DNA of 64,000 bases from Psammoneis japonica. Its lineage: Eukaryota. Of the stretch, positions 1 to 64,000 are shown in pieces (positions within the stretch are counted from its first letter, which is position 1; each line of letters opens with the position of its first letter). Where the stretch lies: the NCBI GenBank assembly GCA_008632985.1, contig QPGO01000033.1:248001-312000 (forward strand), in the 5' to 3' direction. Below the pieces are notes generated by a model. That model made no database searches. It worked only from the letters and a program-made list of their open reading frames with translations, and was not told where the DNA came from. The position numbers and the translations under genes were made by a program.

Positions 1-2690
1 AAGAATGAGAACAGATCTTGTGAGAGACAATCTGACCAGCACCCCAAGTTCTGACCATCATGCATTGACAAGCTGGGCAATCTGCTGCTGCAATGTGCCA
101 TGTGTGGCACAAAAAAATGCTTGGTGTGACACACAGGCAAAGTCATCATGGACTCTGTGCCCCTGGAGCTGCAGAAAAGTCTGGTCTTTGGGCCATGGCC
201 TGTTGGGGTGGTGCTCCAGGGAACTGTGCTGATGCTTGTGTGCCAATTTGCCAAGGTTCCCACTTCAGTGGAGGGGTTCAGTCAAAAACAATCAAATGCT
301 CACAAATCACTTCAAGCTGTGCTTTTTCTGCTGCTGCTGTGTTTTGACATGCCAGTTGTTGTGCACTCCTGCCCAGGTGCTGGTGGTTGCCAACAACCCT
401 GCTCAGAGCCAAGACTGCCAGCTGGTGGTGAGCTCTGCAACTCAGAGACACTCAGTGGCATGTCATCCAAGCTGGTTGTGCACAAGCTCCTGCTGCCACT
501 GCACATGCTGGCAAACCAAAGCATCTTTTGTCATGGCCTTTTGCAGCTTCTTGAGTTTTCCAGGCTCCTGCAAGATGGAGTCAGCACACTCTCCTCATTG
601 CCTGCTCTGGAGCTCCATCATCAAAGCCTTCAGCATCTTCCTCATCACAGTCATTTGCCAGGGCACAGAGCTTGAGATTGAGGCACCTGTTGTCATTTCC
701 ACTGACCTGCAGAAGATCCTTGAAGCTGGTTGTTTTGCAAAGAAAAGGAAGAGGAGCCAACAACTTTTGAACTTTGCTTTCTCATCTGCCCCCTGTTCAG
801 CCAGCGAGTCAAAGCAGGCTTGCCTTGCTTTCAGGAAGGCCTGGCACTTGGGGCGTTTTTTGCCAAACCTGGGAACAAGTGCCTGTGCTGAAAAAGAAGG
901 TCAACAGAGTTGGAGATGTCTGCCCCAGCTGAAAAGGGAGCTTGGGCTCTTGCTTTGTTTCCACTTTGAACAATCTTGGCCTCTGCATCTCTGGTCTTGA
1001 CAGCATGAGGGAACTCTGCATTCCAGGAGTGAGCCAAGCACAAGTGAGGAGTTGTGAGAAAACAAGAGCAACTTGTTGAAGACTGTGCACTTCTTTTCAC
1101 ACCATCATCACTGGCAAGCCCCGCAAAATGCTTGCAGGTGGCTTGTCCATTTCTGCCAGTGCTTTGTCTGGGTTGGAGCTCTTTTGGTGGCACCTGCCTG
1201 ACACTCCTGTGCAAGAGTGGATGCACAACATTGCCTTGTGTAAAAACTTTCTTGATGTGGTCAGGATCTTCATTGTTTGGATCCCAGCCACATGCTCTTC
1301 TTGAGTCACATCAAGCTGCTGAAGTGATGGGCACACTCCAGGGCCAGGTTTTCTTCCAGCAAGGCACTTTTGATGATGCTGCTCAGCTCACAAAAGAGCA
1401 AGATGCCAGTGGCAGCAAGAGCTGCACTTTTTCTGTGGGGGCACAAGAGTCAAAAATGCAAGAGACATCTTGACGGACTAAATTTTGCACTTCTCTGCAA
1501 GTGATTGCACTTGCTTGCCTGATTGCTGAAAAGCAGCAAGAACAAACAAGAGAGTGTCTGACAAGACTGTTGACACCCCACTCATGACCAAACTTGCAGC
1601 TGGCTGGCTTGCAAAATCCAGCCAGAAATTCATGCTCCTGCTTGGGCACTGTGTCCCAGCACAGACTCATGTTCAACTTTGCCAGCAAAAAGAGCTCCAG
1701 CCAGAGTTTTTTGTTCAAAGAGGAGTTCACAAGGGAGCCCATGGCAAAGCTGCAAAAGACCTGTGTGTGGCCAGCACGTGTGTGTGTGCTCACAAGGCAT
1801 CTGATGGCAAAATTTTGCTGGCTTCCAGAGAGGCCAGAAAACCAACTTCTTTTTTGCCAAAACTTGCCCGCTCAGGTGCTGTTGCATCTCACGTGACTTT
1901 TTGATGACAGCCAACTTCTCAGTTCTTGCACACACTGCAAAAAGCTGATGCATGGCACCACAGTCTGCAGTGTGACCCTCCCCTTCTCTTTCACATTCTG
2001 ACATCAAAGAGGTTGGAAAAGAAAAAAAATGCTGGCCAGTTTGGCCAGAACCCTCCCAGATCCAGCCCAACATTTGTGTTTCTGTGCAGACTCTCTTGAG
2101 CAAGTGTGGTGGGGCAAAGGACAGTGCAGATGTTTTCATTTGCGGGAATTGAAAGTTCGCACTGAACTTGTCACTGTCATTTTTCTTCCCTGGGTGCACA
2201 GTGGGCTGCAGGCACTTTCTTGACATTTCATTCCCGCAGCAAGAGAAGGTGTGTTTTCTTTGTTGCTCACATCACAAGACAACGAAAGAAGGAGACAAAT
2301 GCAATGAGCGCCACACCGGCCACAACATGCTTGCACAGCTCAGCCAACAGTGACTTAGTTTTTCTCTTTTCTGCTGGGCACAGCTGCAGCAGAGAACAAT
2401 GCTCACACTCTCCCAGTGGAAACTGCTCAAGATCAACAAAAGACATGACAAATGTGCTGGGGGCTGCTCCATCTTCCTTTTGGCATTAAAAAAAAGTGTG
2501 GTGCCAACAAGAAAACATTGGGAAAATCTGGTTGGATTTTTGTGAAGAAGGTTTCTTGCCAGGCAGCAAGTGGCAACCCTGTCATAATTTCACTCCAGAG
2601 TTGTTCTCTTGTTTGAGAAGAGGGGTCTCCGACCTAAAAATTTCTTCTGGCAGTCGCAGGGCACATGAGTCATTTTTTGTTCACGCAAAT
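1..2690. mobile_element. Degenerate repeat/TE-derived block, TpA- and CpG-depleted (family not recognised)
   Basis: No TA seen in the first ~1240 nt and only ~7 to 2690; CG also very rare. Overlapping Tyr-free ORFs in all frames. The TE origin is inferred by analogy with the identifiable copia blocks. Confidence 0.45.
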
Positions 2691-2942
2691 TATCCACTCA
2701 CGATGGCGAAGAATTGTGAAGGGCATTAGATTCTCACATAAACTACAGTAGAGAATGAGAGAATCAAACAGTAGCAGCAAACGAGAGAAGAGCAATAAGC
2801 TAAAAGGTACCGAAACTAGATCGTCTTGAGCTAACAATGTAGATATTTTATTGCAATAACAAAAACATATAGGTGTACAAAGGTGCTTTTCTCTACACGG
2901 GCGAGAAGCCAGTTCCGTAAAGGAAGCAGAAAAAACCGGAAT

Positions 2943-5900
2943 TTAATGGTCGAGTTCAGCCAAGTTGAGCTTGGATGCGCCCTTTGGAAGTAGCTTGGTT
3001 CCCTGGGGTGCGGGCTCAACATGTTCATCAAAGATCCATTCCTCGCGATCGTCCGTATCTTCGCCAGCTGCTTTGAGCTTACGTCGCATTGCCTTCTCGG
3101 CCTCCATGATCAAAAACACAGAAACCATCATCAAAATGGTGATACCCCACTGGGTTCCGTCCATGCCGGACATACCAAAGATGGTATCGTTCAAACCAGG
3201 TGTGTAGGTCGTGAAGAGCTGAAGCACAATGACAATAATGGCGGAATACCACAGAGACATGTTGCCCTTGAAGATGCGGGGGTGGATGGAACTGTTGTAG
3301 GTGAAACGAGCACTTGTGGTGATGGCAATGGCACCAAAGTCCAACGTGTTGAAGGCCTGGGCGCGCTGTTCCTCAAGGGTATAGTCGAGAGAGCGGGCCC
3401 AGAAGGAAGATCCGACGACTGCGGCGGTCAGAGCAATGGTTCCAAGAGCAATACGAAGGAAGAGGTAACGTCCGATGAGGCGCTTTCCAACCCTACGAGG
3501 AGGGATGTTCATGATACCATCTTCGGCAGGCTCGACGGCGCACACAAATCCAAGAGTCACGGCACAGATCAAGTTGGAGTACAACACCTGAATGGCAGTC
3601 AAGGGAGTATCTTCAAGACCGAAAGCAAAACCAAACAGAACGGAAAGACCCTGAGAGTTGTTGATGGGGGTGTTCACCAACAGCACCTTACGAAGGTTAT
3701 CCCACACAGTACGGCCCTCACGAACGGCAGTCACAATGGTGGCAAAGTTATCGTCAGCAAGAATCATTTCGGAAGCCTCACGAGCGACATCGGTTCCCTC
3801 TTTACCCATGGCAACACCCATGTCAGCGGCCTTGAGCGCAGGACTGAAAGTTAAAATGAATCGAAGAAACCGAAGTGTGAGAATGCGAAGCACAACGCAG
3901 AGAAATATCCAAAACAAAGCATGTACTCACGCATCGTTGACACCGTCTCCAGTCATACTGGCAACTTGTCCTTCTGCTTGGAGTGCCTTCACAATACGGA
4001 TCTTGTTCTGAGGAGAAGCACGAGCAAACACGTTGTGGGCCATGACGGCCTTACGGAGCTCGTCGTCGTCCATGGCATCCATCTCAGGTCCAGTCACAGC
4101 CTCGCTGTATTTTTCATCGACAATACCCAACATGTGTCCAATGGCAACGGCAGTATCCTTGTGGTCACCGGTAATCATAGCAACGCGGACACCGGCACCA
4201 TGGGCTTCTTTGATAGCGGCAACACACTCTTGACGAGGAGGGTCCATAATAGCACAGAGACCAACCATGGTCAGCCAGGGTTCACTACGTTCATTGACGA
4301 ACTCAGGTCCAAGCTGCTCTCCGTCGCTCACTTCATCCGTATTGATGGATCCACGGCACAAAGCCAAGACACGAAGACCGTGAGAACTGAGGATAGCAAT
4401 CTGTTCGTTCCAGAAGCGCTTGTCAAGAGCTTCAATACCATCGCCATCGAACTTGCCGCCCTTAGACTGGTACTTGCACAGAGGGATCATGCGGTCGGGA
4501 GCACCCTTGACGTGCACAATGTACTTATCGGTGAAACCATTGCCATCGACCTCCTCAACCGGAGGGTGGACGGTGGCCATGAACTTGTACTCACTGGAGA
4601 AAGGCACTTCAGCGGTGATGGGGGCTGCCTTCTTCATGTCTTCAATCTCGATACCGGTAAAGTAAGCAGCACGAAGAATGGAAAGCTCGGTGGGGTTACC
4701 AATTTCGCCTTCGCGGGTTCCGTTCTCGCCCAATACACACTTGGAACACAAGATACCTCCGGATAGGACGGACTTGACGTATTCGACAGTGGGCGACTCG
4801 CCCTGGTGTTCAGCGTTGGCATCATCATCGAGTGCGGCGGTGTTGTGGGCGGACTGGTGCGTAGAAATGTTGCTATCGGCGATAGTATCGGCGGCGAAGT
4901 GGAAGGAGGAGTCCTTCTTACCACGCTTCTTCTGGCCACCCATGGGTCCATCGGCGACAACATCCTTTGTCTTGCGGTTCATCTGGTGGTTGGCACGTTC
5001 AGCCAAGTACTTGTCGTCGCGAACAAAGTTGGTAGTGACACGATCCTTGCTGTGAACATCTACCTTCCAGCGAGAGTCGGCGGTGACAAAAGCGGTGAGG
5101 GACATCTCGTTCTTGGTGAGCGTACCGGTCTTATCGGAACAGATAACGGTGACACTGCCCAACGTCTCCACGGCGGGAAGGGCACGAACAATGGCGTTGT
5201 GGTCCGCCATGTTGGACACAGCGTAGGCGTAGACGACGGTGACAATGGCCTCGAGACCCTCGGGAATCATAGCAACGGCTGCAACCAAGGCAATGGCAAC
5301 AGCATCAATGGCGCTCTCTCCGGTGCTCAAAAAGGCAATAAGGAAGGTCACGATGGCGCAGAGCACAATGAAGAAGGCGAGCCACTTGGACACAGTGTCA
5401 ATCTGTTCCAACACAGCGGTCTTCTTCTCTTCGACTTGGCTCACGAGGGCGTTGATGGTACCAATCTGGGTGTTGTCACCGGTAGCGATGGCAATACCGA
5501 CTCCACTTCCCTGAGCAACAAGAGTAGCACTGAAGGTCATGTTCTGACGATCTCCAAGAGGAGTCTGGGAAGGGTCACCACTCTCAGGCATTGGGATGGG
5601 CTCAACGCTCTTGTCAATGGGAACGGACTCTCCAGTGAGTGCGGCTTCTTGACAGGCAAGGTTGGCGGAGGAGATGATACGCATATCACATGGGACCTTG
5701 TCTCCAAGGCCAAGCATGACGATATCTCCGGGAACAAGCTCTTCAGCAGGAAGCATCTTCTCTTGTCCGTCACGAAGAACACGGGCATCACTTGAAAGCA
5801 TGGACTTGAGGGCCTCAGCGGCTTCTTCAGCGGAACCTTCTTGGACAATACCGATCCAGGTGTTGACGGAAATCACACCAACAATAATACCGACCTGAAT

Positions 5901-6233
5901 CCAGTTTGTGACCTTGTCGTCGCCATTGTCGGCGGTGATGGCGCGAGCAGCAGACACCACAGCAACAATAACAAGAATCAACACCAACACGTTGGCAACC
6001 TGAGCCCAGATACGCTCAAGAAGCGTCTTCTTACGGGCTTCCGTCAACTTGTTAGGACCATACTCTTCGAGGCGCTGGGCGGCTTGGGCAGCGGTCAATC
6101 CAACCTCGCGAAGATTCTCGTCGCACTTGAGCTCCTTGATGGTAGCCTCGGCGGTCATGACGTGCCATGCCGGTGCTGGAGGCCTGTCCTCGACATTGCC
6201 TCCGCTCTTGGAGCCTTTTTCAACGTCGCTCAT
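2943..6233 (-). CDS. Type II (P2) cation-transporting P-type ATPase, copy 1; exons 6233-3931 and 3843-2943, ~1067 aa
   Basis: Motifs [22 protein letters not shown] and MITGDH. Splicing the GT-AG intron 3930-3844 restores [20 protein letters not shown]. Confidence 0.95.
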
Positions 6234-6500
6234 GGTTTCCTCGTCCTTGTTTTACTTCCTGGCTTTGGCTTGAGCGTGATCGGAACGAGAGACGCTGACG
6301 AAAAAGTGAGACAACGGTTGTTGGTGGGCGTGAGCAGGAACAAGTTTAGTAGAAAAATACCGACACCTTCTGTATGTAGCTTTGGTATACGATTCTACGT
6401 CTCCTTCCACATACGTATGCGTTTCGTCTCCGTAGCAGAATTCTCGTACAGTTCTACGGTGAAGGTGACATCATCCTCTTACAGCCCTCGATTCTCTCTT

Positions 6501-6531
6501 TGTCACGATGACGTATATACCAGATTTCTAC
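6501..6531. promoter_or_regulatory. Conserved upstream motif TGTCAnnATGACGTATATAC-n2/3-GATTTCTAC of ATPase copy 1
   Basis: Matches 12673-12704 upstream of copy 2 although the surrounding promoters have diverged. Contains a TGACGT (CRE-like) core. Confidence 0.5.
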
Positions 6532-6729
6532 ACTGTTTTTCTGTAGGAAATTCACGTTGCATTCGGCGAACTGAACCTCCCCCGCGTCATTGTTGAGTAT
6601 CGAATTTTTGTATTGTCGTTGTCCAACGGCCGGAAAATTATTCGTCGCTTTTACCGGTTATTCACATCCACAAATTTGAAGATCTACGGTGGGAATCCTA
6701 GATTGTGTGTTCGCAATTTCAAAAATAAT

Positions 6730-8675
6730 GGAGGCCCAATCTGCCCGAATCCCCCCAAAAATGTGAACCCCCCCCTTCATCATCACAAGCCTTTCATCAA
6801 TCCAATGATGAACTGTGAGACGATGAGCCAAACTGGTCGCGAGCACAATGGGTGCACTTTTTGACATTTGCATCAGCCAGCCAGGCCTGGCCAGGACATT
6901 TGATGGCCAGGCAAAGTCTCAAGTTTCCAGGCTGCGTGCCGCTTGTCAAAGCACTCAGCCCTGAGCACAAAAAAGAAAAATTTCAGTTTCATGCTGTGGT
7001 GGATGGAAAAAGAAAGCAAGTGGTGTTCATCCCCAAGATGGTGGCATCGTGCACGTCCCAGCACTCAGCCCTCAGCACAAAAGGGAAAAATCTCAGCTTC
7101 GGCATGCTGTGGTGGAGATGGAAAAAGAAAGCAAGTGGCGCTCATCCCCAAGATGGCGGCATCGTGCACAATGCTGAATCTTCCAAATGCACCATGTCAC
7201 TGTGCATTGTGGGTGGCATGTGTGTTGCCCAGGCAAGAGCTCGTCGTGTCTTGTTTTGTGTCATTTGCAACCTTCCTCAGCAGCTGGCCAAAGCCAATTT
7301 TCCATCATTTTGTGCCGGCCAGCTGGTCCAGCAAAAATGCCAGAGGAGCAGTTTGACTCACTTCTGCTCTGAGTCCAACATGCTTGACATCCACCGCAGG
7401 AGCTGCTGACAACATGACACCCAGATCTGATGACACAACACAAGCACTGCCCCAATGCTGGCTGCCACAGACTCTTTCAACATGGCGCATCACTTTCAGC
7501 ACCAACACATCTGCTGCTGCACTTTTGCAGATTTGGTTTGGACGATCCTTCCAGCACCAGCAATGCACCACACTTTCAGCTCCTCCTGATTGAACTCAAC
7601 TTCACACCACCAGATGCACTCACATCGGCGATGCTCTTGCAGCTTGCAGCTGCCCTCCTGCTGATGGCTTTGAACTCAACAGCCCTGGTTTTAATGGCAA
7701 TGTTGCTGCTTCCTTGTTTGTCTTGGCAAATGCTGTGCCGTCTTCTCAGTGTGCCCAAATCATGGTGGATGTCACCCAGCATCACTTTGCCAGTGCATCT
7801 CACAGACAGCAGCAGTTCTCCACAGGCAGGCTGCGCTGCTGATGCCTGGCTTGGCATGACACTGCCACTTCCACTTGCTCCCCCCTGCCTTGACTTCTCC
7901 TGGGGCACTGCTGCTGCAACATTTTCAATCTGACACAATGCCCATCAGTCCTCTGGCACACCCAGATCTGAGGAGGACAACCCCAGTCGATGGTGGAGCT
8001 GCACCCACCTCTGTGTTTTCCCAGCATCCAAAGGAAATGAGCCATCCTGTGCTCATGCCATGACTGGGTGGGGAGTGGTGCGGGGAGCTCTTGACTCTCT
8101 GCACAGTGTGCTGCTCTCCTCCCACTCACCTGTGGAAATTTTCAACAAAGCACAGAGGCAGCTTCTTTGGAGGTGGCAATGCAGGCCAGCACCAGCAAAG
8201 GAACACCAGGTGCCACAGATGTCAAGCTAATTTCCAAAACAATTCTTGAGAAGAGACAGCTTCTTCATGCAGCACAGGGGCTGCCTGGCCAAAACCCCAC
8301 ACGGGGGTTCAAGCTGAAGATGTGAACCAGCAACTTCCTGTTCATGAGATCTTTTGCTGTCTGCAAAATGGTGCTGCTGCACTTGGTTTCATGACTTGCA
8401 GATGAGACCCTGTTTGTCAACTGCTCCATTTTTTGACATGTTCCTGGCTGGTCATCTCTGCAGCAGATGATGCCAGCCATGGCAACAAATGGTTTCCAAC
8501 ACAAAGATCCTTGTTTTGGTTTGCACTCCAAAGGAACAGCAGCTAAAAGCAAAATGCATCACAGTCTTTAAACAGGAAACAACTGCAACACAGCAGCCAA
8601 AGCTGTCATGTCTCTTGCCCAATGAGCTCACATGAATCACTGTTGTGCACCACTTCTTCGACAGTGGGGGTTTTC
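6730..8675. mobile_element. Degenerate TpA-depleted insertion between the ATPase copies
   Basis: Only ~4 TA in ~1.9 kb, all in TAA/TTA context; low CG; internal tandem duplication. Confidence 0.45.
6951..7169. repeat. Imperfect ~110-bp tandem duplication
   Basis: gcactcagccct...ccccaagatgg(t/c)ggcatcgtgcac occurs at 6951-7054 and 7061-7169. Confidence 0.85.
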
Positions 8676-9170
8676 AGGGTAAGAAAGGCAAGTCTGTGAT
8701 TGACAGATTCTACAAGATAAGAGGATCAAGCGCAGGGAGTGAGTGAAGAGCGCAAGCGATCTTTCTCCCGCCATCTACACTTCGAAGGCACTAACCGACT
8801 GCCCACTGTCAACTGCGGATTCCGCAGTTCTCGTTGGAACAGCGAGCACAAATGTAAGCGTGCCGTACACTTTATCAGCACTTGAGTGTCATACATTGCC
8901 ACAGTTTTTATCACATACATTGCAGCAGTTCTTTTACGAATATACGGTACGACGAAACAGAGTACTGTAAGCTGCATTTAGTGGGTTTAGCTATTATGAT
9001 TACTAACTGACAGCGACTGCTATGGCACAGTCTTCCTTTGACATAGAACTGTAACGGTGAAGAGCACCGCTAACTGCACTTACAATATGCACACGCGGAA
9101 ACACACAGAGAAGATGCGTGTAATGTAGAACGCTTTTCTTGTTTGCAACTGCAATACAAGGCATTATGGC

Positions 9171-12100
9171 CTACTTTTCAAGTTCGGCCAAGTTGAGCTT
9201 AGATGCTCCCTTCGGAAGCAGTTTGGTTCCCTGGGGCGCAGGCTCAACATGTTCATCAAAGATCCATTCCTCGCGATCATCCGTATCCGAACCACCGGCC
9301 TTGAGTTTACGGCGCAATGCCTTCTCAGCCTCCATGATCAAAAACACGGAAACCATCATCAAAATGGTGATACCCCACTGGGTTCCGTCCATGCCGGACA
9401 TACCAAAGATGGTATCGTTCAAACCAGGCGTGTAGGTCGTGAAGAGCTGAAGCACAATGACAATAATGGCGGAATACCACAGAGACATGTTGCCCTTGAA
9501 GATGCGGGGGTGGATGGAACTGTTGTAGGTGAAACGAGCACTTGCAGTGATGGCAATGGCACCAAAGTCCAACGTGTTGAAGGCCTGGGCGCGCTGTTCC
9601 TCAAGGGTGTAGTCGAGAGAGCGGGCCCAGAAGGAAGATCCGACGACTGCGGCAGTCAGAGCAATGGTTCCAAGAGCAATACGAAGGAAGAGGTAACGTC
9701 CGATGAGGCGCTTTCCAACCCTACGAGGAGGGATGTTCATGATACCATCTTCGGCAGGCTCGACGGCGCACACAAATCCAAGAGTCACGGCACAGATCAA
9801 GTTGGAGTACAACACCTGAATGGCAGTCAAGGGAGTATCTTCAAGACCGAAAGCAAAACCAAACAGAACGGAAAGACCCTGAGAGTTGTTGATGGGGGTG
9901 TTCACCAACAGCACCTTACGAAGGTTATCCCACACAGTACGGCCCTCGCGAACGGCAGTCACAATGGTGGCAAAGTTATCGTCAGCAAGAATCATTTCGG
10001 AAGCCTCACGAGCGACATCGGTTCCTTCTTTACCCATGGCAACACCCATGTCAGCGGCCTTAAGCGCAGGACTGAAAGTCAAAATGAATCGAAGAAACCG
10101 AAGTGTGAGAATGCGAAGCACAACGCAGAGAAATATCCAAAACAAAGCATGTACTCACGCATCGTTGACACCGTCTCCAGTCATACTGGCAACTTGTCCT
10201 TCTGCTTGGAGTGCCTTCACAATACGGATCTTGTTCTGAGGAGAAGCACGAGCAAACACGTTGTGGGCCATGACGGCCTTACGGAGCTCGTCGTCGTCCA
10301 TGGCATCCATCTCAGGTCCAGTCACAGCCTCGCTGTATTTTTCATCGACAATACCCAACATGTGTCCAATGGCAACGGCAGTATCCTTGTGGTCACCGGT
10401 AATCATAGCAACGCGGACACCGGCACCATGGGCTTCTTTGATAGCGGCAACACACTCTTGACGAGGAGGGTCCATAATAGCACAGAGACCAACCATGGTC
10501 AACCAGGGTTCACTACGTTCATTGACGAACTCAGGTCCAAGCTGCTCTCCATCGCTCACTTCATCGGTGTTGATGGATCCACGGCACAAAGCCAAGACAC
10601 GAAGACCGTGAGAACTGAGGATAGCAATCTGTTCGTTCCAGAAGCGCTTGTCAAGAGCTTCAATACCATCGCCATCGAACTTGCCGCCCTTGGATTGGTA
10701 CTTGCACAGAGGGATCATACGGTCGGGAGCACCCTTGACGTGCACAATGTACTTATCGGTGAAACCATTGCCATCGACCTCCTCAACCGGAGGGTGGACG
10801 GTGGCCATGAACTTGTACTCACTGGAGAAAGGCACTTCAGCGGTGATGGGGGCTGCCTTCTTCATGTCTTCAATCTCGATACCGGTAAAGTAAGCAGCAC
10901 GAAGAATGGAAAGCTCGGTGGGGTTACCAATTTCGCCTTCGCGGGTTCCGTTCTCGCCCAATACACACTTGGAACACAAGATACCTCCGGATAGGACGGA
11001 CTTGACGTATTCGACAGTGGGCGACTCGCCCTGGTGTTCAGCGTTGGCATCATCATCGAGTGCGGCGGTGTTGTGGGCGGACTGGTGCGTAGAAATGTTG
11101 CTATCGGCGATAGTATCGGCGGCGAAGTGGAAGGAGGAGTCCTTCTTACCACGCTTCTTCTGGCCACCCATGGGTCCATCGGCGACGACATCCTTCGTCT
11201 TGCGGTTCATCTGGTGGTTGGCACGTTCAGCCAAGTACTTGTCGTCGCGAACAAAGTTGGTGGTGACGCGATCTTTGCTGTGAACATCCACCTTCCAGCG
11301 AGAGTCGGCGGTGACAAAAGCGGTGAGGGACATCTCGTTCTTGGTGAGCGTACCGGTCTTATCGGAACAGATAACGGTGACACTGCCCAACGTCTCCACG
11401 GCGGGAAGGGCACGAACAATGGCGTTGTGGTCCGCCATGTTGGACACAGCGTAGGCGTAGACGACGGTGACAATGGCCTCGAGACCCTCGGGAATCATAG
11501 CAACGGCTGCAACAAGGGCAATGGCAACGGCATCAATGGCGCTCTCCCCGGTGCTCAAAAAGGCAATAAGGAAGGTCACGATGGCGCAGAGCACAATGAA
11601 GAAGGCGAGCCACTTGGACACAGTGTCAATCTGTTCCAACACAGCGGTCTTCTTCTCTTCGACTTGGCTCACGAGGGCGTTGATCGTACCAATCTGGGTG
11701 TTGTCACCGGTAGCGATGGCAATGCCGACTCCACTTCCCTGAGCAACAAGCGTAGCACTGAAGGTCATGTTCTGACGATCTCCAAGAGGAGTCTGGGAAG
11801 GATCACCACTCTCAGGCATTGGGATGGGCTCGACGCTCTTATCAATGGGAACGGACTCTCCAGTGAGAGCGGCTTCTTGACAGGCAAGGTTGGCGGAGGA
11901 GATGATACGCATATCACATGGGACCTTGTCTCCAAGGCCAAGCATGACGATATCTCCAGGAACAAGCTCTTCAGCGGGAAGCATCTTCTCTTGTCCGTCA
12001 CGAAGAACACGGGCATCACTTGAAAGCATGGACTTGAGGGCCTCAGCGGCTTCTTCAGCGGAACCTTCTTGGACAATACCGATCCAGGTGTTGACGGAAA

Positions 12101-12461
12101 TCACACCAACAATGATACCGACCTGAATCCAGTTTGTGACCTTGTCGTCGCCATTGTCGGCGGTGATGGCACGAGCAGCAGACACCACAGCAACAATAAC
12201 AAGAATCAACACCAACACGTTGGCAACCTGAGCCCAGATACGCTCAAGAAGCGTCTTCTTACGGGCTTCCGTCAACTTGTTAGGACCATACTCTTCGAGG
12301 CGCTGGGCGGCTTGGGCAGCGGTCAATCCAACCTCGCGAAGGTTCTCGTCGCACTTGAGCTCCTTGATGGTAGCCTCGGCAGTCATGACGTGCCATGCCG
12401 GTGCTGGAGGCCTGTCCTCGACATTGCCTCCCTTCTTGGAGCCTTTTTCAACGTCGCTCAT
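9171..12461 (-). CDS. Type II (P2) cation-transporting P-type ATPase, copy 2; exons 12461-10159 and 10071-9171
   Basis: Near-identical to copy 1 at an offset of exactly 6228 nt, with the same intron (10158-10072) and the same motifs. Confidence 0.95.
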
Positions 12462-12621
12462 GGTTCGATCCGTGTCTCTCTTGAAAGATGCGGGTCGAAC
12501 AAAAAATGAGACCAAAATGGCAGGAAAGCGAAAAGCGGTCCTAATACGTTTTCTACTTACACAGTTTTCAGTATTCGTTTTACTTGCTTTCGTCACGTAC
12601 GCACGCATTCTTCATTTTTCT

Positions 12622-12762
12622 CGTAGATTTCTACATGCTGACGTGCAAAAATTTCAAAAAAGAATTTCCCCGTGTCAGCATGACGTATATACTATGATTT
12701 CTACGTAACATTCTACGGCTTTTATCGAAAATCGGTCCTGCTGACGTTTCTCTGAATGACGT
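12622..12762. promoter_or_regulatory. Cluster of four TGACGT motifs plus GTAGA/TCTAC motifs upstream of ATPase copy 2
   Basis: TGACGT at 12639, 12681, 12742 and 12757; inverted repeat GTAGA-tt-TCTAC at 12623-12634. Confidence 0.5.
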
Positions 12763-13357
12763 GTACTGTACTACTACTACTAATGGCAACCCGGATATTA
12801 TGGTGATCCTCCAGTTCGTTTGGTTCTCGCACTCTTCACATGTGTACCGGCATGTTGTGTTGAATTTAGGCCTAGCTAGCTATGGTAGAGCCACTCTCTA
12901 GCTTCTATTAGGACTCTAGCAAGTAGAAGAGCTGGATGCAAGGGTTCTTTACCTGGAGCTCACGGCAGTCTCTGTCTTCAAGCACAGCTCAACCGCGTGC
13001 TGAAGTCGTAGAACAAAGCATCACTGCATGAGTCAATTGTTCGAGCGAGCTAGAGATAGGAGCCATAAAGGATCATTTCCAAGATTCTTACGTGCATTTT
13101 GTCTTTTAAAGCCAAGAAGTATTATTTCAACAAGCAGCAGGAATCGGTAGCAGAATTCCAGTCTAGAGTGCATGCGAAGACATCCTTGAACTATTTCCAT
13201 GATCAGCAATTTTCCAATCTTTGTTCCTGGCGCTCATTCACCTGAATAGAACGTAAAGCAAGTATCAGGTAGTTGACATGGGATGCCTCTCTGTTCAGAA
13301 TTCACCTCACCTACAGCTTTGAAGCAACGGAACATGCTAATAGGAGAGCTGAACAGG

Positions 13358-14533
13358 TCAAACTGACAGCGTAACGACCGATCCACGATGCACGGTTTGC
13401 ATCAGAATAGCTTGTTCTGCGCTAATTGACCCGCATTTAACAATCACAACATCTGTCCCCATGAGAGCAATATCAGCGGCAGCACCGAGTTTTCCCTGTA
13501 GTAGCAGTGGCATGGTACCGGTACAGGCTGAGATGCTGAGATACCAATTCTCTGTATGACATTGAATTGAGTAATCTAGCTGATAAAAAGAGAGAACAGC
13601 GCTCACCTTTAGTCCTCCAGTGACATCGTGCGAATGTGTTGATTCCGTGGCTGACACCCTGTTTATGATTTCTTTGGTTTCCCTGCTAATAGTGATTTCC
13701 CGAAGAAGGGTTGCATTCGGATCCTTCCGAGGATCGGAAGTGTACACACCGTCCACGTCTGTTAGAAAGACGACTCGCAAGACAGAAAATGCATCATTAT
13801 GATCCTCAACGTTTTCGATATCATCAATGAGGGACCTGGTTATAGATACCATGAGTGTGTCGCCCCCCAGGATACCAGCATCATCTCGGCCATACAAGCA
13901 TGCATCACCATGCAACACAGGAACGAGTCCAGCACGCAGTAAATCCTCAAGTATGCGTTTCAAATGAGTGAGAGCTGCAGTCGGACCTCCGTGTGCTTGA
14001 AGTAGAGGAATCGCAAGACACGGGGAAATCCCCACAGCTGGAACGCCGCGTTGGATCAAGCTCGAGACAACCTTGTAATTCAGCGACTGTACCGACAACC
14101 TCGTTTTTGACAATCCCTCCATGAGTTTTAAATGTCGAGTCGCATTATCGTGTTTTGACGTTTGCAAAGGAGGTTCTGATTTGCCAGACAAACCATACCG
14201 TGATGCTTCATAATGACCAAAGGATCCGGCGCCATGAACAAGGACAAAATGCCGTCGCGATGATGACCTGCTACACTCGTTTTTCGTCTCGCTGTTTTCC
14301 TCGGACGCAAAGGAGGACCCGATTGTTCTAGCGAACCAATCAAGTGCAGTTTGATTGATGGTCTCGTGCTGACCCTTGTCTGTAATGGACGACCCTCCCA
14401 CTTTGACCAAGACAACGTGGTTCCTTCTTGTTGATAAAGCGTTCTCACCCTCATAAAATGATGATCCTTCGGCTGACACGAAAAAAAGTATGCAAACCAA
14501 CAACAACATGCCAATCCTACCAGAAGAGTTCAT
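13358..14533 (-). CDS. Amino-acid-kinase family protein, isopentenyl phosphate kinase-like; probable intron 13606-13496
   Basis: VKVGGSSITDK, VHGAGSFGH, PVLHGD, ILGGD, FLTDVDGVY. Removing the in-frame GT-AG intron gives DVTGGLKGKL. Hydrophobic N-terminus follows the ATG at 14533. Confidence 0.85.
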   Translation of the reverse strand: MNSSGRIGMLLLVCILFFVSAEGSSFYEGENALSTRRNHVVLVKVGGSSITDKGQHETINQTALDWFARTIGSSFASEENSETKNECSRSSSRRHFVLVHGAGSFGHYEASRYGLSGKSEPPLQTSKHDNATRHLKLMEGLSKTRLSVQSLNYKVVSSLIQRGVPAVGISPCLAIPLLQAHGGPTAALTHLKRILEDLLRAGLVPVLHGDACLYGRDDAGILGGDTLMVSITRSLIDDIENVEDHNDAFSVLRVVFLTDVDGVYTSDPRKDPNATLLREITISRETKEIINRVSATESTHSHDVTGGLKVSAVLSFYQLDYSIQCHTENWYLSISACTGTMPLLLQGKLGAAADIALMGTDVVIVKCGSISAEQAILMQTVHRGSVVTLSV

Positions 14534-14809
14534 GTCGAATCGACGGAGAACGTTGTAGATTAAATTCTTACACAAGAGACAAGGGAGCAACGCGAAATAA
14601 TCTCCAGCTACGACTATTTGAGAAATGATTGATGTTTGCCACTCCCAACTGGGAGGTCTGTAAGTGGTACGGAAGAGATGTTTGCTATAATGGCATGGGA
14701 CATCAAACGTACGGCCCAAACGGGCGCTTTTTCCACTTTGTGCGATTTTCGATTTTCAACGTTTTATTGTAATAACAAAACAAAACACCACACCCACTAC
14801 CCGTTAAAG

Positions 14810-16057
14810 ATGTTGTCGGTTCGATCGATTCAGCTCACAAGACGGGTTTGTAGCTATAAGATACAAAGCATACATGGGCATTCTCTCAGTGCTCGACGTG
14901 TTTTCTCTACTTCTTCTAGTGCTGATGCAACAATAGCTTCGAGAGCAAAGTCGCTTCTTCCCTCCTTTCGAGGACGCTGGGCAGTGATTGCTCGCACCAT
15001 CAAGTACATACGTATCCCTTTCTTAGTTGTCAGTGTCTATGGGTTAGGGTACCAGCAAGGTATTGTGGATTATGCACGTGATCCCAGCGCCAAGCAAGAA
15101 GCACTCTTTGATTCGGTTATAGCTGGAGTGGGGTGCACGTCGAGAGACCAGGTGGATGTCATGACAAAGTCCTCGTCAAGGTTAACATTTGCGCATCATA
15201 TGCAACAAAATCACGAAATGACGCGCCGGGTAGCAAAGGTGGGTTCCCGAATTGTTAGAATGGCGCAGTTGCTGGCCAAGAAGGAACTTGAAACTGCGAT
15301 TGAGGCTGTCAAAGCGAAACTTCCGCCGGACTGTACTCAGGAGCAGCTACAGGAGCTATGCCAAGTTCATCCTGATGTGATACAGTGGGAAAAAGCCGTT
15401 CTTCGATTGGAAGGAACGCATTTGAAAGAGGACGACGATGGGTGGGCATACGTACTCATTGATACCCCTGTTGCCAATGCCTTTGTTACTGAAATCATTC
15501 CGAAGCACATTTTTATTACCACGTCCATGATGAATACCTTTATTGAAAATGATGATGAACTCGCCTTGGTATTGGGTCACGAGGTCTCTCACTTGATCCT
15601 AGGACATGTCAGCGAAGCTAACATGATACAAACATTTCTCAGGACAATCGAAGTGCTGCTTCTCAGCTTGGACCCAACCGAGGGACTTCTCAGCATTGCC
15701 ATTGTTGCTGCCTTGGCAACAACCCGTACTGCCTTGGCGGCTGCTCACTCGCGTGAAAACGAACACTTGGCCGATGATATGGGCGTTAAGATTGCCGCCA
15801 TGGCTTGCTACGATACACAACGTGCGGCACACGTGTTTTTCAAAATGCACCAGCATCACACGGAGCCAAACACTGAAGCACCATCAGCACCGTCTATTCT
15901 GAGCTTTCTAGACACGCATCCACCTAGTGTTGAGCGCCATGAACTATTGGTGTTGGCAAGCAACGAGGAAAATGTGAGTAAGTATGAAGACTCGACCTGT
16001 GCTTCGATCGGAGCACGCATCAAAGGGTTGATGGCATCAACAACGAAAAGTGACTGA
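14810..16057 (+). CDS. Peptidase M48, OMA1-like mitochondrial metalloprotease
   Basis: NAF motif, ELALVLGHEVSH (HEXXH), SRENEHLAD and FLDTHP; Arg/Ser-rich mitochondrial-type N-terminus. Confidence 0.85.
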   Translation: MLSVRSIQLTRRVCSYKIQSIHGHSLSARRVFSTSSSADATIASRAKSLLPSFRGRWAVIARTIKYIRIPFLVVSVYGLGYQQGIVDYARDPSAKQEALFDSVIAGVGCTSRDQVDVMTKSSSRLTFAHHMQQNHEMTRRVAKVGSRIVRMAQLLAKKELETAIEAVKAKLPPDCTQEQLQELCQVHPDVIQWEKAVLRLEGTHLKEDDDGWAYVLIDTPVANAFVTEIIPKHIFITTSMMNTFIENDDELALVLGHEVSHLILGHVSEANMIQTFLRTIEVLLLSLDPTEGLLSIAIVAALATTRTALAAAHSRENEHLADDMGVKIAAMACYDTQRAAHVFFKMHQHHTEPNTEAPSAPSILSFLDTHPPSVERHELLVLASNEENVSKYEDSTCASIGARIKGLMASTTKSD

Positions 16058-16273
16058 ATCTATAAGTTACGACGAGATGACATTTACTTTTTGGCAGGAA
16101 GTTTCTGGGTAATTCTACTAGCAAAGGTTCCTGAAATACCATAGACTCTTCCAGATAGTCCTACTGCTAATAATGAGCTTGTGCTGCTACTCTCATTCCT
16201 AGAGAGCACGTTCTATTTGCCTCCCAGTATATGTCTGCACAATGAATTCATTCATTTGCTCCAACTCTTTGGC

Positions 16274-16573
16274 ATGAGACTGCTTGCTCTAACAGATGCT
16301 GGCTATACAGAATGTGTCCCTACAACCATTCAAGACAATCCTGCAGCGGATGATGTCCAAGAAGAACAAGAAAACGAAAGTCCCGCCGACAAGATCTTGC
16401 GCATCGCGTTGATCCCCAAGTCCGTCAACAACCCCTTCTTTGACTTGTCCCACCACGGATGCATGGATCAAGCCAAGATACTTTCGTCTACTGCTTCGAC
16501 TACTCCTACGAACTTGGCTGGTCACTTCTTTTCTCCCTATGACGGCGACCGACTTGCCCGAGCTGGCTGCTGA
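16274..16573 (+). pseudogene. Truncated fragment resembling the N-terminus of a type-1 periplasmic sugar-binding domain
   Basis: LRIALIPKSVNNPFFDLSHHGC resembles the RbsB-like first strand and NNPFF motif; the similarity stops after ~30 residues. Confidence 0.4.
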
Positions 16574-18825
16574 TAAATCTTGTTCAACGCTGATTTGTAT
16601 TGATCAGCACCAGCCCGGCAATTTTCCATTTCGTCATTGGGTAAGAAGACGCGAAACTCGACGTTCTTTGGGAAGTCGAACAAGTCGCATTCTAAACTGC
16701 GCTTTGACGTGCCTTTGAAGTAGGTAGATTTGGGTCCGGTTAGGTAACTTTCTACGCATCTGGGCACCGTGGCAATGTAGACAATCAGCAACTGATGTTC
16801 GGGTATACCAAGACTATTGCGCAGCTGCTGGTATACTTGAAAATACTTCGGGTGCGTGGGAGATACAGTGCATTGAGCAGTGGAAATGGGAGGAGGGGGC
16901 GTCTGAGTGCCAAGCTCCTCGTCAAGCCACAGCAGGTCAACAAAAGGGTAGCTCGTATCTGATGGCTGGTAAAGTACGTCACGCTTCATTTGCGATGCTT
17001 TGGGGGCTGGGCATCGAGACACTTTGCTCCTCTTCACAGTAAGAAAAACCTGTCTGGTTGACAATTCTTTCGTTTCCGATGGCTCGGCCTCTGTATAGAA
17101 TGTCAGCTTGCTGTGGCCATAGCCCCAAAGGAGACCGGTAGGACTGATTATGTACTTCTTGAGGAGAGTTCCTAGCGCCTTGGGATTGCATCCATCGTCT
17201 TCAGTTTCATTTTCGTAGTCGAACCATATTATCTCTCGCAGTCTTGTCAAGCGAGTCCAACTGGTTTTTTGAATACTACTGAATACGAAGAAAAGCAGTA
17301 TCAGAAGAAGGCACAAGTACCTTGCTCGTGTGGTCCCCTTGCGTTGCTTGACGGACGTGAATTGGGCGTTATGCATCGTGCACATCGGTGCAACGGATTC
17401 GGTTCTGTCGCTGTTTCACATGACTCGATCGTGCGCAAAGCGGCATTGGCGGTTTGAAGTGACATGGTTTGAATTAGTCCGGCGGTGTCCTTGACATAGG
17501 AATCACAAGTCGGTTGATTCAAAAGCAAAATTCGAAGAAAGGGCCCTGCTCAAGCTCGCACCTCTTACGAACCACATCGACAAAAGAGTTCAATTCACCT
17601 TGGTCCATGCCAGATTGGAAGCCACAGATGTGCCGCACGACAGCTTTGATCTCTGACCAGGTTGGGCACGACACAATGTGAGGCATCACTTTGGCCTGCT
17701 TGAGGCATTCCTTGCAGCGGACGAGGAGGGGCGAGAGCGCTGCTGCTGCACAGGGCATGTCGCCATTCGTCTGGATGGAATGAGGTGCAGGTTCGAAGCT
17801 TGCGGCAGGCTCGTGTGGCATTCAAACACAGCAATCCGTGGACAAGCTGTTTGGAGTCGCAAGCACACCAAGAGACTCAAACATGTGAGCCACTTTGTCT
17901 TGAAGAAAATGGACAAAAATGGCAAAAACGTCACTTTCACGGCAGACAAAAGCAACAACTTTGGGTTGACTGGGAACTTGCTCTTCTCCAGTCAAAGCTT
18001 TCCACACATCAGAGTTTGCAGCCATGATGAGACACTTCCACAAATGCCATGACTTCGAGATGCCCGGATTTCCCACAACTGCTGAGCGCAACCTCATGAC
18101 CTCGGTGCCACCTGGTTCTGCAATGGGGCTGCTCCATGCTTTGACAAGACCGATGTCTTTGTTTCTCACAAACAACTTGTTGCTTCAAGCCTCATTGCGC
18201 TGCAAAGAAGGGTTGTCAACCGGCAGCTGAATCATCGTGATCCTGTCGTCTGCGGCTTCCTCTTCTGCAGGGAACTCCACCTCAAAAACTGACATGGAAC
18301 TCTCCGTCATTGTTGGCCAGTTCCAGTGGGTGCAGTTGACAGGTGCAAGGACCTCCACTTTTGCATCAGCTGCCATGTGCAAAAAGTTGCTTCATTCCCA
18401 GCCAGCACTTGGGTTTTGACTCGCACAAGATTCCCATGCGCCGCTGGCAGCACCGTAAAAAAAGAAGGTCTTTTTGCAACACCACTCACCAGCTGCTGAT
18501 GCTGTTGGATCTTAAAAATGTCGACAAAGCCACAGAGTTCACCTTGCTGGAGATCTTCATCTGGCTGTGTGTGAGGCATCCACAGCTGCAACAATGCTGC
18601 AGTGGCATCTGGGTGAGAATGCAATTTGATTCGACCGAGTGGCCTGGGTTCACTCCCAAAGAAGGAGGAGTTTATTTTCTCCTTCAAGGACTTGATGGTG
18701 CATTGCTCGCCATCACCGAAGCTTTGTGGGCTCTCCTCATCTTCAAGACCATTCACAGCACAGTGTGTCCCACCGCTGTTCTGCAGCAATTCAACGAAAC
18801 GCACTGCAAAGTCATTTGAGGACAT
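16537..18825 (-). pseudogene. Crinkler/RHS-like P-loop NTPase plus restriction-endonuclease-like gene, frameshifted
   Basis: Minus-strand pieces in order: header-like TIKSLKEKI; MFVR...AVVGNPGISKS (degenerate Walker A); C-terminal LYQPSDTSYPFVD...AQCTVSPTHP (PD-(D/E)XK-like). Split across several frames. Confidence 0.55.
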
Positions 18826-18829
18826 CGTG

Positions 18830-21800
18830 TTGCCAATCATCTGAACGTCGACAGATGCGCGCAGTTGTCTGTGGTCTGCCAAAGGATGAAGCAAGCAAGC
18901 AACAATGACAAATCGATGTGGCAGTTGGACACCACAATGATGTGTGTTGTTCATTGCATTGACCTCTCGGTGGTGGTCTTGAGTCTGATGGTTGGCATTT
19001 TTTTGTCTGGTGTGGGCAGGGGGTTTTGATTGGCTCGACTCAAGCGAAGTGAGAGAGTCATTGTCCCAGTCGTTGTCAGCGCAGCAGGCAAAAGTTGGGT
19101 GAACTGATGATTTGCGCAAGCAACGTCACCAAAGGCAGCAGCAGCACTCAAGGACAAGGAACAATTTGTGAAGCAAACTGCAGACACAAGAAGTTTGTGC
19201 AGAAGCAGTGTGTCCAGCCACAGCCCTCCCCTGATGACTGGACAAGAGGCAGAGAAAAAAAGCCAGGAGGCAGCAGCCAGGGTGGCGATGCTTTGTGAGA
19301 ACCAGCTCTCAGAGAGAGCCACCACTGTGTGCTGCAGGTTGAAGAAACAGGTGGAAGGGATGAACAAGGTGCACCAAAAGGGAGAATTGCAAGGCTGTCT
19401 TGGGTGCCAAAAGCAAACAGTTGAGAGATGCTTTGCGGCACAGCAGCAACCCAGCAAGAGCTCATTGTCATGCCTGTTGGCTGGCCAAAACCCCCGCATG
19501 TTGTCCATCACCAGGCAGCACCCCACAAAGTGTTTTTAGCACCAACTCAGTGTGTGAAACAGTTGTTGTTGAGAGCTGCCTCACAAAAATCTGCTTCAAT
19601 GCATGTCACAAAATCTCCAAGCATGCCAAAGCATCGAAGCTTGTGCTGTGGATGTCCCTCTGCCACCGGCACGTGCTGTTTCTGGCTGTCAAATGAGAGC
19701 ACAAAAGCATGTGCTCCATGGCCTCTCTGCAGAGCTGGAAAATTGTCTTTTGACAGCTTTGGCTTGCAGCTTTGGTGCAGAGTTCCCGACACAATGAAAC
19801 ACTGAGACACCAACAAGAGCAATGCCAGCGGCAGAGAAAGAAGCAGCTCTCCTGCATGCTGGAGCAGCAAGCAGCCAGAACAAAAACAACAAAAAAGGTA
19901 AAAAGAGCAGAAGATCACAGGCACATGGCATCTGAGGTGGACAGAAATGACTTCCAGCATGCACCAGTGCAAGGTGGGCAGCAGCAGCTTAAGAGCTGGG
20001 CAAGAAAATGAAGAGAGGCTTGCTTTTTGTGAGGAGGCAAAGTCAAGAAGCCACACAGAGAAAAGCAAACCAACTTTTTGCAGCCTTGGCCAGGTGGTGG
20101 CTCAAGAATGCACATTGTCATGCACAGTCATGACCACTTTTGAGGTGCCAAGCAGAGCAGCAGGATCTCCTGGCATGTTGGTCAGCCCCCAGTTGCAAGA
20201 GCTTGGCCTCTTGCATTGCTCACCAACTCAGGACAATTTGTGCAGCAAAGTTGAAAAGCAAAATGCTTTGATCAATGTGTGGCATGTCACAGCGACAGGA
20301 AGGAAGTGGGTGAGACAAGCGCGTCCTGAGAGGGAGGGAGAAAGAAGAGCTGCCACACACCGCAAAAGAAGAAAGAGCCAAAGAGAGATGAGAAACAAGC
20401 AACAGCTGACAATGGCACTTCTTTCTGCTTGGAGTGCCTTCACATTTTCTGAGTTCACTGTTCTCGTTGCTTGCATTGGACTGGCAACATTTGTGCCACA
20501 AGAGGTCTGTCCCATCCATGCACACTGTGTCACTGCAGTTTAAAGCTGCACTTGACTGGCTTGGTTAAAATGACAAAGGGGCAATGTGACCCCATTGAGC
20601 ATGTGACAAATTTGCTTTCGAGCAAGTCATGTCCCTGTGACGTCCTTCCCCTTGTGTGCGGTGTAAGATTTGGGTCACACATGAGGTGCGATCACTTAAA
20701 GAATGACCCTCCACATCAGCAAAGTCATCATGTTCATCCCAAAATCCTTTCTGTCTTTGTTCCCAACTGCAGATGTCACTTGGTGGCATGCACAAGGGAG
20801 ATTCATGGCGCACATGGGGGGAGAAATGCCCTGTCATGTCAGCAACTCCTTGTGTGCGCCACAAACTTTGTGGCACACATGGGGCCACTTGCTCAAAGGA
20901 TGACCGTTTGCATCAGCAACATCATTGTGTGTGCCAACCCACACCATTTGATGACCTGCCATCTGGCCAGATGCAAGTTTTGTGCCGCCCGTCCTCTCTG
21001 TCCCGTCCGTCCCTTGAAAACATGCAGATGGTCACTTGAAGATGGGGTCAATCATGATTGGACATTGTGTGCATGTGATGCAAGCAGCACGTGTGCAACT
21101 GGCCTGTTGTGTGTTCCCTGAAGATGTGCAGACAGCCCCCCCCTGAAGATGGGGGCGCGCGTGCGCACTGGGTGCAGACGCGACCTGCCAGCACCAGCAC
21201 GCGCATGAGCATGTGGTGTTGGTCACAATGTGCATGATGGGTGGCCTGTCATGTTGCGGAAGTCAGAGTTGTCCTGCAGCCACATGTGAGATGCAGTTGG
21301 GGAACAACGTCTGTGGTGGCGCACCTTGGGATGGACACGAGAACTTGCACGTGCAGAACGCGGACACAATGACAAACCAAACACATTGCTGGAATTCCAA
21401 ATTTCCCATTTCTGGCTCTGATTCCATGTGGCATGCAGCAATCCGCCCACTTCATTTTGTTGTCTGCCTGTCTGCCTCTTTCCCAGCATCTTTGTGAGTT
21501 TGTTTGTTCGTTGTTTCCACCATCATTCCAGCCGCCTGCCTTTCTCAACCAAGAGCAAGCTTCGGCCGTGGTCAATGATGTGCGTGCGCAGTTGATTTTT
21601 GTTTCCAAAGGTTTTTACACCATGTTGCTGGAATGCATTTTAGACTGAAATGGGAAAAGAGAAGAGAAAAAGGAAAAGAAAGAAGAGAAAAAAGAGAAAA
21701 GAAAGGAAAAGAAAGACTCAATTCTTTGTCATTGTGCTCAAACAGCTCCAAAATTGCTGCTTTTATGGCACATTTTTGATGCCATTTCCAACCCCCATTT

Positions 21801-21890
21801 TAGACCCTCTGCCAAAGCACAGAGCTCATGATCATTTTGGATGATTTTAGATCAATTCTGGAGCTCAACCCCATCGCACAACAACTTTTC
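18830..21890. mobile_element. Degenerate TpA-depleted block (family not recognised), with a purine-rich GAAAA tract at 21652-21716
   Basis: Rare TA survivors almost all in TTA/TAA; Tyr-free Cys/His/Gln-rich pseudo-ORFs. Confidence 0.4.
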
Positions 21891-21896
21891 TGCAGC

Positions 21897-22195
21897 TGCA
21901 GCGCACACGTTTTTTAAGATGCACCAGCATCATCACACGGAGCCAAACACTGAAGCACCATCAGCACCGTCCATTCTGAGTTTTCTAGACACACATCCAC
22001 CTGGTGTTGAGCGCCATGAACCATTGGTGTTGGCAAGCAATGAGGAAAATGTGAGCAAGTGTGAAGACTCGACCTGTGCTTCGATCGGAGCTCGAATCAA
22101 GGGATTGATGGCATCCAACAATGCAAACTGAATGTCACATGATATTATTGTTTCATAACAGACGTTGAATTTTTGGCGGGAAGTTTTTTGGATAT
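21897..22195 (+). pseudogene. Duplicated 3' end and 3' flank of the OMA1-like gene
   Basis: Aligns to 15823-16112 (FFKMHQHH...EAPSAPSILSFLDTHPP...IGARIKGLMAS). No upstream exon is present. Confidence 0.92.
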
Positions 22196-22615
22196 CGGGT
22201 GAAGAGTAATAGAAGCGTTATTTTGATAATGGAGACAAATTGAAAAATTGATATTGCTCACATACATTCTTGCAAATGTTTAATGATAAAATCTTCCACG
22301 ACTTGGTTTCTCAAAATTTTGATACAGATTGATTATCATTCAAAGATATATATACTCCTAATAAAGTTAATAAGGAAAAAATATAGAAAACACTCGTCTA
22401 TTAATGTTACAAATGCTGCACAATAATATAAACAAATGCCTATGCTTTTACAATCAGTATCACTGATTTATGGCGAGGAGTATCCAGTGCTGTAGTTGCT
22501 GATTCATGTCAAAAATTTCGAAATGCACGACGGACCAAAATATCCCGAGGACGAGGACACAACATAACACGTTGCACACCGCGACAGCGACTCCACTTTT
22601 TATTTCGCCGTTTTA

Positions 22616-23998
22616 ATGAAGAGTCGGTTCAGATGCACCAAGATGCTTCACAAGAATAGCTCCCGTACTTCTATCGTTGTGAATAACATGGAGAGTCGTT
22701 CAACAAACAAGGCGCTCGACGTGGATACCTCGTGGGTGTATCCTATTTCCCCCATGTGCTCTTCGGATCCAGCCATGACCCGTACTTCATGCTCTTCTGC
22801 CTCTCCCTCTTCGACGTTGACTTCCACCACGACGCTAAACCACGCCTCCTCCCACATGCAATGCGTATCTGTCGTTGAGGAGCAGCTGACTGCCATGCTT
22901 GAAGTTGAGCAGTGCTATAGAGTAAGGCATGTAGCTTGTTTGCGACGCGGTCAAAACTCGTCAACTCCAACTTCTCAGCAGCTTCCACACGAGGAATGGC
23001 GCCGCAAGATTTGCGAATGGTGCTACAAGGTAGTGGATCACTTTCGTCACGACCGTGAAGTAGTGAGTGTCGCCATGAACTACTTTGATCGGTTTCTGGT
23101 GCTGGATACTCGAAATCGCACTTGTGATTGTCACTGTCCGACGTGCAAAAGATCGGTCGACAGCAGGACCTTTCAACTTGCTGCGATGACCTCTCTCTAC
23201 TTGGCCATCAAGCTTCATGGCGAGACCAGCCATTCGGATCCCGATTACTACTCGTCCTCGTCCGATAGTGCTCATCACCACGCGCTCAACGATCATCATA
23301 TTCAAACCAAGAAGCAACGCCGCAAGAAGCTCAAGCTCGCATCCTTTGTCGATCTCTCTCGAGGTCAGTTTTCTCCTCAAGATCTGGAACGCATGGAACT
23401 CTTGATGCTATCCTCTCTCTCATGGAAGATGAATCCTACGACCCCCATGACGCTGTGTACTCACTTGCTCAAGTGCATGCCGCACGAGTCTCGTGTTCCC
23501 TTGTACGCGCGTCGCAACTACGATTTGGTGTTGCACGTGCTGAACGAGTTGTCTCGGTACATGACGGAACTCTCCGTGTGCCTTGCCAATGTGTCATCCG
23601 TGTACCTTCCAAGCCAAATCGCCTACTCCTCCATTCTTATCTCCATGGAGATGTTGACGCATGCGGCCTTGCCGTATGAGGTTCGTGATGCGTTTTTCGA
23701 TTTGGTCGCACACGCATCCTTTGAGGCAGCCGTGTCGCTGCTTCCCAACGACGAGACAATCGTCTATCTACAAGAAAAGCTGAGGAGCTCCTTTTTACCA
23801 GAAATGTTGATGGACGATAATGATGGTGTGGACCAGCAGCATCCGATTTCGATTGCTCGTGATGCCGGTCTCCTCAACGACTCATGCCTTGCTGCGACAT
23901 TGAACCATTTTGATTGGGAACAAGGAACGGCTAGATCACATTATCACCACGACAATGTGGTCGCCATGGACGAAACACCCGTTTGTGTTTCGCCCTAA
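22616..23998 (+). CDS. Cyclin, diatom-specific cyclin type (start codon uncertain)
   Basis: Cyclin box WRRKICEWCYKVVDHF...VAMNYFDRFL, FQLAAMTSLYLAIKL and MELLMLSSLSWKMNPTTP. Confidence 0.9.
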   Translation: MKSRFRCTKMLHKNSSRTSIVVNNMESRSTNKALDVDTSWVYPISPMCSSDPAMTRTSCSSASPSSTLTSTTTLNHASSHMQCVSVVEEQLTAMLEVEQCYRVRHVACLRRGQNSSTPTSQQLPHEEWRRKICEWCYKVVDHFRHDREVVSVAMNYFDRFLVLDTRNRTCDCHCPTCKRSVDSRTFQLAAMTSLYLAIKLHGETSHSDPDYYSSSSDSAHHHALNDHHIQTKKQRRKKLKLASFVDLSRGQFSPQDLERMELLMLSSLSWKMNPTTPMTLCTHLLKCMPHESRVPLYARRNYDLVLHVLNELSRYMTELSVCLANVSSVYLPSQIAYSSILISMEMLTHAALPYEVRDAFFDLVAHASFEAAVSLLPNDETIVYLQEKLRSSFLPEMLMDDNDGVDQQHPISIARDAGLLNDSCLAATLNHFDWEQGTARSHYHHDNVVAMDETPVCVSP

Positions 23999-24569
23999 GA
24001 GACGATGAAGAATTTAGACCAGATACAGCGGTATCACTTTGTACATTATGACTACATGACGACTACAATCGGTGGCTGTCCAAACCTCCACCGTCACTGC
24101 GTATGACAATAAAGATCTATGGGAATGATAAGCTGCATACAATAAAAGTACATTACACAAAATGATTGTCTAGATTTTCAAAGATTAGGGAGAGCCATTT
24201 AGCTAGCTAGAAAACAGTCATCCAGGATTTTCCAAACTCGGAGTTGCACGCAAAACCAATGAGCAAAAATTGTGAGGATCGGTCTTGTAAAAATTTCACA
24301 CCGTATTGAATAAATCGGAACTGAAGAACGTGAATAACTCTAGTTCCCGCCAAGTTGTCCGTTGCGTACATGTGTTTCCGATCTCTCCCGCGAACCAGCC
24401 AATGAAAACTTACCTGGAAAGTCTATGACTAAATCCACTCCATCGAACAATTAAGCCTCTATAAATATAGATCAACAAATGTGAATAAAATAGATCAATA
24501 ACACAGTGTGTCACCCTGTTATCTGGCAGGTACGTACAGTAGCAACGGAAAAGGAAAAAATGAGTGGCG

Positions 24570-25430
24570 CTGCAGGTCAGACCTCGAACTGACGACGCAC
24601 GCACGCACGCGGCGCGAAAAAATCACACACCCGGAGTCCATTTGAGACAACACCACCTTTCATCACATTGCTCCACACGGTTTTGTCTAGGAGGTCCTTG
24701 TAGTGATTGCGTTTCTTTTTGATTGCATTGTGAGATTTTTGCACGGCTGAGGCAAGAGCTCTCTTGCGGCAGCAGCGCTGCTTTTTTTCTCAAAGAGCCT
24801 GGGCAGCTGGCTGGCTTGTGCAGCTGCGGGAGAATGAGCATCAGAAGAGCTGCTTTGCACACACTGCAGCTCTCTCTCAGGGCAGGAAACCTGTGTCACA
24901 TTGTTTGGACAAACTCTTTTGCACACTTTTTGGAGGGAGCTTTCTTGGAAAAGAGAAAAACAGCAGCAGCTCTTCTCTAAAGTGGTGCAAGAGGTGCCAT
25001 TTCCCCTGGAGCCTCGCAGTGCTGACCCAAAATCAGAGGGTGAGGAAACAACCTGCTGCTCTGCTGCTGCTGGCACCTTTCTTTTTGGGGGGTTGGGCGT
25101 CGTGGCTGCCAGAGAGATTGAGGCGAGAGCAAAGGTCCTGGTGGATGAACAACAACAGAGACACCATTGCACAACAGTGTCCAAGTCTGTCTTTTGCCAA
25201 CAATGATGGCAACCGTTTGCATTCTTTCTTTCGGGAGAGCGGAGTTGAAAATGCGAAAATTAGCGTCGGATTTCCCCATGGTCTGGCCGAGCACCGTGTG
25301 CAATTCCTCACCCTTCATTTTTCGAGTTTCGCGCGCGAAAAACTGAATGGTCGTCGGCATTTTTCGAATCTTTTCGGGCCTTTCTTTGGCAACAAGAAAA
25401 AGGCAGACCCACAAAAGGCAGATTGGAGTT
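24570..25430. mobile_element. Short TpA-depleted block
   Basis: About 4 TA in ~0.85 kb, against normal TA density on both sides. Confidence 0.35.
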
Positions 25431-25570
25431 GCTGATAGGGGCTGCAATCGAGTGTAAGTGTTAGAAAAGCACTCTCTCCACACTTATCTTACATTGGTTG
25501 ATACTGCAGGCACCGCCAGAAATCCCAGAAACGCATCAGTTCACTTTCCAGAGCTCAAAAGTCGAAGAAA

Positions 25571-28500
25571 ATGTCAGACGACGCGACTCAAATGGCCACG
25601 CTGTTGTCGTCCTTGACGCAACCCGACACAGACACCATTCGCCAAGCCGAGGTACAGCTCAAGCCGATACTGAAGGATCCGCGTTGTGTTCCGGCACTGG
25701 TGACTGTGCTGAGTTCCCCGTCGACACAGGCTCCCGCCGTTCGTCATGCTGCTTCGATTATTCTGAGGAAACGCATTGGAACTCATTATCCGAAATTCAG
25801 TGAAGCAGAACAGGCGCAACTCAAGAGCAAGATTCTTGACGTGCTCAGTACCGAACCAGAACGAACGGTACGACACGGAACAGTCGGAGTGGCGGCTGTC
25901 ATGTACAAGGTCGAGACCGGCAGTAAAGGAGACAAGGCGTGGCCCGAGCTCTTTACGTTTATTTCTGCGGCTGCCAGTGACGCAAACGCACAGGCTCGCG
26001 AATTGGCGTTTTGGTTGCTATCCGAAATGACGGAAACGATTGGAATGCATCTCAAACCGCAGTTTCAGGGCATGTCTACGCTATTTGCCAATGCTCTTAC
26101 AAGAGAGACGGACGCTAAGGTACAAAAGGCGGCCGTCAAGTCTGTGGGGCAGCTGCTGAGTTATCTATCGGACGAACAAGAAGTTGAGTGCTTTGCAACG
26201 CTCATCCCTCACGTCTTGCAAGTGGCCAACACGTGTCGATTGGCACACGACGAAGACACAGTCAGTGTCATTCTGGATGTGTTGTATGACTTGGCATACT
26301 CACCGTCGCAAGCCGTCACTCAACAATTCCAAGCCATTGTACGGTTCTGTCTCGACTGTATTTCCGATCCAATCCATTTAGAATTGGGAGTCAGGGACAG
26401 TGCGGCTCTTGTCATTGCCACCATGGCAGAGTCAAAACCAAAGACCTTTGGCAAGGACCAGCAGTTGGTATCTCAAGTTCTGGAAACGCTCTTTTCACTC
26501 ATTGAGAATTCAAACGAATCCGCCGCAGGCGCTCTCTTTGAATCCAACCCCGCCTGGCAAGACGATATCGACCATGAATCTGACGTTGACCTTGATTCTC
26601 CCACGGAAACATCCATGGCTCAGGGTACGCTCGACATGATGGCGTGTGAAATGCCAAAACGATACATTTTTGAACCCCTCGTGTCGAGATGCATTACCCG
26701 TCTATCCTCACCCGATCCACGACACCGCAAGGCCGGCATTGCCTGTTTGGGCGTCATTGCCGAAGGATGTGCCGAGCCACTCCGGGAAGTGCTACCACAA
26801 GTTATGGCGCACGTCTTTGCGGCTGCGGGAGACAATGATGCTCAAGTGCGAGAGTGTGCGTGCTTTTGTCTAGGACAAGTCAGTGAACACTGTCAACCCG
26901 AGATATTGGGATACAGTTCTCAGATACTCCCCATTGTCTTTGCGCTCTTGGATGATGCCAATGTGGCGGTTCAAGCCACATCGTGCTATGTCTTGGAAAT
27001 GTTTTGTGAACGACTCGAGCCGGAAGCCGTCCGGCCGCTCTTGGATGCATTGGTACGCAAGCTGGCCAACATGTTGGAGACCACCACCAAGCGGAGTGTT
27101 CAAGAAATGGCGGTTGCCGCCATGGCAGCCACCGCCGTGGCGGCGGAAGAAGAGTTTGCCCCGTACGTGACGGGCGTGGCGGCAATTATGGGTCGATTCA
27201 TGGTCTTGACGGATGAAAAGATGTACTCGTTGCGTGGACGGGCCCTCGAGTGCATGGGGCACATTGCCATTGCCGTGGGTAAAGAGACCTTTCGCCCGTA
27301 CTTTAGCGACACGATGAAGTGTGCATGCGAGGGACTGACTCTGGACAGCACCGAGTTGCACGAATTCGCCTATGCCGTCTTTGCCAATTTGGCAAAAGTC
27401 ATGCAAACCGAGTTTGCTCCAGTCTTGTCAGAGCTCGTACCGCACCTCATCAAGGTGATTGGAACGGATGAGGGACAAATTGAGGCTGTTGAGAGAAACG
27501 AAAACGTAAGCGCTTGTGTGTTGGTTACAGTAACGACATGATGTTTGTACTGCGCAGCCTCACTCACGTATCTAGCGGGAATTGCAATCGCTTGCCATCT
27601 TGACTCGTCCTCAGGGCAATGCTGCGGCTGGCCAGTTTAGCAGTTTGGACGATTCCGACGACGAAGGCGAAGGTGGAAATTTTGTTTTGCACGTTCGAAC
27701 GGCTCTACTCGATGCCAAGAAGGGAGCCATTACTGCCATTGGCGAAATGGCTGCCCACACGGGTTCGGCCTTTGTCCCTCATTTGGAAGCTACGATGGAA
27801 GTACTACGAAAGGAAGCCAACAATTGGCACCCTCTCATCAAGAGCGAGGTGGCGGAAGCGCTGCCATCCATGGTGGTGCCGGTTGTGGTTGCGCAACACG
27901 GCGGAGAAGTACCGTGGAAAAAGGGGGAAATTAGCGATGCCAACCCTATGAGTGAAATGACAAACACTATCGCTTCGGCCGTCATGACAGAACTGATTGA
28001 AATGCAAAAGGACGACGAGAAAGCTGTGGTGGGCAAGGCCTGCGAGGGTATCCAATCGGTACTAGAGCAGTGCGGACCGCATGCTCTCCTTCCCGTTGCC
28101 CAGAAGTGTTTGGAAAATACATATGACCTCCTGAACAAGACCGCGCCTTGTCAGGGTGACCACGAAGCCTATGGAGAGGCCGACGACGACGACGATGATG
28201 ACCACGAGGCATTCATGACGTCTGTGTGTGACTTGGTTGGATCCTATGCTCGTGTCATGGGTGCTCAGTTTGCTCAATATCTCCCCCATTTCCTTCCCGC
28301 CATTTGCGAATACTGCAAATCTTCCCGCCCGCCATCGGACCGGTCCATGGGTATGGGATGTCTGAGTGAGCTCGCGCAAGAGCTTGAAGGTGCGATTGTC
28401 GATCAGTGGCAGCCAGTGTTTTTCCCCGCAGTCATTGCTGGCCTTGGCGACTCAGATGAGAATGTGAAGCGCAACGCCGCATTCTGTGCTGGAGTCTGTT

Positions 28501-28898
28501 GTGAACACTTGGAACAAGCCGCGACAGCGCAATACCCACAGTTGCTCCAGGCAATCAGTCCTCTATTTGCGATTGACACCTCCTCCGGGGAGTCTGCGGC
28601 CGCTTGCGTGGACAATGCTGCAGCTGCCGTGTCGAGAATGATAATGGCATCACCGTCCAATGTTCCGCTAGCGCAAGTCCTCCCGGTCTTGTTGTCACAG
28701 CTCCCTCTCAAAACAGACATGACGGAGAATGAAACAGTCTATACATGTCTTTTAGGATTGCTACAACTGCATCAACCGGATGCGCTGAGCAACAAAGAAG
28801 AACTGCGAAGAGTATTTACGCAGGCTACTGCAGAAAATAGTCGGGTAGACGAAGCGCTTCAGTCAAAATTGAAGCTGGCGCTACAGGCACTGAACTAG
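25571..28898 (+). CDS. IPO4: Importin-4 (importin-beta family HEAT-repeat protein); intron 27506-27614, ~1072 aa
   Basis: IBN_N-like N-terminus (PDTDTIRQAEVQL...VRHAASIILRKRI), HEAT repeats, NVKRNAAFCAG, VDNAAAAVSRMI and LPLKTDMTEN. A phase-0 GT-AG intron joins the two ORFs. Confidence 0.88.
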
Positions 28899-29320
28899 TC
28901 ATTTTTTGTTAGTTTGATGTTCAAACCCCAGTCGATCCAAAACTTCTCCGATTCAAGCTTCCCCTTTGCTAATCGTATCCAGAACTTAGCCCACAAAATT
29001 CAGTCGAAAGCATTCCCCCTAAAACATGTCCACGTTCACGTCTACTGTAGCACGTTCAAAGAAAGCATTTCCCCAAACAGTCGTTTGGTCCAGCTGGTCA
29101 ATGGCCCACTCATGGTGTGACCCAATGTTTTTTGGTGTCTTGGACTGGATTGTCAAGCTCACCTTCCTCTGACCCCACACCAGATCTCCAACCCATGCCA
29201 CTCTCATTGGAGAGCAAGGAGTCACCTTCAAGAACTGGTGGACAAGCTTTTCCTTGTTGACTGAGACTGAACAAAAAATGGTTTCTGTTAAAGAACCGCT
29301 CAGCAGAAGTGTTTGTGACT

Positions 29321-29321
29321 G

Positions 29322-29361
<40 letters not shown>
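29321..29361. repeat. (GCT/CTG)n microsatellite
   Basis: gtgctgctgctg... about 12 units. Confidence 0.9.
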
Positions 29362-29364
<3 letters not shown>

Positions 29365-29954
29365 CAAGGAGGAGCAGCACTGCACAGCTGTCAGGTGAAG
29401 ATTTGGCAAGATGTGCCTTTCCTTTTTTGATGGATGGTCTCCCGAGCTTTGTCGTTTTTCCCCAGACAAGCAGTCTGCAGATCTGTAACAGCAAAGTTGG
29501 TCAGCCCAGCCCAGGCAGGAGCATTGCATCTTCGCTGATTTTTCCCATGAGTGCAGCACTCCCCAGCCAACCTCACTCCAGCCCTGCACTGTGATGGGGC
29601 TCTTTCTGCCTCAAACAGATGAACATCCCACTTGAACCCAAAATTCAACTGGATGTCATGGTTGAGTCAACAAGACGACACCCAAGGATGCCCTGTGCTT
29701 GTCCTCCTTTGCAACCCTGCACACTGCTCTTCTTGACATCGCTTCATGCTGCCACCAGCATTTGCAGTTGAGCTGCTCCTGAAGACAGCATCTTTGCCCC
29801 CCCCCCCCCCCCCCATGCCAGCAGCAACTTTTCTGACAGCCCTCCACACCGCTGGTGGAAGCTCCAGAAATGTTCACATTTAGCCGCGCCATTCTTGTTG
29901 GAGTGGCCATGACTTTTAAAATGTTGGACTCACTGCTGCTGCCAAAGATGTTGC

Positions 29955-30509
29955 CCATGGTTGCCTTTTCTTCACACATGCAAGAGAAGTTTGTGCAGAG
30001 AAGCATGAGGGTGGCAGCAGAAGGAGGCACCGAACAGAGGCATGGAACAGACTGTTGGGGTGGAGGAAAGCAGAGCAGAAGGAGGAGCGCATGTCATCAT
30101 CATGGTGCAACCCATGGTTGCCTCTTCTTCACACACGTGCAAGAGAAGTTTGTGCAGAGAAGCATGAGGAGCAGCAGAAGGAGGCATTGAACAGACTGTT
30201 GGGGTGGAGGAAAGCAGAGCAGAAGGAGGAGCACATGTCGTCATCATGATGCAGCCCATGGCTGCCTCTTCTTCACACACATGCAAGAGAAGTTTGTGTT
30301 GAGAAGCATGAGGGCAGCAGAAGGAGGCACGGAACAGACTGTCGGGGTGGAGGAAAGCAGAGGTGGAAGGAGGAGCGTGTGTCGCCATCATGATGCAACC
30401 CATGGCTGCCTCTTCTTCACACACATGCAAGAGAAGTTTGTGTTGAGAAGCATGGGGGGCAGCAGAAGGAGGCACTGAACAGACTGTCGGGGCAGAGGAA
30501 AGCAGAGGA
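29955..30509. repeat. Minisatellite, ~145-bp unit, 3 full copies plus 1 partial
   Basis: Units begin ccatgg(t/c)tgcct...cacatgcaagagaagtttgtg at ~29955, 30111, 30256 and 30399. Confidence 0.9.
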
Positions 30510-31989
30510 GCAGAGTGCAACATGCAGCCACCAATGAGAGTCAACGCATCATGGCGATGTGTTGCAGCCTCCAAATGTCACAAAGGGCGTGACAAAAACA
30601 GCCTTTTGCCTGCATGCATGCTGCATTGTGAATTCACAGCGGAGTGGTTCATCGCAACCATTGGGCAAGAGGCCAGGGGTTCAAAACCCTGAGTGGGAGT
30701 TGTCTGCAGCAACGTTGATCACTGTCGAACGCGCAAAACTCTGTGCAGTTCTGCATGTTCCTTCATGCGCACCCACACTGTTCCGCCAAAACCGTGCAGT
30801 GTCAGCGCACGTCAGCAAAGAGCCGTGTGGATGCGCGACACATGGGGAGGAGTGCAACACACAGCCACCAACGAGAGTCAACACATCACGGCGACTTGTT
30901 GCAGCCTTTAAATGTCACAAAGGGCGTGACAAAAACCAGGCCTGCGGGGAGCATTGACCACTTGTCTTTCTTTGTGGGTGTGGGTGCATGTGTGCCGTTG
31001 CGTGCTGCATTGCCTGTACGTGCGCAGGGCCCTGCCGCCGGGGCCGGCATTGTGGCGGCTGAGTGGCGTGGCCACCGCACCGGTGACGCGGATGACCGTT
31101 GTGTTTGATGTCTCATGCCATTTTTGGGGCTGTGGCGAGGTGCACGGACACTCTTTTTTTTCCAATTTATTGCCGTAATGGCGCATCGCACAAACTCACT
31201 TGTTGTTCGACATGTTTTCCCCAACATGACTTTTTCGTGTAGAATTCACGACAAATTGTCTTTGTGCACAACTGAGTGCATTTTTGAACATGCCACGCCG
31301 GCAATCCCAATTTTTCAGAACTTTCGAGCTCTCCTAAAAAACCGTGCCACACACCCGTCGCAGGGAATTTGTCGATTTTTTAGGATGTCCCCACAACCTC
31401 TCATGTCCTCAATGATCATTCTGCGAATCCGAAGAATTCATCTGCACCAAACAACCCATGCCCTTTCAAAATCCAAGGGACACACTTTCAAATTCAGACG
31501 GACAACCCAACTGCCCGACCCCCTGACTGCCCGACTGCCCGACTGCCTGACTGCCGGACCGACACGAAAAAGTCTGCAATCACCAACCACTGAGTGGTCA
31601 ATGACAACCTTTTGTCTGCGTGCATGCTGCAAGAAGGAGGAGAGTGCATGTCATCGCCATGATGCAAGGTCAAGAGTGTGCAGGGTGTTTTGCAGATGGG
31701 ATGGGTGTACGAAGGGTAGAAAAGAACCGAAGAGCATGGGTGGAAAGGTGGCAAATGATGTTGTAGCTCAAGGTTTGCGTCGCCCATTGGGAAGGGGGGA
31801 AGGACTGGCAGGTGCTGCCGAAGCGATTGTCCTGAATGATCTCGCATCTTTTGCCGTTGGGCGGCCAGCTCCGCGCGACGCGACTGGAAAAATGTGGCAC
31901 GCCCGATCGCCATCGATCGCCGCAAAGACCCAAGACAACAACATGGACAGCCTATTTCAAAAAGAAAGAGCAAAGCAATAATAACCATC

Positions 31990-33354
31990 ATGGCGTTAAT
32001 GCTACTTGCTGGTGTGGCGTACGCTACTTATCACGCTCATCAGTCGGGGCAGCAAGAGGAAGGTGATGATTCGGAAATCGACTTGGAGGGCAAGACACCC
32101 ATCACACTGCTCCCTCCAGAGCAAACGTTGGGGCTTTTGGAGGCTCCCATGTCAACCATTACCTATCTAAATGGAGATTACATGGTGGCTGCCGAGCACT
32201 TGAGTCAGCGTGTACAAGATATCATTGCCAAGAATCCGTGGGTTGGTGGATGGGTTGCCAAGGAAAAGGGAGGAGAGATCAAACTCTGGTATGATGAGAC
32301 GGGTAAAGAGGTTGCACCGGGAACATTTCGAGTGTATGAACCGAACGAAGTTAAACTATATTCGGATACACCTTTTGAAAAGTACATAGAGATTGCCGAG
32401 GCGTATCTAGAAGCTACAAAAAACGATCGAGACAAAGTGAAGATTCTCAAAACGGTTGATCTCGTGGGAAAGAATCGAGCTGCTTGGCGAGTATCCATTG
32501 TTCCTTGCGTCGACAAACCCGATTCCAAGTTTGTCATGATCGTATCCATGTCGCGTATACTGGGCGATCCGCGCACATTCTATCAGCTTTACTCCATGCT
32601 CAACAAGGACGTTGAGGTTTATGCGCTCAACCCAAAGCGACGCCTGGAGTGCAGTGAGATTGCTATGGAACATTTTGGAAGAGAAGAAACATATTATATC
32701 AAGAACGCAACGACTAATCCACTTTGGGAGTGGACTCACAAAGAGCCAAACCCAACCAAAATCTTGATCTTTTCAATATCCAAAGACTGGCTTAGTACAA
32801 ATATGGAAACCGAAGAAAATGATTTCGAATACCCGTTCCTAACATCTTGGTTCTTCAATACACTTAAGCCAACTGTTGGAATGATGCCCTTTGACTTTCG
32901 CGACGAGCTTGACAACTCCGTTGTGACAGAGACGGATGCGGGAAACTATATCGCTGCCATTCCTCTCACAGGGGTGGACTACTTGAACCCGAACCTTGTC
33001 CAAAAAGCACTTTTAACTCACAAGCGATGTGGCTCTCATCCTCTTTCCCCTTTGCCTGGATTTCAGTGGGATGCCACGTTTGCCTTCACCAACGACTGGT
33101 CCAAGTATCTTTTGACGCGAGTGAATTTCGGGGACGACAATATTCGAGAGACTATGCACCTGCCCTTGTATGACACAAGGGACCTGACCAACATCCCAAA
33201 TAAATTGTCAGCCCTCTATATCTTTAGGCTATGTCCCGAAAGTGAGGATGGGAGCAGCAAACAACGGCTGGGTGCTGTGGTGATTGCTCCAAGGACCGCC
33301 TGTGACGTGATTGAATCTTCTAGCATTGTTGACGAGATGATTGCTAGGTTCTAG
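31990..33354 (+). CDS. Hypothetical protein, possibly CoA-dependent acyltransferase-like fold
   Basis: 455-codon ORF with normal Tyr usage. IIAKNPWVGG and VSMSRILGD resemble an HXXXD motif with His replaced by Arg; the fold assignment is tentative. Confidence 0.7.
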   Translation: MALMLLAGVAYATYHAHQSGQQEEGDDSEIDLEGKTPITLLPPEQTLGLLEAPMSTITYLNGDYMVAAEHLSQRVQDIIAKNPWVGGWVAKEKGGEIKLWYDETGKEVAPGTFRVYEPNEVKLYSDTPFEKYIEIAEAYLEATKNDRDKVKILKTVDLVGKNRAAWRVSIVPCVDKPDSKFVMIVSMSRILGDPRTFYQLYSMLNKDVEVYALNPKRRLECSEIAMEHFGREETYYIKNATTNPLWEWTHKEPNPTKILIFSISKDWLSTNMETEENDFEYPFLTSWFFNTLKPTVGMMPFDFRDELDNSVVTETDAGNYIAAIPLTGVDYLNPNLVQKALLTHKRCGSHPLSPLPGFQWDATFAFTNDWSKYLLTRVNFGDDNIRETMHLPLYDTRDLTNIPNKLSALYIFRLCPESEDGSSKQRLGAVVIAPRTACDVIESSSIVDEMIARF

Positions 33355-34190
33355 AGAGAAATTATTATTATTTTCAAAACTGGCGGCCTAACTGCATAGT
33401 CGTAGGTGGCATATGATTGATGTGAAACAAAAGCTGAGCTTTCTGATAGTTTCTAGAAGGTACTCTACGAATTAGGATTAGGACACCGACATCTTTTGAA
33501 TTTCGAACTATTTCATATGCCAAAGGCACAAATGTGAATAACTAGGATAGCAGTTCCCCACAATACTCCACTCTCTAGAGGGACGGCCCTCTACTCTCTA
33601 GGGCCCTACTCTAGCTAAGAGAAGGGCTCCACTCTACGGGCCCTACAAAAAGTTGCCCACTACTAGAGAGGGCCTACGGTAGGAGAGAGGGCTACCTTTC
33701 GTCGAGTGAGGATCGATGATCCGATTTCTTGAAATGATATGTCAGAGTTGAGAGTACGGTACAGTGCAGTACAGTTTTACCGTAGCATACTTACACAGAA
33801 CGGTACTGTAGATAAGACTGGTACGTATAGTTTATATACAAATTCTAATACCAAATATTTATAATTTACTATTAGCGCTTGGATATCGCACAATATCAGT
33901 TGAGCGTTGAGCGTTGAGCGTTGGGAGCTCACTTTTTGCGGTCCCTTCACTTTTGCGCATTCAAAGGGAAGTCCTACCTCTCTCTGTTTGGCGCTCCCCC
34001 ACTTCCACGACACCGTTCATAACAAGCTACACTCCCACTTGCTAGGACCCTACTTCTTCTCGTTCAGCCGACCGATTCAAGTTGCGTCAAAGCGAAATCG
34101 AACCGGTTTGCGCAACGATGGTCATACCTTTGCATCGTCATAGCAGCACATTCGACAAAAAAAATTACCCAGTCGAATTTTTGACACAAC

Positions 34191-35420
34191 ATGATTTCGT
34201 CTTTCCACCTAGTCGCGTTTTACACGTTGTTTGCGTGCATCGTGCTTCTGCAAGTTCATCTATTGATCTATAGCAGCGCCGTGATAAAAGATACCAAAGG
34301 CCATACGAAAGCCCCACAATCACAACAAGCATTTACACAAGAGGATAAAGTTGATCACGACAAGATTGAGCAAGTAAGAAAAGCAGGAGTGCTCTCTCAC
34401 AGATTCCAGGGGAAAACCTTCCGTTACAACAATCCCGCATGCTTGGACCAAGATGAGAAGACTCAAGCAGATCAAGATTGGTATCGTCGCGCACCGTTGG
34501 TAGTGGTGATTGGAGCAATGAAATCAGGAACACAGGCTTTATCATTCTATCTTCGTCAACACCCCAACATTGCCAACACGAGAGAACCAGAGTCTCACTT
34601 TTTTGATGTAGCCTTTGACTCATTTGCAACACCGGAAGGCATTCTGAAGAGGGATGCGCGGGCCAAGTACGCCAACTATGTTCGTGCCCAGAGCATTAGT
34701 CCAGATATTGATATCGCTACAAATGTGTCGTTGATTGGGTTGGACACCACACCAATGTACTTTTTCTGGTCTGACGTGGTACCATCGCGATTGTTTTGTG
34801 TGGCGCCGTGGGTGAAGATCATCTTGATTCTTCGTGATCCTGTTGACCGAGCGTTCTCGCAGTACAACATGATGGTTCGGCGGGGCAAGACGTCGGACTC
34901 ATTTGAGACGTGGATTGAGCGTGATTTGCAAAGGTTGTATTCCCGTGGAGTTATTGAAAAGACTTGGGGTACGGAGAACAGGAATCACGCTGTGGATGTT
35001 GCCGATCCATTGCTTACAGGTTCCAAAGGGGAAAGAACGGCATGGATGAACTACTCTGGACAAACCTCAGGAAAATTCTCTGATGCCGCAGGCAGTATTG
35101 TTGGCAAGGGCCTGTATTCAATTCAACTACAACATTGGTGGGAGGCCATGGATAGAGCAAACAAGCGAAGGTCCGACATGTTAATTTTGAATTCAGCAGA
35201 GATGGAGGAAAACCCAAGCAAAATAGCCGATCGCGTTGTGAATTTCTTGTCCTTGCCGAGCTTCAAGTTGCAGAGCGATGAGACGAGGCATGTCGGAAAC
35301 TATGCTACGGGAGGCATGAAACGTGAATCCCGTGAAATGCTACAAGACTTTTATAGACCATACAATCAACAGCTCTACAAAATGCTGGGTTCCGAATGGG
35401 AAGGTGCATGGGATAAGTGA
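34191..35420 (+). CDS. Membrane-anchored sulfotransferase (heparan sulfate 3-O-sulfotransferase-like)
   Basis: N-terminal TM anchor; PAPS-binding IGAMKSGT; ILILRDPVDRAFSQY; C-terminal FYRPYNQQL. Confidence 0.88.
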   Translation: MISSFHLVAFYTLFACIVLLQVHLLIYSSAVIKDTKGHTKAPQSQQAFTQEDKVDHDKIEQVRKAGVLSHRFQGKTFRYNNPACLDQDEKTQADQDWYRRAPLVVVIGAMKSGTQALSFYLRQHPNIANTREPESHFFDVAFDSFATPEGILKRDARAKYANYVRAQSISPDIDIATNVSLIGLDTTPMYFFWSDVVPSRLFCVAPWVKIILILRDPVDRAFSQYNMMVRRGKTSDSFETWIERDLQRLYSRGVIEKTWGTENRNHAVDVADPLLTGSKGERTAWMNYSGQTSGKFSDAAGSIVGKGLYSIQLQHWWEAMDRANKRRSDMLILNSAEMEENPSKIADRVVNFLSLPSFKLQSDETRHVGNYATGGMKRESREMLQDFYRPYNQQLYKMLGSEWEGAWDK

Positions 35421-35561
35421 AGAATAGAATTTATATTTACGAGTGTTGTTGTCTGTACTGATCTTCTTCTTTGACAGTAGCATTATTTTCTGTGGCTCGA
35501 TCCGAGGATACAGCTCCAGAACTCAATACGACTTCGAGGGGAATCTCATTCCTACAATTGC

Positions 35562-36145
35562 TTACGCCAAGCATTTGTTCAAGTTAGATATCCCTCCCGC
35601 ATTCAAAACATTTGTGTATCCCTTATCCTCCAAAACTTCCTTTGCTTTCTTTGCTCGGCGACCCGAAGCACAGAACACCACCACACAAGCTAAAATACCC
35701 AAAGAGACAACAGTTAGCTTTTCTCAGTTTGCCAGGGTAGTATGCAAGTTGAAAGCAGTCCGTTTCACTTACCATTCTTGTTGGGAATTAGTTCGTCAGC
35801 TTGGTTTTGTAGCACTTGATTTTCGTCCGGTGACCCTGGCGTATGCACGTAGGGCCTGCCAAAGGGCGCTTCTTTGATTTCCCCGTCACCGCGAATGTCG
35901 ACAAAAACTACATTTGGATCCTGGGTTGCCTTGGTGATTTCCTCGTCAGATGCAATTCCCAAGCCACTCGACATGAAGCTTTGCAAGGGATTGTACATGG
36001 CACGTTGTTGTGCGTTACCTTGAGCTAGACTCCACCCGAGGGACGAAGAAGGAAGAATCTGTTGCCGCTGCAAGTGCGGGAGTGGTGCGAATGATTTTAC
36101 TGACCAAGTCGTCAGAAGCGTAGTCAAGAGTGCGAGTCGGGACAT
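35562..36145 (-). CDS. Rhodanese-like domain protein, probably plastid-targeted; intron 35772-35690
   Basis: Signal peptide plus VKS-FAP motif; FVDIRGDGE. Spliced exon 2 reads VVVFCASGRRAKKAKEVLEDKGYTNVLNAGGI. Confidence 0.85.
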
Positions 36146-36491
36146 CAAACTCTTTGCAGATTACTGTACTTCAGGTGTCCGTTGGCGGTTGCGTCGGCCG
36201 GAGCTTTTCAAATTGTGAGACGAACATGGTCAGCCTCTGCCAACGGGTGTAATCTGAGGCCTAATTGTAAGATTGCTACTTACGATACGTAATTTCGCGT
36301 AGAAACAACTGTGAAGCCTCTACTGTACCAAAGGGCCTTTCGCCGGCAGACGCAAGAGCAGAGAAAATGTGACGGACGAGAACAGACGGGAAAGGGCGGG
36401 AAAAGGAAGGACAGACAGACGTCGGGATCCTTCGGTTTTATTTTCGTTCGCATCTCTCGCATCACCAACGCATCATCTTGACATCCTGACG

Positions 36492-38077
36492 ATGGGACCC
36501 CCCAAAGTGTCGGCAACATGCACCCTTCTACTCTTATTGGGTGCTCAAACACATGGACTAATCACTTCTGAAAGCTTTGTGGTGAAACTGAATCTCCAAA
36601 GACGTCAACGACGCTATGAAAGACTGCCATCACTGAAATCCGCGAGAGTAGATCCCGAAAAGAAGATCCGACAACGTCCTCGTCATGTTTACAAGCATCT
36701 ATACAGACACTACGATGATGTAAGCTTTGACTCGTGGCTTAGATGTGATGAACCTTTTGATTTCCTTGTCTCTGTCGGATACAAGCCATCAGAAGTCGAA
36801 GATCTCGCCAATTCATGTCCTAAGATTCTCACACAAAATGTGCACAGCACCTTGGCACCCAAGATTAGATTTCTTGTGGAAACCCTTGGCGGAGGAACGG
36901 GTGCACTCACTTGGGCAAGTGAAGAGGCTGCCATGCAGGCACTTGACTATTTTGACGACGAAGAAGAAGAATGTCCGACATTCAAGCCCTTTGAACAGAG
37001 CCCTCATTCTATGAGAGTATCCAAGCAGGCAAAGCACAGCGTACCCCCCGGGTTTTACAGCTGCAATCTTGATCGCACCTTGGGACCTCGGCATGCCTAT
37101 CTGATGCATCACAACTTACCACATGGTTCCCAACTATTGGAAAATCCAAAATTACTGGAGGACTTATTAGAAATGTGTGACACAAAGGCTCCCAAGGAGA
37201 ATTTCGCTGATATGTGCAGTCGCTGGGAAGCACTAAAATCGAACAATCCAAAAGTCCATACAACAGAGGACATTGAAATATTCGAAGGAGCCTTCTGTCC
37301 TGGACTCGTTCCGGCGGCCAAGCAGGCCAACCCTTTCTTGGAAAAAGCCAACTGTACACCAGACAAAGCGATTCATCTGTTGATATCAAACGGAGCCAAC
37401 CACCTTGAAACCGACTGCTACGGAGTCAAGCCATTGTACTGGGCTGCAGGTTCTGGCATGATTAAGGGCGTACGTGCATTGCTTGAGGCGCACTTGAGAG
37501 CAAGGGCCGATGGTTTTTGCCAAGACAATTATGCAGACTTTTTGATTTACGAGCAATCGGCCAAAGGCGGAGCAACACCGTTCCATTGGGCTTGTTGCGG
37601 CGTAAGTACCAAGGGCGGTATTGGCTTTGGAGGTAAATGGCTTCATGGTGTTATTGCAACTAAGATGGGATCCGGGTTTGCATAATCAGACTGACAGAAT
37701 GTCTCTATTCGTATGTAGGTTCTCTAGATGTGTGCAAGCTATTCCTAGACAAAGTTGGAACAAGGAAGCTGGAAATTGTCAATGCCAAAACCTGGTCTCA
37801 ATCTACCCCTCTCATGTGGGCATCATGGGCCTCCTCGAATCTTGCCGTGGTGGAATTTCTCGTCAAGGAAGGAGCCGATCTCCATGCTACCGGCAACGAC
37901 GGAACCACCGCTGCTCACTGGGCTGCCGCTGGAGGACAGTTGGACGTGTGCCAATACCTAAAAGGTCAAGGAGTTGATTTCACTCTTGAGGATGACAACG
38001 GAAAATCTCCTCTAGACTATGCAAAGACATACGATCGACGTGACATTGTGGACTGGATCGAAGCTGAAGCACTGTAG
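36492..38077 (+). CDS. Ankyrin-repeat protein with N-terminal signal peptide; intron 37633-37718
   Basis: Repeats KPLYWAAGSG, TPFHWACCG, TPLMWASW, TAAHWAAAGG and SPLDYA. A GT-AG intron joins the two ORFs in frame. Confidence 0.82.
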
Positions 38078-38475
38078 TGCATTTTCTTACAAAGGAGAAA
38101 ACACAACGGAATGTTTCAAGTTACGTCGGCATTTCGAACCACAGTACTCGAGCTGTGGCTTCTTATGCCCAGGCACTGAATTAAAATGTTTCCACGTTGC
38201 GTCGGTTTGGAAATAAGATTGTACGGCGGGCTAGAAATCACGAAGGACCACTGATCGCGACTTTGCTCCACCTTCTTGCTCGATACCAAGCTAGCTAGGT
38301 AAGACGCTCCTCTCCTTGCACTAAAGAGAGAGCGTACTGTACAAATAAAATATAAAGGTATCGAGCAAGCAAATTGTTTGCGAATATAGTTCTTTACGTT
38401 GGATTGTGCAGCCCTGCAAAGGGCACATAAAAGGTAAAGTAACAAAACACGAAAAGATTCAAACTAGCAATCATT

Positions 38476-39606
38476 TCACGATTCTTGACTCCGGCGGCAT
38501 GCGTTGAGTGTATTTCGTAGCAACATGGCAATAGTCATGGGTCCAACTCCACCCGGCACTGGCGTAATGTGACTAGCAACCTGTTTGGCTTGTTCATAAT
38601 TCACATCTCCCACAAGACGGTACCCGCGCTTCTTGGTATCGTCTGGGACAGAGTTGATGCCGACGTCAATCACAACGCAACCGGGTTTCAACCAATCCTT
38701 GGTGACAATCTCTGCCCTACCCACAGCCGCAATGACAATGTCGGCTCTCTTGACAACCGATTCAATGTCTTGTGTTTTGGAGTGTACAATCGTGACGGTT
38801 GCATCACGATGAATGAGCAGCAACGAGACGGGAAGACCCACCAGATTGGAACGGCCAATCACCACTGCATTCTTCCCCCTAATGGCAACGTTTGTACGAT
38901 CCAAGAGTTCCATGCATCCTTGCGGAGTACAAGGGATATGAAAGGGAATTGAATCGAGTTTGGTCCAGTCAACAAGTGTCTCTTTGCCATGCAACCGTTG
39001 ATGCGTTCCTGTGCTAGATAGCTGTGCGACATTGATTGGATGCAAGCCATCCACATCCTTGGCAGGATCTATTGCATCCAGAATTTCCGTTTGATCCAAG
39101 TGAGCAGGCAAAGGCAACTGTACCAGGATACCATGAACCTTGTCGTTTGCGTTCAACTCTTTGATTTTGCCGAGGAGAAATTCTTGTGTAATTGATTCGT
39201 CCAGTGTTTCTCCAAAGGTATTATCAATGCCACATTCGGCACAAGCCTTTTTCTTCATGTTGACATAGGTTTGTGAATCCACTCGGGATCCCACCAAAAT
39301 CACCGCCAAGCCAGGCACCAGCCCATTGTGCGTTTCAGCGAATTCTTGAATATCGTTCTTGATTTCCTTTCGAATCGTCTTGGCAATCGCCTTGCCATCA
39401 ATAATCTGTGCTTCCGATTTAGTTGTCATTTTCATGCAGCCAGAAAACGGAAACCTACGGCTAACAAAGTTTGAACCAATCGTTGTAAATCCATCAACCA
39501 CGACGAGAATTGCAAAGGCCAGGAAAAGAATGTTGGTGGTAAACCAACCGTTTTCTCGTGGAAGCACAATGTTGAAAGTTACAAAACGACACGTCAAGGC
39601 ACACAC
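38476..39606 (-). CDS. folD: Bifunctional methylenetetrahydrofolate dehydrogenase/cyclohydrolase (5' end uncertain; first in-frame ATG at 39435)
   Basis: IIDGKAIA, PGLAVILVG, HGILVQLPLP, KDVDGLHP, PCTP, VIGRSNLVGLP and ITPVPGGVGPMTIAML. Confidence 0.95.
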   Translation of the reverse strand: MCALTCRFVTFNIVLPRENGWFTTNILFLAFAILVVVDGFTTIGSNFVSRRFPFSGCMKMTTKSEAQIIDGKAIAKTIRKEIKNDIQEFAETHNGLVPGLAVILVGSRVDSQTYVNMKKKACAECGIDNTFGETLDESITQEFLLGKIKELNANDKVHGILVQLPLPAHLDQTEILDAIDPAKDVDGLHPINVAQLSSTGTHQRLHGKETLVDWTKLDSIPFHIPCTPQGCMELLDRTNVAIRGKNAVVIGRSNLVGLPVSLLLIHRDATVTIVHSKTQDIESVVKRADIVIAAVGRAEIVTKDWLKPGCVVIDVGINSVPDDTKKRGYRLVGDVNYEQAKQVASHITPVPGGVGPMTIAMLLRNTLNACRRSQES

Positions 39607-39910
39607 GAACGCTTCTGGCTACTTCTAATGATCGATGAAGAACGCTGCCACTGTTTTGTTGACATTGACACCTCTTTTGCTGCTATCTGCGTTGCGTTGC
39701 GTTGTTTTTGATGCTTTTCATTCTCGCATGATGATGAATGACGTGTTTTCTGTCTTGCTGCTTGTGTGTCGGTGTGTGACTACGGTACTATTCCCCCCAA
39801 ATGCCTTTTCGCGCGCATGCGCACGCACGCGAGAAACACCGCCGTCTGCCTGCTTGCCGTCGACAACGCCGATGTCGATCTGAATCATTTTTTTCTCCGC
39901 AAAGTTGACC

Positions 39911-41455
39911 ATGACGACGAGGCTGATTGTATCATCACGACTTGCGGCAGCATCATTAACGCACTGTCAACCGTTTGTCGCATCGAGTCATATTCTAAGT
40001 AGAGGAAGAGTAAGCAGAACACTGTCGACCAGCGCTACAGAAAACGACAAGAAGCATTTTGACGTATTGATTGTTGGTGGCGGTGTTGCGGGTGCCACTC
40101 TAGCCAAACAAGTAAAGGAACAAGTGGGCGGTGCGTGTTCTATTGGACTAGTAGAACGCGGTCCATCACCTTTACAGAAAGCAGCAAGAGACCCGTCACT
40201 GCCTCCTCATCCACGAGCCTATGCGTTGTCTCCGCACTCGCTAAGACTGATTGGAAGCAACATTCTCAGTCAGGTTCAACTCGGCAAATACGATTCCATG
40301 CAACTCTGGGAAAAAGACTCTCCATCCACGTTAATCTTTTCTCAGAGCGATCTAGACTTTACCTCGTCTGAAGAACAGCCAATTCTGGGAGCAGTAGTAG
40401 AAGACGAGCCTTTAGTAAGAGCCTTGTGGGCAAACCTAGAGGAGGATGCTTCTGTAACAACCTTTCCCGAGTCTACCATTGAATCTCTGGAAATACCACC
40501 AAGTAGTCAAGAACTGGTGAAACTTACATTAAATCAGAAAGATACACGACAGGACTTGACAACTCGATTGTTGGTGGCTGCAGACGGCGCCAATTCCATG
40601 ATTCGAAAGGCATGTGGGATTCCCTGGTTGGGATGGGACTATGGGAAAACCGCCGCGACCTTTACCGTGGAAATAAAGTGCAACAGCAAGCATCGCCGAG
40701 CCTTTCAGCGATTCTTACCAAACGGGCCATTGGCCTTGTTGCCAACCTATTCCAAAGACCACGCCACCATTGTGTGGAGTACGACTCCGCAACACGCTAA
40801 ACAACTCGTCAGCATGGATGCAGATCCATTGGTAGAGGAACTCAACCAAACTCTGCTAGTCGGACCACAACGATTACCGCCACTGATGCATCATCATGAT
40901 AATTCTATCCTTCACAATGTGCTGTATGGCGCAGAACGGCTAGTCGATACAATGCATTACGGTTTGACTATGTCTCACTGGGCCGAACACGATGAGACCT
41001 TTGTTGTACCTCCCAGTATTGTAGGCATTGCCAACGGCCCACGCTTTGCTTTTGACTTGTCCTGTCGACAGGCAGGGTCCTATATTGCCAACCGTGTAGC
41101 ACTGGTGGGAGATGCGGCTCATACCGTCCATCCCATGGCCGGTCAGGGTCTCAATCTCGGGCTACAAGATGTGACGGTCTTGGCCAATACGATACAACAA
41201 GCTCACAATGCTGGAATGGATGTTGGTATGGATAACATGTTTCTACAATCCTATCATCAAGATCGAAAGCTGCACAATTCTCTAGCCATGGGTGGTATCC
41301 ACGCCTTGCATGAAATGTTTGGTGTTTTGCAACCAGAGGCATCCTTTCCTCGGAAACTGGCACACCACAGCAAGAGCTTGGGAATGAATCTTGTGAATCA
41401 TATTGGTCCTATTCGAAGGAAATTGGTTTCGATTGCTACTCAAGGGACAGCTTAA
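39911..41455 (+). CDS. COQ6: Ubiquinone biosynthesis FAD monooxygenase (COQ6/UbiH family)
   Basis: DVLIVGGGVAG, LLVAADGANS, AFQRFLPNGPLALLP and ALVGDAAHTVHPMAGQGLNLGLQD; mitochondrial-type presequence. Confidence 0.88.
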   Translation: MTTRLIVSSRLAAASLTHCQPFVASSHILSRGRVSRTLSTSATENDKKHFDVLIVGGGVAGATLAKQVKEQVGGACSIGLVERGPSPLQKAARDPSLPPHPRAYALSPHSLRLIGSNILSQVQLGKYDSMQLWEKDSPSTLIFSQSDLDFTSSEEQPILGAVVEDEPLVRALWANLEEDASVTTFPESTIESLEIPPSSQELVKLTLNQKDTRQDLTTRLLVAADGANSMIRKACGIPWLGWDYGKTAATFTVEIKCNSKHRRAFQRFLPNGPLALLPTYSKDHATIVWSTTPQHAKQLVSMDADPLVEELNQTLLVGPQRLPPLMHHHDNSILHNVLYGAERLVDTMHYGLTMSHWAEHDETFVVPPSIVGIANGPRFAFDLSCRQAGSYIANRVALVGDAAHTVHPMAGQGLNLGLQDVTVLANTIQQAHNAGMDVGMDNMFLQSYHQDRKLHNSLAMGGIHALHEMFGVLQPEASFPRKLAHHSKSLGMNLVNHIGPIRRKLVSIATQGTA

Positions 41456-41692
41456 GTCTTATATCTTCCGCACCGTATTGCGTACGGTGTACGAGGATGA
41501 TTTCACAGGATTCTGCTGTATTCTCTTAAAAATCGCACAATTCAAAATGAGCACTTGATATAGAGTTCTAGTTATTTAGGACGAACTATGCTGAGTAGAA
41601 TATCCAGAGCCACTCCAAGCTTAAGGTGCGGACAGGCTGGGAGCACATGTACGTAGCTTCGATGTGAATGGCCATGCAGACCCGAGAACAAC

Positions 41693-42079
41693 CTAAGGGA
41701 ACTCATCATGCTGAGGAAGGTCGGCGGGAAGAATATCCTGGTTTCCTTTATCCTTGCAAAAGATGTGACAAGTGGGCTTGACACGTGGCTCTAGGGTTCC
41801 AAGAGGAACCACCATGGATCCGTCGGGAAGAACCTTGTAGCAAAAACTTCCACAGTCCTTGCAAGAGTTACGAAAGACGCTTTGGTTCTTGGTAAACTTG
41901 ATGAGATTATCGTCTCCCTTGATCACTTTGAAATTGTCGGGTTTCCAGACACCCAGCTGCATGGCGGATCCTGTTTGCGCGCGGCACATTCCGCAGTGAC
42001 ACCACACCGCCAGTTCCGCATCTCCAGTGACCTGGCCTTCGAAATTTTCGCACATGCACTTCCAGTTTCGCGTCGTCAT
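41693..42079 (-). CDS. GFA/CENP-V family zinc-binding protein
   Basis: CMC, WCHCGMCR, CKDCGS and PTCHIF patterns. Confidence 0.85.
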   Translation of the reverse strand: MTTRNWKCMCENFEGQVTGDAELAVWCHCGMCRAQTGSAMQLGVWKPDNFKVIKGDDNLIKFTKNQSVFRNSCKDCGSFCYKVLPDGSMVVPLGTLEPRVKPTCHIFCKDKGNQDILPADLPQHDEFP

Positions 42080-42189
42080 GGTACCTGAAAAGATGCTTCT
42101 GCTGTGAATAGGAACGAAGAGAGCAAAATTACCGGTACCGGTATGACGATGTCTTGACGTCGACGATCTTTGTTCTTAGTGCGAAGTAC

Positions 42190-44590
42190 GTCTGTGACGA
42201 CACGCAATCTGCTTTTCGGTTGAAGTTTGCCAGTTTGTCCCTCTGCTTGTGTCTGTGTCAGTTTGTCGGCCGCGGCGCCGAGCTCTGCGTCCAAAACAAC
42301 TCGCGCTGGTTGTGTCTCGAATGGTCATGCCCTAACGTGGCCGAGATCAATTGCAGTGTTGCAGGGCTGCATGAGGCAATTACATGTGTTCCTGGTCAGC
42401 GTCAAATGGATTTTCGTGGGGGGGGGGGGGGGGGGGCAGTGCCGTGCCAGAAAGCAGCTTTGTGTTTTGAGGCCCCGCACACAGTGCAGCAGGGAATGGC
42501 TCATGCCAAGAAAAATTGCCTTGCTTGCTGCCATGCAAAAAAGTTGGGAGTGAGAAAAAAATGTCTGTCTGAGAAAGTTGATTTTCAGCCCCCAGCAACA
42601 ATTTGAGTTGGTGCTCCTGCTGACTTCCAGGGTCAAGAGTGGTGCACGACGAGACAGCCTCGCCAACGCTGCCCCCCGCCCTGCCTCTGCCGCAGCAATG
42701 TGCGAGCATGGTGTGCTGAGCTGCTGTTCTCTTCCAGCAAGTGCTGGTGCACATTGTCTGACAAGCTTGACTTGCTGGCAGCTGTGGGGGAGTGTGGGTG
42801 TGAACAAGCCAAGGGCACACCAAAACTTGCTGAGCTTTGGTCTGTCGCAGAGCTGCAAAATTCTTGTCCACCAGAGCTGCCAAAAAAGGGGGTCTCACAC
42901 AGGAAAGAGAACCAGTCTCTTTTTGAAATCACTTGGTGATGATGAACACCCATGCAAGGCAATGTCTTCTAAAGCAACAAGCCATGATCACCCAGTCAAA
43001 AACTCATCTTGCAACCAAGAAAGAAAGTGCTGAGCTTGCATGCCAGCCAACAAAAGAGCTGCTCTTGTTGACCAAGAGCTGGCTTGTGCCCCCAAGCAGC
43101 ACAGCTTGCAGCAAGGGTGTGTGCAGCAAGCTGCACTTGACACAGATTTGTCAAGAGCAGTTTGGTTGATGAGCACTGCTTTGAGAAGTTTTGAACAAAT
43201 GTCTGCAATGTGTTCAGAGGATTTGGCAATGGAGCAATGCAGTTTGTGTGTGTCAGCTCATTTCCTTGGCCAGTTGTTGAGCATTTCCTTCAGTGCAGGC
43301 ACTTGTGCCTGACAAACCATTTTTTGAACCTGGCTTTGAACCAAACCAAGACAATGGCAAAAAAATGTTCACAATCACTTTCTTGAGGGAGCAGACACCA
43401 AATGTTGCCAGCACATCTTGTGAGTGCCTGAAACACAAGAAACAAGTCAGGCCAAGGGAGAAGGGAGGAAAAGCCACCAAGACTCAACAAAAAGAGACCA
43501 GCACAAAACACAAGAAATTCAAAAGGCTGCATGCAAGAAAGACAGCACAGAGTGTGGGTCCAGACAGAGAACACACTGCACTTGCAAGACTCATCTGACA
43601 GCACATCAAAAGGTGTGAAAGCCATTGACATCAGCAACTTTGCAAGGTGTGTGCCACACCATTCCCTGAAACCTTTGTGGCACTGTGGTGAACAAAACAC
43701 CCGCCAAGCAAAAAGCTGAGCTGATTTGAGAAAGGAGCAGGTGAGGGAACATCAGCAGCAGGAACAAGCAAAACCTTCTCAAAATGGGCAATGACTTGAG
43801 AGCATTCTTGCGGTTGAAACCTGGCTGCCATGACTCTGACTGATGCAGATGATGGCAGCATGTTGCAACATCTGCAACATGTGCTGCCAGCCACTTGCTG
43901 CCGGGACAAATGGGGCTGGCAGATTGCCACTTGGTTCAGAGGATTGGACTCCCACACCTGATTTTTGATTTTGCAACACTCAGCCAAGCAGTCTCTTGTT
44001 GCATGATTGACGAAAAACAAGGATCTTTCTGATTGCATCTCAATGAAGGGGTCAAAAAAATCAGCTCTGCAAATTTGCACAGGTGCATCACTGAGGCAAA
44101 CCAAGGGGGGAGGGACATTTCTTTCTCCAACAGAAGCTTTTGGTGCTCAGAGGATTTGATCCACAGAAGAGGGCGGCGTCAACCCCTTGCTTGACGCCAT
44201 TTTTGAGAGTGTCAAATGTGTGTCATGTGGCGGCACTCAGAGAACTCAGCATTCCCATGCCCAAGACACTGCTGCTCAGCCAAATGAAGATGTCAAACAT
44301 GTTCTCAGCTGGGTGGGCAAGTGTGTGCCGACAAATGTGTGTGGTGCTGCAGGAGGAGCTTGCAAAGTGCCAATCATGAGCTCCAAAAAAATGACTGCTG
44401 GGTGGCACAAACCAAAAAATCTCCCGACTTTTTTCTCTGTGCAGCAACCTCGGTGAAGATTGGGGTCTTCTATTTCTTGCTTTGCGGGACTTGCCGCGTC
44501 CCAAATTTTGGTTTCCACGGTTCACGTTTCCTTCGAGTCACGAACTCATGATGAATCACTCCTCGAACGGTTGATCGAGGAGGTCGGCAT
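42190..44590. mobile_element. Degenerate TpA- and CpG-depleted block with poly-G at 42418-42436
   Basis: About 4 TA in ~2.4 kb; Tyr-free pseudo-ORFs; family not recognised. Confidence 0.45.
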
Positions 44591-44838
44591 AATTATGACG
44601 GTCCACAGACGAACGCAGTTGAATGAAATCAAGGCATGCAAGCAAAGCAAGCGAAGTTGAAAAGAAGTTTGAAATCTGTTTTTGCAAAGCGAGAAAGGCA
44701 TACATGTGGATCGATAAACAGCAAATCTAATGCTGTAGGGCCATAAACTACAATCCTTTTAAGATGCATGCGTTAACAGAGCGACCTGATTTGCTTTTTC
44801 TTAAGCAAAATATGTATCTATATTTTCAAGTTGTTTGT

Positions 44839-45534
44839 CTAGAACACCGAGATTCGTTGTTGTTCTAACCAAGCAAACGCAGCTGAGGCATCTTGTTCTG
44901 AAACGGATTCTTCTTCGTCCTCTGAGTCATAAACGTGGCGTGCTCGCTTAATTGAATACATTTCCTGCAGATCCAAAGAAACGCCATCCCAAGAGTTTTG
45001 TCGAAAGTGGCTTGGTACTCGTCGATGAATCTCTAAATCTTCTTCGTCTTCCTCATCACTGTCTTCGTAAATGGGTCGTGCACGTTTGAGGGTGAACATT
45101 TCTTCTTTATCATCGGATAGAGGTCCCCATGATTCTTCTCGAAAGTGGTTGGGAACTGTTCTCTTGGGCGGCAGAGAGGCCTGTTGAAGTGGCGTTTCTT
45201 CTTTTGTTGCGCAGAGCTGGTCCTGAGACTTTGTTACCTTCGGTTCGGTAGAGCAGGATGAACTACTTCCCTGTCTTTTTAGAAAAGATGAACTTCTTCT
45301 CACGAGCCTTCTGATGGGTGCACTCTTTTTCTTCGCAACGGTCGTGGTTGAGGCGGCGATTGGCGTGCTTTCCTTTTCATACTTGATGTGTCGATCAGAG
45401 GTAGCCTTCTGTAAGCTAGGACGCACCGGTTGGTCTTCATCAGTAATACCAACACGGCTGTTAGAACGGCGAAAGGTGAAGCGTACCGAAGTAGATCTGT
45501 TCATGATGGGCCGTTGATCTATTGTTCTATGCAT
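44839..45534 (-). CDS. Hypothetical low-complexity protein with an internal repeat
   Basis: 231-aa ORF. The unit VPxHFRxxSW...EM(F/Y)x(L/I)KRARxxY-acidic occurs twice. Confidence 0.7.
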   Translation of the reverse strand: MHRTIDQRPIMNRSTSVRFTFRRSNSRVGITDEDQPVRPSLQKATSDRHIKYEKESTPIAASTTTVAKKKSAPIRRLVRRSSSFLKRQGSSSSCSTEPKVTKSQDQLCATKEETPLQQASLPPKRTVPNHFREESWGPLSDDKEEMFTLKRARPIYEDSDEEDEEDLEIHRRVPSHFRQNSWDGVSLDLQEMYSIKRARHVYDSEDEEESVSEQDASAAFAWLEQQRISVF

Positions 45535-46191
45535 CGGTGCGCAACGAGAAAATTGTGAGCGACGAGATGGTCCTCAAAGAGAACCAACTCGAAACGAAAA
45601 AATCGTCAACAAGAATCGATTGGCCTGAATTTTTGTGTCACGCGATAATTTTGGTGAAGCATTGAAGATACTCCAAATCGTTATATGATCAAAATTAAAT
45701 GACATATACGTAAATAAAAATGGTTTTAACCGTAAAATTTCAATTACGTAACTATAGCAAAAAGACTACAAATGGCAGTTACAAGGAGAACGTGCAGAAA
45801 CGCAGATCCAAAGAAAAAACCGACCGTTGGGCAACAGACATGAATTTTTTCTTTCGCGCGCTTTTTGCAAATTGATCCCGCCATTTTCGATTCCCTCTGT
45901 TGATAGTGCGCCACAGAATTTGAAATCACTTTCTGTCGCGCTCGAAGGCAGTCTGGATTTCGCGCCACTACTGTCTTGGTAGTCCTTTGGGCCCTACGAA
46001 GTGTCTTTCATCAAATTCTTAAAATCAAAAGCTAATGGCTAGACTTGCCGTGCTGCCCTAGAGTAGCGACAATGATGCTGATTGATTACGGCATGCTAGT
46101 GGATGCCTGTTGTACTTTCACTATAGTTGTACGAAGAAAGTCTAATGTCGATCTTAAACTGCTGCTTTCGTTGATCCTGACCTTAGAGCGG

Positions 46192-47289
46192 TCATGAAGG
46201 TTGCCCATTCTGCAGCTCGAGTTTCCCCAATGTCGTATCGATGCTAAGTCGCCACGAACCGTGGTTCCAGAACGACCCACCCGCTGCAATGATGTGGGGA
46301 TGGTTGCTCTCCGAGGTGAACCACGGCAAACGAAAGCACGATGGATACCAGCTTTTGGCTTGACTCGCTATTGTAATTGGATTCTGTTTGTCCTTTCCTA
46401 AATGCAGCTCAGTACCCAGGAGGTCTTTCAGAGGAGGAAAGCGATTTTCTCCAAGCCAAGAGTCGGAAAAGATACAGGAGGTCAATCCTGTGTCAATGAC
46501 CACCCAAACTGGGCGCGATAGGTCTCGAAGCACATTTAAATGGATGGGTTTGTCGTCCTTCGTGTTAAACGTGAGCGATTGGCATTCAACAGCATAGTGA
46601 TGTAAGTTGGGACCAAAAGGTGAAAGATCCATCAAGTCGAGCGTTGTTGAAGAAGAATCCTCGCCAGCTTTCTTGTTTCCACGACCCAAAGTCAGCTCAC
46701 GACGGCCATAATCCAGAGAAAATGACGTGTAGCCTAATTGTTCAAGAAACGTTGGACGTGCATCATCTAGTGCCATGAGTCCGCAAAAAATACCACCCGT
46801 ATCCTGCACTACGTTGGAGGGAGGAACACCCAACACGACTTGTTGAGCTTCGTGTTCCAGCACGAGTTGAGCTTGACGCCACTCCATGCCTTCTCCGATA
46901 GTTTCCCCGTACTGCTCGTCTGACTTAGGATAAATGTCAGACACATCCACTGCAAAACGATTCGCGCCAGCAGGTGCAGTAAGAAAAGGTGAACCTGTGT
47001 CGACTACAGCTTCGTACTGATAATACCGGCCTTTACTCGACAGCACGACAGACATTGCTAAACATTCCGCAGTTGGTAAGAATCGGAGAGGAATAGTGAC
47101 ACTATCGGGTAACCTTTGGCTTTGATGTCCTCCAAGAAGAGGCTTGAGGGACAAGGCGCCTGCGGACTGCGTGAGAAAATCATGCCTCGACACTATCAGA
47201 GCAGAGCTCGCAACAGCTCCGTAACAGAGTATGAAAACGATGGCGATGAAAGAATGGTTAGCTTCAGTCCTCGATAGCGCTTGTGCCAT
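46192..47289 (-). CDS. Pepsin-like aspartic protease family protein with signal peptide
   Basis: Two catalytic motifs VVDTGSPF and VIDTGLT; flap QYGE; hydrophobic N-terminus. Confidence 0.75.
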   Translation of the reverse strand: MAQALSRTEANHSFIAIVFILCYGAVASSALIVSRHDFLTQSAGALSLKPLLGGHQSQRLPDSVTIPLRFLPTAECLAMSVVLSSKGRYYQYEAVVDTGSPFLTAPAGANRFAVDVSDIYPKSDEQYGETIGEGMEWRQAQLVLEHEAQQVVLGVPPSNVVQDTGGIFCGLMALDDARPTFLEQLGYTSFSLDYGRRELTLGRGNKKAGEDSSSTTLDLMDLSPFGPNLHHYAVECQSLTFNTKDDKPIHLNVLRDLSRPVWVVIDTGLTSCIFSDSWLGENRFPPLKDLLGTELHLGKDKQNPITIASQAKSWYPSCFRLPWFTSESNHPHIIAAGGSFWNHGSWRLSIDTTLGKLELQNGQPS

Positions 47290-47889
47290 TTCCTGATGCT
47301 GTAGACGACCGATAGATCACCGCCGTCGTGAGGCATCATCTTGCTCTCCATGGTCGCCGCGCTTTCCAAGATCCAAGATCCAAGATGGGACGACAGCCAG
47401 ACCGCACCTGAATTATTACTGTATTTATTTGTTGCGTTGCTTGTTCGCACGTTCGTTCACACAAAATGGACGGGTCCTCATCAGAAAGCAATCACCCGCT
47501 CACACAAGACCAGCCTTTACCTTTCTCATCTTTTTTGTTTGCATCGGTTATGTCATTGTGTTAAAGGTACTCATTCGTGGTTGAAATAAAACCAAGCATC
47601 ACAAGAGTAGTCTTCAAAGGATGTAAGTTACGTCCAGCGAAAAGGGGCGGTTTGCCAATCAAGTCGTGGCGTACCACTTCTATCGATAACATAGAGGGGA
47701 ATGCACAAAGTCAGTCACGATGAGATGTATCGTTAACTTAGACGAAATGATAGATTCTAAATGTTTTCTCTTTCTTTGACAACCTGAGAGACTTCTACTG
47801 TACCTACTGACCGAATGAGTAATGCTTATAGAGCATGAATGGATGCTTGGTATTTTTTAAAAAACTACTGTACCACGGCAACAAATACC

Positions 47890-48477
47890 TTATGAAACTC
47901 TGTATCCTAGTTGCATTCCTCTTGTTTCGTCCTCAACCACTCGATCTGACCAGTTCAAAGTGATTTCATCCACCCATACTTTGTCGTTACTTGACTTTAC
48001 CGGTGTCGTTGAAATCTCCTCTTCGTTGTCATCGTAGAGAGGATTGGCTCGCCTAAGTGTCATGGCTTCTTCTGTTTTGTATGGAAGTATTCCTGACCAG
48101 GAAGACCTTGATCGAAAATACCTTCTTCTTGGAGTTTCTTCTTGAGTCGTGGCCCCGTCCCGGACTTTAGTCGCTCTCTTGATTGTGAGGACGTCTGCCA
48201 TCAAGGTGCAAAACTCGATGGACTCGGCTGAGCGCTCTCTGATGTGTGACGGCGGCGTCCTTTCTTCGACATCATGATCCAATGATTCATAATCAGTATC
48301 GGAAAGTGAGTCGGCATCGTTCCACGAATTGAAGCTTGCCATCATTTCTGTTTCCACTGTACAATCGTCAGAGGTGAACGCGGAAGCCTTGGATGCAGTC
48401 TTTTCTAGAAACTTAAGCTCTCCCGGAACGCGGTGGTTGGGGAGCCAAGCAGCTGGGTGAGAGGTGGAGGTTGTCAT
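47890..48477 (-). CDS. Hypothetical protein related in motif to 44839-45534
   Basis: ORF contains PSHIRERS, LTIKRA and MTLRRANPLYDDNEEE. Confidence 0.65.
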   Translation of the reverse strand: MTTSTSHPAAWLPNHRVPGELKFLEKTASKASAFTSDDCTVETEMMASFNSWNDADSLSDTDYESLDHDVEERTPPSHIRERSAESIEFCTLMADVLTIKRATKVRDGATTQEETPRRRYFRSRSSWSGILPYKTEEAMTLRRANPLYDDNEEEISTTPVKSSNDKVWVDEITLNWSDRVVEDETRGMQLGYRVS

Positions 48478-51400
48478 AGTCCAGTCCCTCGCGAGTTTTG
48501 AAAATTGTGAGAATGGCGAACAATGCGAAAAAGTGGCGGTGCAAGATTGAAGTGGCCTCTTTGACACGAGTGACTCTAAATCGGATCGGCATTTGCTAAA
48601 AATTTTGTGATGTGCCATTTTCAAATAATCCAACGCACATAACTCGGAAACTATCGGAAAGAAGAATCAACCGTTTAACAGATCTTAATGTTGCCAATAA
48701 TCTCAACTATATATATGCCTTTGAATACTCTCATATTATTAAAAAAATTTTCAACAATTGGATCGCATTCTTATTGTGACAAATGTCTCCTCTAATTAGT
48801 ACAATGGAAATTTTGGTTGATTATTCGGGAATGAATAAATCGCTCCAATTATATTTTTAACGAAATGATTAACCAGTTGAACAACAACATTATTTCAAAC
48901 TTCTTTCTCAACCGACAGACGCCATCGCTGTGATTTTCGACAAAACGCTCATAACCCATAAAATCAATGTTTCTTCATCCTTCATCCAAAACGCAGACAC
49001 GCGACGCAACTCAAGTCGACCATGAGATCGGTTGCGGCGGCGGCAATATTTAACACCAAGTGTAAGAAACACCTGGACAGTATGTTAAAACCTCATTATG
49101 ATCATAAGGTAAGGGTGCTAAAGCAAGAAATCTTCATTTGATGCCTTTAATCGTCATCTGAACTTTTCACTCAATTTCTTTGTGTCTTCTGCATCCGACA
49201 CGACAGCAAATGTTTTGAAGGTGTACAGTGGAATGTATTATGCAGGTACCCATGACTTGGACGATATATTCGATAAAGGTGACATAGAAAGTCACAAGCT
49301 CTTTCTTTGGCAGTGTTTTCCGTGTCAAAAACAAAAGCAAGCGCGGCAATCCTTGCTGTCACGATCATTTTCGACAATCAAATCGGCTCAATGTCTACAT
49401 TAAACCATCCAAAAGTTTCAACCTACGCCTCACACTCCTCCCTCTATGCCTAAATGAGACGATCCTGGGTGGTTGTCAGAAGTCAAGAATCCATGCGAGT
49501 TCCTGAGGAGCCGCAAGCAGTTGGACCTCTGATCCTGTGAATGCACCAGCTCCAACCAAATCGATGCGGAGCACAGCTTAAATTGTTCACATTGTCTGCA
49601 AAGATGCTTTTTTATGCGGTCAATGCTTCTTAAGATCGGGATCAAACTGTAGAAAACACTGCCAGTGACTGGTAATTGACGACAGCTGGCCGGAACCCTT
49701 TTTACGGACACCCATTTTCATCATTTTGAGTGCACGGAACGATGCGTAGTTTGTCAACAATGTAGATTTAAGGCTTGACAATGGTCCAGGAAGCATCCAC
49801 TACATAGAAGGACATTGAATATGAGTAGTGGCAAGAGTCAACAAAAACAATAAGTGCCATTGAAGCCCAAAAGTGGATTTGATCCGGAACTTGGTGAGCG
49901 CAAGCAGTTCTCTCTTGAAGGCTCCAAGCGCTAGAAATCATCACTTCAATGATAAGAATAGATTATAAATGCGTAATATGATAAATTAGCATGGACTAGT
50001 GCTTAGAATTGCTGGTTAAAACCAGGAGTCGTCTCCTACATTGCAAATTGTCTCCGGTGGTAGATTGGCAGATTTGTGGGTCCACCAGCTTGCGGGTTCT
50101 CACGTCCTTGAATTGCTCTTTTGTTTCCTTGTCTTGCCCATAGTAGCTTCCTTTATTACATGAAGGGGCTCTCTAATTCCTTGAACAACCCCTCCTCATG
50201 AATTTCTTGGCATTCTGAGTCGATCAGGCGGTTGCGACAGGACTAAGGCGACGGATGCACTTGTGGATGAGCTCTTGTTTTCAGCTCAGCATCACCTCCC
50301 ACAACAGTCAGGATATTTTCTCCTTCATCTCGATCATAAATATCGACGAATGAACGTTATCCCATACCACACCTTCTATGTTGAACCTTGAGAACGTCGC
50401 CTGAAGTTGTCGGAAGCAGCGACATCGGGTGAAACAAGTGGGCGGCAGCAAAAGTCTTTTTTTCGCTCTGCAAGTGGCAAAAGTCGCAATGTTTTTAGAT
50501 GGAACGATAGTCATATAAGTTAATGATGAGATACAATCGAAACATTGCGAGTTTTGACCCAATGACACAAGCAGTAACGTTCTTACCGATGAACGGCGAC
50601 TCACCATTTTCGTTCCGTAACTTTTACGCATTTTTTGCACTGGGAATTGTGGGAGGCAGATCTGAATTTCGGCCCAAAAAAAAGAAGGAAGGAGCGGCTT
50701 TTCAGCACTGCCGTAGAATCTACGTGCAAGATGACGTCACAGTACAAAATGCCATTTCTACGCAGCGGTGGCCGCTCCGCGAGCGTCGTGTATAGCCGTA
50801 GGCCCGGTACATTGTCTGTTCTTCCATCCGCTACAGAAAAATCATACGAGACATTGTGTAGAGTGTCATCTCATAACCTTTTCAACTTTTCAGCACCTCA
50901 CATTTTTTTCTTTCCGAGCAACATCAACATGAAAAACTCACATCGCTTCTTCCTTTGGATGAAACGATCATACAGCAGGACATGTGTTTGTACGATGCTC
51001 GCAATGTTTTGGGTCCCACACGCGCTCAAGTGATTTTTTGAAGGGCTCGTCTCAGCCAAGAGTCGCCACACAGAAACAACAGTTCAGTTGCTCAGTCCGA
51101 CATGGAGTCTTTGGGTGCTTTGTTGGAGCGAGCATGAGTCGCCCGAGGTGGTGGTGAAGGTGATGGTGGTTTCGTCGAAGGGGACACCAGGGGCTTGGCC
51201 GTGCTTTGCACAGATGGATTCGGTGATGGCGGCGGTGCTGGGTGGGTGTCTTTGCAGGACTTGTGGCGTCAGAGGTTGGGCGGAGGGAGGTGTGTGCGGC
51301 ATTGCTGCGTTTGCATTGGCACAGATGGCGTCATTGATGGCGACGTTGACGCAGGCGGTGTTGTTGTCTCTGGATCTGGAGCAGCCGGCAATTCAGCCAG

Positions 51401-52167
51401 CGGCACTGGCGCAAGTGGGGACACTTGGCGGCGATTGCGCTGGCAGCATGTTGGAGTCATCGCTGACGGCTGACGGCGGAGGCGGTGTTGTGCCGGCAGG
51501 AGCAGGCATCATTTCAGTCTGTGGTGTTGGAGTCGACCACATTGATGCAGACCTCATTGAAGCTGCCTGGGAGGTGTTGGATGTTGGCAGCGAAGGATGG
51601 CTGTGCGGGACTTGTCGTTGGAGGTCGGAGGGAGAGTTGGGTTCGGCATTGCGGCGGCATTGGGTGGCAGTCTGTGTGGGATTTGGTGTCGGAACTAGAC
51701 AGAGTGAACAGCCCACTGGTTTTCTTAAAAGCAACTTGAATGCTGCAGTCTGCTTTGTGCAAAACCAGGGTGCCAGATCATTTCAGGAATGCAGGTTGGT
51801 CACACGGACTGGCTGCCTTAGCTACGAACACCTGCTTCTGTCACAATGTGTGTGACAGAGAGGTGCAATCCAAACGGCGAGGCGTGAAACGCATGCGAGA
51901 GCATGCTGCAACACTGTCATGGATCGGCTTAGACACCATTGCCACAAAATGTGAGAGTGCGTCATTTGCATCGCCACCAAGAAGATTGATGATGACACAC
52001 ACGGCAGTCTGGATGACACATTTCGGAAATGACATGATTGAAGAATTCTCGGCATTGGACAAACACATTCAAGATTCACTTGTTCATAAAAAGGAAACGA
52101 CTTGATCTGTTGATTCTCAAGGCATGACAACCACAACAACGTGGATTGCTGCCAGTGCAAATGATGA

Positions 52168-52443
52168 TGACAGGATTTGAACAGGATTTGGGTGCGCGCG
52201 AAATGTCGCGCGCTGTTCAGTTTACCGCGCACAGTTTTGTGTGCTTTAGTTCCGCACGTTCGCGCGCGATGTAGTTTGCTTTTGAGCCACAAGGCTCACA
52301 AGAACAATGACAGCAGCCCGATTGCACCGACTTGCACGTCTTTCGGCTCCTGCAACGGTCTCTGAGCGGAGACTCATCTGCCATTTAGACAGCAGTGAGG
52401 AGTTGTTGTTTGAATTCTTGCCATTTGCCTTCAATTTCTGTCA
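52168..52443 (+). repeat. 5' LTR
   Basis: Direct repeat of 59000-59277 with TG...CA termini. Confidence 0.95.
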
Positions 52444-53382
52444 GATTGACAGTCTTGCTCATTGTCAACCCATTGAGCAACCGCCATCATCGTCGTTGAT
52501 TTACCAACGACGCCATTTCAATTCTGCGTGGACCTCCGCATGTGTTCTACACACATCGGCAAGTCTACGCGCATTCAATGCCAGGGCATCGGCAGGAAGT
52601 TAACGTCACCGTCAAGTCTCTGTGCCGCTGGATGTCTGGATTGATCATGCTGCCTTTGGTCGCTGAAGACACACATTCAACGGTCACATCCAAGTCTGTC
52701 CTTGATCCTCATCCCTTCGTGTGCCTGTTCATCGGTTGACGGTCAAGAACCCTGCACATTCAAGGATCTTCGTCGCTGAAGACACATGCATGTGCACATG
52801 TCTTCACGGCCAAGAACCTGTGCCCACTCTTCGGACTGCGGTTTTGCCACCACTCTACAAGCACACCGAGTCCATTGCACCTGATCTGCCCCGGACTGCT
52901 GGTGCTCCACAGTTCTGCCAGGTCCACGAGGACGACTGTGAGAGCAAGCAGCCGTGATTGCAGCCTGCGTTGGGGCGAGGGTGCTTTCCCGCGTTTGTTC
53001 GTTCGTCCACAGTGCCTGACGCCTGCGTCAACTGGCCAGCCTGATCGGGAAATCCAACCAATGTAAAATGAGAACGGTTCGGGGGTCTTGTCCACCTCCA
53101 GTCAGCTCACCTGCAGGGGATTGCAACCCGCCACTCCGCTCGCAAGCAACCCAAAGCGCCGCTGGCTGCGGGTTCGGACGTGCCGGCACAACTCTGCGGA
53201 CCGGATGGGAAGTTTAGCACTTGACAACGAATGGGACAGCAAAGCCCGGCGACTTCTGATTTTAAGACAGTTCAAGATTTCAAGTCAAGCACATTTCAAG
53301 TCAAGTCAATTCTCACCCAAGCTTCAAGTCCACCTTCGCTTCCCAACAAGAATTGCTTGTCCTGACACCACTTTTGTCTGCC

Positions 53383-56300
53383 ATGGTTCTCACCCGTCAG
53401 CAACAAACCGATGGTTTCGAGCATGTTGTTGGAACCGTGCTTGCCCAAGGTGCTGGGAGCCCTCTCCGTTTGGCTTTGGCACAAGACGGCACGGACTCGC
53501 ATCAAGAACTGTTCACGTTCACACCGTCCCAAATCGACTCGCTTGAGTGCGACAACGGCGCTAATGTGATCCCTTTGCCCCGTGGTTATAAGAACATGTT
53601 AGCAGCTCTGGTCAGTCTGTGCATTGTCAAAGCACACAAAGGTCTTGATGTTGCCAATGACTTCTCGTTGTTCATGCATGACGAGTTCCTTGCCCACCGC
53701 CTCAGCCCCGACTGCATGTCTTCTGTGTCCATCGGCAGCTCACCCCTCGCACCTCTGCATGTCACCAACCCGACCAAGGCACGTGACCCGGTGCGGGACT
53801 TCAAGCAAGGCATCAAGCGTGATCCCACCGCTTTCACGGCTCTCAAATCTGACAAGCAGTGGCACACTTGGCACACCTCACTTGTGGCACAAGCCCGTGC
53901 CCAAGATGTCGAGTGCATTCTAGACTCGTCGTACAAACCGACCAGCCCCGAAGACAAACTGCTCTTTGCTGAACAGCAAAAGCACATGTTCGCCGTCTTC
54001 GAACGCATCCTTCTCACTGACAAGGGCAAGGCTCTCATCCGCGAAAATGTGGGGTCTTCTGACACACAGACCGTCTGCCGCGCCTTGTCTGAGTGCGCGC
54101 TCGCCTCCACCCGCGCATCTGTCGAGTCCTCCACCCTGCTGACGCACCTTGCCACCGCACGTCTTGGTGATGGCACTTGGAAAGGTCCAACCCACGGGTT
54201 CATCCTTCATTGGCAAGATCAGTTGCGCAAGCACGAGGCACTCATCCCGGCCAGTGACCACTTCTCTGAAGGACAGAAGCGTGTCATGCTCGAGAATGCC
54301 GTGCACCCTGTCGAGGAACTCCGTGCTGTCAAGAACCAAGCTGATCAGCATCGCACGCAGAGTGGCAAGAGCCTCACACATGATCAATGCTGTGGCTTGC
54401 TCCTCTCCGCGGCAGCCCAATGCGACAGTGCGTTTCAACCCAAGACGACACCTCGAGCTCCCCACCGCTCCATGTGCGCACACGACGTCTGCTCCGAGGA
54501 ACCGTCCGACGATGTGTTCTGCGACATTGACAGTGACATTGACGTCCTTCAGGCCAATGCTGCCTGCACCCGTGGTCCCAGCCTCACCGGTGACCAATGG
54601 AAACATCTCCCTCCCGACCACCAACGGATTTGGGATTCGTTGCCCCATTCCTCCAAGGCGATCATCCTTGAGCATTCTCGTCCGCCTCCCCGCAACCCGC
54701 GAGACAGCAACCACCATGAGTCCGTTGCGGCCAACCTTCACGACCAATGCCTTGGGAGTGACGGTGATGTCAACTTGTCCAACACGCCTCCTGCTGACTC
54801 TGGTGACTCCGCTCCAAATGTGGGTGCCACTTCGGACAATCCCATCCTGGCGCACCTCACCAAGCGCAAGCCACTGCCACCCGGTGATCTGCACCGTCTG
54901 TTGTCTCCTAACCAAGCCCCCAATGCCAGTCGACCGGGGCCATCCGCCGCTCCCTCTACCCTGCCAGCTTGTGCCGATGACATGGAACTTAACGGCTGCA
55001 CTTGCCGCCGCGTCAATGACCACAATGTCATTTGCTCTGCCTCTGCTCATCGCTCCACACGCACTGGCGCTCTAGTTGATCGTGGGGCCAACGGTGGCAT
55101 TGCTGGCGACGACATTCGCGTCATTGCACGCACCTCTCGCCACGTCGACGTTCAGGGCATTGACGACCATCAATTGGTGGACATCCCCATTGTCACCGCT
55201 GGTGCCGTCATTGAGACCCAGCATGGTCCCGTCATCGCCATCCTCCATCAGTGCGCACACGCGGGAAAGGGCAAGACCATCCATTCCTGCGGCCATCTCG
55301 AATGGCACAAACAGGATGTCAACGATCGCTCTGTCAAGGTGCCCAACGGCTTGCAACGTGTTGCCACTCCTGATGGCCATGTCATCCCCATTGACATCAA
55401 GGCCGGCCTGCCTTGTGTTGCCATGCGACCTTGCACTGATGCCGAATGGGACACCCTGCCCCATGTCATCCTCGCCGGTGATGACACATGGGATCCTTCC
55501 ATCCTCGATCACTCTGTCACTGATGACGACCAGTGGCATGACGCGATCTCTGACCTGCAGGACGATCCCACTGCCAACCTGTTTGACGAATGCGGCAACT
55601 GCCGTCATCGTGTCGTTGTCAACGAGACCATCATGTCCGCTTCCTTGTCTGCCGATCACGCGTCCGCCCTCGATGATCACCTCATTCCGAATGACGACGT
55701 GTTCTGCGAGTGTCATCTGCACGTGATTGACCCCAAGGACGACGACGTCCCGCCCCCGGAGCGCACTGTGCAGCCCAAGGACCCGCCCTTCGAGTCTCTT
55801 TGGCCCCACTTTGGCTTCCCACCTGCCGATGCGGTCCGTCGCACTTTTGACTGCACCACGCAGTGTGCCCACATGCCCGCCGGTGCACACCTTGGGAAGG
55901 CCTGCAAATCACCCAACCCCGCCCTTAATGTGCACCGCCGCAACGAGCCTGTCGCCACTGACACCGTTCATGCCGACACCCCGGCCGTCGACTCTGGCTG
56001 CACCAGTGCCCAACTGTTTGTTGGCACCGAGTCTACCGTCACTGACGTCTGCGGCACCAAGATGGACAAAGAGTTTGTCAACACACTCGAGGATCAGATC
56101 CGTGAGCGTGGTGCCCCATCCAAACTCATTGGCGACCGTGCTCAAGTTGAGATCAGCAACAAAGTGCTCGGGATCCTGCAGGCCCTCTTCATCTCCAGCT
56201 GGCAAAGTGAGCCTCACCAGCAACACCAAAACTTTGCCGAGCGTCGACACCAGACCGTGAAGCGCATGGCGAACACTGTCATGGATCGTTTTGGTTCGCC

Positions 56301-59052
56301 CGCCCACACATGGCTGCTGGCGCTCATGCATGTGTGCTTCACACTCAACCACACAGCGTCCCCACGTCTCCACTGGCGCACACCCCTCGAGACTCTCACT
56401 GGCTCCACCCCGGACATCAGCCCATTGCTTCGCTTTCACTGGTGGGAACCCGTGTGCTTCCACCTCGATGACTCCGATTGGCCGTCCGAATCCCGTGAGT
56501 TGCGTGGACGCTTCGTTGGCATTGCTGAGCACGTCGGCCACCAGATGACCTTCAAGATTCTCTCTGATGAGACTCAGAAGATCCTCTGCCGGTCCAACGT
56601 CCGCTCTGCTGCCACCGATCCTGCCGTTCGAAACCTGCGTCTTGATCCTCCTGATGGGGAGCCACCTGAACCCATCATCAAATCTCGCCATGACGACAAC
56701 CCCGTCGATTCTCCTGATGGGGAGATCAGGACACCCAAGATGCCAGTTTTTGATCCGCAAGACATCATTGGACGTGCCTTCCTCATGCAGCCACAAGAGG
56801 ACGGACAACGCCACAGAGCTCGCATCGTCAAGGCCGTCGAAGACCACGAATGGAAAGTGAACGGCAATCCCGAGCTCACTGAGTTTGTCTGCTCTGTCAA
56901 CAATGACGAATGCGAGGAAGTCCTTGCCTGCAATGACATCATGAATCACATTGAGCAAGAAGACGAAGACACTGCCATTTGGAAATTTCGACGCATCGTG
57001 TCACACGAAGGACCTCTGAAGCCTCACGACCCAACCTGGAAAGGCTCAAGCTACAACATCATGCTTGAATGGGAAAGTGGGGAGATCACGTCCGAGCCTC
57101 TTGCCATCATCGCCAAGGACGACCCCGTCACCTGCGCCATCTGTGCACGAGAGAACGGACTCCTCGACACGGATGGCTGGAAGCGGTTCCGCACCATCGC
57201 GAGGCGCCAAAAGAAGCCATTTCGCATGGCCAACCAAGCCAAGCTTCGCTCCTTCTGCACTGCACCTCGCTGCAAGTGCGGATGCGAAGTTCCCCGGAAC
57301 TGCAAACACGCCATGTCACTGGACGAACGCAATGGCAACCGCAAATGGGGAGACGCAACTAATCTCGAGATGGACCAACTCGACGAATACGAAGTCTTCC
57401 ATGACTGCGGGCCCTTCGAGTCTTCCACTCCTCCTGCGGGACACAAGAAGATCCGAGTGCACCTGGTGTGCGACGTGAAACACGACGGTCGCCACAAGGC
57501 ACGACTCGCAGCCGACGGGCACCTCACGGACGTGCCTGTCGACAGTGTCCACTCTGGAGTGGTCTCCCTCCGTGGCCTTCGGCTGATGATTTTCTTGGCC
57601 GAACTCAACGAGTTGGAGACATGGGCCACCGACATTGGCAATGCCTGCCTTGAAGCCACCACCAAGGAGAAGCTTTACATTGCAGCTGGACCCAAATTTG
57701 GCAAACTCGAAGGACACATCCTTGTCATCCACAAGGCCCTGCATGGACTGCGCAGCTCCAGTCTCCGCTGGCACGAGCGCTTCGCCGACTGCCTGCGAGC
57801 TGAAGGCTTCTTCCCCTGCCGCGCTGAACCCGACATTTGGATGCGCAGGAACGGCGACCACTGTGAACACATTGCCGTTCATGTGGATGACCTCGCCATT
57901 GCCATGAAGGACCCTCAATCTTTCGTCGACACTCTCACGGAAAAGCACAAGTTCAAGCTCAAGGGTGCGGGACCCATTGAGTTCCATCTGGGTTGCGACT
58001 TTTCCCGGGACCCCGACGGAACCTTGTGCCTGTCTCCGCACAAGTACATCAAGCGCATGGTCGACAGCTGCGCCCGACCGTTTGGGGAGAAACCTGCCAC
58101 CAACGTCCTGTCACCTCTGGAGAAGGGTGACCACCCCGAACTGGACACTTCCGAACTGCTGGGACCCGATGGCATTCACAAGTTCCAGTCTCTTGTTGGT
58201 TCACTCCAATGGGCAGTGTCCCTTGGTCGAATTGACATTGCCACGGCCATCATGTCACTCTCTAGCTTCCGAGCTGCACCCCGTCAAGGCCACTTGGATC
58301 GTGCCAAACGCGTCTGTGGGCACCTCTCCAAGATGCGACACGGCGCTCTCCGCGTTCGCACGGAAGAGCCCGACTGTTCGGATCTCCCTGCTCCGGCCTG
58401 TGAATGGATGCATTCCGTGTGCGGCGAAGCAGAAGAGATGATCCCGAAGGACGCTCCACTGCCCCTTGGCAAGTTCGTCACTGCCACCCACTACGTCGAT
58501 GCAAACTTGCACCATTGCATGCTCGCCGGACGCTCTGTCATGGGAATGCTCCACTTCCTCAACAAATTCCCAGCTGATTGGTTCTCTAAGAAGCAAGCCA
58601 CCGTGGAGACTGCGACCTGCGGGTCTGAATTTGTTGCCACAAGGACTTGTGTCGAGCAGATTGTTGACCTGTGCATCACCCTGCGCTGCCTTGGCGTCCC
58701 GATCCGCAATGTCAGTTACATGTTCGGTGACAACAAGTCGGTTGTAGACAGTGCCACCATCCCGCACTCCAAGTTACACAAGCGACACACCGCACTGTCG
58801 TTCCACCGTGTGCGTGAGGCAATTGCCTCTGGTCACCTTGAGTTCCACTTCATCGAAGGCTCCCGTAACCCTGCTGACATCCTCAGCAAGCATTGGGGTT
58901 GCTCCCAAATCTGGGACCTTCTCCGCCCCCTCATGTTCTGGAACTTCATTTCATCCGAAGTCGAATCTGTTTCTGTGACTCCTCAAGCAAACTGGGGAGT
59001 GACAGGATTTGAACAGGATTTGGGTGCGCGCGAAATGTCGCACGCTGTTTAG
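53383..59052 (+). pseudogene. Copia gag-pol polyprotein, open but probably inactivated by Tyr>His/Cys substitutions
   Basis: Protease LVDRGANGG; integrase ATDTV...D...SEPHQQHQNFAERR; RT HKARLAADG, DIGNACL, KALHGL and HVDD; RNase H KKQATVETATCGSEF, GDNKSV and NPADILSK. Confidence 0.92.
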
Positions 59053-59277
59053 TTTGCCACGCACAGTTTTGTGTGCTTTGGTTCCGCGCGTTCGCGCACG
59101 ACACGCAGCTTGCCTTCGAGCCACAAGGCTCACAAGAATGACAACAGTGGCCCGATTGCACCGACTTGCACGTCTTTCGGCTCCTGCAACGGTCTCTGAG
59201 TGGAGACTCATCTGCCATTTAGACAGCAGCAAGGAGTTGTTGTTTGAATTCTTGCCATTTGCCTTCAATTTCTGTCA
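59000..59277 (+). repeat. 3' LTR
   Basis: Direct repeat of 52168-52443. Confidence 0.95.
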
Positions 59278-61190
59278 GATGATGCTGCCAGTTTGCTGGC
59301 ATGCCGGCAGGCTGCTGTTGCGAATCCAGCAAAAGGAGTCATGATCAATTTGAAGCAACCATTGTTTTTCTTAAAACTGTTCAATGCATGTGTCAATGAT
59401 GGGAGAACCTCTTGCGATGGGGTCTTTGGCTCGTCACTCGCACTCTGTCGGAGGCAGCAAATGGCACAAAAATGAGGTTGACTCACTCAAATGTAAAAAA
59501 CACAACTCAAATGGAGTTTGGGAAGCGGAGCCGCCAAACAGGAACCTTTTTGTGGGTATAAGAAAGACATTCATGCCCCGATTCCGCTTCCCATGTCAAC
59601 ATTGAGGCCACCGCAATCGACACAGTCATCATGGTGGGACGGTGTGTTTCGCCGTGCAAAAAGCACGGGAGTGTCGGAAGGGTGGACGAACACCGGGCAG
59701 AATATTTGAGTCGAAGTATTCGAGCTATAAGGTCCCTCCACGTAGGGCCTTTCACGCACATGGTGTCTCGCTCTTCCGAATTGCAATGAGTTATTGGACA
59801 TCGCTCCTTGCCTGTCGCCAAATTTCTTCTCGTGTGTCGTGTAAAGCATCGCATATATTATAATATATGGTCACGGGAAATAAAACGCACCGTGTCTTGT
59901 TTCTGCGTCACCAAGAGAAAGGAGAACCACGTTGTTGTTCGTCCAATCACTTGTTCCGTGTCAGGGCCGCAATCCCATCATGAATCATGAAAATCTCCGA
60001 CAGCGCAGTGACCCGGCAACACAAGAAAAAGCATCACGACTTGACGCGTGGAGCGTGATCATATCGCTGACGAAGTCGATCAAAGCCATCTCTCGAGCTA
60101 GCAGAAAGATGCGTGCTGTTACTGACCTTCGTAACGCGTTTCGCAGTGTGCTCTTGCGAGATGCGATTGCAGCAGAATTCGGCATTCGGCGTTTCACTTC
60201 GGCACTAAAAATATCGTGATTTAGCTTGGAGGGAATGAGAAACGTTTTCATGGACGCAACGACGAATAGGTCCGAACATATGCTCGTGCGGAACCGGCTT
60301 TTGCTGCTAAAGATATTTCAGACTCACTGACACTCATCAGAGCAGAGCGTTTCATGGCGTCCTTCGTCTCTTACCAAGATGGTGCGTGAAATCAAATACA
60401 ACAAAAATATGACAACTCTAGATAGCGCTGTCCCTGTTTGGTTATTTGTTCGTCAGACAGTTTTTTTTATACCGTATAAAGCTCCAGCGTAGCAGTAGTA
60501 ACTCAAACGACATTTTAAATAATGAACACGTACCACGCGAAATGTGCCTCTTTCGTCCTTTCATTCGTAGCACAGGTGTGCCCCACCTGCAGTTATCGAT
60601 AGGACCCATGAGATTCTTTCTTTTCTCAAGCTTATTTTCGGTGTTATTGTTCATCTGAGCGTCTTATCCACATTGTTGCAGCGACTGTTAGGAAAAGATA
60701 AATTCCACTAATATTTGCGCGACAACGCGATGCAGATAACGAAGCTCGTTATTGACAACCAATGCCCTAACGTAGCTTCTGGATTTGCTGAGAAGGAGTG
60801 GCACAACTTTGATGGTACACCTCTCTTTGCGAACGACAGCTCTAGCATGAAAAAAGAACGCGGTGGTGGTGCTCTAGTATCGCTTGCATGAAATGTGTGC
60901 ACACCAACAAAACCGAAAAATACTCGCAAGTTGTTGCACCTTGGTTGCTCCGACAACAGCTAGAGGTAAAAGAAAGAAAACGATTACCCAACAACTGGCG
61001 TCCACGAATCAAAACGGAAAAGTTTTACGCAAAAGTACCTAAATAGAGCGGTCTCACTCACTAGCAGAAGCACAACCTCGAGCGAGAAAATCCAAGCTCA
61101 CATTACACCCGTCACAAACAATGAGAACATGTCCCCCTTGTTACAGACTCTCGTAGAGCAGCAGCAAAGGATGAATTGTGCCAAATCTCC

Positions 61191-61469
61191 CTACATCGAC
61201 ATTGAGTAATAGCCCATCGACATGGACATGTCCATTGACATGGACCCTGCAAAGAAAGACTCTGGGACGTCCATCATATCTGGAATCTGCATGCTCGAGC
61301 GCGATCTTTTCTTTCCGCCCAACCTTCTTCGGCCAATCAAGGAGTCAGCATCTACCTCGAAAACGTCAAATCTCTTGCGCTGCACCTCATCATGCTGAGC
61401 TTTCACAGAAACCAAAACCAATGCCAGCACGGCAAACGCATATAGCGGAAGAGCCGCAGCTCGTGTCAT
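61191..61469 (-). CDS. Small secreted protein with RRL motif and Ser-Met repeat tail
   Basis: Signal peptide (LYAFAVLALVLVSVKA), GRRRL and C-terminal SMSMDMSMSMGYYSMSM. Confidence 0.7.
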   Translation of the reverse strand: MTRAAALPLYAFAVLALVLVSVKAQHDEVQRKRFDVFEVDADSLIGRRRLGGKKRSRSSMQIPDMMDVPESFFAGSMSMDMSMSMGYYSMSM

Positions 61470-61889
61470 GGTGATTGCCACAGGTAAGGCCCCTTACACA
61501 CTCTCAACACCCCTTACACGCTCTCAACGTTTTGAATTAGGGGATTTATGTGGCCCCTCACTTCTTGTCGGTCTTGTTGAGGCTGGTGGGAAGTCGTATT
61601 GGCTGTAATCGTCGATTTGAACAAGAGTCGGAAGTTGTGAAAGGCGCAAATCAAATCAGTTTCGAATAAACATCTCTTTATAAATTTCATATTAATCCAA
61701 AATGTCTTTTCTATTATTCGGACATCAATTTTATTTGGTAAGCTCACCAAAGTTTTTTGGTGGTCAAACACGACACACCGTGTCTTGTCTATCAATTCCT
61801 TATTTAACAGTTCGTAGTTTAGTAGAATTGATTTTTTTGTCGAAGACATGCGGAGCATTGATTACCTTCATGAATATAGATATGAATAA

Positions 61890-64000
61890 TCTGCTGGAGG
61901 ATGACACTTGGCATGCCACCCAAAACACCACTTTGACCACTCCGCCAATTCCCGTGGCCCGCATCATCTGACTCCACTGATCGTCGTCATCATTGAGCAG
62001 AGGACAGTTCTTTTTCACCTGCCCAACCTTGTCACATTTCCAGCATTTGATCTGCTTCTTCTTGCTTCTTGTTTTGCACAAAACTCACGCCTGCCCAAGC
62101 AAGGCTCGTTGCTTGTCAGCATGCAAAGGAGCAGAACCCTCTTGAATGAACCCAAGTTCTCAAAGGACAGAATGAATGCACAAGACCCATTTGGCAGTGG
62201 CACCAGCAGCACAGACCTTGGCTTCAGCAGAACTCACAGCAGTCACCACCTGTGTCTTGCAGCGATGCAAGGCAGCAGCACCACCAGCCAACATGAGGGC
62301 ATGCCCAGCAGCGGGGTGCTGATTGCAAAGGGCAGCAGCTCCACATGTGACATCCAAGAAAGCATGGAGTTGAGTGAGAGTCAGAGGATGGGAGCTGGGG
62401 CAAGGAATCTTCAAACTCAAGTTGCTCAAAAAGGAGCAGCAACGGCAATGTGTGATCCTTGGCAGGCTTCTTGCAGCTGATGCCCCAATGCTTCGTGCAA
62501 CACAGATGCTGGGTGCAACACCTTTCAATGCCATGCAATGTGTCAAGGCTGGGTCAGAGGCAAACTTTGACAATGTGGCAATTGTGTGCCCAGTGTCAAG
62601 GTGGCAGATGACATGTGCACCAAGCAATTCACCAAGCAGGTTGTGACACCCGACACCCAAAACCTTGTGCTTCTGCCAGCTCAGCATGACTGGGGGCGCC
62701 TTTTGCAGGCCAACATCAGAGTGCAACTTGGAACCAAACTCAACAAGGAGAGGAGCAGCCTGGAAATCAGAGCCCAACTCATCTGCAACAGGTTTCAACC
62801 CAGCAATGCAGCCATGACAAGCAACGGAAGTGTGGTCATTGCGCCGGTGGACATCCACACCATTGAACTCAGCACAGAGCCCCAAATGCTTCAAAGGCAT
62901 TTCATCCTTGCCAGGGAGTCACAGTGGCTCACCAATCAAATTTTGAATCTTGATGGCAAATGATTCCTCCAGGCATGCAACTGAGAAGTCATCAACCTGT
63001 TGGAGGAGGAGAGCATGACACTTGCCATCAAAAGTCCCACAATGGGTGCACTTGTCATGAGCAGCACTCCAAAAAAGGAGTTTTGCATCTGCCAATGTTG
63101 TGCTGATGCGATTCTCCCACAGAGCACTGGACTCAGGGTGCCCCTGCAGAGCATGAAGGATGTCAGCAGTGCCGCAGATTGGCCCAGGTCAGTCTGGGCA
63201 CCAAAGTGGTCCTTGCACCATGTGGCATGGGCTTCATCTGCTTGGATGCAAACAGGGGCTGAGGGATGCAGGGAGTGGGCACACCCATTTCAGGCATTGC
63301 CAGAGTGGAGCCAGCAACTCAGAAACTAAGAGCACAAAAAACAGCCATTGAACAGGTTGTTCCATGCAAGAAGAATGGGCACACTGCAGGCAATGCAAAG
63401 CAGGAGCCGCTTGAGGAGATCCATCACAACAGCATTGAGAACAACGTGTGTCATCTGTCTTGATGTTGTGTTGCCAGTGGAGTTGCAATGCAACAGCACC
63501 TTGTGGATGGGGTGTTGGAGCACCAAACATTCCAAGTGCAGCTGTGAAAGTGATCAAGTTGCTTGAATTCAGCATTGTGCCAAAGGGGCCAAAATCTTGT
63601 GAGGTGCTGCAGGCAATTCCAAGTGAAGCCATCCAGCTCTTGTTCCTCTGGGTCACTGCAGACATGCAAGGGTGTGTTTTCAACTTGGGCGGTGCACTGT
63701 GAGGACAATTTGAGAGGTTCTCTGTGCATTTCTGTGAGACACACATTTTTGGCACCACTGACAGCATTGAGCTCCTGTGTGGCAATGGAGCGTGACATCT
63801 GCAACACCAGCACTTGACTCACATCTCCAGATGTGCAAGGTGTTCTTGAAATGAAGCATGCTGTGTCATTGTTGGGGTTTTCAAGGTCAGAAGAGCAAAA
63901 CGTCATTGTTGCATTGCTGTCTGTGTGGGCTTCATTCTTGGCACAAAAAAGTTGGGTTGGCAACAACTTCTGCTTCACCAACACACCTGGTGTGCCACGT
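61890..64000 (-). mobile_element. Highly degenerate second copia element (RT-RNase H remnants), joined to a zinc-knuckle fragment; continues past the window end
   Basis: Minus-strand remnants HWQHNIKTDDTRCSQCCCDGS, FNGVDV, IATLSKFASDPA, KTQVVTAVSSAEA and CWKCDKVGQVKKNCP. Frameshifted; one TA seen in ~2 kb. Confidence 0.8.

Follow-up and report, generated by a model that had tools for sequence, protein, structure and literature searches.

Blocks depleted of TA in the window

The window analysed here (the whole stretch of DNA, 64,000 nt) contains host genes, including tandem ATPase copies and a Peptidase_M48 gene, and eight blocks in which the dinucleotide TA is almost absent (Table 1). Block limits were obtained with a two-state HMM run on the TA positions of the 64,000-nt window and lie close to those given in an earlier note on this DNA, whose description of eight nearly TA-free blocks is thus borne out. 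Together, the blocks comprise 25,793 nt (40% of the window) with 91 TAs (observed/expected, o/e, 0.06; TpA 0.35%), versus 1,530 TAs in the other 38,207 nt (o/e 0.59). A sliding-window profile of TpA and CpG o/e, which had been proposed for the whole genome, was run on the window and gave sharp TA-poor blocks with low CpG in seven of them. In 500-nt windows, TA o/e is 0–0.2 within blocks and 0.3–1.0 elsewhere, and block TG+CA o/e is 1.5–2.0 (CA 1.61 and TG 1.67 over all blocks). The first TA of the window lies at position 1241 and the final 2,113 nt have a single one, at 63327, in agreement with the note's counts of none in the first 1240 nt and one in the last 2 kb. Likewise, the genes between the blocks have the ordinary tyrosine content that it had described, with 0.8–3.9% Tyr in host ORFs.

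Table 1. Positions of the TA-erased blocks, retroelement parts and M48 fragments in the window
Feature	Position	Strand	Description	Basis
TA-erased block 1	1–2584	.	4 TA (o/e 0.024), 13 CG (o/e 0.08), CA+TG o/e 1.76; truncated by window start	HMM
TA-erased block 2	6727–8543	.	2 TA (o/e 0.019), CG o/e 0.21; spacer separating the two ATPase gene copies	HMM
M48 fragment, unmutated parent	15823–16056	+	3′ end of intact Peptidase_M48 gene (14636–16057); taken as ancestral state	
TA-erased block 3	17567–22142	.	17 TA (o/e 0.059), CG o/e 0.39 overall, 0 in core	HMM
M48 fragment, mutated duplicate	21897–22134	+	M48 peptidase gene, copy of final 234 nt	BLAST and MAFFT against 15823–16056
TA-erased block 4	24541–25435	.	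895 nt, 4 TA (o/e 0.074), CG o/e 0.68; flanked by cyclin and importin genes	HMM
TA-erased block 5	29049–31952	.	14 TA (o/e 0.087), CG o/e 0.15 to 1.13 along its length	HMM
TA-erased block 6	42188–44589	.	4 TA (o/e 0.027), CG o/e 0.8 at both edges, 0 in core	HMM
TA-erased block 7	50992–59493	.	45 TA (o/e 0.109), CG o/e 0.83, GC 56%; Copia element and TA-poor flanks (50992–52162, 59283–59493)	HMM
Ty1/Copia LTR retrotransposon	52168–59277	+	5-bp target-site duplication (52163–52167, 59278–59282)	RVT_2 E 5.6e-23; LTR pair
5′ LTR	52168–52443	+	TG...CA	LTR-pair alignment
Polyprotein P0001, open frame	53266–59049	+	1,928 codons; Tyr 0.41%	
RT active-site motif	57880–57891	+	HVDD versus homologue consensus YVDD; Tyr codon TA>CA	Computed from residue 1539
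3′ LTR	59000–59277	+		LTR-pair alignment
TA-erased block 8	61888–64000	.	1 TA (o/e 0.008), CG o/e 0.17; truncated by window end	HMM
Second, distinct Copia-type remnant P0242	62163–62918	-	RT/RNase H end of polyprotein	ESM Atlas lead; 146 HMMER matches to C-terminal part of long polyproteins

The clustering of TA far exceeds chance. The window has 29 TA-free gaps of at least 250 nt, the longest of 1,501 nt; when the same 1,628 TAs were placed randomly 2,000 times, we obtained a mean of 2.65 such gaps (maximum 8) and a longest gap of at most 576 nt, and 300 local base shuffles gave none. The joint deficit of TA and CG in the blocks (0.0552) is balanced by a CA+TG surplus of 0.0554, and total YpR is 0.2436 inside and 0.2434 outside. 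CA and TG counts are almost equal in all eight blocks. The left edge of block 2 is very abrupt, and the right end of block 3 contains the mutated duplicate of the M48 gene terminus. Block 5 contains tandem repeats with a unit of ~150 nt (29947–30513).

Both recognizable retroelements lie inside TA-poor blocks, as had been noted: a Copia element in block 7 and a Copia-type remnant in block 8. Homology searches revealed a recognizable origin for none of the other six, and stop-to-stop ORFs of at least 70 aa in block 1 matched no Pfam family at E ≤ 0.01. A transposon or foreign identity is therefore established for two blocks only.

Direction, timing and context of the changes

The element in block 7 has the RVT_2 polyprotein, TG...CA LTRs and 5-bp target-site duplication of the Copia class, and its span (52168–59280) holds 38 TAs versus 335 expected. 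The polyprotein has 1,423 homologues at E ≤ 1e-3, and Tyr amounts to 2.9–5.0% in the 120 homologues listed, compared with 0.41% in the element itself. At 38 columns with Tyr in at least 80% of 29 homologues, it has 18 Cys, 12 His and 5 Tyr. Conserved columns of other residues (at least 19 per type) are retained at 82–100%, apart from Thr at 70%, and few K>R or N>S changes are seen. Seven of the 12 residue changes attributable to A>G at a first codon position are preceded by T, when T occupies 23% of third codon positions overall. Among the conversions is that of Y1539 in the reverse transcriptase motif, a residue that is near-invariant among the aligned homologues.

The block 8 remnant is devoid of Tyr in its 252 residues, and eight conserved Tyr columns are occupied by Cys (4), His (2), Ser (1) and Ala (1). 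The Tyr-normal relatives of both elements speak against a natively Tyr-free family, which had been named as an observation that would overturn the hypermutation idea.

A host gene fragment gives the same direction. Six TAs of the M48 parent correspond in the duplicate to three CA, two TG and one retained TA (within CTAG), and 12 CGs to three CA, two TG and seven retained CG; the duplicate also bears indels and five transversions, and mutation is confined to one member of the pair. The proposed direction, TA>TG and TA>CA, thus holds in all three comparisons (Cys/His at 30/38 and 6/8 Tyr columns, and five of six TAs changed in the M48 copy), and runs opposite to fungal RIP, as claimed, in that TA is destroyed rather than created.

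The two LTRs of the Copia element differ by 21 substitutions, all of which are transitions and 19 of which fall within TA, CG, CA or TG steps: four are TA versus CA/TG, seven are CG versus CA/TG, eight columns form four CA-versus-TG doubles, and two are TT/CT. At four homologous sites, one LTR therefore has CA and the other TG. Differences of this kind, restricted to transitions, indicate that the change occurred after integration, at the level of DNA and on both strands. The suggestion of a DNA-level process acting on either strand is upheld by these doubles, by the 18 Y>C and 12 Y>H changes, and by the near equality of CA and TG in every block.

We also made two observations that go beyond the earlier note. 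First, TA loss is accompanied by CpG loss, which is variable (o/e 0.08–0.68) in seven of the eight blocks; in the Copia block, CpG is close to normal (0.83). Low CG o/e in those seven blocks, together with changes at six of seven conserved Arg columns of the block 8 remnant (four His, one Cys, one Gln; one Arg kept), is the pattern of methyl-CpG decay. Such decay, seen as CpG>TpG/CpA also in several related metagenome Copia loci, accounts for the CpG loss alone and not for the TA loss: those loci have CG o/e of 0.1–0.25 but keep TA (o/e 0.43–0.78), and the Copia element in the window has lost ~87% of its TA with CpG almost intact. Second, TA loss depends on the 3′ neighbour, in the order TAT >> TAC > TAG > TAA. 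The extremes, as surviving sites inside/outside blocks, are ATAT (0/101) and TTAA (17/60).

Related elements in ENA and JGI metagenomes appear, as judged from their proteins, to show the same Tyr-to-Cys/His pattern. Tyr is at most 1% in 14 of the 146 relatives of the block 8 remnant, with Cys or His in 74 of the 90 cells at their Tyr columns. The P0247 family has low-Tyr ENA and JGI copies alongside relatives at 50–66% identity with 4–6.7% Tyr, and P0399 is a half-converted metagenome copy. For the Copia family of block 7, the signature was found in none of 79 metagenome loci and none of the 120 proteins listed. A hypermutated query may preferentially retrieve hypermutated metagenome relatives.

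Comparison with known systems

The earlier note knew of no described natural system with this signature, a statement that is superseded by a preprint in which TpA>TpG/CpA hypermutation was measured in viral DNA that had integrated into the Bigelowiella natans genome (Mettrop et al., 2026, bioRxiv 10.64898/2026.01.13.699255). The signature is a rare one, reported previously only in this single 2026 preprint on an unrelated alga, and we found no published report of TpA>TpG/CpA hypermutation in diatoms. As in B. natans, the changes in the window are almost exclusively A>G/T>C at TpA, with TpG and CpA as products and both strands affected, and are restricted to discrete domains, which are foreign DNA there and include retroelement DNA in two blocks here; the TpA-poor coding sequences of B. 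natans are rich in RT and DDE domains (Mettrop et al., 2026). Depletion of TpA is likewise coupled in clusters to enrichment of CpA and TpG. There are also differences. B. natans is a chlorarachniophyte (Rhizaria), whereas the present host is a diatom-like stramenopile. The preprint describes mutations arising de novo in inserts of giant viruses and virophages, which keep 3.3% and 9.2% TpA, whereas we rely on near-saturated LTR retrotransposons and inserts of no recognized origin (0.35% TpA); its main text does not mention CpG co-depletion or a flanking-base preference (Mettrop et al., 2026). We think it likely that the inserted and transposon DNA in the window underwent region-targeted, DNA-level TpA>TpG/CpA hypermutation after integration, much as in B. 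natans.

Fungal RIP shares with the present pattern a dense, transition-only hypermutation of both strands that acts on DNA and disables transposons where they lie. However, RIP converts C:G to T:A, mostly at CpA, and so makes TpA and stop codons, whereas A:T>G:C here destroys TpA and can make no stops. Moreover, RIP requires duplication and mutates both copies. The tandem ATPase copies (3,288 nt, 98% identity) have ordinary differences, mostly at third positions, with no TA erasure, and duplication is therefore not the trigger; of the M48 pair, one copy was hit. We rejected fungal RIP on these grounds.

Animal ADAR and APOBEC editing is similar in being a deaminase-type hypermutation of selfish elements, but its targets are RNA or single-stranded cDNA, it precedes integration and it affects one strand, and APOBEC yields G>A/C>T, unlike the changes seen here. 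As both strands are altered and the LTRs differ, ADAR-type hyperediting was also rejected. Dinoflagellates, which belong to the SAR lineage too, carry the thymine mark 5hmU, which is concentrated in transposons and showed a preference for TA and TC in older work; it is described as a modification, not as a mutation signature (PMC11572971).

Competing explanations and proposed mechanism

The main alternative is that a TET/JBP-type dioxygenase marks the T of TpA (as 5hmU or further oxidized forms) to silence repeats, and that the modified T sometimes takes G as its partner, so that T>C changes would arise on both strands. The target dinucleotide is palindromic and the result strand-symmetric, TA loss and CpG decay share domains, and the neighbour effect can equally be read as ATA > TTA for T. 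Dinoflagellates make 5hmU via TET/JBP, where it is repeat-enriched and silences transposons; in the older work it took the place of T mainly at TA and TC (PMC11572971). On the other side, oxidized thymine would have to be mutagenic, and no 5hmU is known in diatoms. By sequence alone, A>G on one strand is inseparable from T>C on the other. We regard this explanation as unlikely, albeit one to be taken seriously; if it is true, an epigenetic mark would have caused TpA loss as a side effect, in the way that 5mC causes CpG loss.

It is a good deal less probable that the TAs are real in the cell and missing from the assembly, because densely modified TpA and CpG sites of silenced DNA were misread. 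The evidence rests on an assembly, and this DNA was found in one sample only, possibly the assembly's source. Since strand-discordant reads at a modified site could give a random CA or TG consensus, the LTR differences taken alone would fit such an artefact as well. Against it are the Tyr>Cys/His changes in related but different ENA and JGI elements, including the half-converted copy; the old blocks without any detectable homology, which goes beyond loss of TA and CG; and the indels and five transversions of the M48 fragment. A fraction of 0.99 of the 31-letter words occurs in run X1, more than noisy reads would be likely to give, although this run is not independent. In addition, the B. natans process was observed in Illumina-sequenced mutation-accumulation lines (Mettrop et al., 2026).

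Pol eta had been put forward as a candidate, and an error-prone patch repair with Pol eta-like WA>WG activity could be drawn to T:G mismatches arising from 5mC deamination in methylated repeats. The domains of CpG decay and TpA loss are indeed common, and the two TT/CT differences among the 21 between the LTRs equal AA/AG on the opposite strand. Such a polymerase should, however, also cause A>G at AA, yet ApA/TpT are not depleted (o/e 1.20/1.25 in blocks, 1.12/1.14 outside), and there are few K>R and N>S changes. With TA mostly lost and CpG almost intact in the Copia element, the supposed trigger would be rarer than its supposed consequence, and we consider this explanation highly improbable. 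Hardly credible is a duplication-triggered, RIP-like process, or else selection against TA or a composition that is natively poor in TA. It is true that repeats are the affected sequences and that TA is scarce genome-wide (o/e 0.59 outside blocks), but the 3.3-kb tandem duplicate is unaffected, a single M48 copy is mutated, and Tyr-normal homologues speak against a native origin. ADAR-like A>I editing of a retroelement transcript followed by reverse transcription would explain A>G after U/T in retroelements, but can be dismissed given Y>C and Y>H together, LTRs that were identical at integration and now differ at TA-derived sites, and conversion that extends to non-coding flanks and to a gene fragment that is no transposon.

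In the favoured hypermutation reading, A:T would be replaced by G:C at TpA sites of both strands, in the end leaving almost no TA, with TAT/ATA lost most quickly and TTAA most slowly. The process would need no sequence duplication and would break off over a few bases where a domain ends, with a methyl-CpG-type decay (CpG>TpG/CpA) proceeding more slowly in the same domains. For the chemistry, our tentative choice is enzymatic deamination of adenine after T, with DNA as the substrate of a TadA/ADAT2-like deaminase; for B. natans, an ADAT2-like enzyme of this class has been suggested (Mettrop et al., 2026).

An adenine deaminase and thymine modification appear to be the leading candidates on the enzyme side. 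ADAR prefers a 5′ U and a 3′ G, and TadA has a UACG site; the 3′-T preference seen here fits neither.

Because of the genetic code, hypermutation of this kind could not give rise to stop codons, and would even remove TAA and TAG stops. Elements would instead be inactivated by missense changes of Tyr to Cys or His, as in YVDD to HVDD, an outcome that may serve transposon inactivation and perhaps a dedicated defence.

TA-erased blocks in the window

The window contains 1,628 TA dinucleotides (observed/expected ratio, o/e, 0.40), and across it CA (o/e 1.37) and TG (o/e 1.38) are in excess. The shortage is unevenly distributed. A two-state HMM run on TA positions delimited eight blocks totalling 25,793 nt (40.3% of the window), within which 91 TAs are found (o/e 0.06) versus 1,530 (o/e 0.59) in the remainder. 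The first TA of the window lies at position 1241, and the final 2,113 nt hold a single one. There are 29 TA-free gaps of at least 250 nt, the longest being 1,501 nt; random placement of the same number of TAs (2,000 times) gave a mean of 2.65 such gaps (maximum 8) and a longest gap of at most 576 nt, and 300 local shuffles gave none of at least 250 nt. The HMM and the randomisations thus bear out the TA-depleted blocks claimed in the earlier note, at nearly the same coordinates. The edges at 6727, 22142, 24541, and 61888 are razor sharp, with TA-dense DNA directly adjoining TA-free DNA, and the block sequence is complex rather than simple repeats.

Positions of the TA-erased blocks and of other features in the window
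Feature	Position	Strand	Remark
Block 1	1-2584		HMM
Block 2	6727-8543		HMM
Block 3	17567-22142		HMM
Block 4	24541-25435		HMM
Block 5	29049-31952		HMM
Block 6	42188-44589		HMM
Block 7	50992-59493		HMM
Block 8	61888-64000		HMM
Copia LTRs	52168-52443 and 59000-59277		flanked by 5-bp target-site duplication
P0001, Copia polyprotein frame	53266-59049	plus	block 7
Copia flanks	50992-52162 and 59283-59493		block 7
P0242, RT/RNase H end of a second, different Copia-type element	62163-62918	minus	ESM Atlas lead, then HMMER
M48 peptidase gene, last 234 nt	15823-16056		intact gene
M48 fragment	21897-22134		edge of block 3
P-type ATPase tandem copies	2950-6237 and 9178-12465	minus	both look intact
Repeats, unit ~150 nt	29947-30513
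Repeats, unit ~110 nt	6950-7169
Repeats, unit ~87 nt	30513-30599 / 30850-30936
Long ORFs outside blocks	31894-33354, 46192-47289, 16537-17385		486, 365, and 282 aa

Inside versus outside the blocks, the frequency of TA is 0.0035 versus 0.0401 and that of CG 0.0355 versus 0.0541, with CA at 0.1050 versus 0.0771 and TG at 0.0996 versus 0.0721. The combined loss of TA and CG (0.0552) equals the combined gain of CA and TG (0.0554), and the total of pyrimidine-purine steps is the same (0.2436 inside, 0.2434 outside). Dinucleotide counts gave no depletion of AA/TT in the blocks, and in every block the counts of CA and TG are at most 11% apart. Short tandem or dispersed repeats occur in the blocks, with units 78-90% identical and differing mostly by transitions; CA-versus-TG sites are present in the 150-nt and 87-nt repeat pairs, and there are none in the 110-nt pair.

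Which TAs survive in the blocks (91 in all) depends on their sequence context.

TA counts by flanking bases
Context	Inside/outside blocks
ATAT	0/101
ATAC+GTAT	1/244
ATAG+CTAT	1/179
ATAA+TTAT	6/212
GTAC	4/132
CTAC+GTAG	14/221
GTAA+TTAC	15/188
CTAG	6/74
CTAA+TTAG	27/126
TTAA	17/60

In a per-strand model, the base 3' of the adenine sets the order TAT >> TAC > TAG > TAA; viewed on the thymine, the same order reads ATA > TTA.

The genetic code gives the change a particular coding consequence. Conversion of TA to TG or CA makes no new stop: TAA>TGA exchanges one stop for another, TAA/TAG>CAA/CAG and TAG>TGG remove stops, and xTA codons become sense codons. Because stops cannot be created, dead elements would retain very long open frames, and annotators should be warned that hypermutated dead elements still show them. 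All six phases are open in the blocks, which is no evidence of function. When 141 stop-to-stop ORFs of at least 70 aa were searched against Pfam, no family rose above its curated cut-off (three weak sub-threshold rows), and 16 further ORFs returned one sub-threshold row only. Eight Copia homologues searched against the window with tblastn matched in block 7 alone, and the ESM Atlas gave no match for 18310-19125. The genes between the blocks are ordinary, encoding P-type ATPases, an amino-acid kinase, an M48 peptidase, a cyclin, an importin, a sulfotransferase, a folate dehydrogenase, and an FAD monooxygenase. For the folate enzyme, every one of the best named relatives comes from a diatom (at most 70% identity); the host is itself a diatom or something closely related to one. 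Pfam recognised no family in three long ORFs outside the blocks.

Direction, timing and trigger of the change

Block 7 holds a Ty1/Copia element (RVT_2, E 5.6e-23). Its polyprotein frame, P0001, comprises 1,928 codons and has 1,423 homologues at E<=1e-3, of which 120 were listed and 29 of those aligned. Tyr accounts for 0.41% of P0001 versus 3.3-4.4% in each of the 29 aligned homologues, and for 2.9-5.0% (mean 3.86, SD 0.34) in all 120 listed. Tyr is carried by 80% or more of the homologues at 38 columns; P0001 has Cys at 18 of these, His at 12, Tyr at 5, Phe at 2, and Trp at one, and the catalytic YVDD has become HVDD. At the codon level, Tyr>Cys corresponds to TA>TG and Tyr>His to TA>CA. Other conserved residue types, with at least 19 columns each, are 82-100% kept, apart from Thr (70%, with five Thr>Ala). 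Twelve residue changes call for A>G at codon position 1, and 7 of them follow a codon ending in T, a base that occupies 23% of third positions overall.

For the remnant in block 8, P0242, HMMER found 146 relatives at E<=1e-3; they correspond to the C-terminal region of long polyproteins. There is no Tyr in the 252 residues of P0242; the eight columns in which 60% or more of 46 homologue segments show Tyr are occupied here by four Cys, two His, one Ser, and one Ala. Its seven conserved Arg columns read four His, one Cys, one Gln, and one Arg, and these Arg changes are products of CpG decay. A third comparison comes from the M48 peptidase gene, which is intact and whose end recurs as a duplicate (89% identity) at the edge of block 3. 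Five of the six TAs of the gene copy are changed in this M48 fragment (three to CA, two to TG), the one retained lying within CTAG; 5 of 12 CGs are converted, and there are also indels and transversions. From P0001, P0242, and the M48 fragment it follows that the family is not natively Tyr- or TA-free, and these three independent lines of evidence establish the direction as TA>TG/CA.

When an element integrates, its two LTRs are identical. Those of the Copia element now differ at 21 positions, all transitions: four TA versus CA/TG, seven CG versus CA/TG, two TT/CT, and eight forming four sites with CA in one LTR and TG in the other. Such a CA-versus-TG site is what would remain where a single ancestral TA (or CG) had been hit twice, independently. 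Both LTRs retain one TA and 16 CG. Since the LTRs have diverged from identity, the changes were made on the DNA, in place, after integration; RNA editing before reverse transcription is ruled out by the same differences. The strands are about equally affected, given 18 Y>C and 12 Y>H changes in P0001 and the near parity of CA and TG per block.

A RIP-like trigger by duplication is contradicted twice. The tandem P-type ATPase copies (3,288 nt, 98% identity) are untouched, their 63 differences being ordinary and mostly at third positions, and in the M48 pair only one copy is mutated. The ATPase copies are 98.1% identical, and the spacer between them holds block 2. The Copia flanks are themselves TA-poor, with GC up to 60%, near-normal CpG, and no family recognised in them; they could be an older insert, or reflect the process spreading past the element.

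CpG depletion, which the earlier note did not report, affects seven of the eight blocks as well (o/e 0.08-0.68). The CpG o/e reaches 0 in block cores and is higher toward the edges; it is near normal (0.83) in Copia block 7. At edges including 42188-42330 and 61888-62000, CpG is kept and TA loss continues uniformly to the boundary; the TA-erased domain is broader than the CpG-decayed domain. Because ~87% of conserved Tyr codons in the Copia element are converted with CpG nearly intact, we infer, roughly, a much higher mutation rate for TpA than for CpG sites, both far above other sites.

The signature outside the window

None of 79 metagenome loci with relatives of the block 7 Copia showed comparable TA loss (o/e 0.43-1.02 versus 0.11 for the Copia), in a locus sample biased against converted copies by a Tyr in one of its two search patterns; the low-Tyr signature was likewise found in none of the 120 listed homologue proteins. 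Several of these loci have CpG decay alone (o/e 0.1-0.25). Six of them (L003, L004, L010, L045, L055, and L063), with CpG o/e 0.10-0.24 and ordinary TA (o/e 0.43-0.78), show methyl-CpG-type decay without TpA erasure.

Among the 146 relatives of P0242, 14 have at most 1% Tyr, with His plus Cys at 7-18%; the ten looked up all lie on ENA metagenome contigs of 545-11,045 nt. At nine Tyr columns, 74 of the 90 cells of the low-Tyr proteins hold Cys/His and 2 hold Tyr; Arg is mostly kept. They represent other elements, being only 26-32% identical to P0242. The family of one of these 14 low-Tyr proteins, P0247 (38 matches at E<=1e-10), includes relatives at 50-66% identity with 4-6.7% Tyr, alongside P0400 and P0426 (ENA) and P0424 (JGI) with 0-0.33%. 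At 16 Tyr columns P0400 has nine Cys, five His, and one Phe, and of 142 other conserved residues it retains 132. Conversion has gone half way in P0399 (six Cys, two His, two Phe, five Tyr), and two normal controls have 15 Tyr and one Phe. Thirteen ENA/JGI Copia-type RT/RNase H fragments (P0247, P0297, P0312, P0344, P0350, P0351, P0371, P0376, P0381, P0384, P0400, P0424, and P0426) are Tyr-free and Cys/His-rich at conserved Tyr columns. At the protein level, the signature is thus present in independent assemblies from these two collections.

Our literature search found this signature described once, and not in diatoms. According to that bioRxiv preprint (10.64898/2026.01.13.699255), 231 of 302 single-nucleotide mutations in mutation-accumulation lines of Bigelowiella natans fell in giant-virus and virophage inserts, and 230 of these were A>G or T>C, every one of them at TpA. 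The rate was ~6e-7 per site per generation, with hypermutation in some lines only; 324 TpA-poor coding sequences were enriched in RT and DDE domains, 124 clusters of TpA-poor, CpA+TpG-rich windows were found, and an ADAT2-like deaminase was proposed as the enzyme. The earlier note's interpretation, an undescribed TpA>TpG/CpA hypermutation of repeats opposite to fungal RIP, was right in kind, but "undescribed" fails, as the preprint describes the signature. Here the same signature appears in a second, distant lineage, saturated on LTR retrotransposons. The terms "diatom", "CpG", "flanking", and "trinucleotide" are absent from the preprint's main text. To its account the present analysis adds saturation on retrotransposons, the neighbour rule, CpG decay that is decoupled from TA loss, and footprints in environmental metagenomes.

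Mechanism and meaning

The comparisons show a TpA-specific, A:T>G:C process that acts on both strands of DNA after integration, is confined to sharply bounded domains, and does not depend on duplication; it saturates and appears to run much faster than CpG decay. Our tentative candidate is enzymatic deamination: an enzyme would deaminate adenine preceded by T in DNA, and the resulting hypoxanthine would pair with C. A modification of thymine at TpA that mispairs with G seems rather improbable to us, and the two chemistries are inseparable by sequence alone, since an A>G change reads as T>C on the opposite strand. In dinoflagellates, 5hmU made by TET/JBP enzymes is enriched in repeats and silences transposons, and older work cited there gives it a preference for T in TA and TC (PMC11572971). 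A base-calling artefact is unlikely, given the signature in metagenome copies, the extra indels and transversions of the M48 fragment, old blocks with complete loss of homology, and the Illumina-based B. natans precedent. Pol eta (AA/TT being undepleted), fungal RIP, and a native TA-poor composition fail the tests made here.

Our reading that the process is a defence, and not a by-product of a silencing mark, is tentative. In a joint reading to which we give somewhat less than even credence, diatoms may have a dedicated base-editing defence against newly integrated retrotransposons and other inserts, which it would recognise and strip of TpA on both strands in sharply bounded domains. Its enzyme would be a DNA adenine deaminase or one that makes a thymine-oxidising mark, it would be common to chlorarachniophytes and thus ancient in SAR or repeatedly arisen, and its footprints, Tyr-free, Cys/His-rich transposon ORFs, would be common in environmental metagenomes.

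Hardly any natural A:T>G:C editing of genomic DNA is known, the lone precedent being the 2026 preprint on one chlorarachniophyte. That a second, distant lineage and metagenome proteins share the signature argues for a general process rather than a curiosity, and the TAT >> TAA neighbour rule, sharp edges, duplication independence, and decoupling from CpG decay supply testable details. A dedicated TpA-erasing defence, if true, would be the mirror image of fungal RIP, and a DNA adenine deaminase, if that is the enzyme, would be a naturally occurring parallel to engineered adenine base editors.

Follow-up and report, generated by a model that had tools for sequence, protein, structure and literature searches.

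Within a 64,000-nt stretch of Psammoneis japonica DNA (the window, analysed here as a whole), the TA steps that remain in TA-erased blocks are biased toward TAA and TTA and almost never occur as ATA or TAT. We consider it probable that these blocks are TpA-hypermutated transposon and repeat DNA, that the survivors are mainly TA made slow by their neighbours, and that the resulting flank rule would reflect the preference of the mutator. In the proposed mechanism, transposon-derived or repeat DNA would undergo TpA-to-TpG/CpA hypermutation of the Bigelowiella natans kind, with a slower CpG loss superimposed on TpA erasure in the older blocks, so that the TA steps remaining would be mostly slow-mutating ones. 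The rate at each TA would be set by both flanking bases, fastest with a 5' A or 3' T (ATA, TAT) and slowest in TTAA, with rates spanning about eightfold at each flank; the next base outward would contribute about twofold, with a 3' A (5' T) protecting, and the third and fourth bases would contribute nothing.

TA-erased blocks in the window

The window contains 1628 TA, and its longest TA-free gap spans 1501 bases. Blocks were called by a two-state HMM whose only input was TA density, flanks not being used. Eight TA-poor blocks resulted, seven of them CpG-poor too, with TA O/E of 0.01-0.11 per block versus 0.58 in the rest of the window. Pooled, the seven CpG-poor blocks comprise 16764 bases with 39 TA (TA O/E 0.04, CpG O/E 0.33). 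The eight blocks, with the repeats inside or beside them, are:

1..2584, TA-erased CpG-poor block; TA O/E 0.02, CpG O/E 0.08; 4 TA (gTAa, cTAa, tTAg, tTAa)
6727..8543, TA-erased CpG-poor block flanked by both ATPase gene copies; TA O/E 0.02, CpG O/E 0.21; 2 TA (tTAa, cTAa)
17567..21615, TA-erased CpG-poor block; TA O/E 0.04, CpG O/E 0.39; 10 TA, 10/10 TAA or TTA, 5 of them TTAA
21897..22134, plus strand, duplicate of the gene end at 15823-16056, beside a block; 89% identity (self-BLAST)
24541..25435, short partly erased block; TA O/E 0.07, CpG O/E 0.68; 4 TA, 2/4 TAA/TTA
29049..31952, partly erased block with tandem array; TA O/E 0.09, CpG O/E 0.50; 14 TA, 9/14 TAA/TTA
30037-30507, 144-base tandem array inside block 29049..31952
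42188..44589, TA-erased CpG-poor block; TA O/E 0.03, CpG O/E 0.33; 4 TA (cTAa, tTAc, cTAa, cTAt)
50992..59493, TA-poor block with near-normal CpG, containing a Copia-type LTR retrotransposon and its surroundings; TA O/E 0.11, CpG O/E 0.83; 45 TA
61888..64000, TA-erased CpG-poor block continuing past the window end; TA O/E 0.01, CpG O/E 0.17; 1 TA (cTAa at 63327)

Pfam searches of open reading frames gave no family in block 1..2584 and no recognised family in any of the seven CpG-poor blocks; self-BLAST found no similarity among the eight blocks. The survivors lie mostly deep within gene-free blocks, with a few at gene-side edges, such as 2487 below the 3' end of an ATPase gene. An earlier note made from the sequence had named 14 surviving sites, all of which are present with the flanks it gave, 12 at the exact coordinate and two one base away (8228 for ~8229, 29917 for ~29916), although its list was incomplete, omitting for example 2356 tTAg, 18673 tTAt, 19537 tTAg and 44471 cTAt.

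The direction of change within the window is TpA to TpG or CpA, as in TpA-specific A:T>G:C hypermutation. In the blocks the combined loss of TA and CG, 70 per 1000 trinucleotides, compares with a combined gain of CA and TG of 66, and the duplicated gene end has CA or TG at five of the six positions where the gene copy has TA. The change is confined to foreign or repeat DNA, with normal neighbouring genes; one block is a Copia element, and the seven CpG-poor ones are putatively of such origin.

Flanks of the surviving TA

TAA/TTA contexts account for 31/39 surviving TA in the CpG-poor blocks and 28/45 in the Copia block, versus 592/1544 outside (Fisher p 3.4e-7 and 1.7e-3), in a small sample of 84 survivors in all. 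TTAA itself makes up 10/39 and 6/45 of these survivors versus 61/1544 outside, and ATA or TAT 3/39 and 4/45 versus 737/1544 (p 1.2e-7 and 5.3e-8). The stronger half of the flank rule is therefore the near-erasure of ATA and TAT, rather than the excess of TAA/TTA. That excess persists against the non-ORF background (328/738; p 2e-5 for the CpG-poor blocks, 0.021 for the Copia block) and against the first-order composition of the blocks themselves (expected 0.525 and 0.426; p 6e-4 and 0.0098). The earlier note was right that compositional drift does not account for the bias.

The blocks might instead descend from DNA that was already rich in TTAA and TAAA and poor in ATA and TAT, in which case the bias was inherited rather than produced by differential loss. 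The CpG-poor blocks, in which no family was recognised, leave room for such a history. However, the bias rises with erasure depth (TAA/TTA 20/21 in the five deepest blocks vs 39/63 in the three partly erased ones; p 0.0047), is present in eight blocks without mutual similarity, stands against their own first-order composition and agrees with codon tests on known ancestors (below), while AT O/E, 0.75 in blocks versus 0.94 outside, has dropped by about the amount expected from loss of ATA and TAT. We regard inherited composition as very unlikely.

Selection for functional TTAA or TAAA, such as transcript-end signals or transposon target sites, would find some support in the few survivors near gene-side block edges. 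Most survivors, however, are far inside gene-free blocks, the near-absence of ATA and TAT requires no selection, and selection would leave unexplained both the graded differences among C, G and T and the match with dead Copia coding sequence; we judge this account slightly less probable still.

Alternatively, the TA of the blocks could mostly be recent, formed by C>T or G>A at the plentiful CA and TG once the mutator had stopped, so that their contexts would be those of ordinary mutation. A model in which all TA arise in this way from the NCAN and NTGN of the same block expects 43% TAA/TTA and 40% ATA/TAT, against an observed 31/39 and 3/39 in the CpG-poor blocks (p 5e-6 and 1e-5) and 28/45 (p 0.015) and 4/45 in the Copia block. 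The survivor bias is thus confirmed as real, explained neither by composition nor by new C>T mutation; further evidence on the age of individual TA comes from the Copia element.

Rates of loss by flanking base

Survival by tetramer, a ratio that presupposes background-like NTAN frequencies in the original blocks, was highest for TTAA (0.38 in CpG-poor blocks, 0.45 in the Copia block) and fell to 0.00-0.07 in the ATAN and NTAT classes. An additive model, in which each flank contributes its own rate, described these data adequately (lack-of-fit p 0.77 CpG-poor, 0.61 Copia). The rates that it assigns to A, C, G and T at a flank are 0.45, 1.88, 1.31 and 3.49 for CpG-poor blocks, compared with 0.36, 1.23, 0.59 and 2.89 for the Copia block. 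A uniform rate fits far worse in both (likelihood-ratio chi2 57.8 and 44.0, respectively, 3 df). Loss depends on the flanks, and the two block classes agree, with the 3'-neighbour order T > C > G > A common to both and faster loss with a 3' T or 5' A as the largest effect.

Including position +2 improves the fit (p 0.0077 and 0.023; pooled 2.7e-4), and positions +3 and +4 give no gain. The enrichment of A at +2 is seen both with A at +1 (37/75 vs 212/653) and without it (43/93 vs 627/2435). The earlier note had seen the protection of TAA and TTA, which stands, and had missed both the stronger acceleration at ATA and TAT and the effect of the second base.

Sites with a known ancestral state

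The Copia block offers tests that need no background model, based on 70 intact relatives of 45-60% identity. Its element consists of:

52168..52446, plus strand, 5' LTR; 91.8% identity to 59000-59280 (self-BLAST)
53266..59052, plus strand, Copia open frame of 1928 codons; Pfam RVT_2, E 5.7e-23
59000..59280, plus strand, 3' LTR; self-BLAST pair of 52168-52446

The element has a k-mer depth above 60000, compared with about 59 for single-copy DNA, and its frame is heavily missense-mutated, with 0.41% Tyr versus 3.87% in relatives. Over 281 bases the two LTRs differ at four sites as TA versus CA/TG, at four as CA versus TG, at about seven CpG-related sites and at two or three others; these differences show that the TA change was made in DNA after insertion. 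Among 40 differences listed against other copies, 24 are CA or TG here and TA there.

In 57 conserved Tyr columns (Tyr in at least 60% of the 70 relatives) the element has Cys in 29, His in 15, Tyr in 7, Phe in 5 and Trp in 1. Survivors number 0/12 for TAT and 7/39 for TAC, and A at +2 accompanies 5/7 surviving Tyr codons versus 8/44 changed ones (p 0.008). At conserved A-starting codons after T, four T|AA survive and one reads TG, a class of only five sites, whereas none of T|AT, T|AC and T|AG survives and 13 read TG (p 0.0016; 0.0059 without the private TA at 58866). Likewise, A>G behind T occurs in 1/91 Asn/Lys columns versus 13/139 Ile/Met/Thr/Ser/Arg columns (p 0.010). The flank dependence is confirmed at these sites, and the codon tests agree with the rule drawn from survivor counts.

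These sites also bear on how many block TA are recent. At 58866 all 40 contigs carrying other copies have C, and the TA found there may be a new C>T; position 21915 is tTAa in the duplicate versus tCAa in the gene copy; and the CpG-poor blocks are old enough to hold some new TA, so that a share of the TA in the oldest blocks may be recent. On the other hand, conservation marks the seven surviving Tyr codons as ancestral, and the two or three LTR differences that are neither TA nor CpG changes give a rough estimate of about 5/45 Copia-block TA that are new. An origin of most survivors by recent mutation is accordingly improbable, and we retain differential loss as the preferred reading.

Strand of change and nature of the preference

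The earlier note had proposed that A followed by A is a poor substrate on each strand, leaving TTAA doubly protected. The rank of TTAA as the best-surviving tetramer and the adequacy of the additive model support the double protection, but not its strand-by-strand form. In 70 sites with known ancestral TA and known outcome (TG or CA), the changed strand could not be predicted from the flanks: a strand model expects a slope of 1, and the slope obtained was 0.16-0.24, with 1 rejected (p 0.013-0.018) and 0 not rejected. Tyr TAT codons became Cys six times and His six times, a 3' T giving no shift toward TG; outside Tyr codons the changed strand had the faster neighbour eight times and the slower nine times. 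The sign test within Tyr codons is positive (24 vs 8), but TG is in overall excess on the sense strand, which confounds it. These tests speak against the strict form in which a flank acts only on the strand 3' of which it lies.

This outcome would also be consistent with a property of DNA or its repair acting on the whole site, if TA in alternating ATA/TAT runs opens or flips easily and TA next to A- or T-runs is rigid, or if repair depends on context. Besides the lack of strand prediction, a multiplicative site-level model equals the additive one in its fit to survival, and many survivors abut A-runs (TAaaa at 1241, 2487, 18456, 18513, 19899, 20566, 29917 and 31335). However, G or C neighbours stack more strongly than A by nearest-neighbour values and yet are faster, so that simple duplex stability fails to order the rates, and the effect ends at +2, longer A-runs adding nothing. 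We give such a DNA or repair effect a minority, although not negligible, chance.

The bias was read in the earlier note as enzymatic specificity, and we infer in the same sense that the flank rule expresses the mutator's own sequence preference, although an effect of DNA structure or repair would leave the same footprint. Our guess, with about an even chance of being right, is that the mutator could be an adenine-deaminase-like enzyme of the base-flipping kind, with a readout of about four bases of DNA around TA. A TadA/ADAT-like mutator would be an enzyme of the deaminase fold with the HxE-PCxxC site; no deaminase was found among the 18 gene products scanned in the window. It is rather unlikely, in our estimate, that the four-base footprint directly records what a single dedicated DNA adenine deaminase, common to diatoms and chlorarachniophytes, reads. 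If it did, the shared deaminase would naturally edit A to G at TA in chromosomal DNA, as a genome defence, and the footprint (ATAT-like fastest, TTAA slowest, second base read) could single out the enzyme among candidates.

The flank rule could also be used for in vitro screening of candidate deaminases, and it tells annotators which CA and TG in dead transposons were probably TA. Stop-codon-free open frames in TA-erased blocks would be by-products of TA loss, not genes.

Comparison with known systems

RIP of ascomycete fungi resembles the present process in directing transitions at one dinucleotide to repeats with a graded neighbour preference, killing transposons and sparing single-copy genes. 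RIP, however, prefers CpA and changes C to T, making TpA, whereas here TpA is destroyed and G:C made; fungal RIP was rejected for this opposite direction (TA O/E 0.04 and CA O/E 1.73 in blocks, where RIP leaves a TpA excess and depletes CpA/TpG). A further difference is that a moderately repeated stretch at 48670-50670 is unaffected.

The WA motif of polymerase eta covers TA and AA, with A>G at A after T. AA shows no depletion inside the blocks (O/E 1.27 vs 1.13 outside), and polymerase eta mutagenesis was rejected, as the earlier note had anticipated in calling a plain WA motif a poor fit.

ADAR enzymes favour U 5' of the edited A, also accept a 5' A, and favour a 3' G. Clustered A>G with T (U) 5' of the changed A is a shared feature; unlike ADAR, whose target is RNA, the process here leaves AA undepleted. 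Editing of the RNA ahead of integration would leave both LTRs with identical changes; RNA hyper-editing copied into DNA was rejected, the LTRs differing at four TA versus CA/TG and four CA versus TG sites and 3' T, not 3' G, being fastest. ADAR hyper-editing of double-stranded RNA is discussed in the B. natans preprint (10.64898/2026.01.13.699255).

Deamination of A to I on DNA by a TadA/ADAT-type enzyme would yield A>G, as observed. The natural tRNA substrate of these enzymes has U before the target A. In the portions of the sources considered, TadA-derived editors favour a pyrimidine 5' of the target A (bioRxiv 10.1101/2024.11.19.623682), and amphioxus ADAT2 targets adenine preferentially in GAA and cytosine in TCG (PMC10354150). 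No other natural ADAT2 acting on DNA is known to have published contexts. The restriction to TA sets the present process apart, and the 3' order T > C > G > A is not reported in those portions of PMC10354150 or 10.1101/2024.11.19.623682.

So far a single preprint, on a single alga, Bigelowiella natans, describes a mutator that erases TpA from foreign DNA; in this alga integrated giant-virus and virophage DNA is TpA-hypermutated (Mettrop et al., bioRxiv 10.64898/2026.01.13.699255). According to its main text, only TpA is changed, to TpG or CpA, with neighbouring genes normal; over the long term TpA becomes depleted and CpA/TpG enriched, and TpA-poor genes are enriched in reverse-transcriptase and DDE domains (10.64898/2026.01.13.699255). 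That main text contains none of the words 'context', 'flanking', 'trinucleotide' or 'CpG' and gives no flank rule, and the supplementary mutation list could hold one (10.64898/2026.01.13.699255). The P. japonica blocks share the change of TpA to TpG/CpA, the targeting of foreign or repeat DNA, the sparing of neighbouring genes and the enrichment of CpA plus TpG. Unlike the chlorarachniophyte B. natans with its viral inserts, the host here is diatom-like, and the DNA affected consists of transposon relics and a Copia element of very high copy number; erasure is near-complete (TA O/E 0.01-0.11), and the older blocks are short of CpG too. Judged by these sequence signatures, the process matches the TpA hypermutation reported for B. 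natans. A quantitative flank rule is a fingerprint to set beside the de novo mutations of the B. natans lines, in which hypermutation arises at a very high rate, and would bear on whether one enzyme family acts in two distant lineages.

TpA-poor blocks and their composition

The window is gene-dense eukaryotic DNA in which TA lies below expectation overall (O/E 0.40; 1628 TA in total, longest TA-free gap 1501 bases), and it contains kilobase stretches that are nearly without TA and strongly enriched in CA and TG. Bases 1-1000, for example, hold no TA, with a CpG O/E of 0.03 and values of 1.74 for CA and 1.81 for TG. A two-state HMM seeing TA density alone called eight blocks:

1-2584, CpG-poor block
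6727-8543, CpG-poor block
17567-21615, CpG-poor block
24541-25435, CpG-poor block
29049-31952, CpG-poor block
42188-44589, CpG-poor block
50992-59493, block holding a Copia element (45 TA, TA O/E 0.11, CpG O/E 0.83)
61888-64000, CpG-poor block

The seven CpG-poor blocks sum to 16764 bases with 39 TA (TA O/E 0.04, CpG O/E 0.33). Compared with the rest of the window, the blocks have lost 70 TA plus CG per 1000 trinucleotides and gained 66 CA plus TG (summed figures); since loss and gain are nearly equal, they resemble background-like DNA in which TA and CG have been converted to CA or TG. The lower O/E of AT (0.75 versus 0.94 elsewhere) is approximately the drop predicted from the loss of ATA and TAT. 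No similarity was found between any two blocks within the window, and none of 34 open frames scanned against Pfam, of which 31 lie within or span blocks, reached a curated cut-off. The blocks carry 31 stop-free frames of at least 150 codons, in several phases and on both strands, none with a family match. Such frames arise because the loss of TA eliminates TAA and TAG, and they would mislead gene finders.

Long frames with matches included a P-type ATPase (two copies), an amino-acid kinase, an M48 peptidase, a cyclin, an importin-beta, a sulfotransferase, a folate dehydrogenase/cyclohydrolase, an FAD oxidoreductase and a Copia-type reverse transcriptase. The protein-atlas cluster nearest to the folate enzyme is most frequent in Bacillariophyta, which points to a diatom-like host. 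The ATPase gene forms a 3.3-kb direct duplication (2950-6237 and 9178-12465, 98.1% identical), and one TA-erased block lies between its two copies. Their 63 differences (21 CpG-related, 13 TA-related, 14 other transitions, 11 transversions and 4 indels) have an ordinary spectrum and fall mostly in third codon positions, so that this young gene duplicate was rejected as a target of hypermutation. Not all repeated stretches are erased in this copy: 48670-50670 has a k-mer depth 20-30 times that of single-copy DNA, yet its TA (O/E 0.58, 97 TA) and CpG (0.90) are normal.

Contexts of the surviving TA steps

An earlier note, made by reading the sequence, had proposed that the TA steps surviving inside the blocks are biased to TAA/TTA. 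The 14 sites that it named are all real (two lie one base away), although its list was incomplete and further survivors exist. TAA/TTA contexts account for 31 of the 39 survivors in the CpG-poor blocks and 28 of the 45 in the Copia block, versus 592 of 1544 TA steps outside (p = 3.4e-7 and 1.7e-3). The share of TTAA is 10/39 and 6/45, versus 61/1544 outside, and that of ATA/TAT is 3/39 and 4/45, versus 737/1544. Because coding DNA avoids in-frame TAA, the background outside long open frames (328/738) was also tested; the bias persisted (p = 2e-5 for the CpG-poor blocks, 0.021 for the Copia block), as it did against the first-order composition of the blocks themselves (expected 0.525 and 0.426; p = 6e-4 and 0.0098).

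The earlier note had itself offered two ways in which the bias could be spurious, namely contexts that match the background and an origin mainly in new C>T/G>A mutations. A model in which every TA is a new C>T/G>A change at the CA/TG of the blocks predicts 43% TAA/TTA and 40% ATA/TAT, and was rejected for the CpG-poor blocks (p = 5e-6 and 1e-5) and the Copia block (p = 0.015 and 5e-6). One TA, at 58866 (cgT|AAC), may nevertheless have arisen by C>T mutation rather than survived; C stands there in 40 of 40 contigs of other copies. The bias is also sharper where erasure is deeper: TAA/TTA makes up 20 of 21 survivors in the five deepest blocks, compared with 39 of 63 in the three blocks where erasure is partial (p = 0.0047), a trend that differential decay predicts and that inherited composition or new mutation does not. 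Holding against the background, the non-ORF background, block composition and the new-mutation model, the survivor-context bias is confirmed as real and beyond chance, and neither spurious origin accounts for it.

A graded flank rule

Survival was quantified with a rate model that starts from the NTAN densities of the background and in which each flank adds its own rate, the 5' neighbour being read as its complement.

Fitted loss (rate x time) by base 3' of TA
CpG-poor blocks: A 0.45, C 1.88, G 1.31, T 3.49
Copia block: A 0.36, C 1.23, G 0.59, T 2.89

The flank model improved on a uniform rate (likelihood-ratio chi2 57.8 for the CpG-poor blocks and 44.0 for the Copia block, 3 df) and fitted adequately against ten free classes (lack of fit p = 0.77 and 0.61). 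TA survival was 0.38-0.45 for TTAA, 0.21-0.42 for CTAA/TTAG and 0.09-0.17 for GTAA/TTAC, and 0.00-0.06 in every ATA/TAT class, including ATAA/TTAT with its one 'protecting' flank. The TAA/TTA rule of the earlier note therefore covers the slowest contexts of a gradient, and the larger effect lies at its fast TAT/ATA end. Adding the second base out improved the fit (p = 0.0077 and 0.023, pooled 2.7e-4), with A at +2 enriched regardless of whether A also occupies +1; the third and fourth bases out gave no gain in fit for block survivors. Surviving CpG in the CpG-poor blocks also followed a flank rule (chi-square p = 2.5e-5), survival relative to background being 0.87 for GCGC, 0.60 for CCGC/GCGG and 0.26-0.29 for ACGA/TCGT and TCGA.

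Changes with a known ancestral state

The Copia element offers direct evidence of change at TA. Its LTRs lie at:

52168-52446, Copia LTR
59000-59280, Copia LTR, 91.8% identical to the first

They differ by four TA versus CA/TG, four CA versus TG, about seven CpG-related and two or three other changes; because the two LTRs differ, the changes were made in DNA after insertion. Contigs from four runs of one sample were aligned to 44001-64000, and 15149 matched. In this sample the Copia family is extremely abundant, the summed k-mer depth across the element (52168-59280) exceeding 60000 versus about 59 in the single-copy flanks, and the copy in the window is TA-erased with CpG nearly intact. Among 40 of the 1358 difference rows, 24 have CA/TG in the window copy where other copies have TA. 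The stretch 52785-52794, once (TA)5, is now CATGCATGTG, and other copies have TA at five of these places; each TA changed independently to CA or TG. At the end of the peptidase gene, five of six TA in the gene copy are CA or TG in a 238-base duplicate adjoining a block. The duplicate also reads tTAa at 21915 where the gene copy has tCAa (15841); either the duplicate gained a TA or T>C occurred in the gene.

At the protein level, the Copia frame (1928 codons, 53266-59052, plus strand) has 0.41% Tyr versus 3.87% in 70 relatives of 45-60% identity, with His and Cys in excess. The 57 columns with Tyr in at least 60% of relatives contain 29 Cys, 15 His, 7 Tyr, 5 Phe and 1 Trp in the frame. A metagenome scan for copies of the family returned one contig, at 47% identity, and protein searches found other families only, at up to 60% identity for the whole frame (best 120 of 777) and up to 70% for a 301-residue piece (best 120 of 1716). 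One of 240 related public-metagenome proteins (median Tyr 4.2%), P0201, has little Tyr and much Cys and His (Y 1.34%, C 3.75%, H 4.56%), and its source may be a TA-erased copy present in a different sample.

With the ancestral state taken from relatives, the codon tests need no background model. Conserved Tyr codons survived in 0 of 12 cases as TAT and 7 of 39 as TAC (p = 0.18), and A followed the codon in 5 of 7 survivors versus 8 of 44 changed codons (p = 0.008). For TA spanning two codons, conserved T|AA (Asn, Lys) kept TA four times and changed to TG once, whereas conserved T|AT, T|AC and T|AG (Ile, Met, Thr, Ser, Arg) kept none and changed 13 times (p = 0.0016, or 0.0059 without 58866). 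Counting changes only, A>G after T occurred in 1 of 91 Asn/Lys columns versus 13 of 139 others (p = 0.010). The 64 conserved Ile columns include no ATA or ACA and one ATG; since the element ends its Ile, Val and Leu codons in C or T, those that would end in TA offered no test.

Strand and mechanism

The earlier note had further suggested that an A 3' of the target A protects its own strand, leaving TTAA doubly protected, in which case flanks should predict whether TA becomes TG or CA. Outcomes are known at 70 sites: 44 Tyr codons and one Lys codon, 16 sites read from sample contigs, 5 in the duplicate of the peptidase gene end and 4 that differ between the LTRs. Their regression on the predicted log rate ratio gave a slope of 0.16-0.24, for which zero was not rejected (p = 0.40-0.63) and the strand model's slope of 1 was (p = 0.013-0.018). 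In agreement with the strand model, a purine 5' of TA in Tyr codons gave 11 His and 9 Cys versus 4 and 20 (p = 0.011), but T 3' of TA did not favour Cys (6/12 versus 23/32). The sign test of 24 versus 8 in Tyr codons is confounded with a general, modest sense-strand TG excess (conserved Tyr to Cys, TG, 29; to His, CA, 15), and the other sets gave 8 versus 9. Over whole blocks, plus-strand CA and TG counts are balanced except in 61888-64000 (278 versus 223, p = 0.016). Survival was fitted equally well by a multiplicative site-level model and by the additive model. Protection strand by strand is thus not supported, given the rejected slope and the even sign test outside Tyr codons; double protection of TTAA is a description of the data, not a demonstrated mechanism.

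These results suggest that TA steps probably differ in mutability with context under a TpA-erasing mutator whose footprint extends two bases to each side. The footprint might be the enzyme's own preference, for which we would give about an even chance; an effect of DNA structure or repair, in place of enzyme preference, would be a comparably balanced proposition.

Comparison with known systems

RIP was rejected, its direction being opposite to the change in the window. A plain WA motif, which the earlier note had judged a poor fit, was likewise rejected because AA is untouched in the blocks (O/E 1.27 versus 1.13 elsewhere). A literature search yielded neither a report of such a process in diatoms nor a flank rule. 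TadA-derived editors are reported to prefer a pyrimidine 5' of the target A (bioRxiv 10.1101/2024.11.19.623682), and amphioxus ADAT2 to prefer GAA for adenine and TCG for cytosine (PMC10354150); neither preference, as stated in these sources, reproduces the flank rule of the window.

The closest known process is that of Bigelowiella natans, in whose mutation-accumulation lines integrated viral DNA is hypermutated by TpA-restricted A:T>G:C changes; of the 231 changes in two regions, 230 were A>G or T>C and each of the 230 lay on TpA, TpA-poor clusters rich in CpA and TpG occur genome-wide, and an ADAT2-like DNA adenine deaminase was proposed (bioRxiv 10.64898/2026.01.13.699255). Wider context and CpG are absent from the main text of that preprint, and its supplements may hold flank data. 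As described there, the hypermutation of integrated viral DNA in B. natans matches the process in the window. The window adds a quantitative, directly testable flank fingerprint to a kind of process known from one preprint.

Follow-up and report, generated by a model that had tools for sequence, protein, structure and literature searches.

The closest described counterpart of the pattern considered here is the TpA to CpA/TpG hypermutation of integrated viruses in mutation-accumulation lines of Bigelowiella natans (Mettrop et al., bioRxiv 10.64898/2026.01.13.699255). According to that main text, two integrated viral regions acquired 231 de novo mutations, 230 of which were A-to-G or T-to-C, all on TpA, and RT and DDE domains are enriched among TpA-poor coding sequences; adenine deamination of the TadA/ADAT type is proposed for the signature. 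None of the terms diatom, CpG, trinucleotide, and retrotransposon appears in that main text (bioRxiv 10.64898/2026.01.13.699255). The process is already in print for this unrelated alga, in a 2026 preprint only. In diatoms, CpG methylation of LTR elements has been noted (PMC2806351, PMC9998398), and no diatom report of the TpA signature was found in the literature covered, which lies outside subscription journals.

The window, that is, the whole 64-kb stretch of DNA analyzed here, contains a Ty1/copia LTR retrotransposon at positions 52168–59277. The element has TG..CA termini and is flanked by a target-site duplication, GATGA, whose left (52163–52167) and right (59278–59282) copies are identical by inspection; this and all features below with a strand lie on the forward strand. 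The 5′ LTR (52168–52443; 276 nt, TG..CA ends) retains four TA, one of which is common to the 3′ LTR (59000–59277; 278 nt), where two TA are present. Both LTRs, as delimited by their alignment, start with TGACAG and end with CTGTCA, and the LTR ends of a repeat finder (52446 and 59280) overshoot by three chance-identical bases. A weak candidate polypurine tract, GGGGAG, read from its letters only, adjoins the 3′ LTR at 58994–58999. The interior carries an open frame of 1928 codons (53266–59052) that extends into the 3′ LTR; rather than a working gene, it is what remains of gag-pol. The match to the family sets in at the Met of residue 40 (53383), where 21 of 23 relatives start, and relatives mostly end at residues 1901–1918. 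The frame includes an RVT_2 domain (Ty1/copia-type RT; residues 1390–1601, positions 57433–58068; Pfam PF07727, E 5.7e-23, 82.2 bits against a cut-off of 31.6) with an HVDD motif in place of the YVDD of the relatives' consensus. Upstream of the RT, a Pfam search for an integrase up to E 1 gave RVT_2 only, for the element and two unmutated relatives alike. The open frame is not evidence of function because A-to-G and T-to-C changes cannot make stop codons, and the element is dead as a copy.

No second copy of the family was found in the window by tblastn with two relatives, and a metagenome scan with the element's protein returned a single distant relative, which shares 47% identity and comes without LTRs. 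Contigs from four sequencing runs of one sample and one study contain the family in great abundance, with thousands at 85–99% likeness; 3431 contigs match the stretch at 99% or better. These runs are probably the assembly's own and do not constitute independent support.

Between the two LTRs, which are 92.5% identical, there are 21 transitions and one 2-nt indel (two gap columns) but not a single transversion. The initial annotation had described transitions only, nearly all in pyrimidine–purine (YpR) steps, apart from one 2-nt indel, and this description holds, as does every LTR example that it quoted. Nineteen of the 21 substitutions fall within shared YpR steps, which cover ~52% of LTR positions (binomial p 1.6e-4), and the remaining two are C/T differences with T next. 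The 21:0 ratio of transitions to transversions differs from the 50:13 in the window's own duplicated ATPase genes (Fisher p 0.03). Sorted by state, the YpR steps comprise TA in both LTRs (1), TA versus CA or TG (4), CG in both (16), CG versus CA or TG (7), reciprocal CA versus TG (4), CA in both (19), and TG in both (21).

CG is involved at 7 of the 17 variable YpR sites. These CG-involving sites, about a third of the LTR differences, reflect CpG decay of the ordinary kind. The initial annotation had lumped this distinct process with the TA to CA/TG changes; its single process stands for the latter but not for the former. The four reciprocal sites had been ascribed to two hits on an ancestral TA. 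A two-hit model expects 3.2 of the four to come from TA (P of all four from CG, 0.018), which predicts an ancestral TA at most of them, about 3.2 of four, as a collective figure and not a state read site by site; the ascription, favored by the loss of TA outside the LTRs, is probably right for most of these sites.

Differences between the LTRs must be younger than the synthesis of the pair. Changes of both types, A-to-G and T-to-C, are present in both LTRs, and this strand symmetry, the sharp edges of the hypermutated domain, and a mutated copy of a host gene fragment (both described below) favor the earlier proposal that the LTRs mutated independently on chromosomal DNA. Position 52325 is the sole LTR site among the best-supported 40 of 440 variant places in the same-sample contigs; both LTRs have CA and most copies have TA, and the shared CA could be a parallel hit or a pre-insertion change. 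The divergence K is 0.076 over all LTR sites versus 0.015 over non-YpR sites, so that LTR dating makes this element too old by about fivefold, as had been anticipated in general terms.

The direction TA to CA/TG is confirmed because TpA is depleted and conserved tyrosine columns have turned into cysteine or histidine. The observed/expected TpA ratio is 0.11 in the element; the remaining 1-kb windows have a median of 0.54, and the DNA of one relative has 0.60. At family-conserved Tyr columns, the element has Cys or His in 30 of 37, compared with zero to two in each of 23 relatives; at a looser threshold, the count is 45 of 58 (29 Tyr to Cys and 16 Tyr to His). Tyr makes up 0.41% of the element's frame versus 3.0–4.4% in 120 relatives. 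Across 719 family-conserved protein columns with 86 substitutions, reverting CA/TG to TA undoes 38 (including 20 Tyr to Cys and 10 Tyr to His) and reverting CA/TG to CG undoes 14. Transitions make up 382 of 429 variant places in the same-sample contigs, and the best-supported 40 of 440 variant places have TA in 21 and CG in nine where the element has CA/TG. The GC content is 57% in the element and about 46% in the flanks.

The loss of TpA shows a preference for 5′-TAY-3′ (outcome versus 5′ neighbor, Fisher p 0.005). Polarized sites are in a TAY context in 19 of 21 cases, surviving TA number 17 in YTAR, 18 in mixed contexts, and three in RTAY, and the poorest TA context is TAG. Where TA is left in one LTR, two of the four sites changed in a TAY context. 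An A in TAY is a T in RTA on the opposite strand; hence, sequence alone cannot separate a lesion on A from a lesion on T. The second process is, judging by its pattern, a change of CpG to TpG/CpA of the 5-methylcytosine deamination type, represented by the 14 conserved-column substitutions, nine variant places, and seven LTR sites given above. In low-TpA windows outside the element, the median CpG ratio is 0.22 versus 0.90 elsewhere.

The hypermutated domain runs from 51001 to about 59600 and takes in flanks that are not part of the element. These flanks belong to an older hypermutated repeat that hosts the insertion. In its left part (51001–52162), TpA drops from 14 to 0 per 300 bp at about 51000, and beyond its right part (59283–59600), normal TpA is back from about 59600. 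Contigs of the same sample also show the two flanks directly adjoining, with the element absent; these joined flanks differ at 10 to 17 letters over stretches of some 140 to 160 nt. Across the window, 21 of 64 1-kb windows have TpA below 0.2, and TpA is inversely correlated with CpA+TpG (Spearman −0.85); the numeric TpA cut-offs of the B. natans paper are genome-specific and did not enter this count. Positions 1–2000 contain two TA in 2000 bp. No Pfam match above the curated cut-offs was obtained for the other islands (94 stop-to-stop frames of at least 90 aa), and a Pfam search of 28 long frames found host genes only.

Another hypermutated island is bordered by a copy of the 3′ end of an M48 peptidase gene (21903–22131; parent at 15827–16053). 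The copy has CA or TG at five of six parental TA and at four of 11 parental CG, and the pair also shows four transversions and six gap columns. This fragment is an internally polarized case of the same process on non-retroelement DNA, with the parent spared. A 3.3-kb tandem ATPase duplication (3288 bp, 98.1% identity) keeps 76 shared TA, and its differences are mostly at third codon positions. Hypermutation is thus not simply repeat-induced, since these tandem duplicates are spared, with the caveat of purifying selection on genes. Further pairs of repeats in the window (144-bp tandem units, an 87-nt pair, and a 110-nt pair) also differ mostly by transitions, with YpR shares from 2/8 to 7/17; these pairs are too old and saturated and add no weight.

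The reading preferred here, with a probability of roughly 0.75, is that two context-specific processes of transition mutation, one fast at TpA and one slow at CpG, acted in place on the chromosomal copy of a copia element. A Ty1/copia element, probably intact, would have landed in an older repeat of a diatom-like stramenopile's nuclear genome and would have been mutated there after insertion. The assignment of the host is based on two genes; a protein search gave three hits, of which the one with a name is Tribonema minus at 38% identity, and an atlas search with one host gene led to COQ6-like clusters that carry no taxonomic resolution. The fast process would convert TpA to TpG or CpA (A:T to G:C on either strand) with a preference for 5′-TAY-3′ and would stay within repeat islands whose edges are sharper than 300 bp, while the slow one would be ordinary decay of methylated CpG to TpG/CpA. 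Independent strikes on the two LTRs would then yield sites with TA versus CA/TG, CG versus CA/TG, and reciprocal CA versus TG. As to the chemistry, adenine deamination in DNA by a TadA/ADAT-like enzyme recruited to silenced, cytosine-methylated chromatin is tentatively preferred, by analogy with B. natans. Somewhat more speculatively, diatoms may possess a chromatin-targeted DNA adenine-editing defense, acting at 5′-TAY-3′ in silenced repeats and erasing transposons without stops, that is homologous to or convergent with the Bigelowiella system and widespread in SAR; the enzyme behind it would amount to a naturally occurring adenine base editor of DNA.

The same repeat-targeted outcome would follow if the lesion were on thymine, with TET/JBP-type oxidation at 5′-RTA-3′ in silenced DNA giving a 5-hydroxymethyluracil-like base that mispairs with G and turns T to C. 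The signature is strand-symmetric, A in TAY and T in RTA being one site, and 5hmU is found preferentially at TpA in dinoflagellates; a thymine lesion is nevertheless unlikely here, as the window gives no sign of such a modification or enzyme and adenine deamination is the sole proposal for the signature in the published text available. Gene conversion or recombination with differently mutated copies could have drawn on the thousands of related contigs in the same sample to create the LTR differences. This is improbable: a simple recombinant between elements, which the initial annotation had likewise disfavored, is excluded by the identity of the two GATGA copies, and the differences are scattered single YpR sites without linked non-YpR tracts, with two non-YpR differences in 276 nt. 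The states of any donor copies would, moreover, still have been acquired on the chromosome.

ADARs prefer a 3′ G, whereas TAG is the poorest context here. This, together with the LTR data, makes change before integration, by ADAR-like RNA editing or deaminase editing of single-stranded cDNA, decidedly improbable, even though ADAR enzymes favor U before the edited A (bioRxiv 10.64898/2026.01.13.699255, main text) and cDNA editing could in principle give LTR-specific changes. RNA editing predicts identical LTRs and sense-strand A-to-G only, against the 17 variable YpR sites and the occurrence of Tyr to Cys (29) alongside Tyr to His (16). Under cDNA editing, the 5′ LTR should show A-to-G alone and the 3′ LTR T-to-C alone, a pattern that only 5 of 12 derived events fit, and non-retroelement DNA is mutated as well; the exclusion of RNA editing in the initial annotation is supported, with changes on both strands in both LTRs. 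Misreading of modified bases (5mC at CpG, modified A/T at TpA) as transitions by a long-read base-caller would explain why both palindromic YpR steps are affected and in repeat islands only, but such an artefact is highly improbable in view of the near-total TA loss at 1–2000, the transversions and indels also seen in old copies, the 3431 same-sample contigs matching at 99% or better, and the same signature in B. natans from Illumina data, as its available text states. An origin from CpG only, in which the cytosines of both strands would be deaminated (RIP-like or by 5mC decay) until TA is reached, is formally compatible with the CG/CA/TG/TA lattice of the LTRs taken alone, and CpG decay is real (14 of 86 substitutions and seven LTR sites). 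Its probability is nonetheless close to nil: TpA is tenfold depleted, not enriched, family-conserved Tyr (TAY) turned into Cys or His, and GC rose to 57% versus about 46% in the flanks. GC-biased gene conversion was also considered and is ruled out, as AA, AT, and TT are not depleted (observed/expected 1.10, 0.98, and 1.02).

If confirmed, mutation of the element in place would extend TpA-directed A:T to G:C hypermutation of selfish DNA to a second, ecologically dominant lineage of eukaryotes, and the process would reach LTR retrotransposons besides integrated viruses. For diatom genomics, LTR-divergence ages would be inflated about fivefold, and hypermutated elements could be called as genes because TAA and TAG vanish and long frames stay open on both strands. 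Repeat islands would turn GC-richer and pass beyond recognition by domain searches. For the enzyme and its targeting, testable handles come from the preference for TAY and from the shared location with CpG decay.

Compared with known systems, methylated-CpG decay accounts for the CG versus CA/TG sites of the LTRs and for CpG loss in older islands but cannot account for TA to CA/TG, the dominant change in the element. ADAR/APOBEC editing before integration shares the clustered, context-dependent transitions in retroelement copies; it acts on RNA or cDNA with one-strand spectra and leaves identical LTRs, whereas here both strands and non-retroelement DNA are affected and the LTRs differ. Fungal RIP is similar in that defense-like, context-specific transitions kill transposon copies in place and skew dinucleotides. 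Its direction is opposite, with C to T raising TpA, while here A:T to G:C removes TpA (0.11) along with Tyr codons and cannot create stop codons; RIP also attacks long duplicates, in contrast to the spared ATPase tandem pair (3288 bp, 98.1%), for which purifying selection is a caveat. The B. natans system, as far as the preprint's available text describes it, shares transitions that are almost exclusively A-to-G or T-to-C at TpA on both strands of integrated chromosomal DNA and local clusters of TpA depletion with CpA+TpG enrichment. The host there is a chlorarachniophyte and here a diatom-like stramenopile, and the targets are giant-virus/virophage inserts there and an LTR retrotransposon plus unclassifiable repeat islands here. 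Timing was observed in mutation-accumulation lines in B. natans, only some of which mutated de novo as they were propagated vegetatively, and is deduced from the LTRs here, and action on integrated DNA is deduced from LTR-specific changes on both strands, mutated flanks, and the gene-fragment copy. TpA depletion is far deeper here (0.0–0.17 versus 0.45 for the B. natans NCLDV region), and the TAY preference and the coincident CpG decay set this locus apart as new details over the B. natans report.

The feature at 52168–59277 is a complete Ty1/copia LTR retrotransposon, and the coordinates given for it in the initial annotation match it exactly. Its direct repeats of 276 and 278 nt (5′ LTR, 52168–52443; 3′ LTR, 59000–59277) are separated by 6.8 kb and align with each other; both start with TGACAG and finish with CTGTCA, and the target duplication GATGA lies on either side of the element. 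The LTRs enclose one open frame of 1928 codons, whose sole Pfam domain is RVT_2, the copia-type reverse transcriptase (82.2 bits vs a cut-off of 31.6). A protein search gives 1351 relatives of this frame at E ≤ 0.001, the best of which are 58–71% identical and come from contigs of ~7 kb. The window around the element is gene-dense with few introns. Among the named matches of a folate dehydrogenase/cyclohydrolase frame, the best come from diatoms (Eucampia, Attheya, Coscinodiscus, Chaetoceros, Cyclotella, Thalassiosira, and others) at 62–69% identity; no match is near-identical, and Closterium (54% identity) is the one named non-diatom among the matches listed. The sole named long relative of an importin frame is from the xanthophyte Tribonema. 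These matches place the host among the ochrophyte stramenopiles, most likely as a diatom.

Pair alignment of the two LTRs yields 21 transitions, 0 transversions, and 1 indel of 2 nt. Nineteen of the 21 substitutions fall in a pyrimidine–purine (YpR) step, i.e., TA, CA, TG, or CG, common to both LTRs, a clear excess given that such steps cover ~52% of LTR positions (p = 1.6 × 10−4). By class, TA is retained in both LTRs at 1 site and faces CA or TG at 4; CG is retained in both at 16 sites and faces CA or TG at 7; and CA is reciprocally opposed to TG at 4. The earlier description of the pair (transitions only apart from one 2-nt indel, nearly all in these dinucleotides) is thus confirmed, and every quoted example is found in the alignment exactly as given.

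The LTR pair by itself does not separate the path CG→CA/TG→TA from TA→CA/TG, but the coding region does. Alignment of the element frame with 23 relatives defines 719 protein columns conserved in at least 80% of them, at which the element carries 86 substitutions. Reversion of CA/TG to TA undoes 38 of these (20 Tyr→Cys, 10 Tyr→His, and 8 others), reversion to CG undoes 14, another single transition undoes 6, and 28 fit none. Of 37 conserved tyrosines, 30 have turned to Cys or His, vs 0–2 in every one of the 23 relatives when the same test is applied. Tyrosine accounts for 0.41% of the element frame vs 3.03–4.4% in 120 relatives, and the reverse transcriptase motif reads HVDD where the consensus of relatives is YVDD. 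The observed/expected ratio of TpA is 0.11 in the element interior and, over the region homologous to the metagenome relative L001, 0.10 vs 0.60 in L001. This distant relative (L001:1–2352, the RT-RH region) pairs its ordinary TpA with strongly depleted CpG (0.24); in its host, CpG decay evidently proceeds without the TpA process.

Very many copies related to the element occur in contigs from sequencing runs of one sample, which is probably the source of the assembly itself, and 382 of their 429 variant places are transitions. In a selected subset, the 40 best-supported of 440 places, the copies have TA against CA/TG in the element at 21, CG against CA/TG at 9, CA/TG against CG at 3, CA against TA at 1, and other changes at 6. 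Tyrosine loss, TpA depletion, column reversions, and the same-sample copies show TA as the ancestral state at most changed sites, in line with the initial annotation, together with a smaller component of CpG decay.

That the process prefers an A with a pyrimidine after it, 5′-TAY-3′, is indicated by three tests. Tyrosine codons with a pyrimidine 5′ neighbour became CA in 4 cases and TG in 21, vs 12 and 9 with a purine (Fisher p = 0.005). Among the sites polarised by the same-sample copies (21 of the best 40 of 440 places), 19 of 21 were hit in 5′-TAY-3′ (p = 2 × 10−4). The 38 surviving TA steps comprise 17 YTAR, 18 mixed, and 3 RTAY contexts, vs ~9.4, 19.1, and 9.4 expected (p = 0.005), and the poorest context is TAG. 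ADARs favour a 3′ G; YAC is favoured by the native substrate of TadA and by early adenine base editors. These preferences offer at most a lead.

Since the two LTRs belong to one element, their differences arose after synthesis of the LTR pair. RNA editing predicts identical LTRs and changes on one strand; the LTRs differ and both tyrosine outcomes occur (29 Tyr→Cys and 16 Tyr→His among 58 Tyr columns), which does not fit. Editing of single-stranded reverse-transcription intermediates would confine A-to-G changes to the 5′ LTR and T-to-C changes to the 3′ LTR. Five of 12 derived LTR events agree with this prediction, no better than chance, and LTR-specific changes of both kinds are present in each LTR.

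Mutation in place is also indicated by the surroundings. The hypermutated domain reaches past the element on both sides, from 51001 to ~59600, with TpA per 300 bp falling from 14 to 0 at 51000. Other same-sample contigs contain the two flanks directly joined, with no element between them; the element therefore sits inside an older repeat. An M48 peptidase gene has its 3′ end (15827–16053) duplicated 6 kb downstream at 21903–22131, bordering another island, and this fragment has lost 5/6 parental TA and 4/11 parental CG, which the parent gene retains. A simple moment estimate from the LTR site classes gives per-LTR losses of ~0.67 for TA sites, ~0.18 for CG sites, and ~0.0075 for non-YpR positions, and ~79% of conserved tyrosine TA is lost in the interior; these rates are compatible with nearly all damage having been done in place. 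For the reciprocal CA/TG sites, a grid posterior under a two-hit model, i.e., modelled rather than directly polarised, places an expected 3.2/4 on ancestral TA, with a probability of 0.93 that at least 2 derive from TA and 0.018 that all four derive from CG. Both-strand LTR-specific hits, mutated flanks, and the mutated M48 fragment support the interpretation that the LTRs mutated independently on chromosomal DNA after insertion, with the caveats that the reciprocal sites are polarised by a model, that 7 variable LTR sites reflect ordinary CpG decay, and that there is a small chance of gene conversion from other copies.

TpA falls below 0.2 in 21/64 one-kb windows and varies inversely with CpA+TpG across all 64 (rho −0.85). 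Repeat islands in which TpA and CpG are almost gone lie at 1–2000, 7001–8000, 18001–22000, 29001–31000, 42001–44000, and 62001–64000; their CpA+TpG ratio is 1.5–2.0, and at least 1.7 except in 42001–43000. Positions 1–2000 hold 2 TA, 7 CG, 215 CA, and 232 TG. Because low-TpA windows outside the element are also CpG-poor (median 0.22 vs 0.90 elsewhere), both palindromic YpR steps have been driven to CA/TG in old islands; the young element, with CpG at 0.85, has so far lost mainly TA. A Pfam search of 94 island frames of at least 90 aa returned 0 matches above the cut-off. A hypermutated island contains both a tandem array of ~144-bp period, with units 68–89% alike, and a dispersed pair of 87-nt repeats (29947–30513 and 30513–30936). 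Another island (~7001–8000) separates the tandem copies of a P-type cation ATPase gene (2950–6237 and 9178–12465; 3288 bp, 98.1% identity), which share 76 TA, differ mostly at third codon positions, and are not hypermutated; duplication alone is thus not the trigger. Genic one-kb windows outside islands have a median TpA of only 0.54, which could reflect codon usage or the same process acting at a low level on genes.

A-to-G and T-to-C changes never make TAA, TAG, or TGA, and CGA→TGA is the sole stop-creating route among the two processes. In the element, the density of TAA and of TAG is 1.55 per kb each, vs 5.6–8.9 per kb in genic stretches, and it is because of this erasure that 52168–59277 carries open frames of 200–380 codons on both strands. 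The element frame opens 39 codons upstream of its relatives' Met and continues beyond their C-termini into the 3′ LTR; the open frame is no sign of function, and despite its length this copy is dead. Such frames could be mistaken for genes in annotation.

CpG methylation of diatom LTR elements is mentioned in PMC2806351 and PMC9998398, whose passages on diatom transposons and methylation make no mention of a TpA process, and a full-text literature search found no report of the TpA→CpA/TpG signature in diatoms. In RIP, duplication as such is the trigger, unlike here, where the ATPase pair is spared. In another lineage, Bigelowiella natans, both this type of process and the fact that it acts on the chromosome have already been established directly. 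According to the main text of a bioRxiv 2026 preprint (10.64898/2026.01.13.699255), 231/302 nuclear single-nucleotide mutations in mutation-accumulation lines fell in one integrated giant-virus region and one integrated virophage region, 230/231 of these were A-to-G or T-to-C, all on TpA, and the rate was ~1000-fold over background in some lines only; the enzyme proposed there is an ADAT2-like DNA adenine deaminase. That main text nowhere uses the words diatom, CpG, trinucleotide, or retrotransposon. For the present TpA process, the enzyme and the targeting signal are putative. The host of the window is not Bigelowiella, and what is new relative to this very recently described process is its occurrence in a different host lineage and on an LTR retrotransposon, how deeply TpA is depleted, the preference for TAY, and the coupling to CpG decay.
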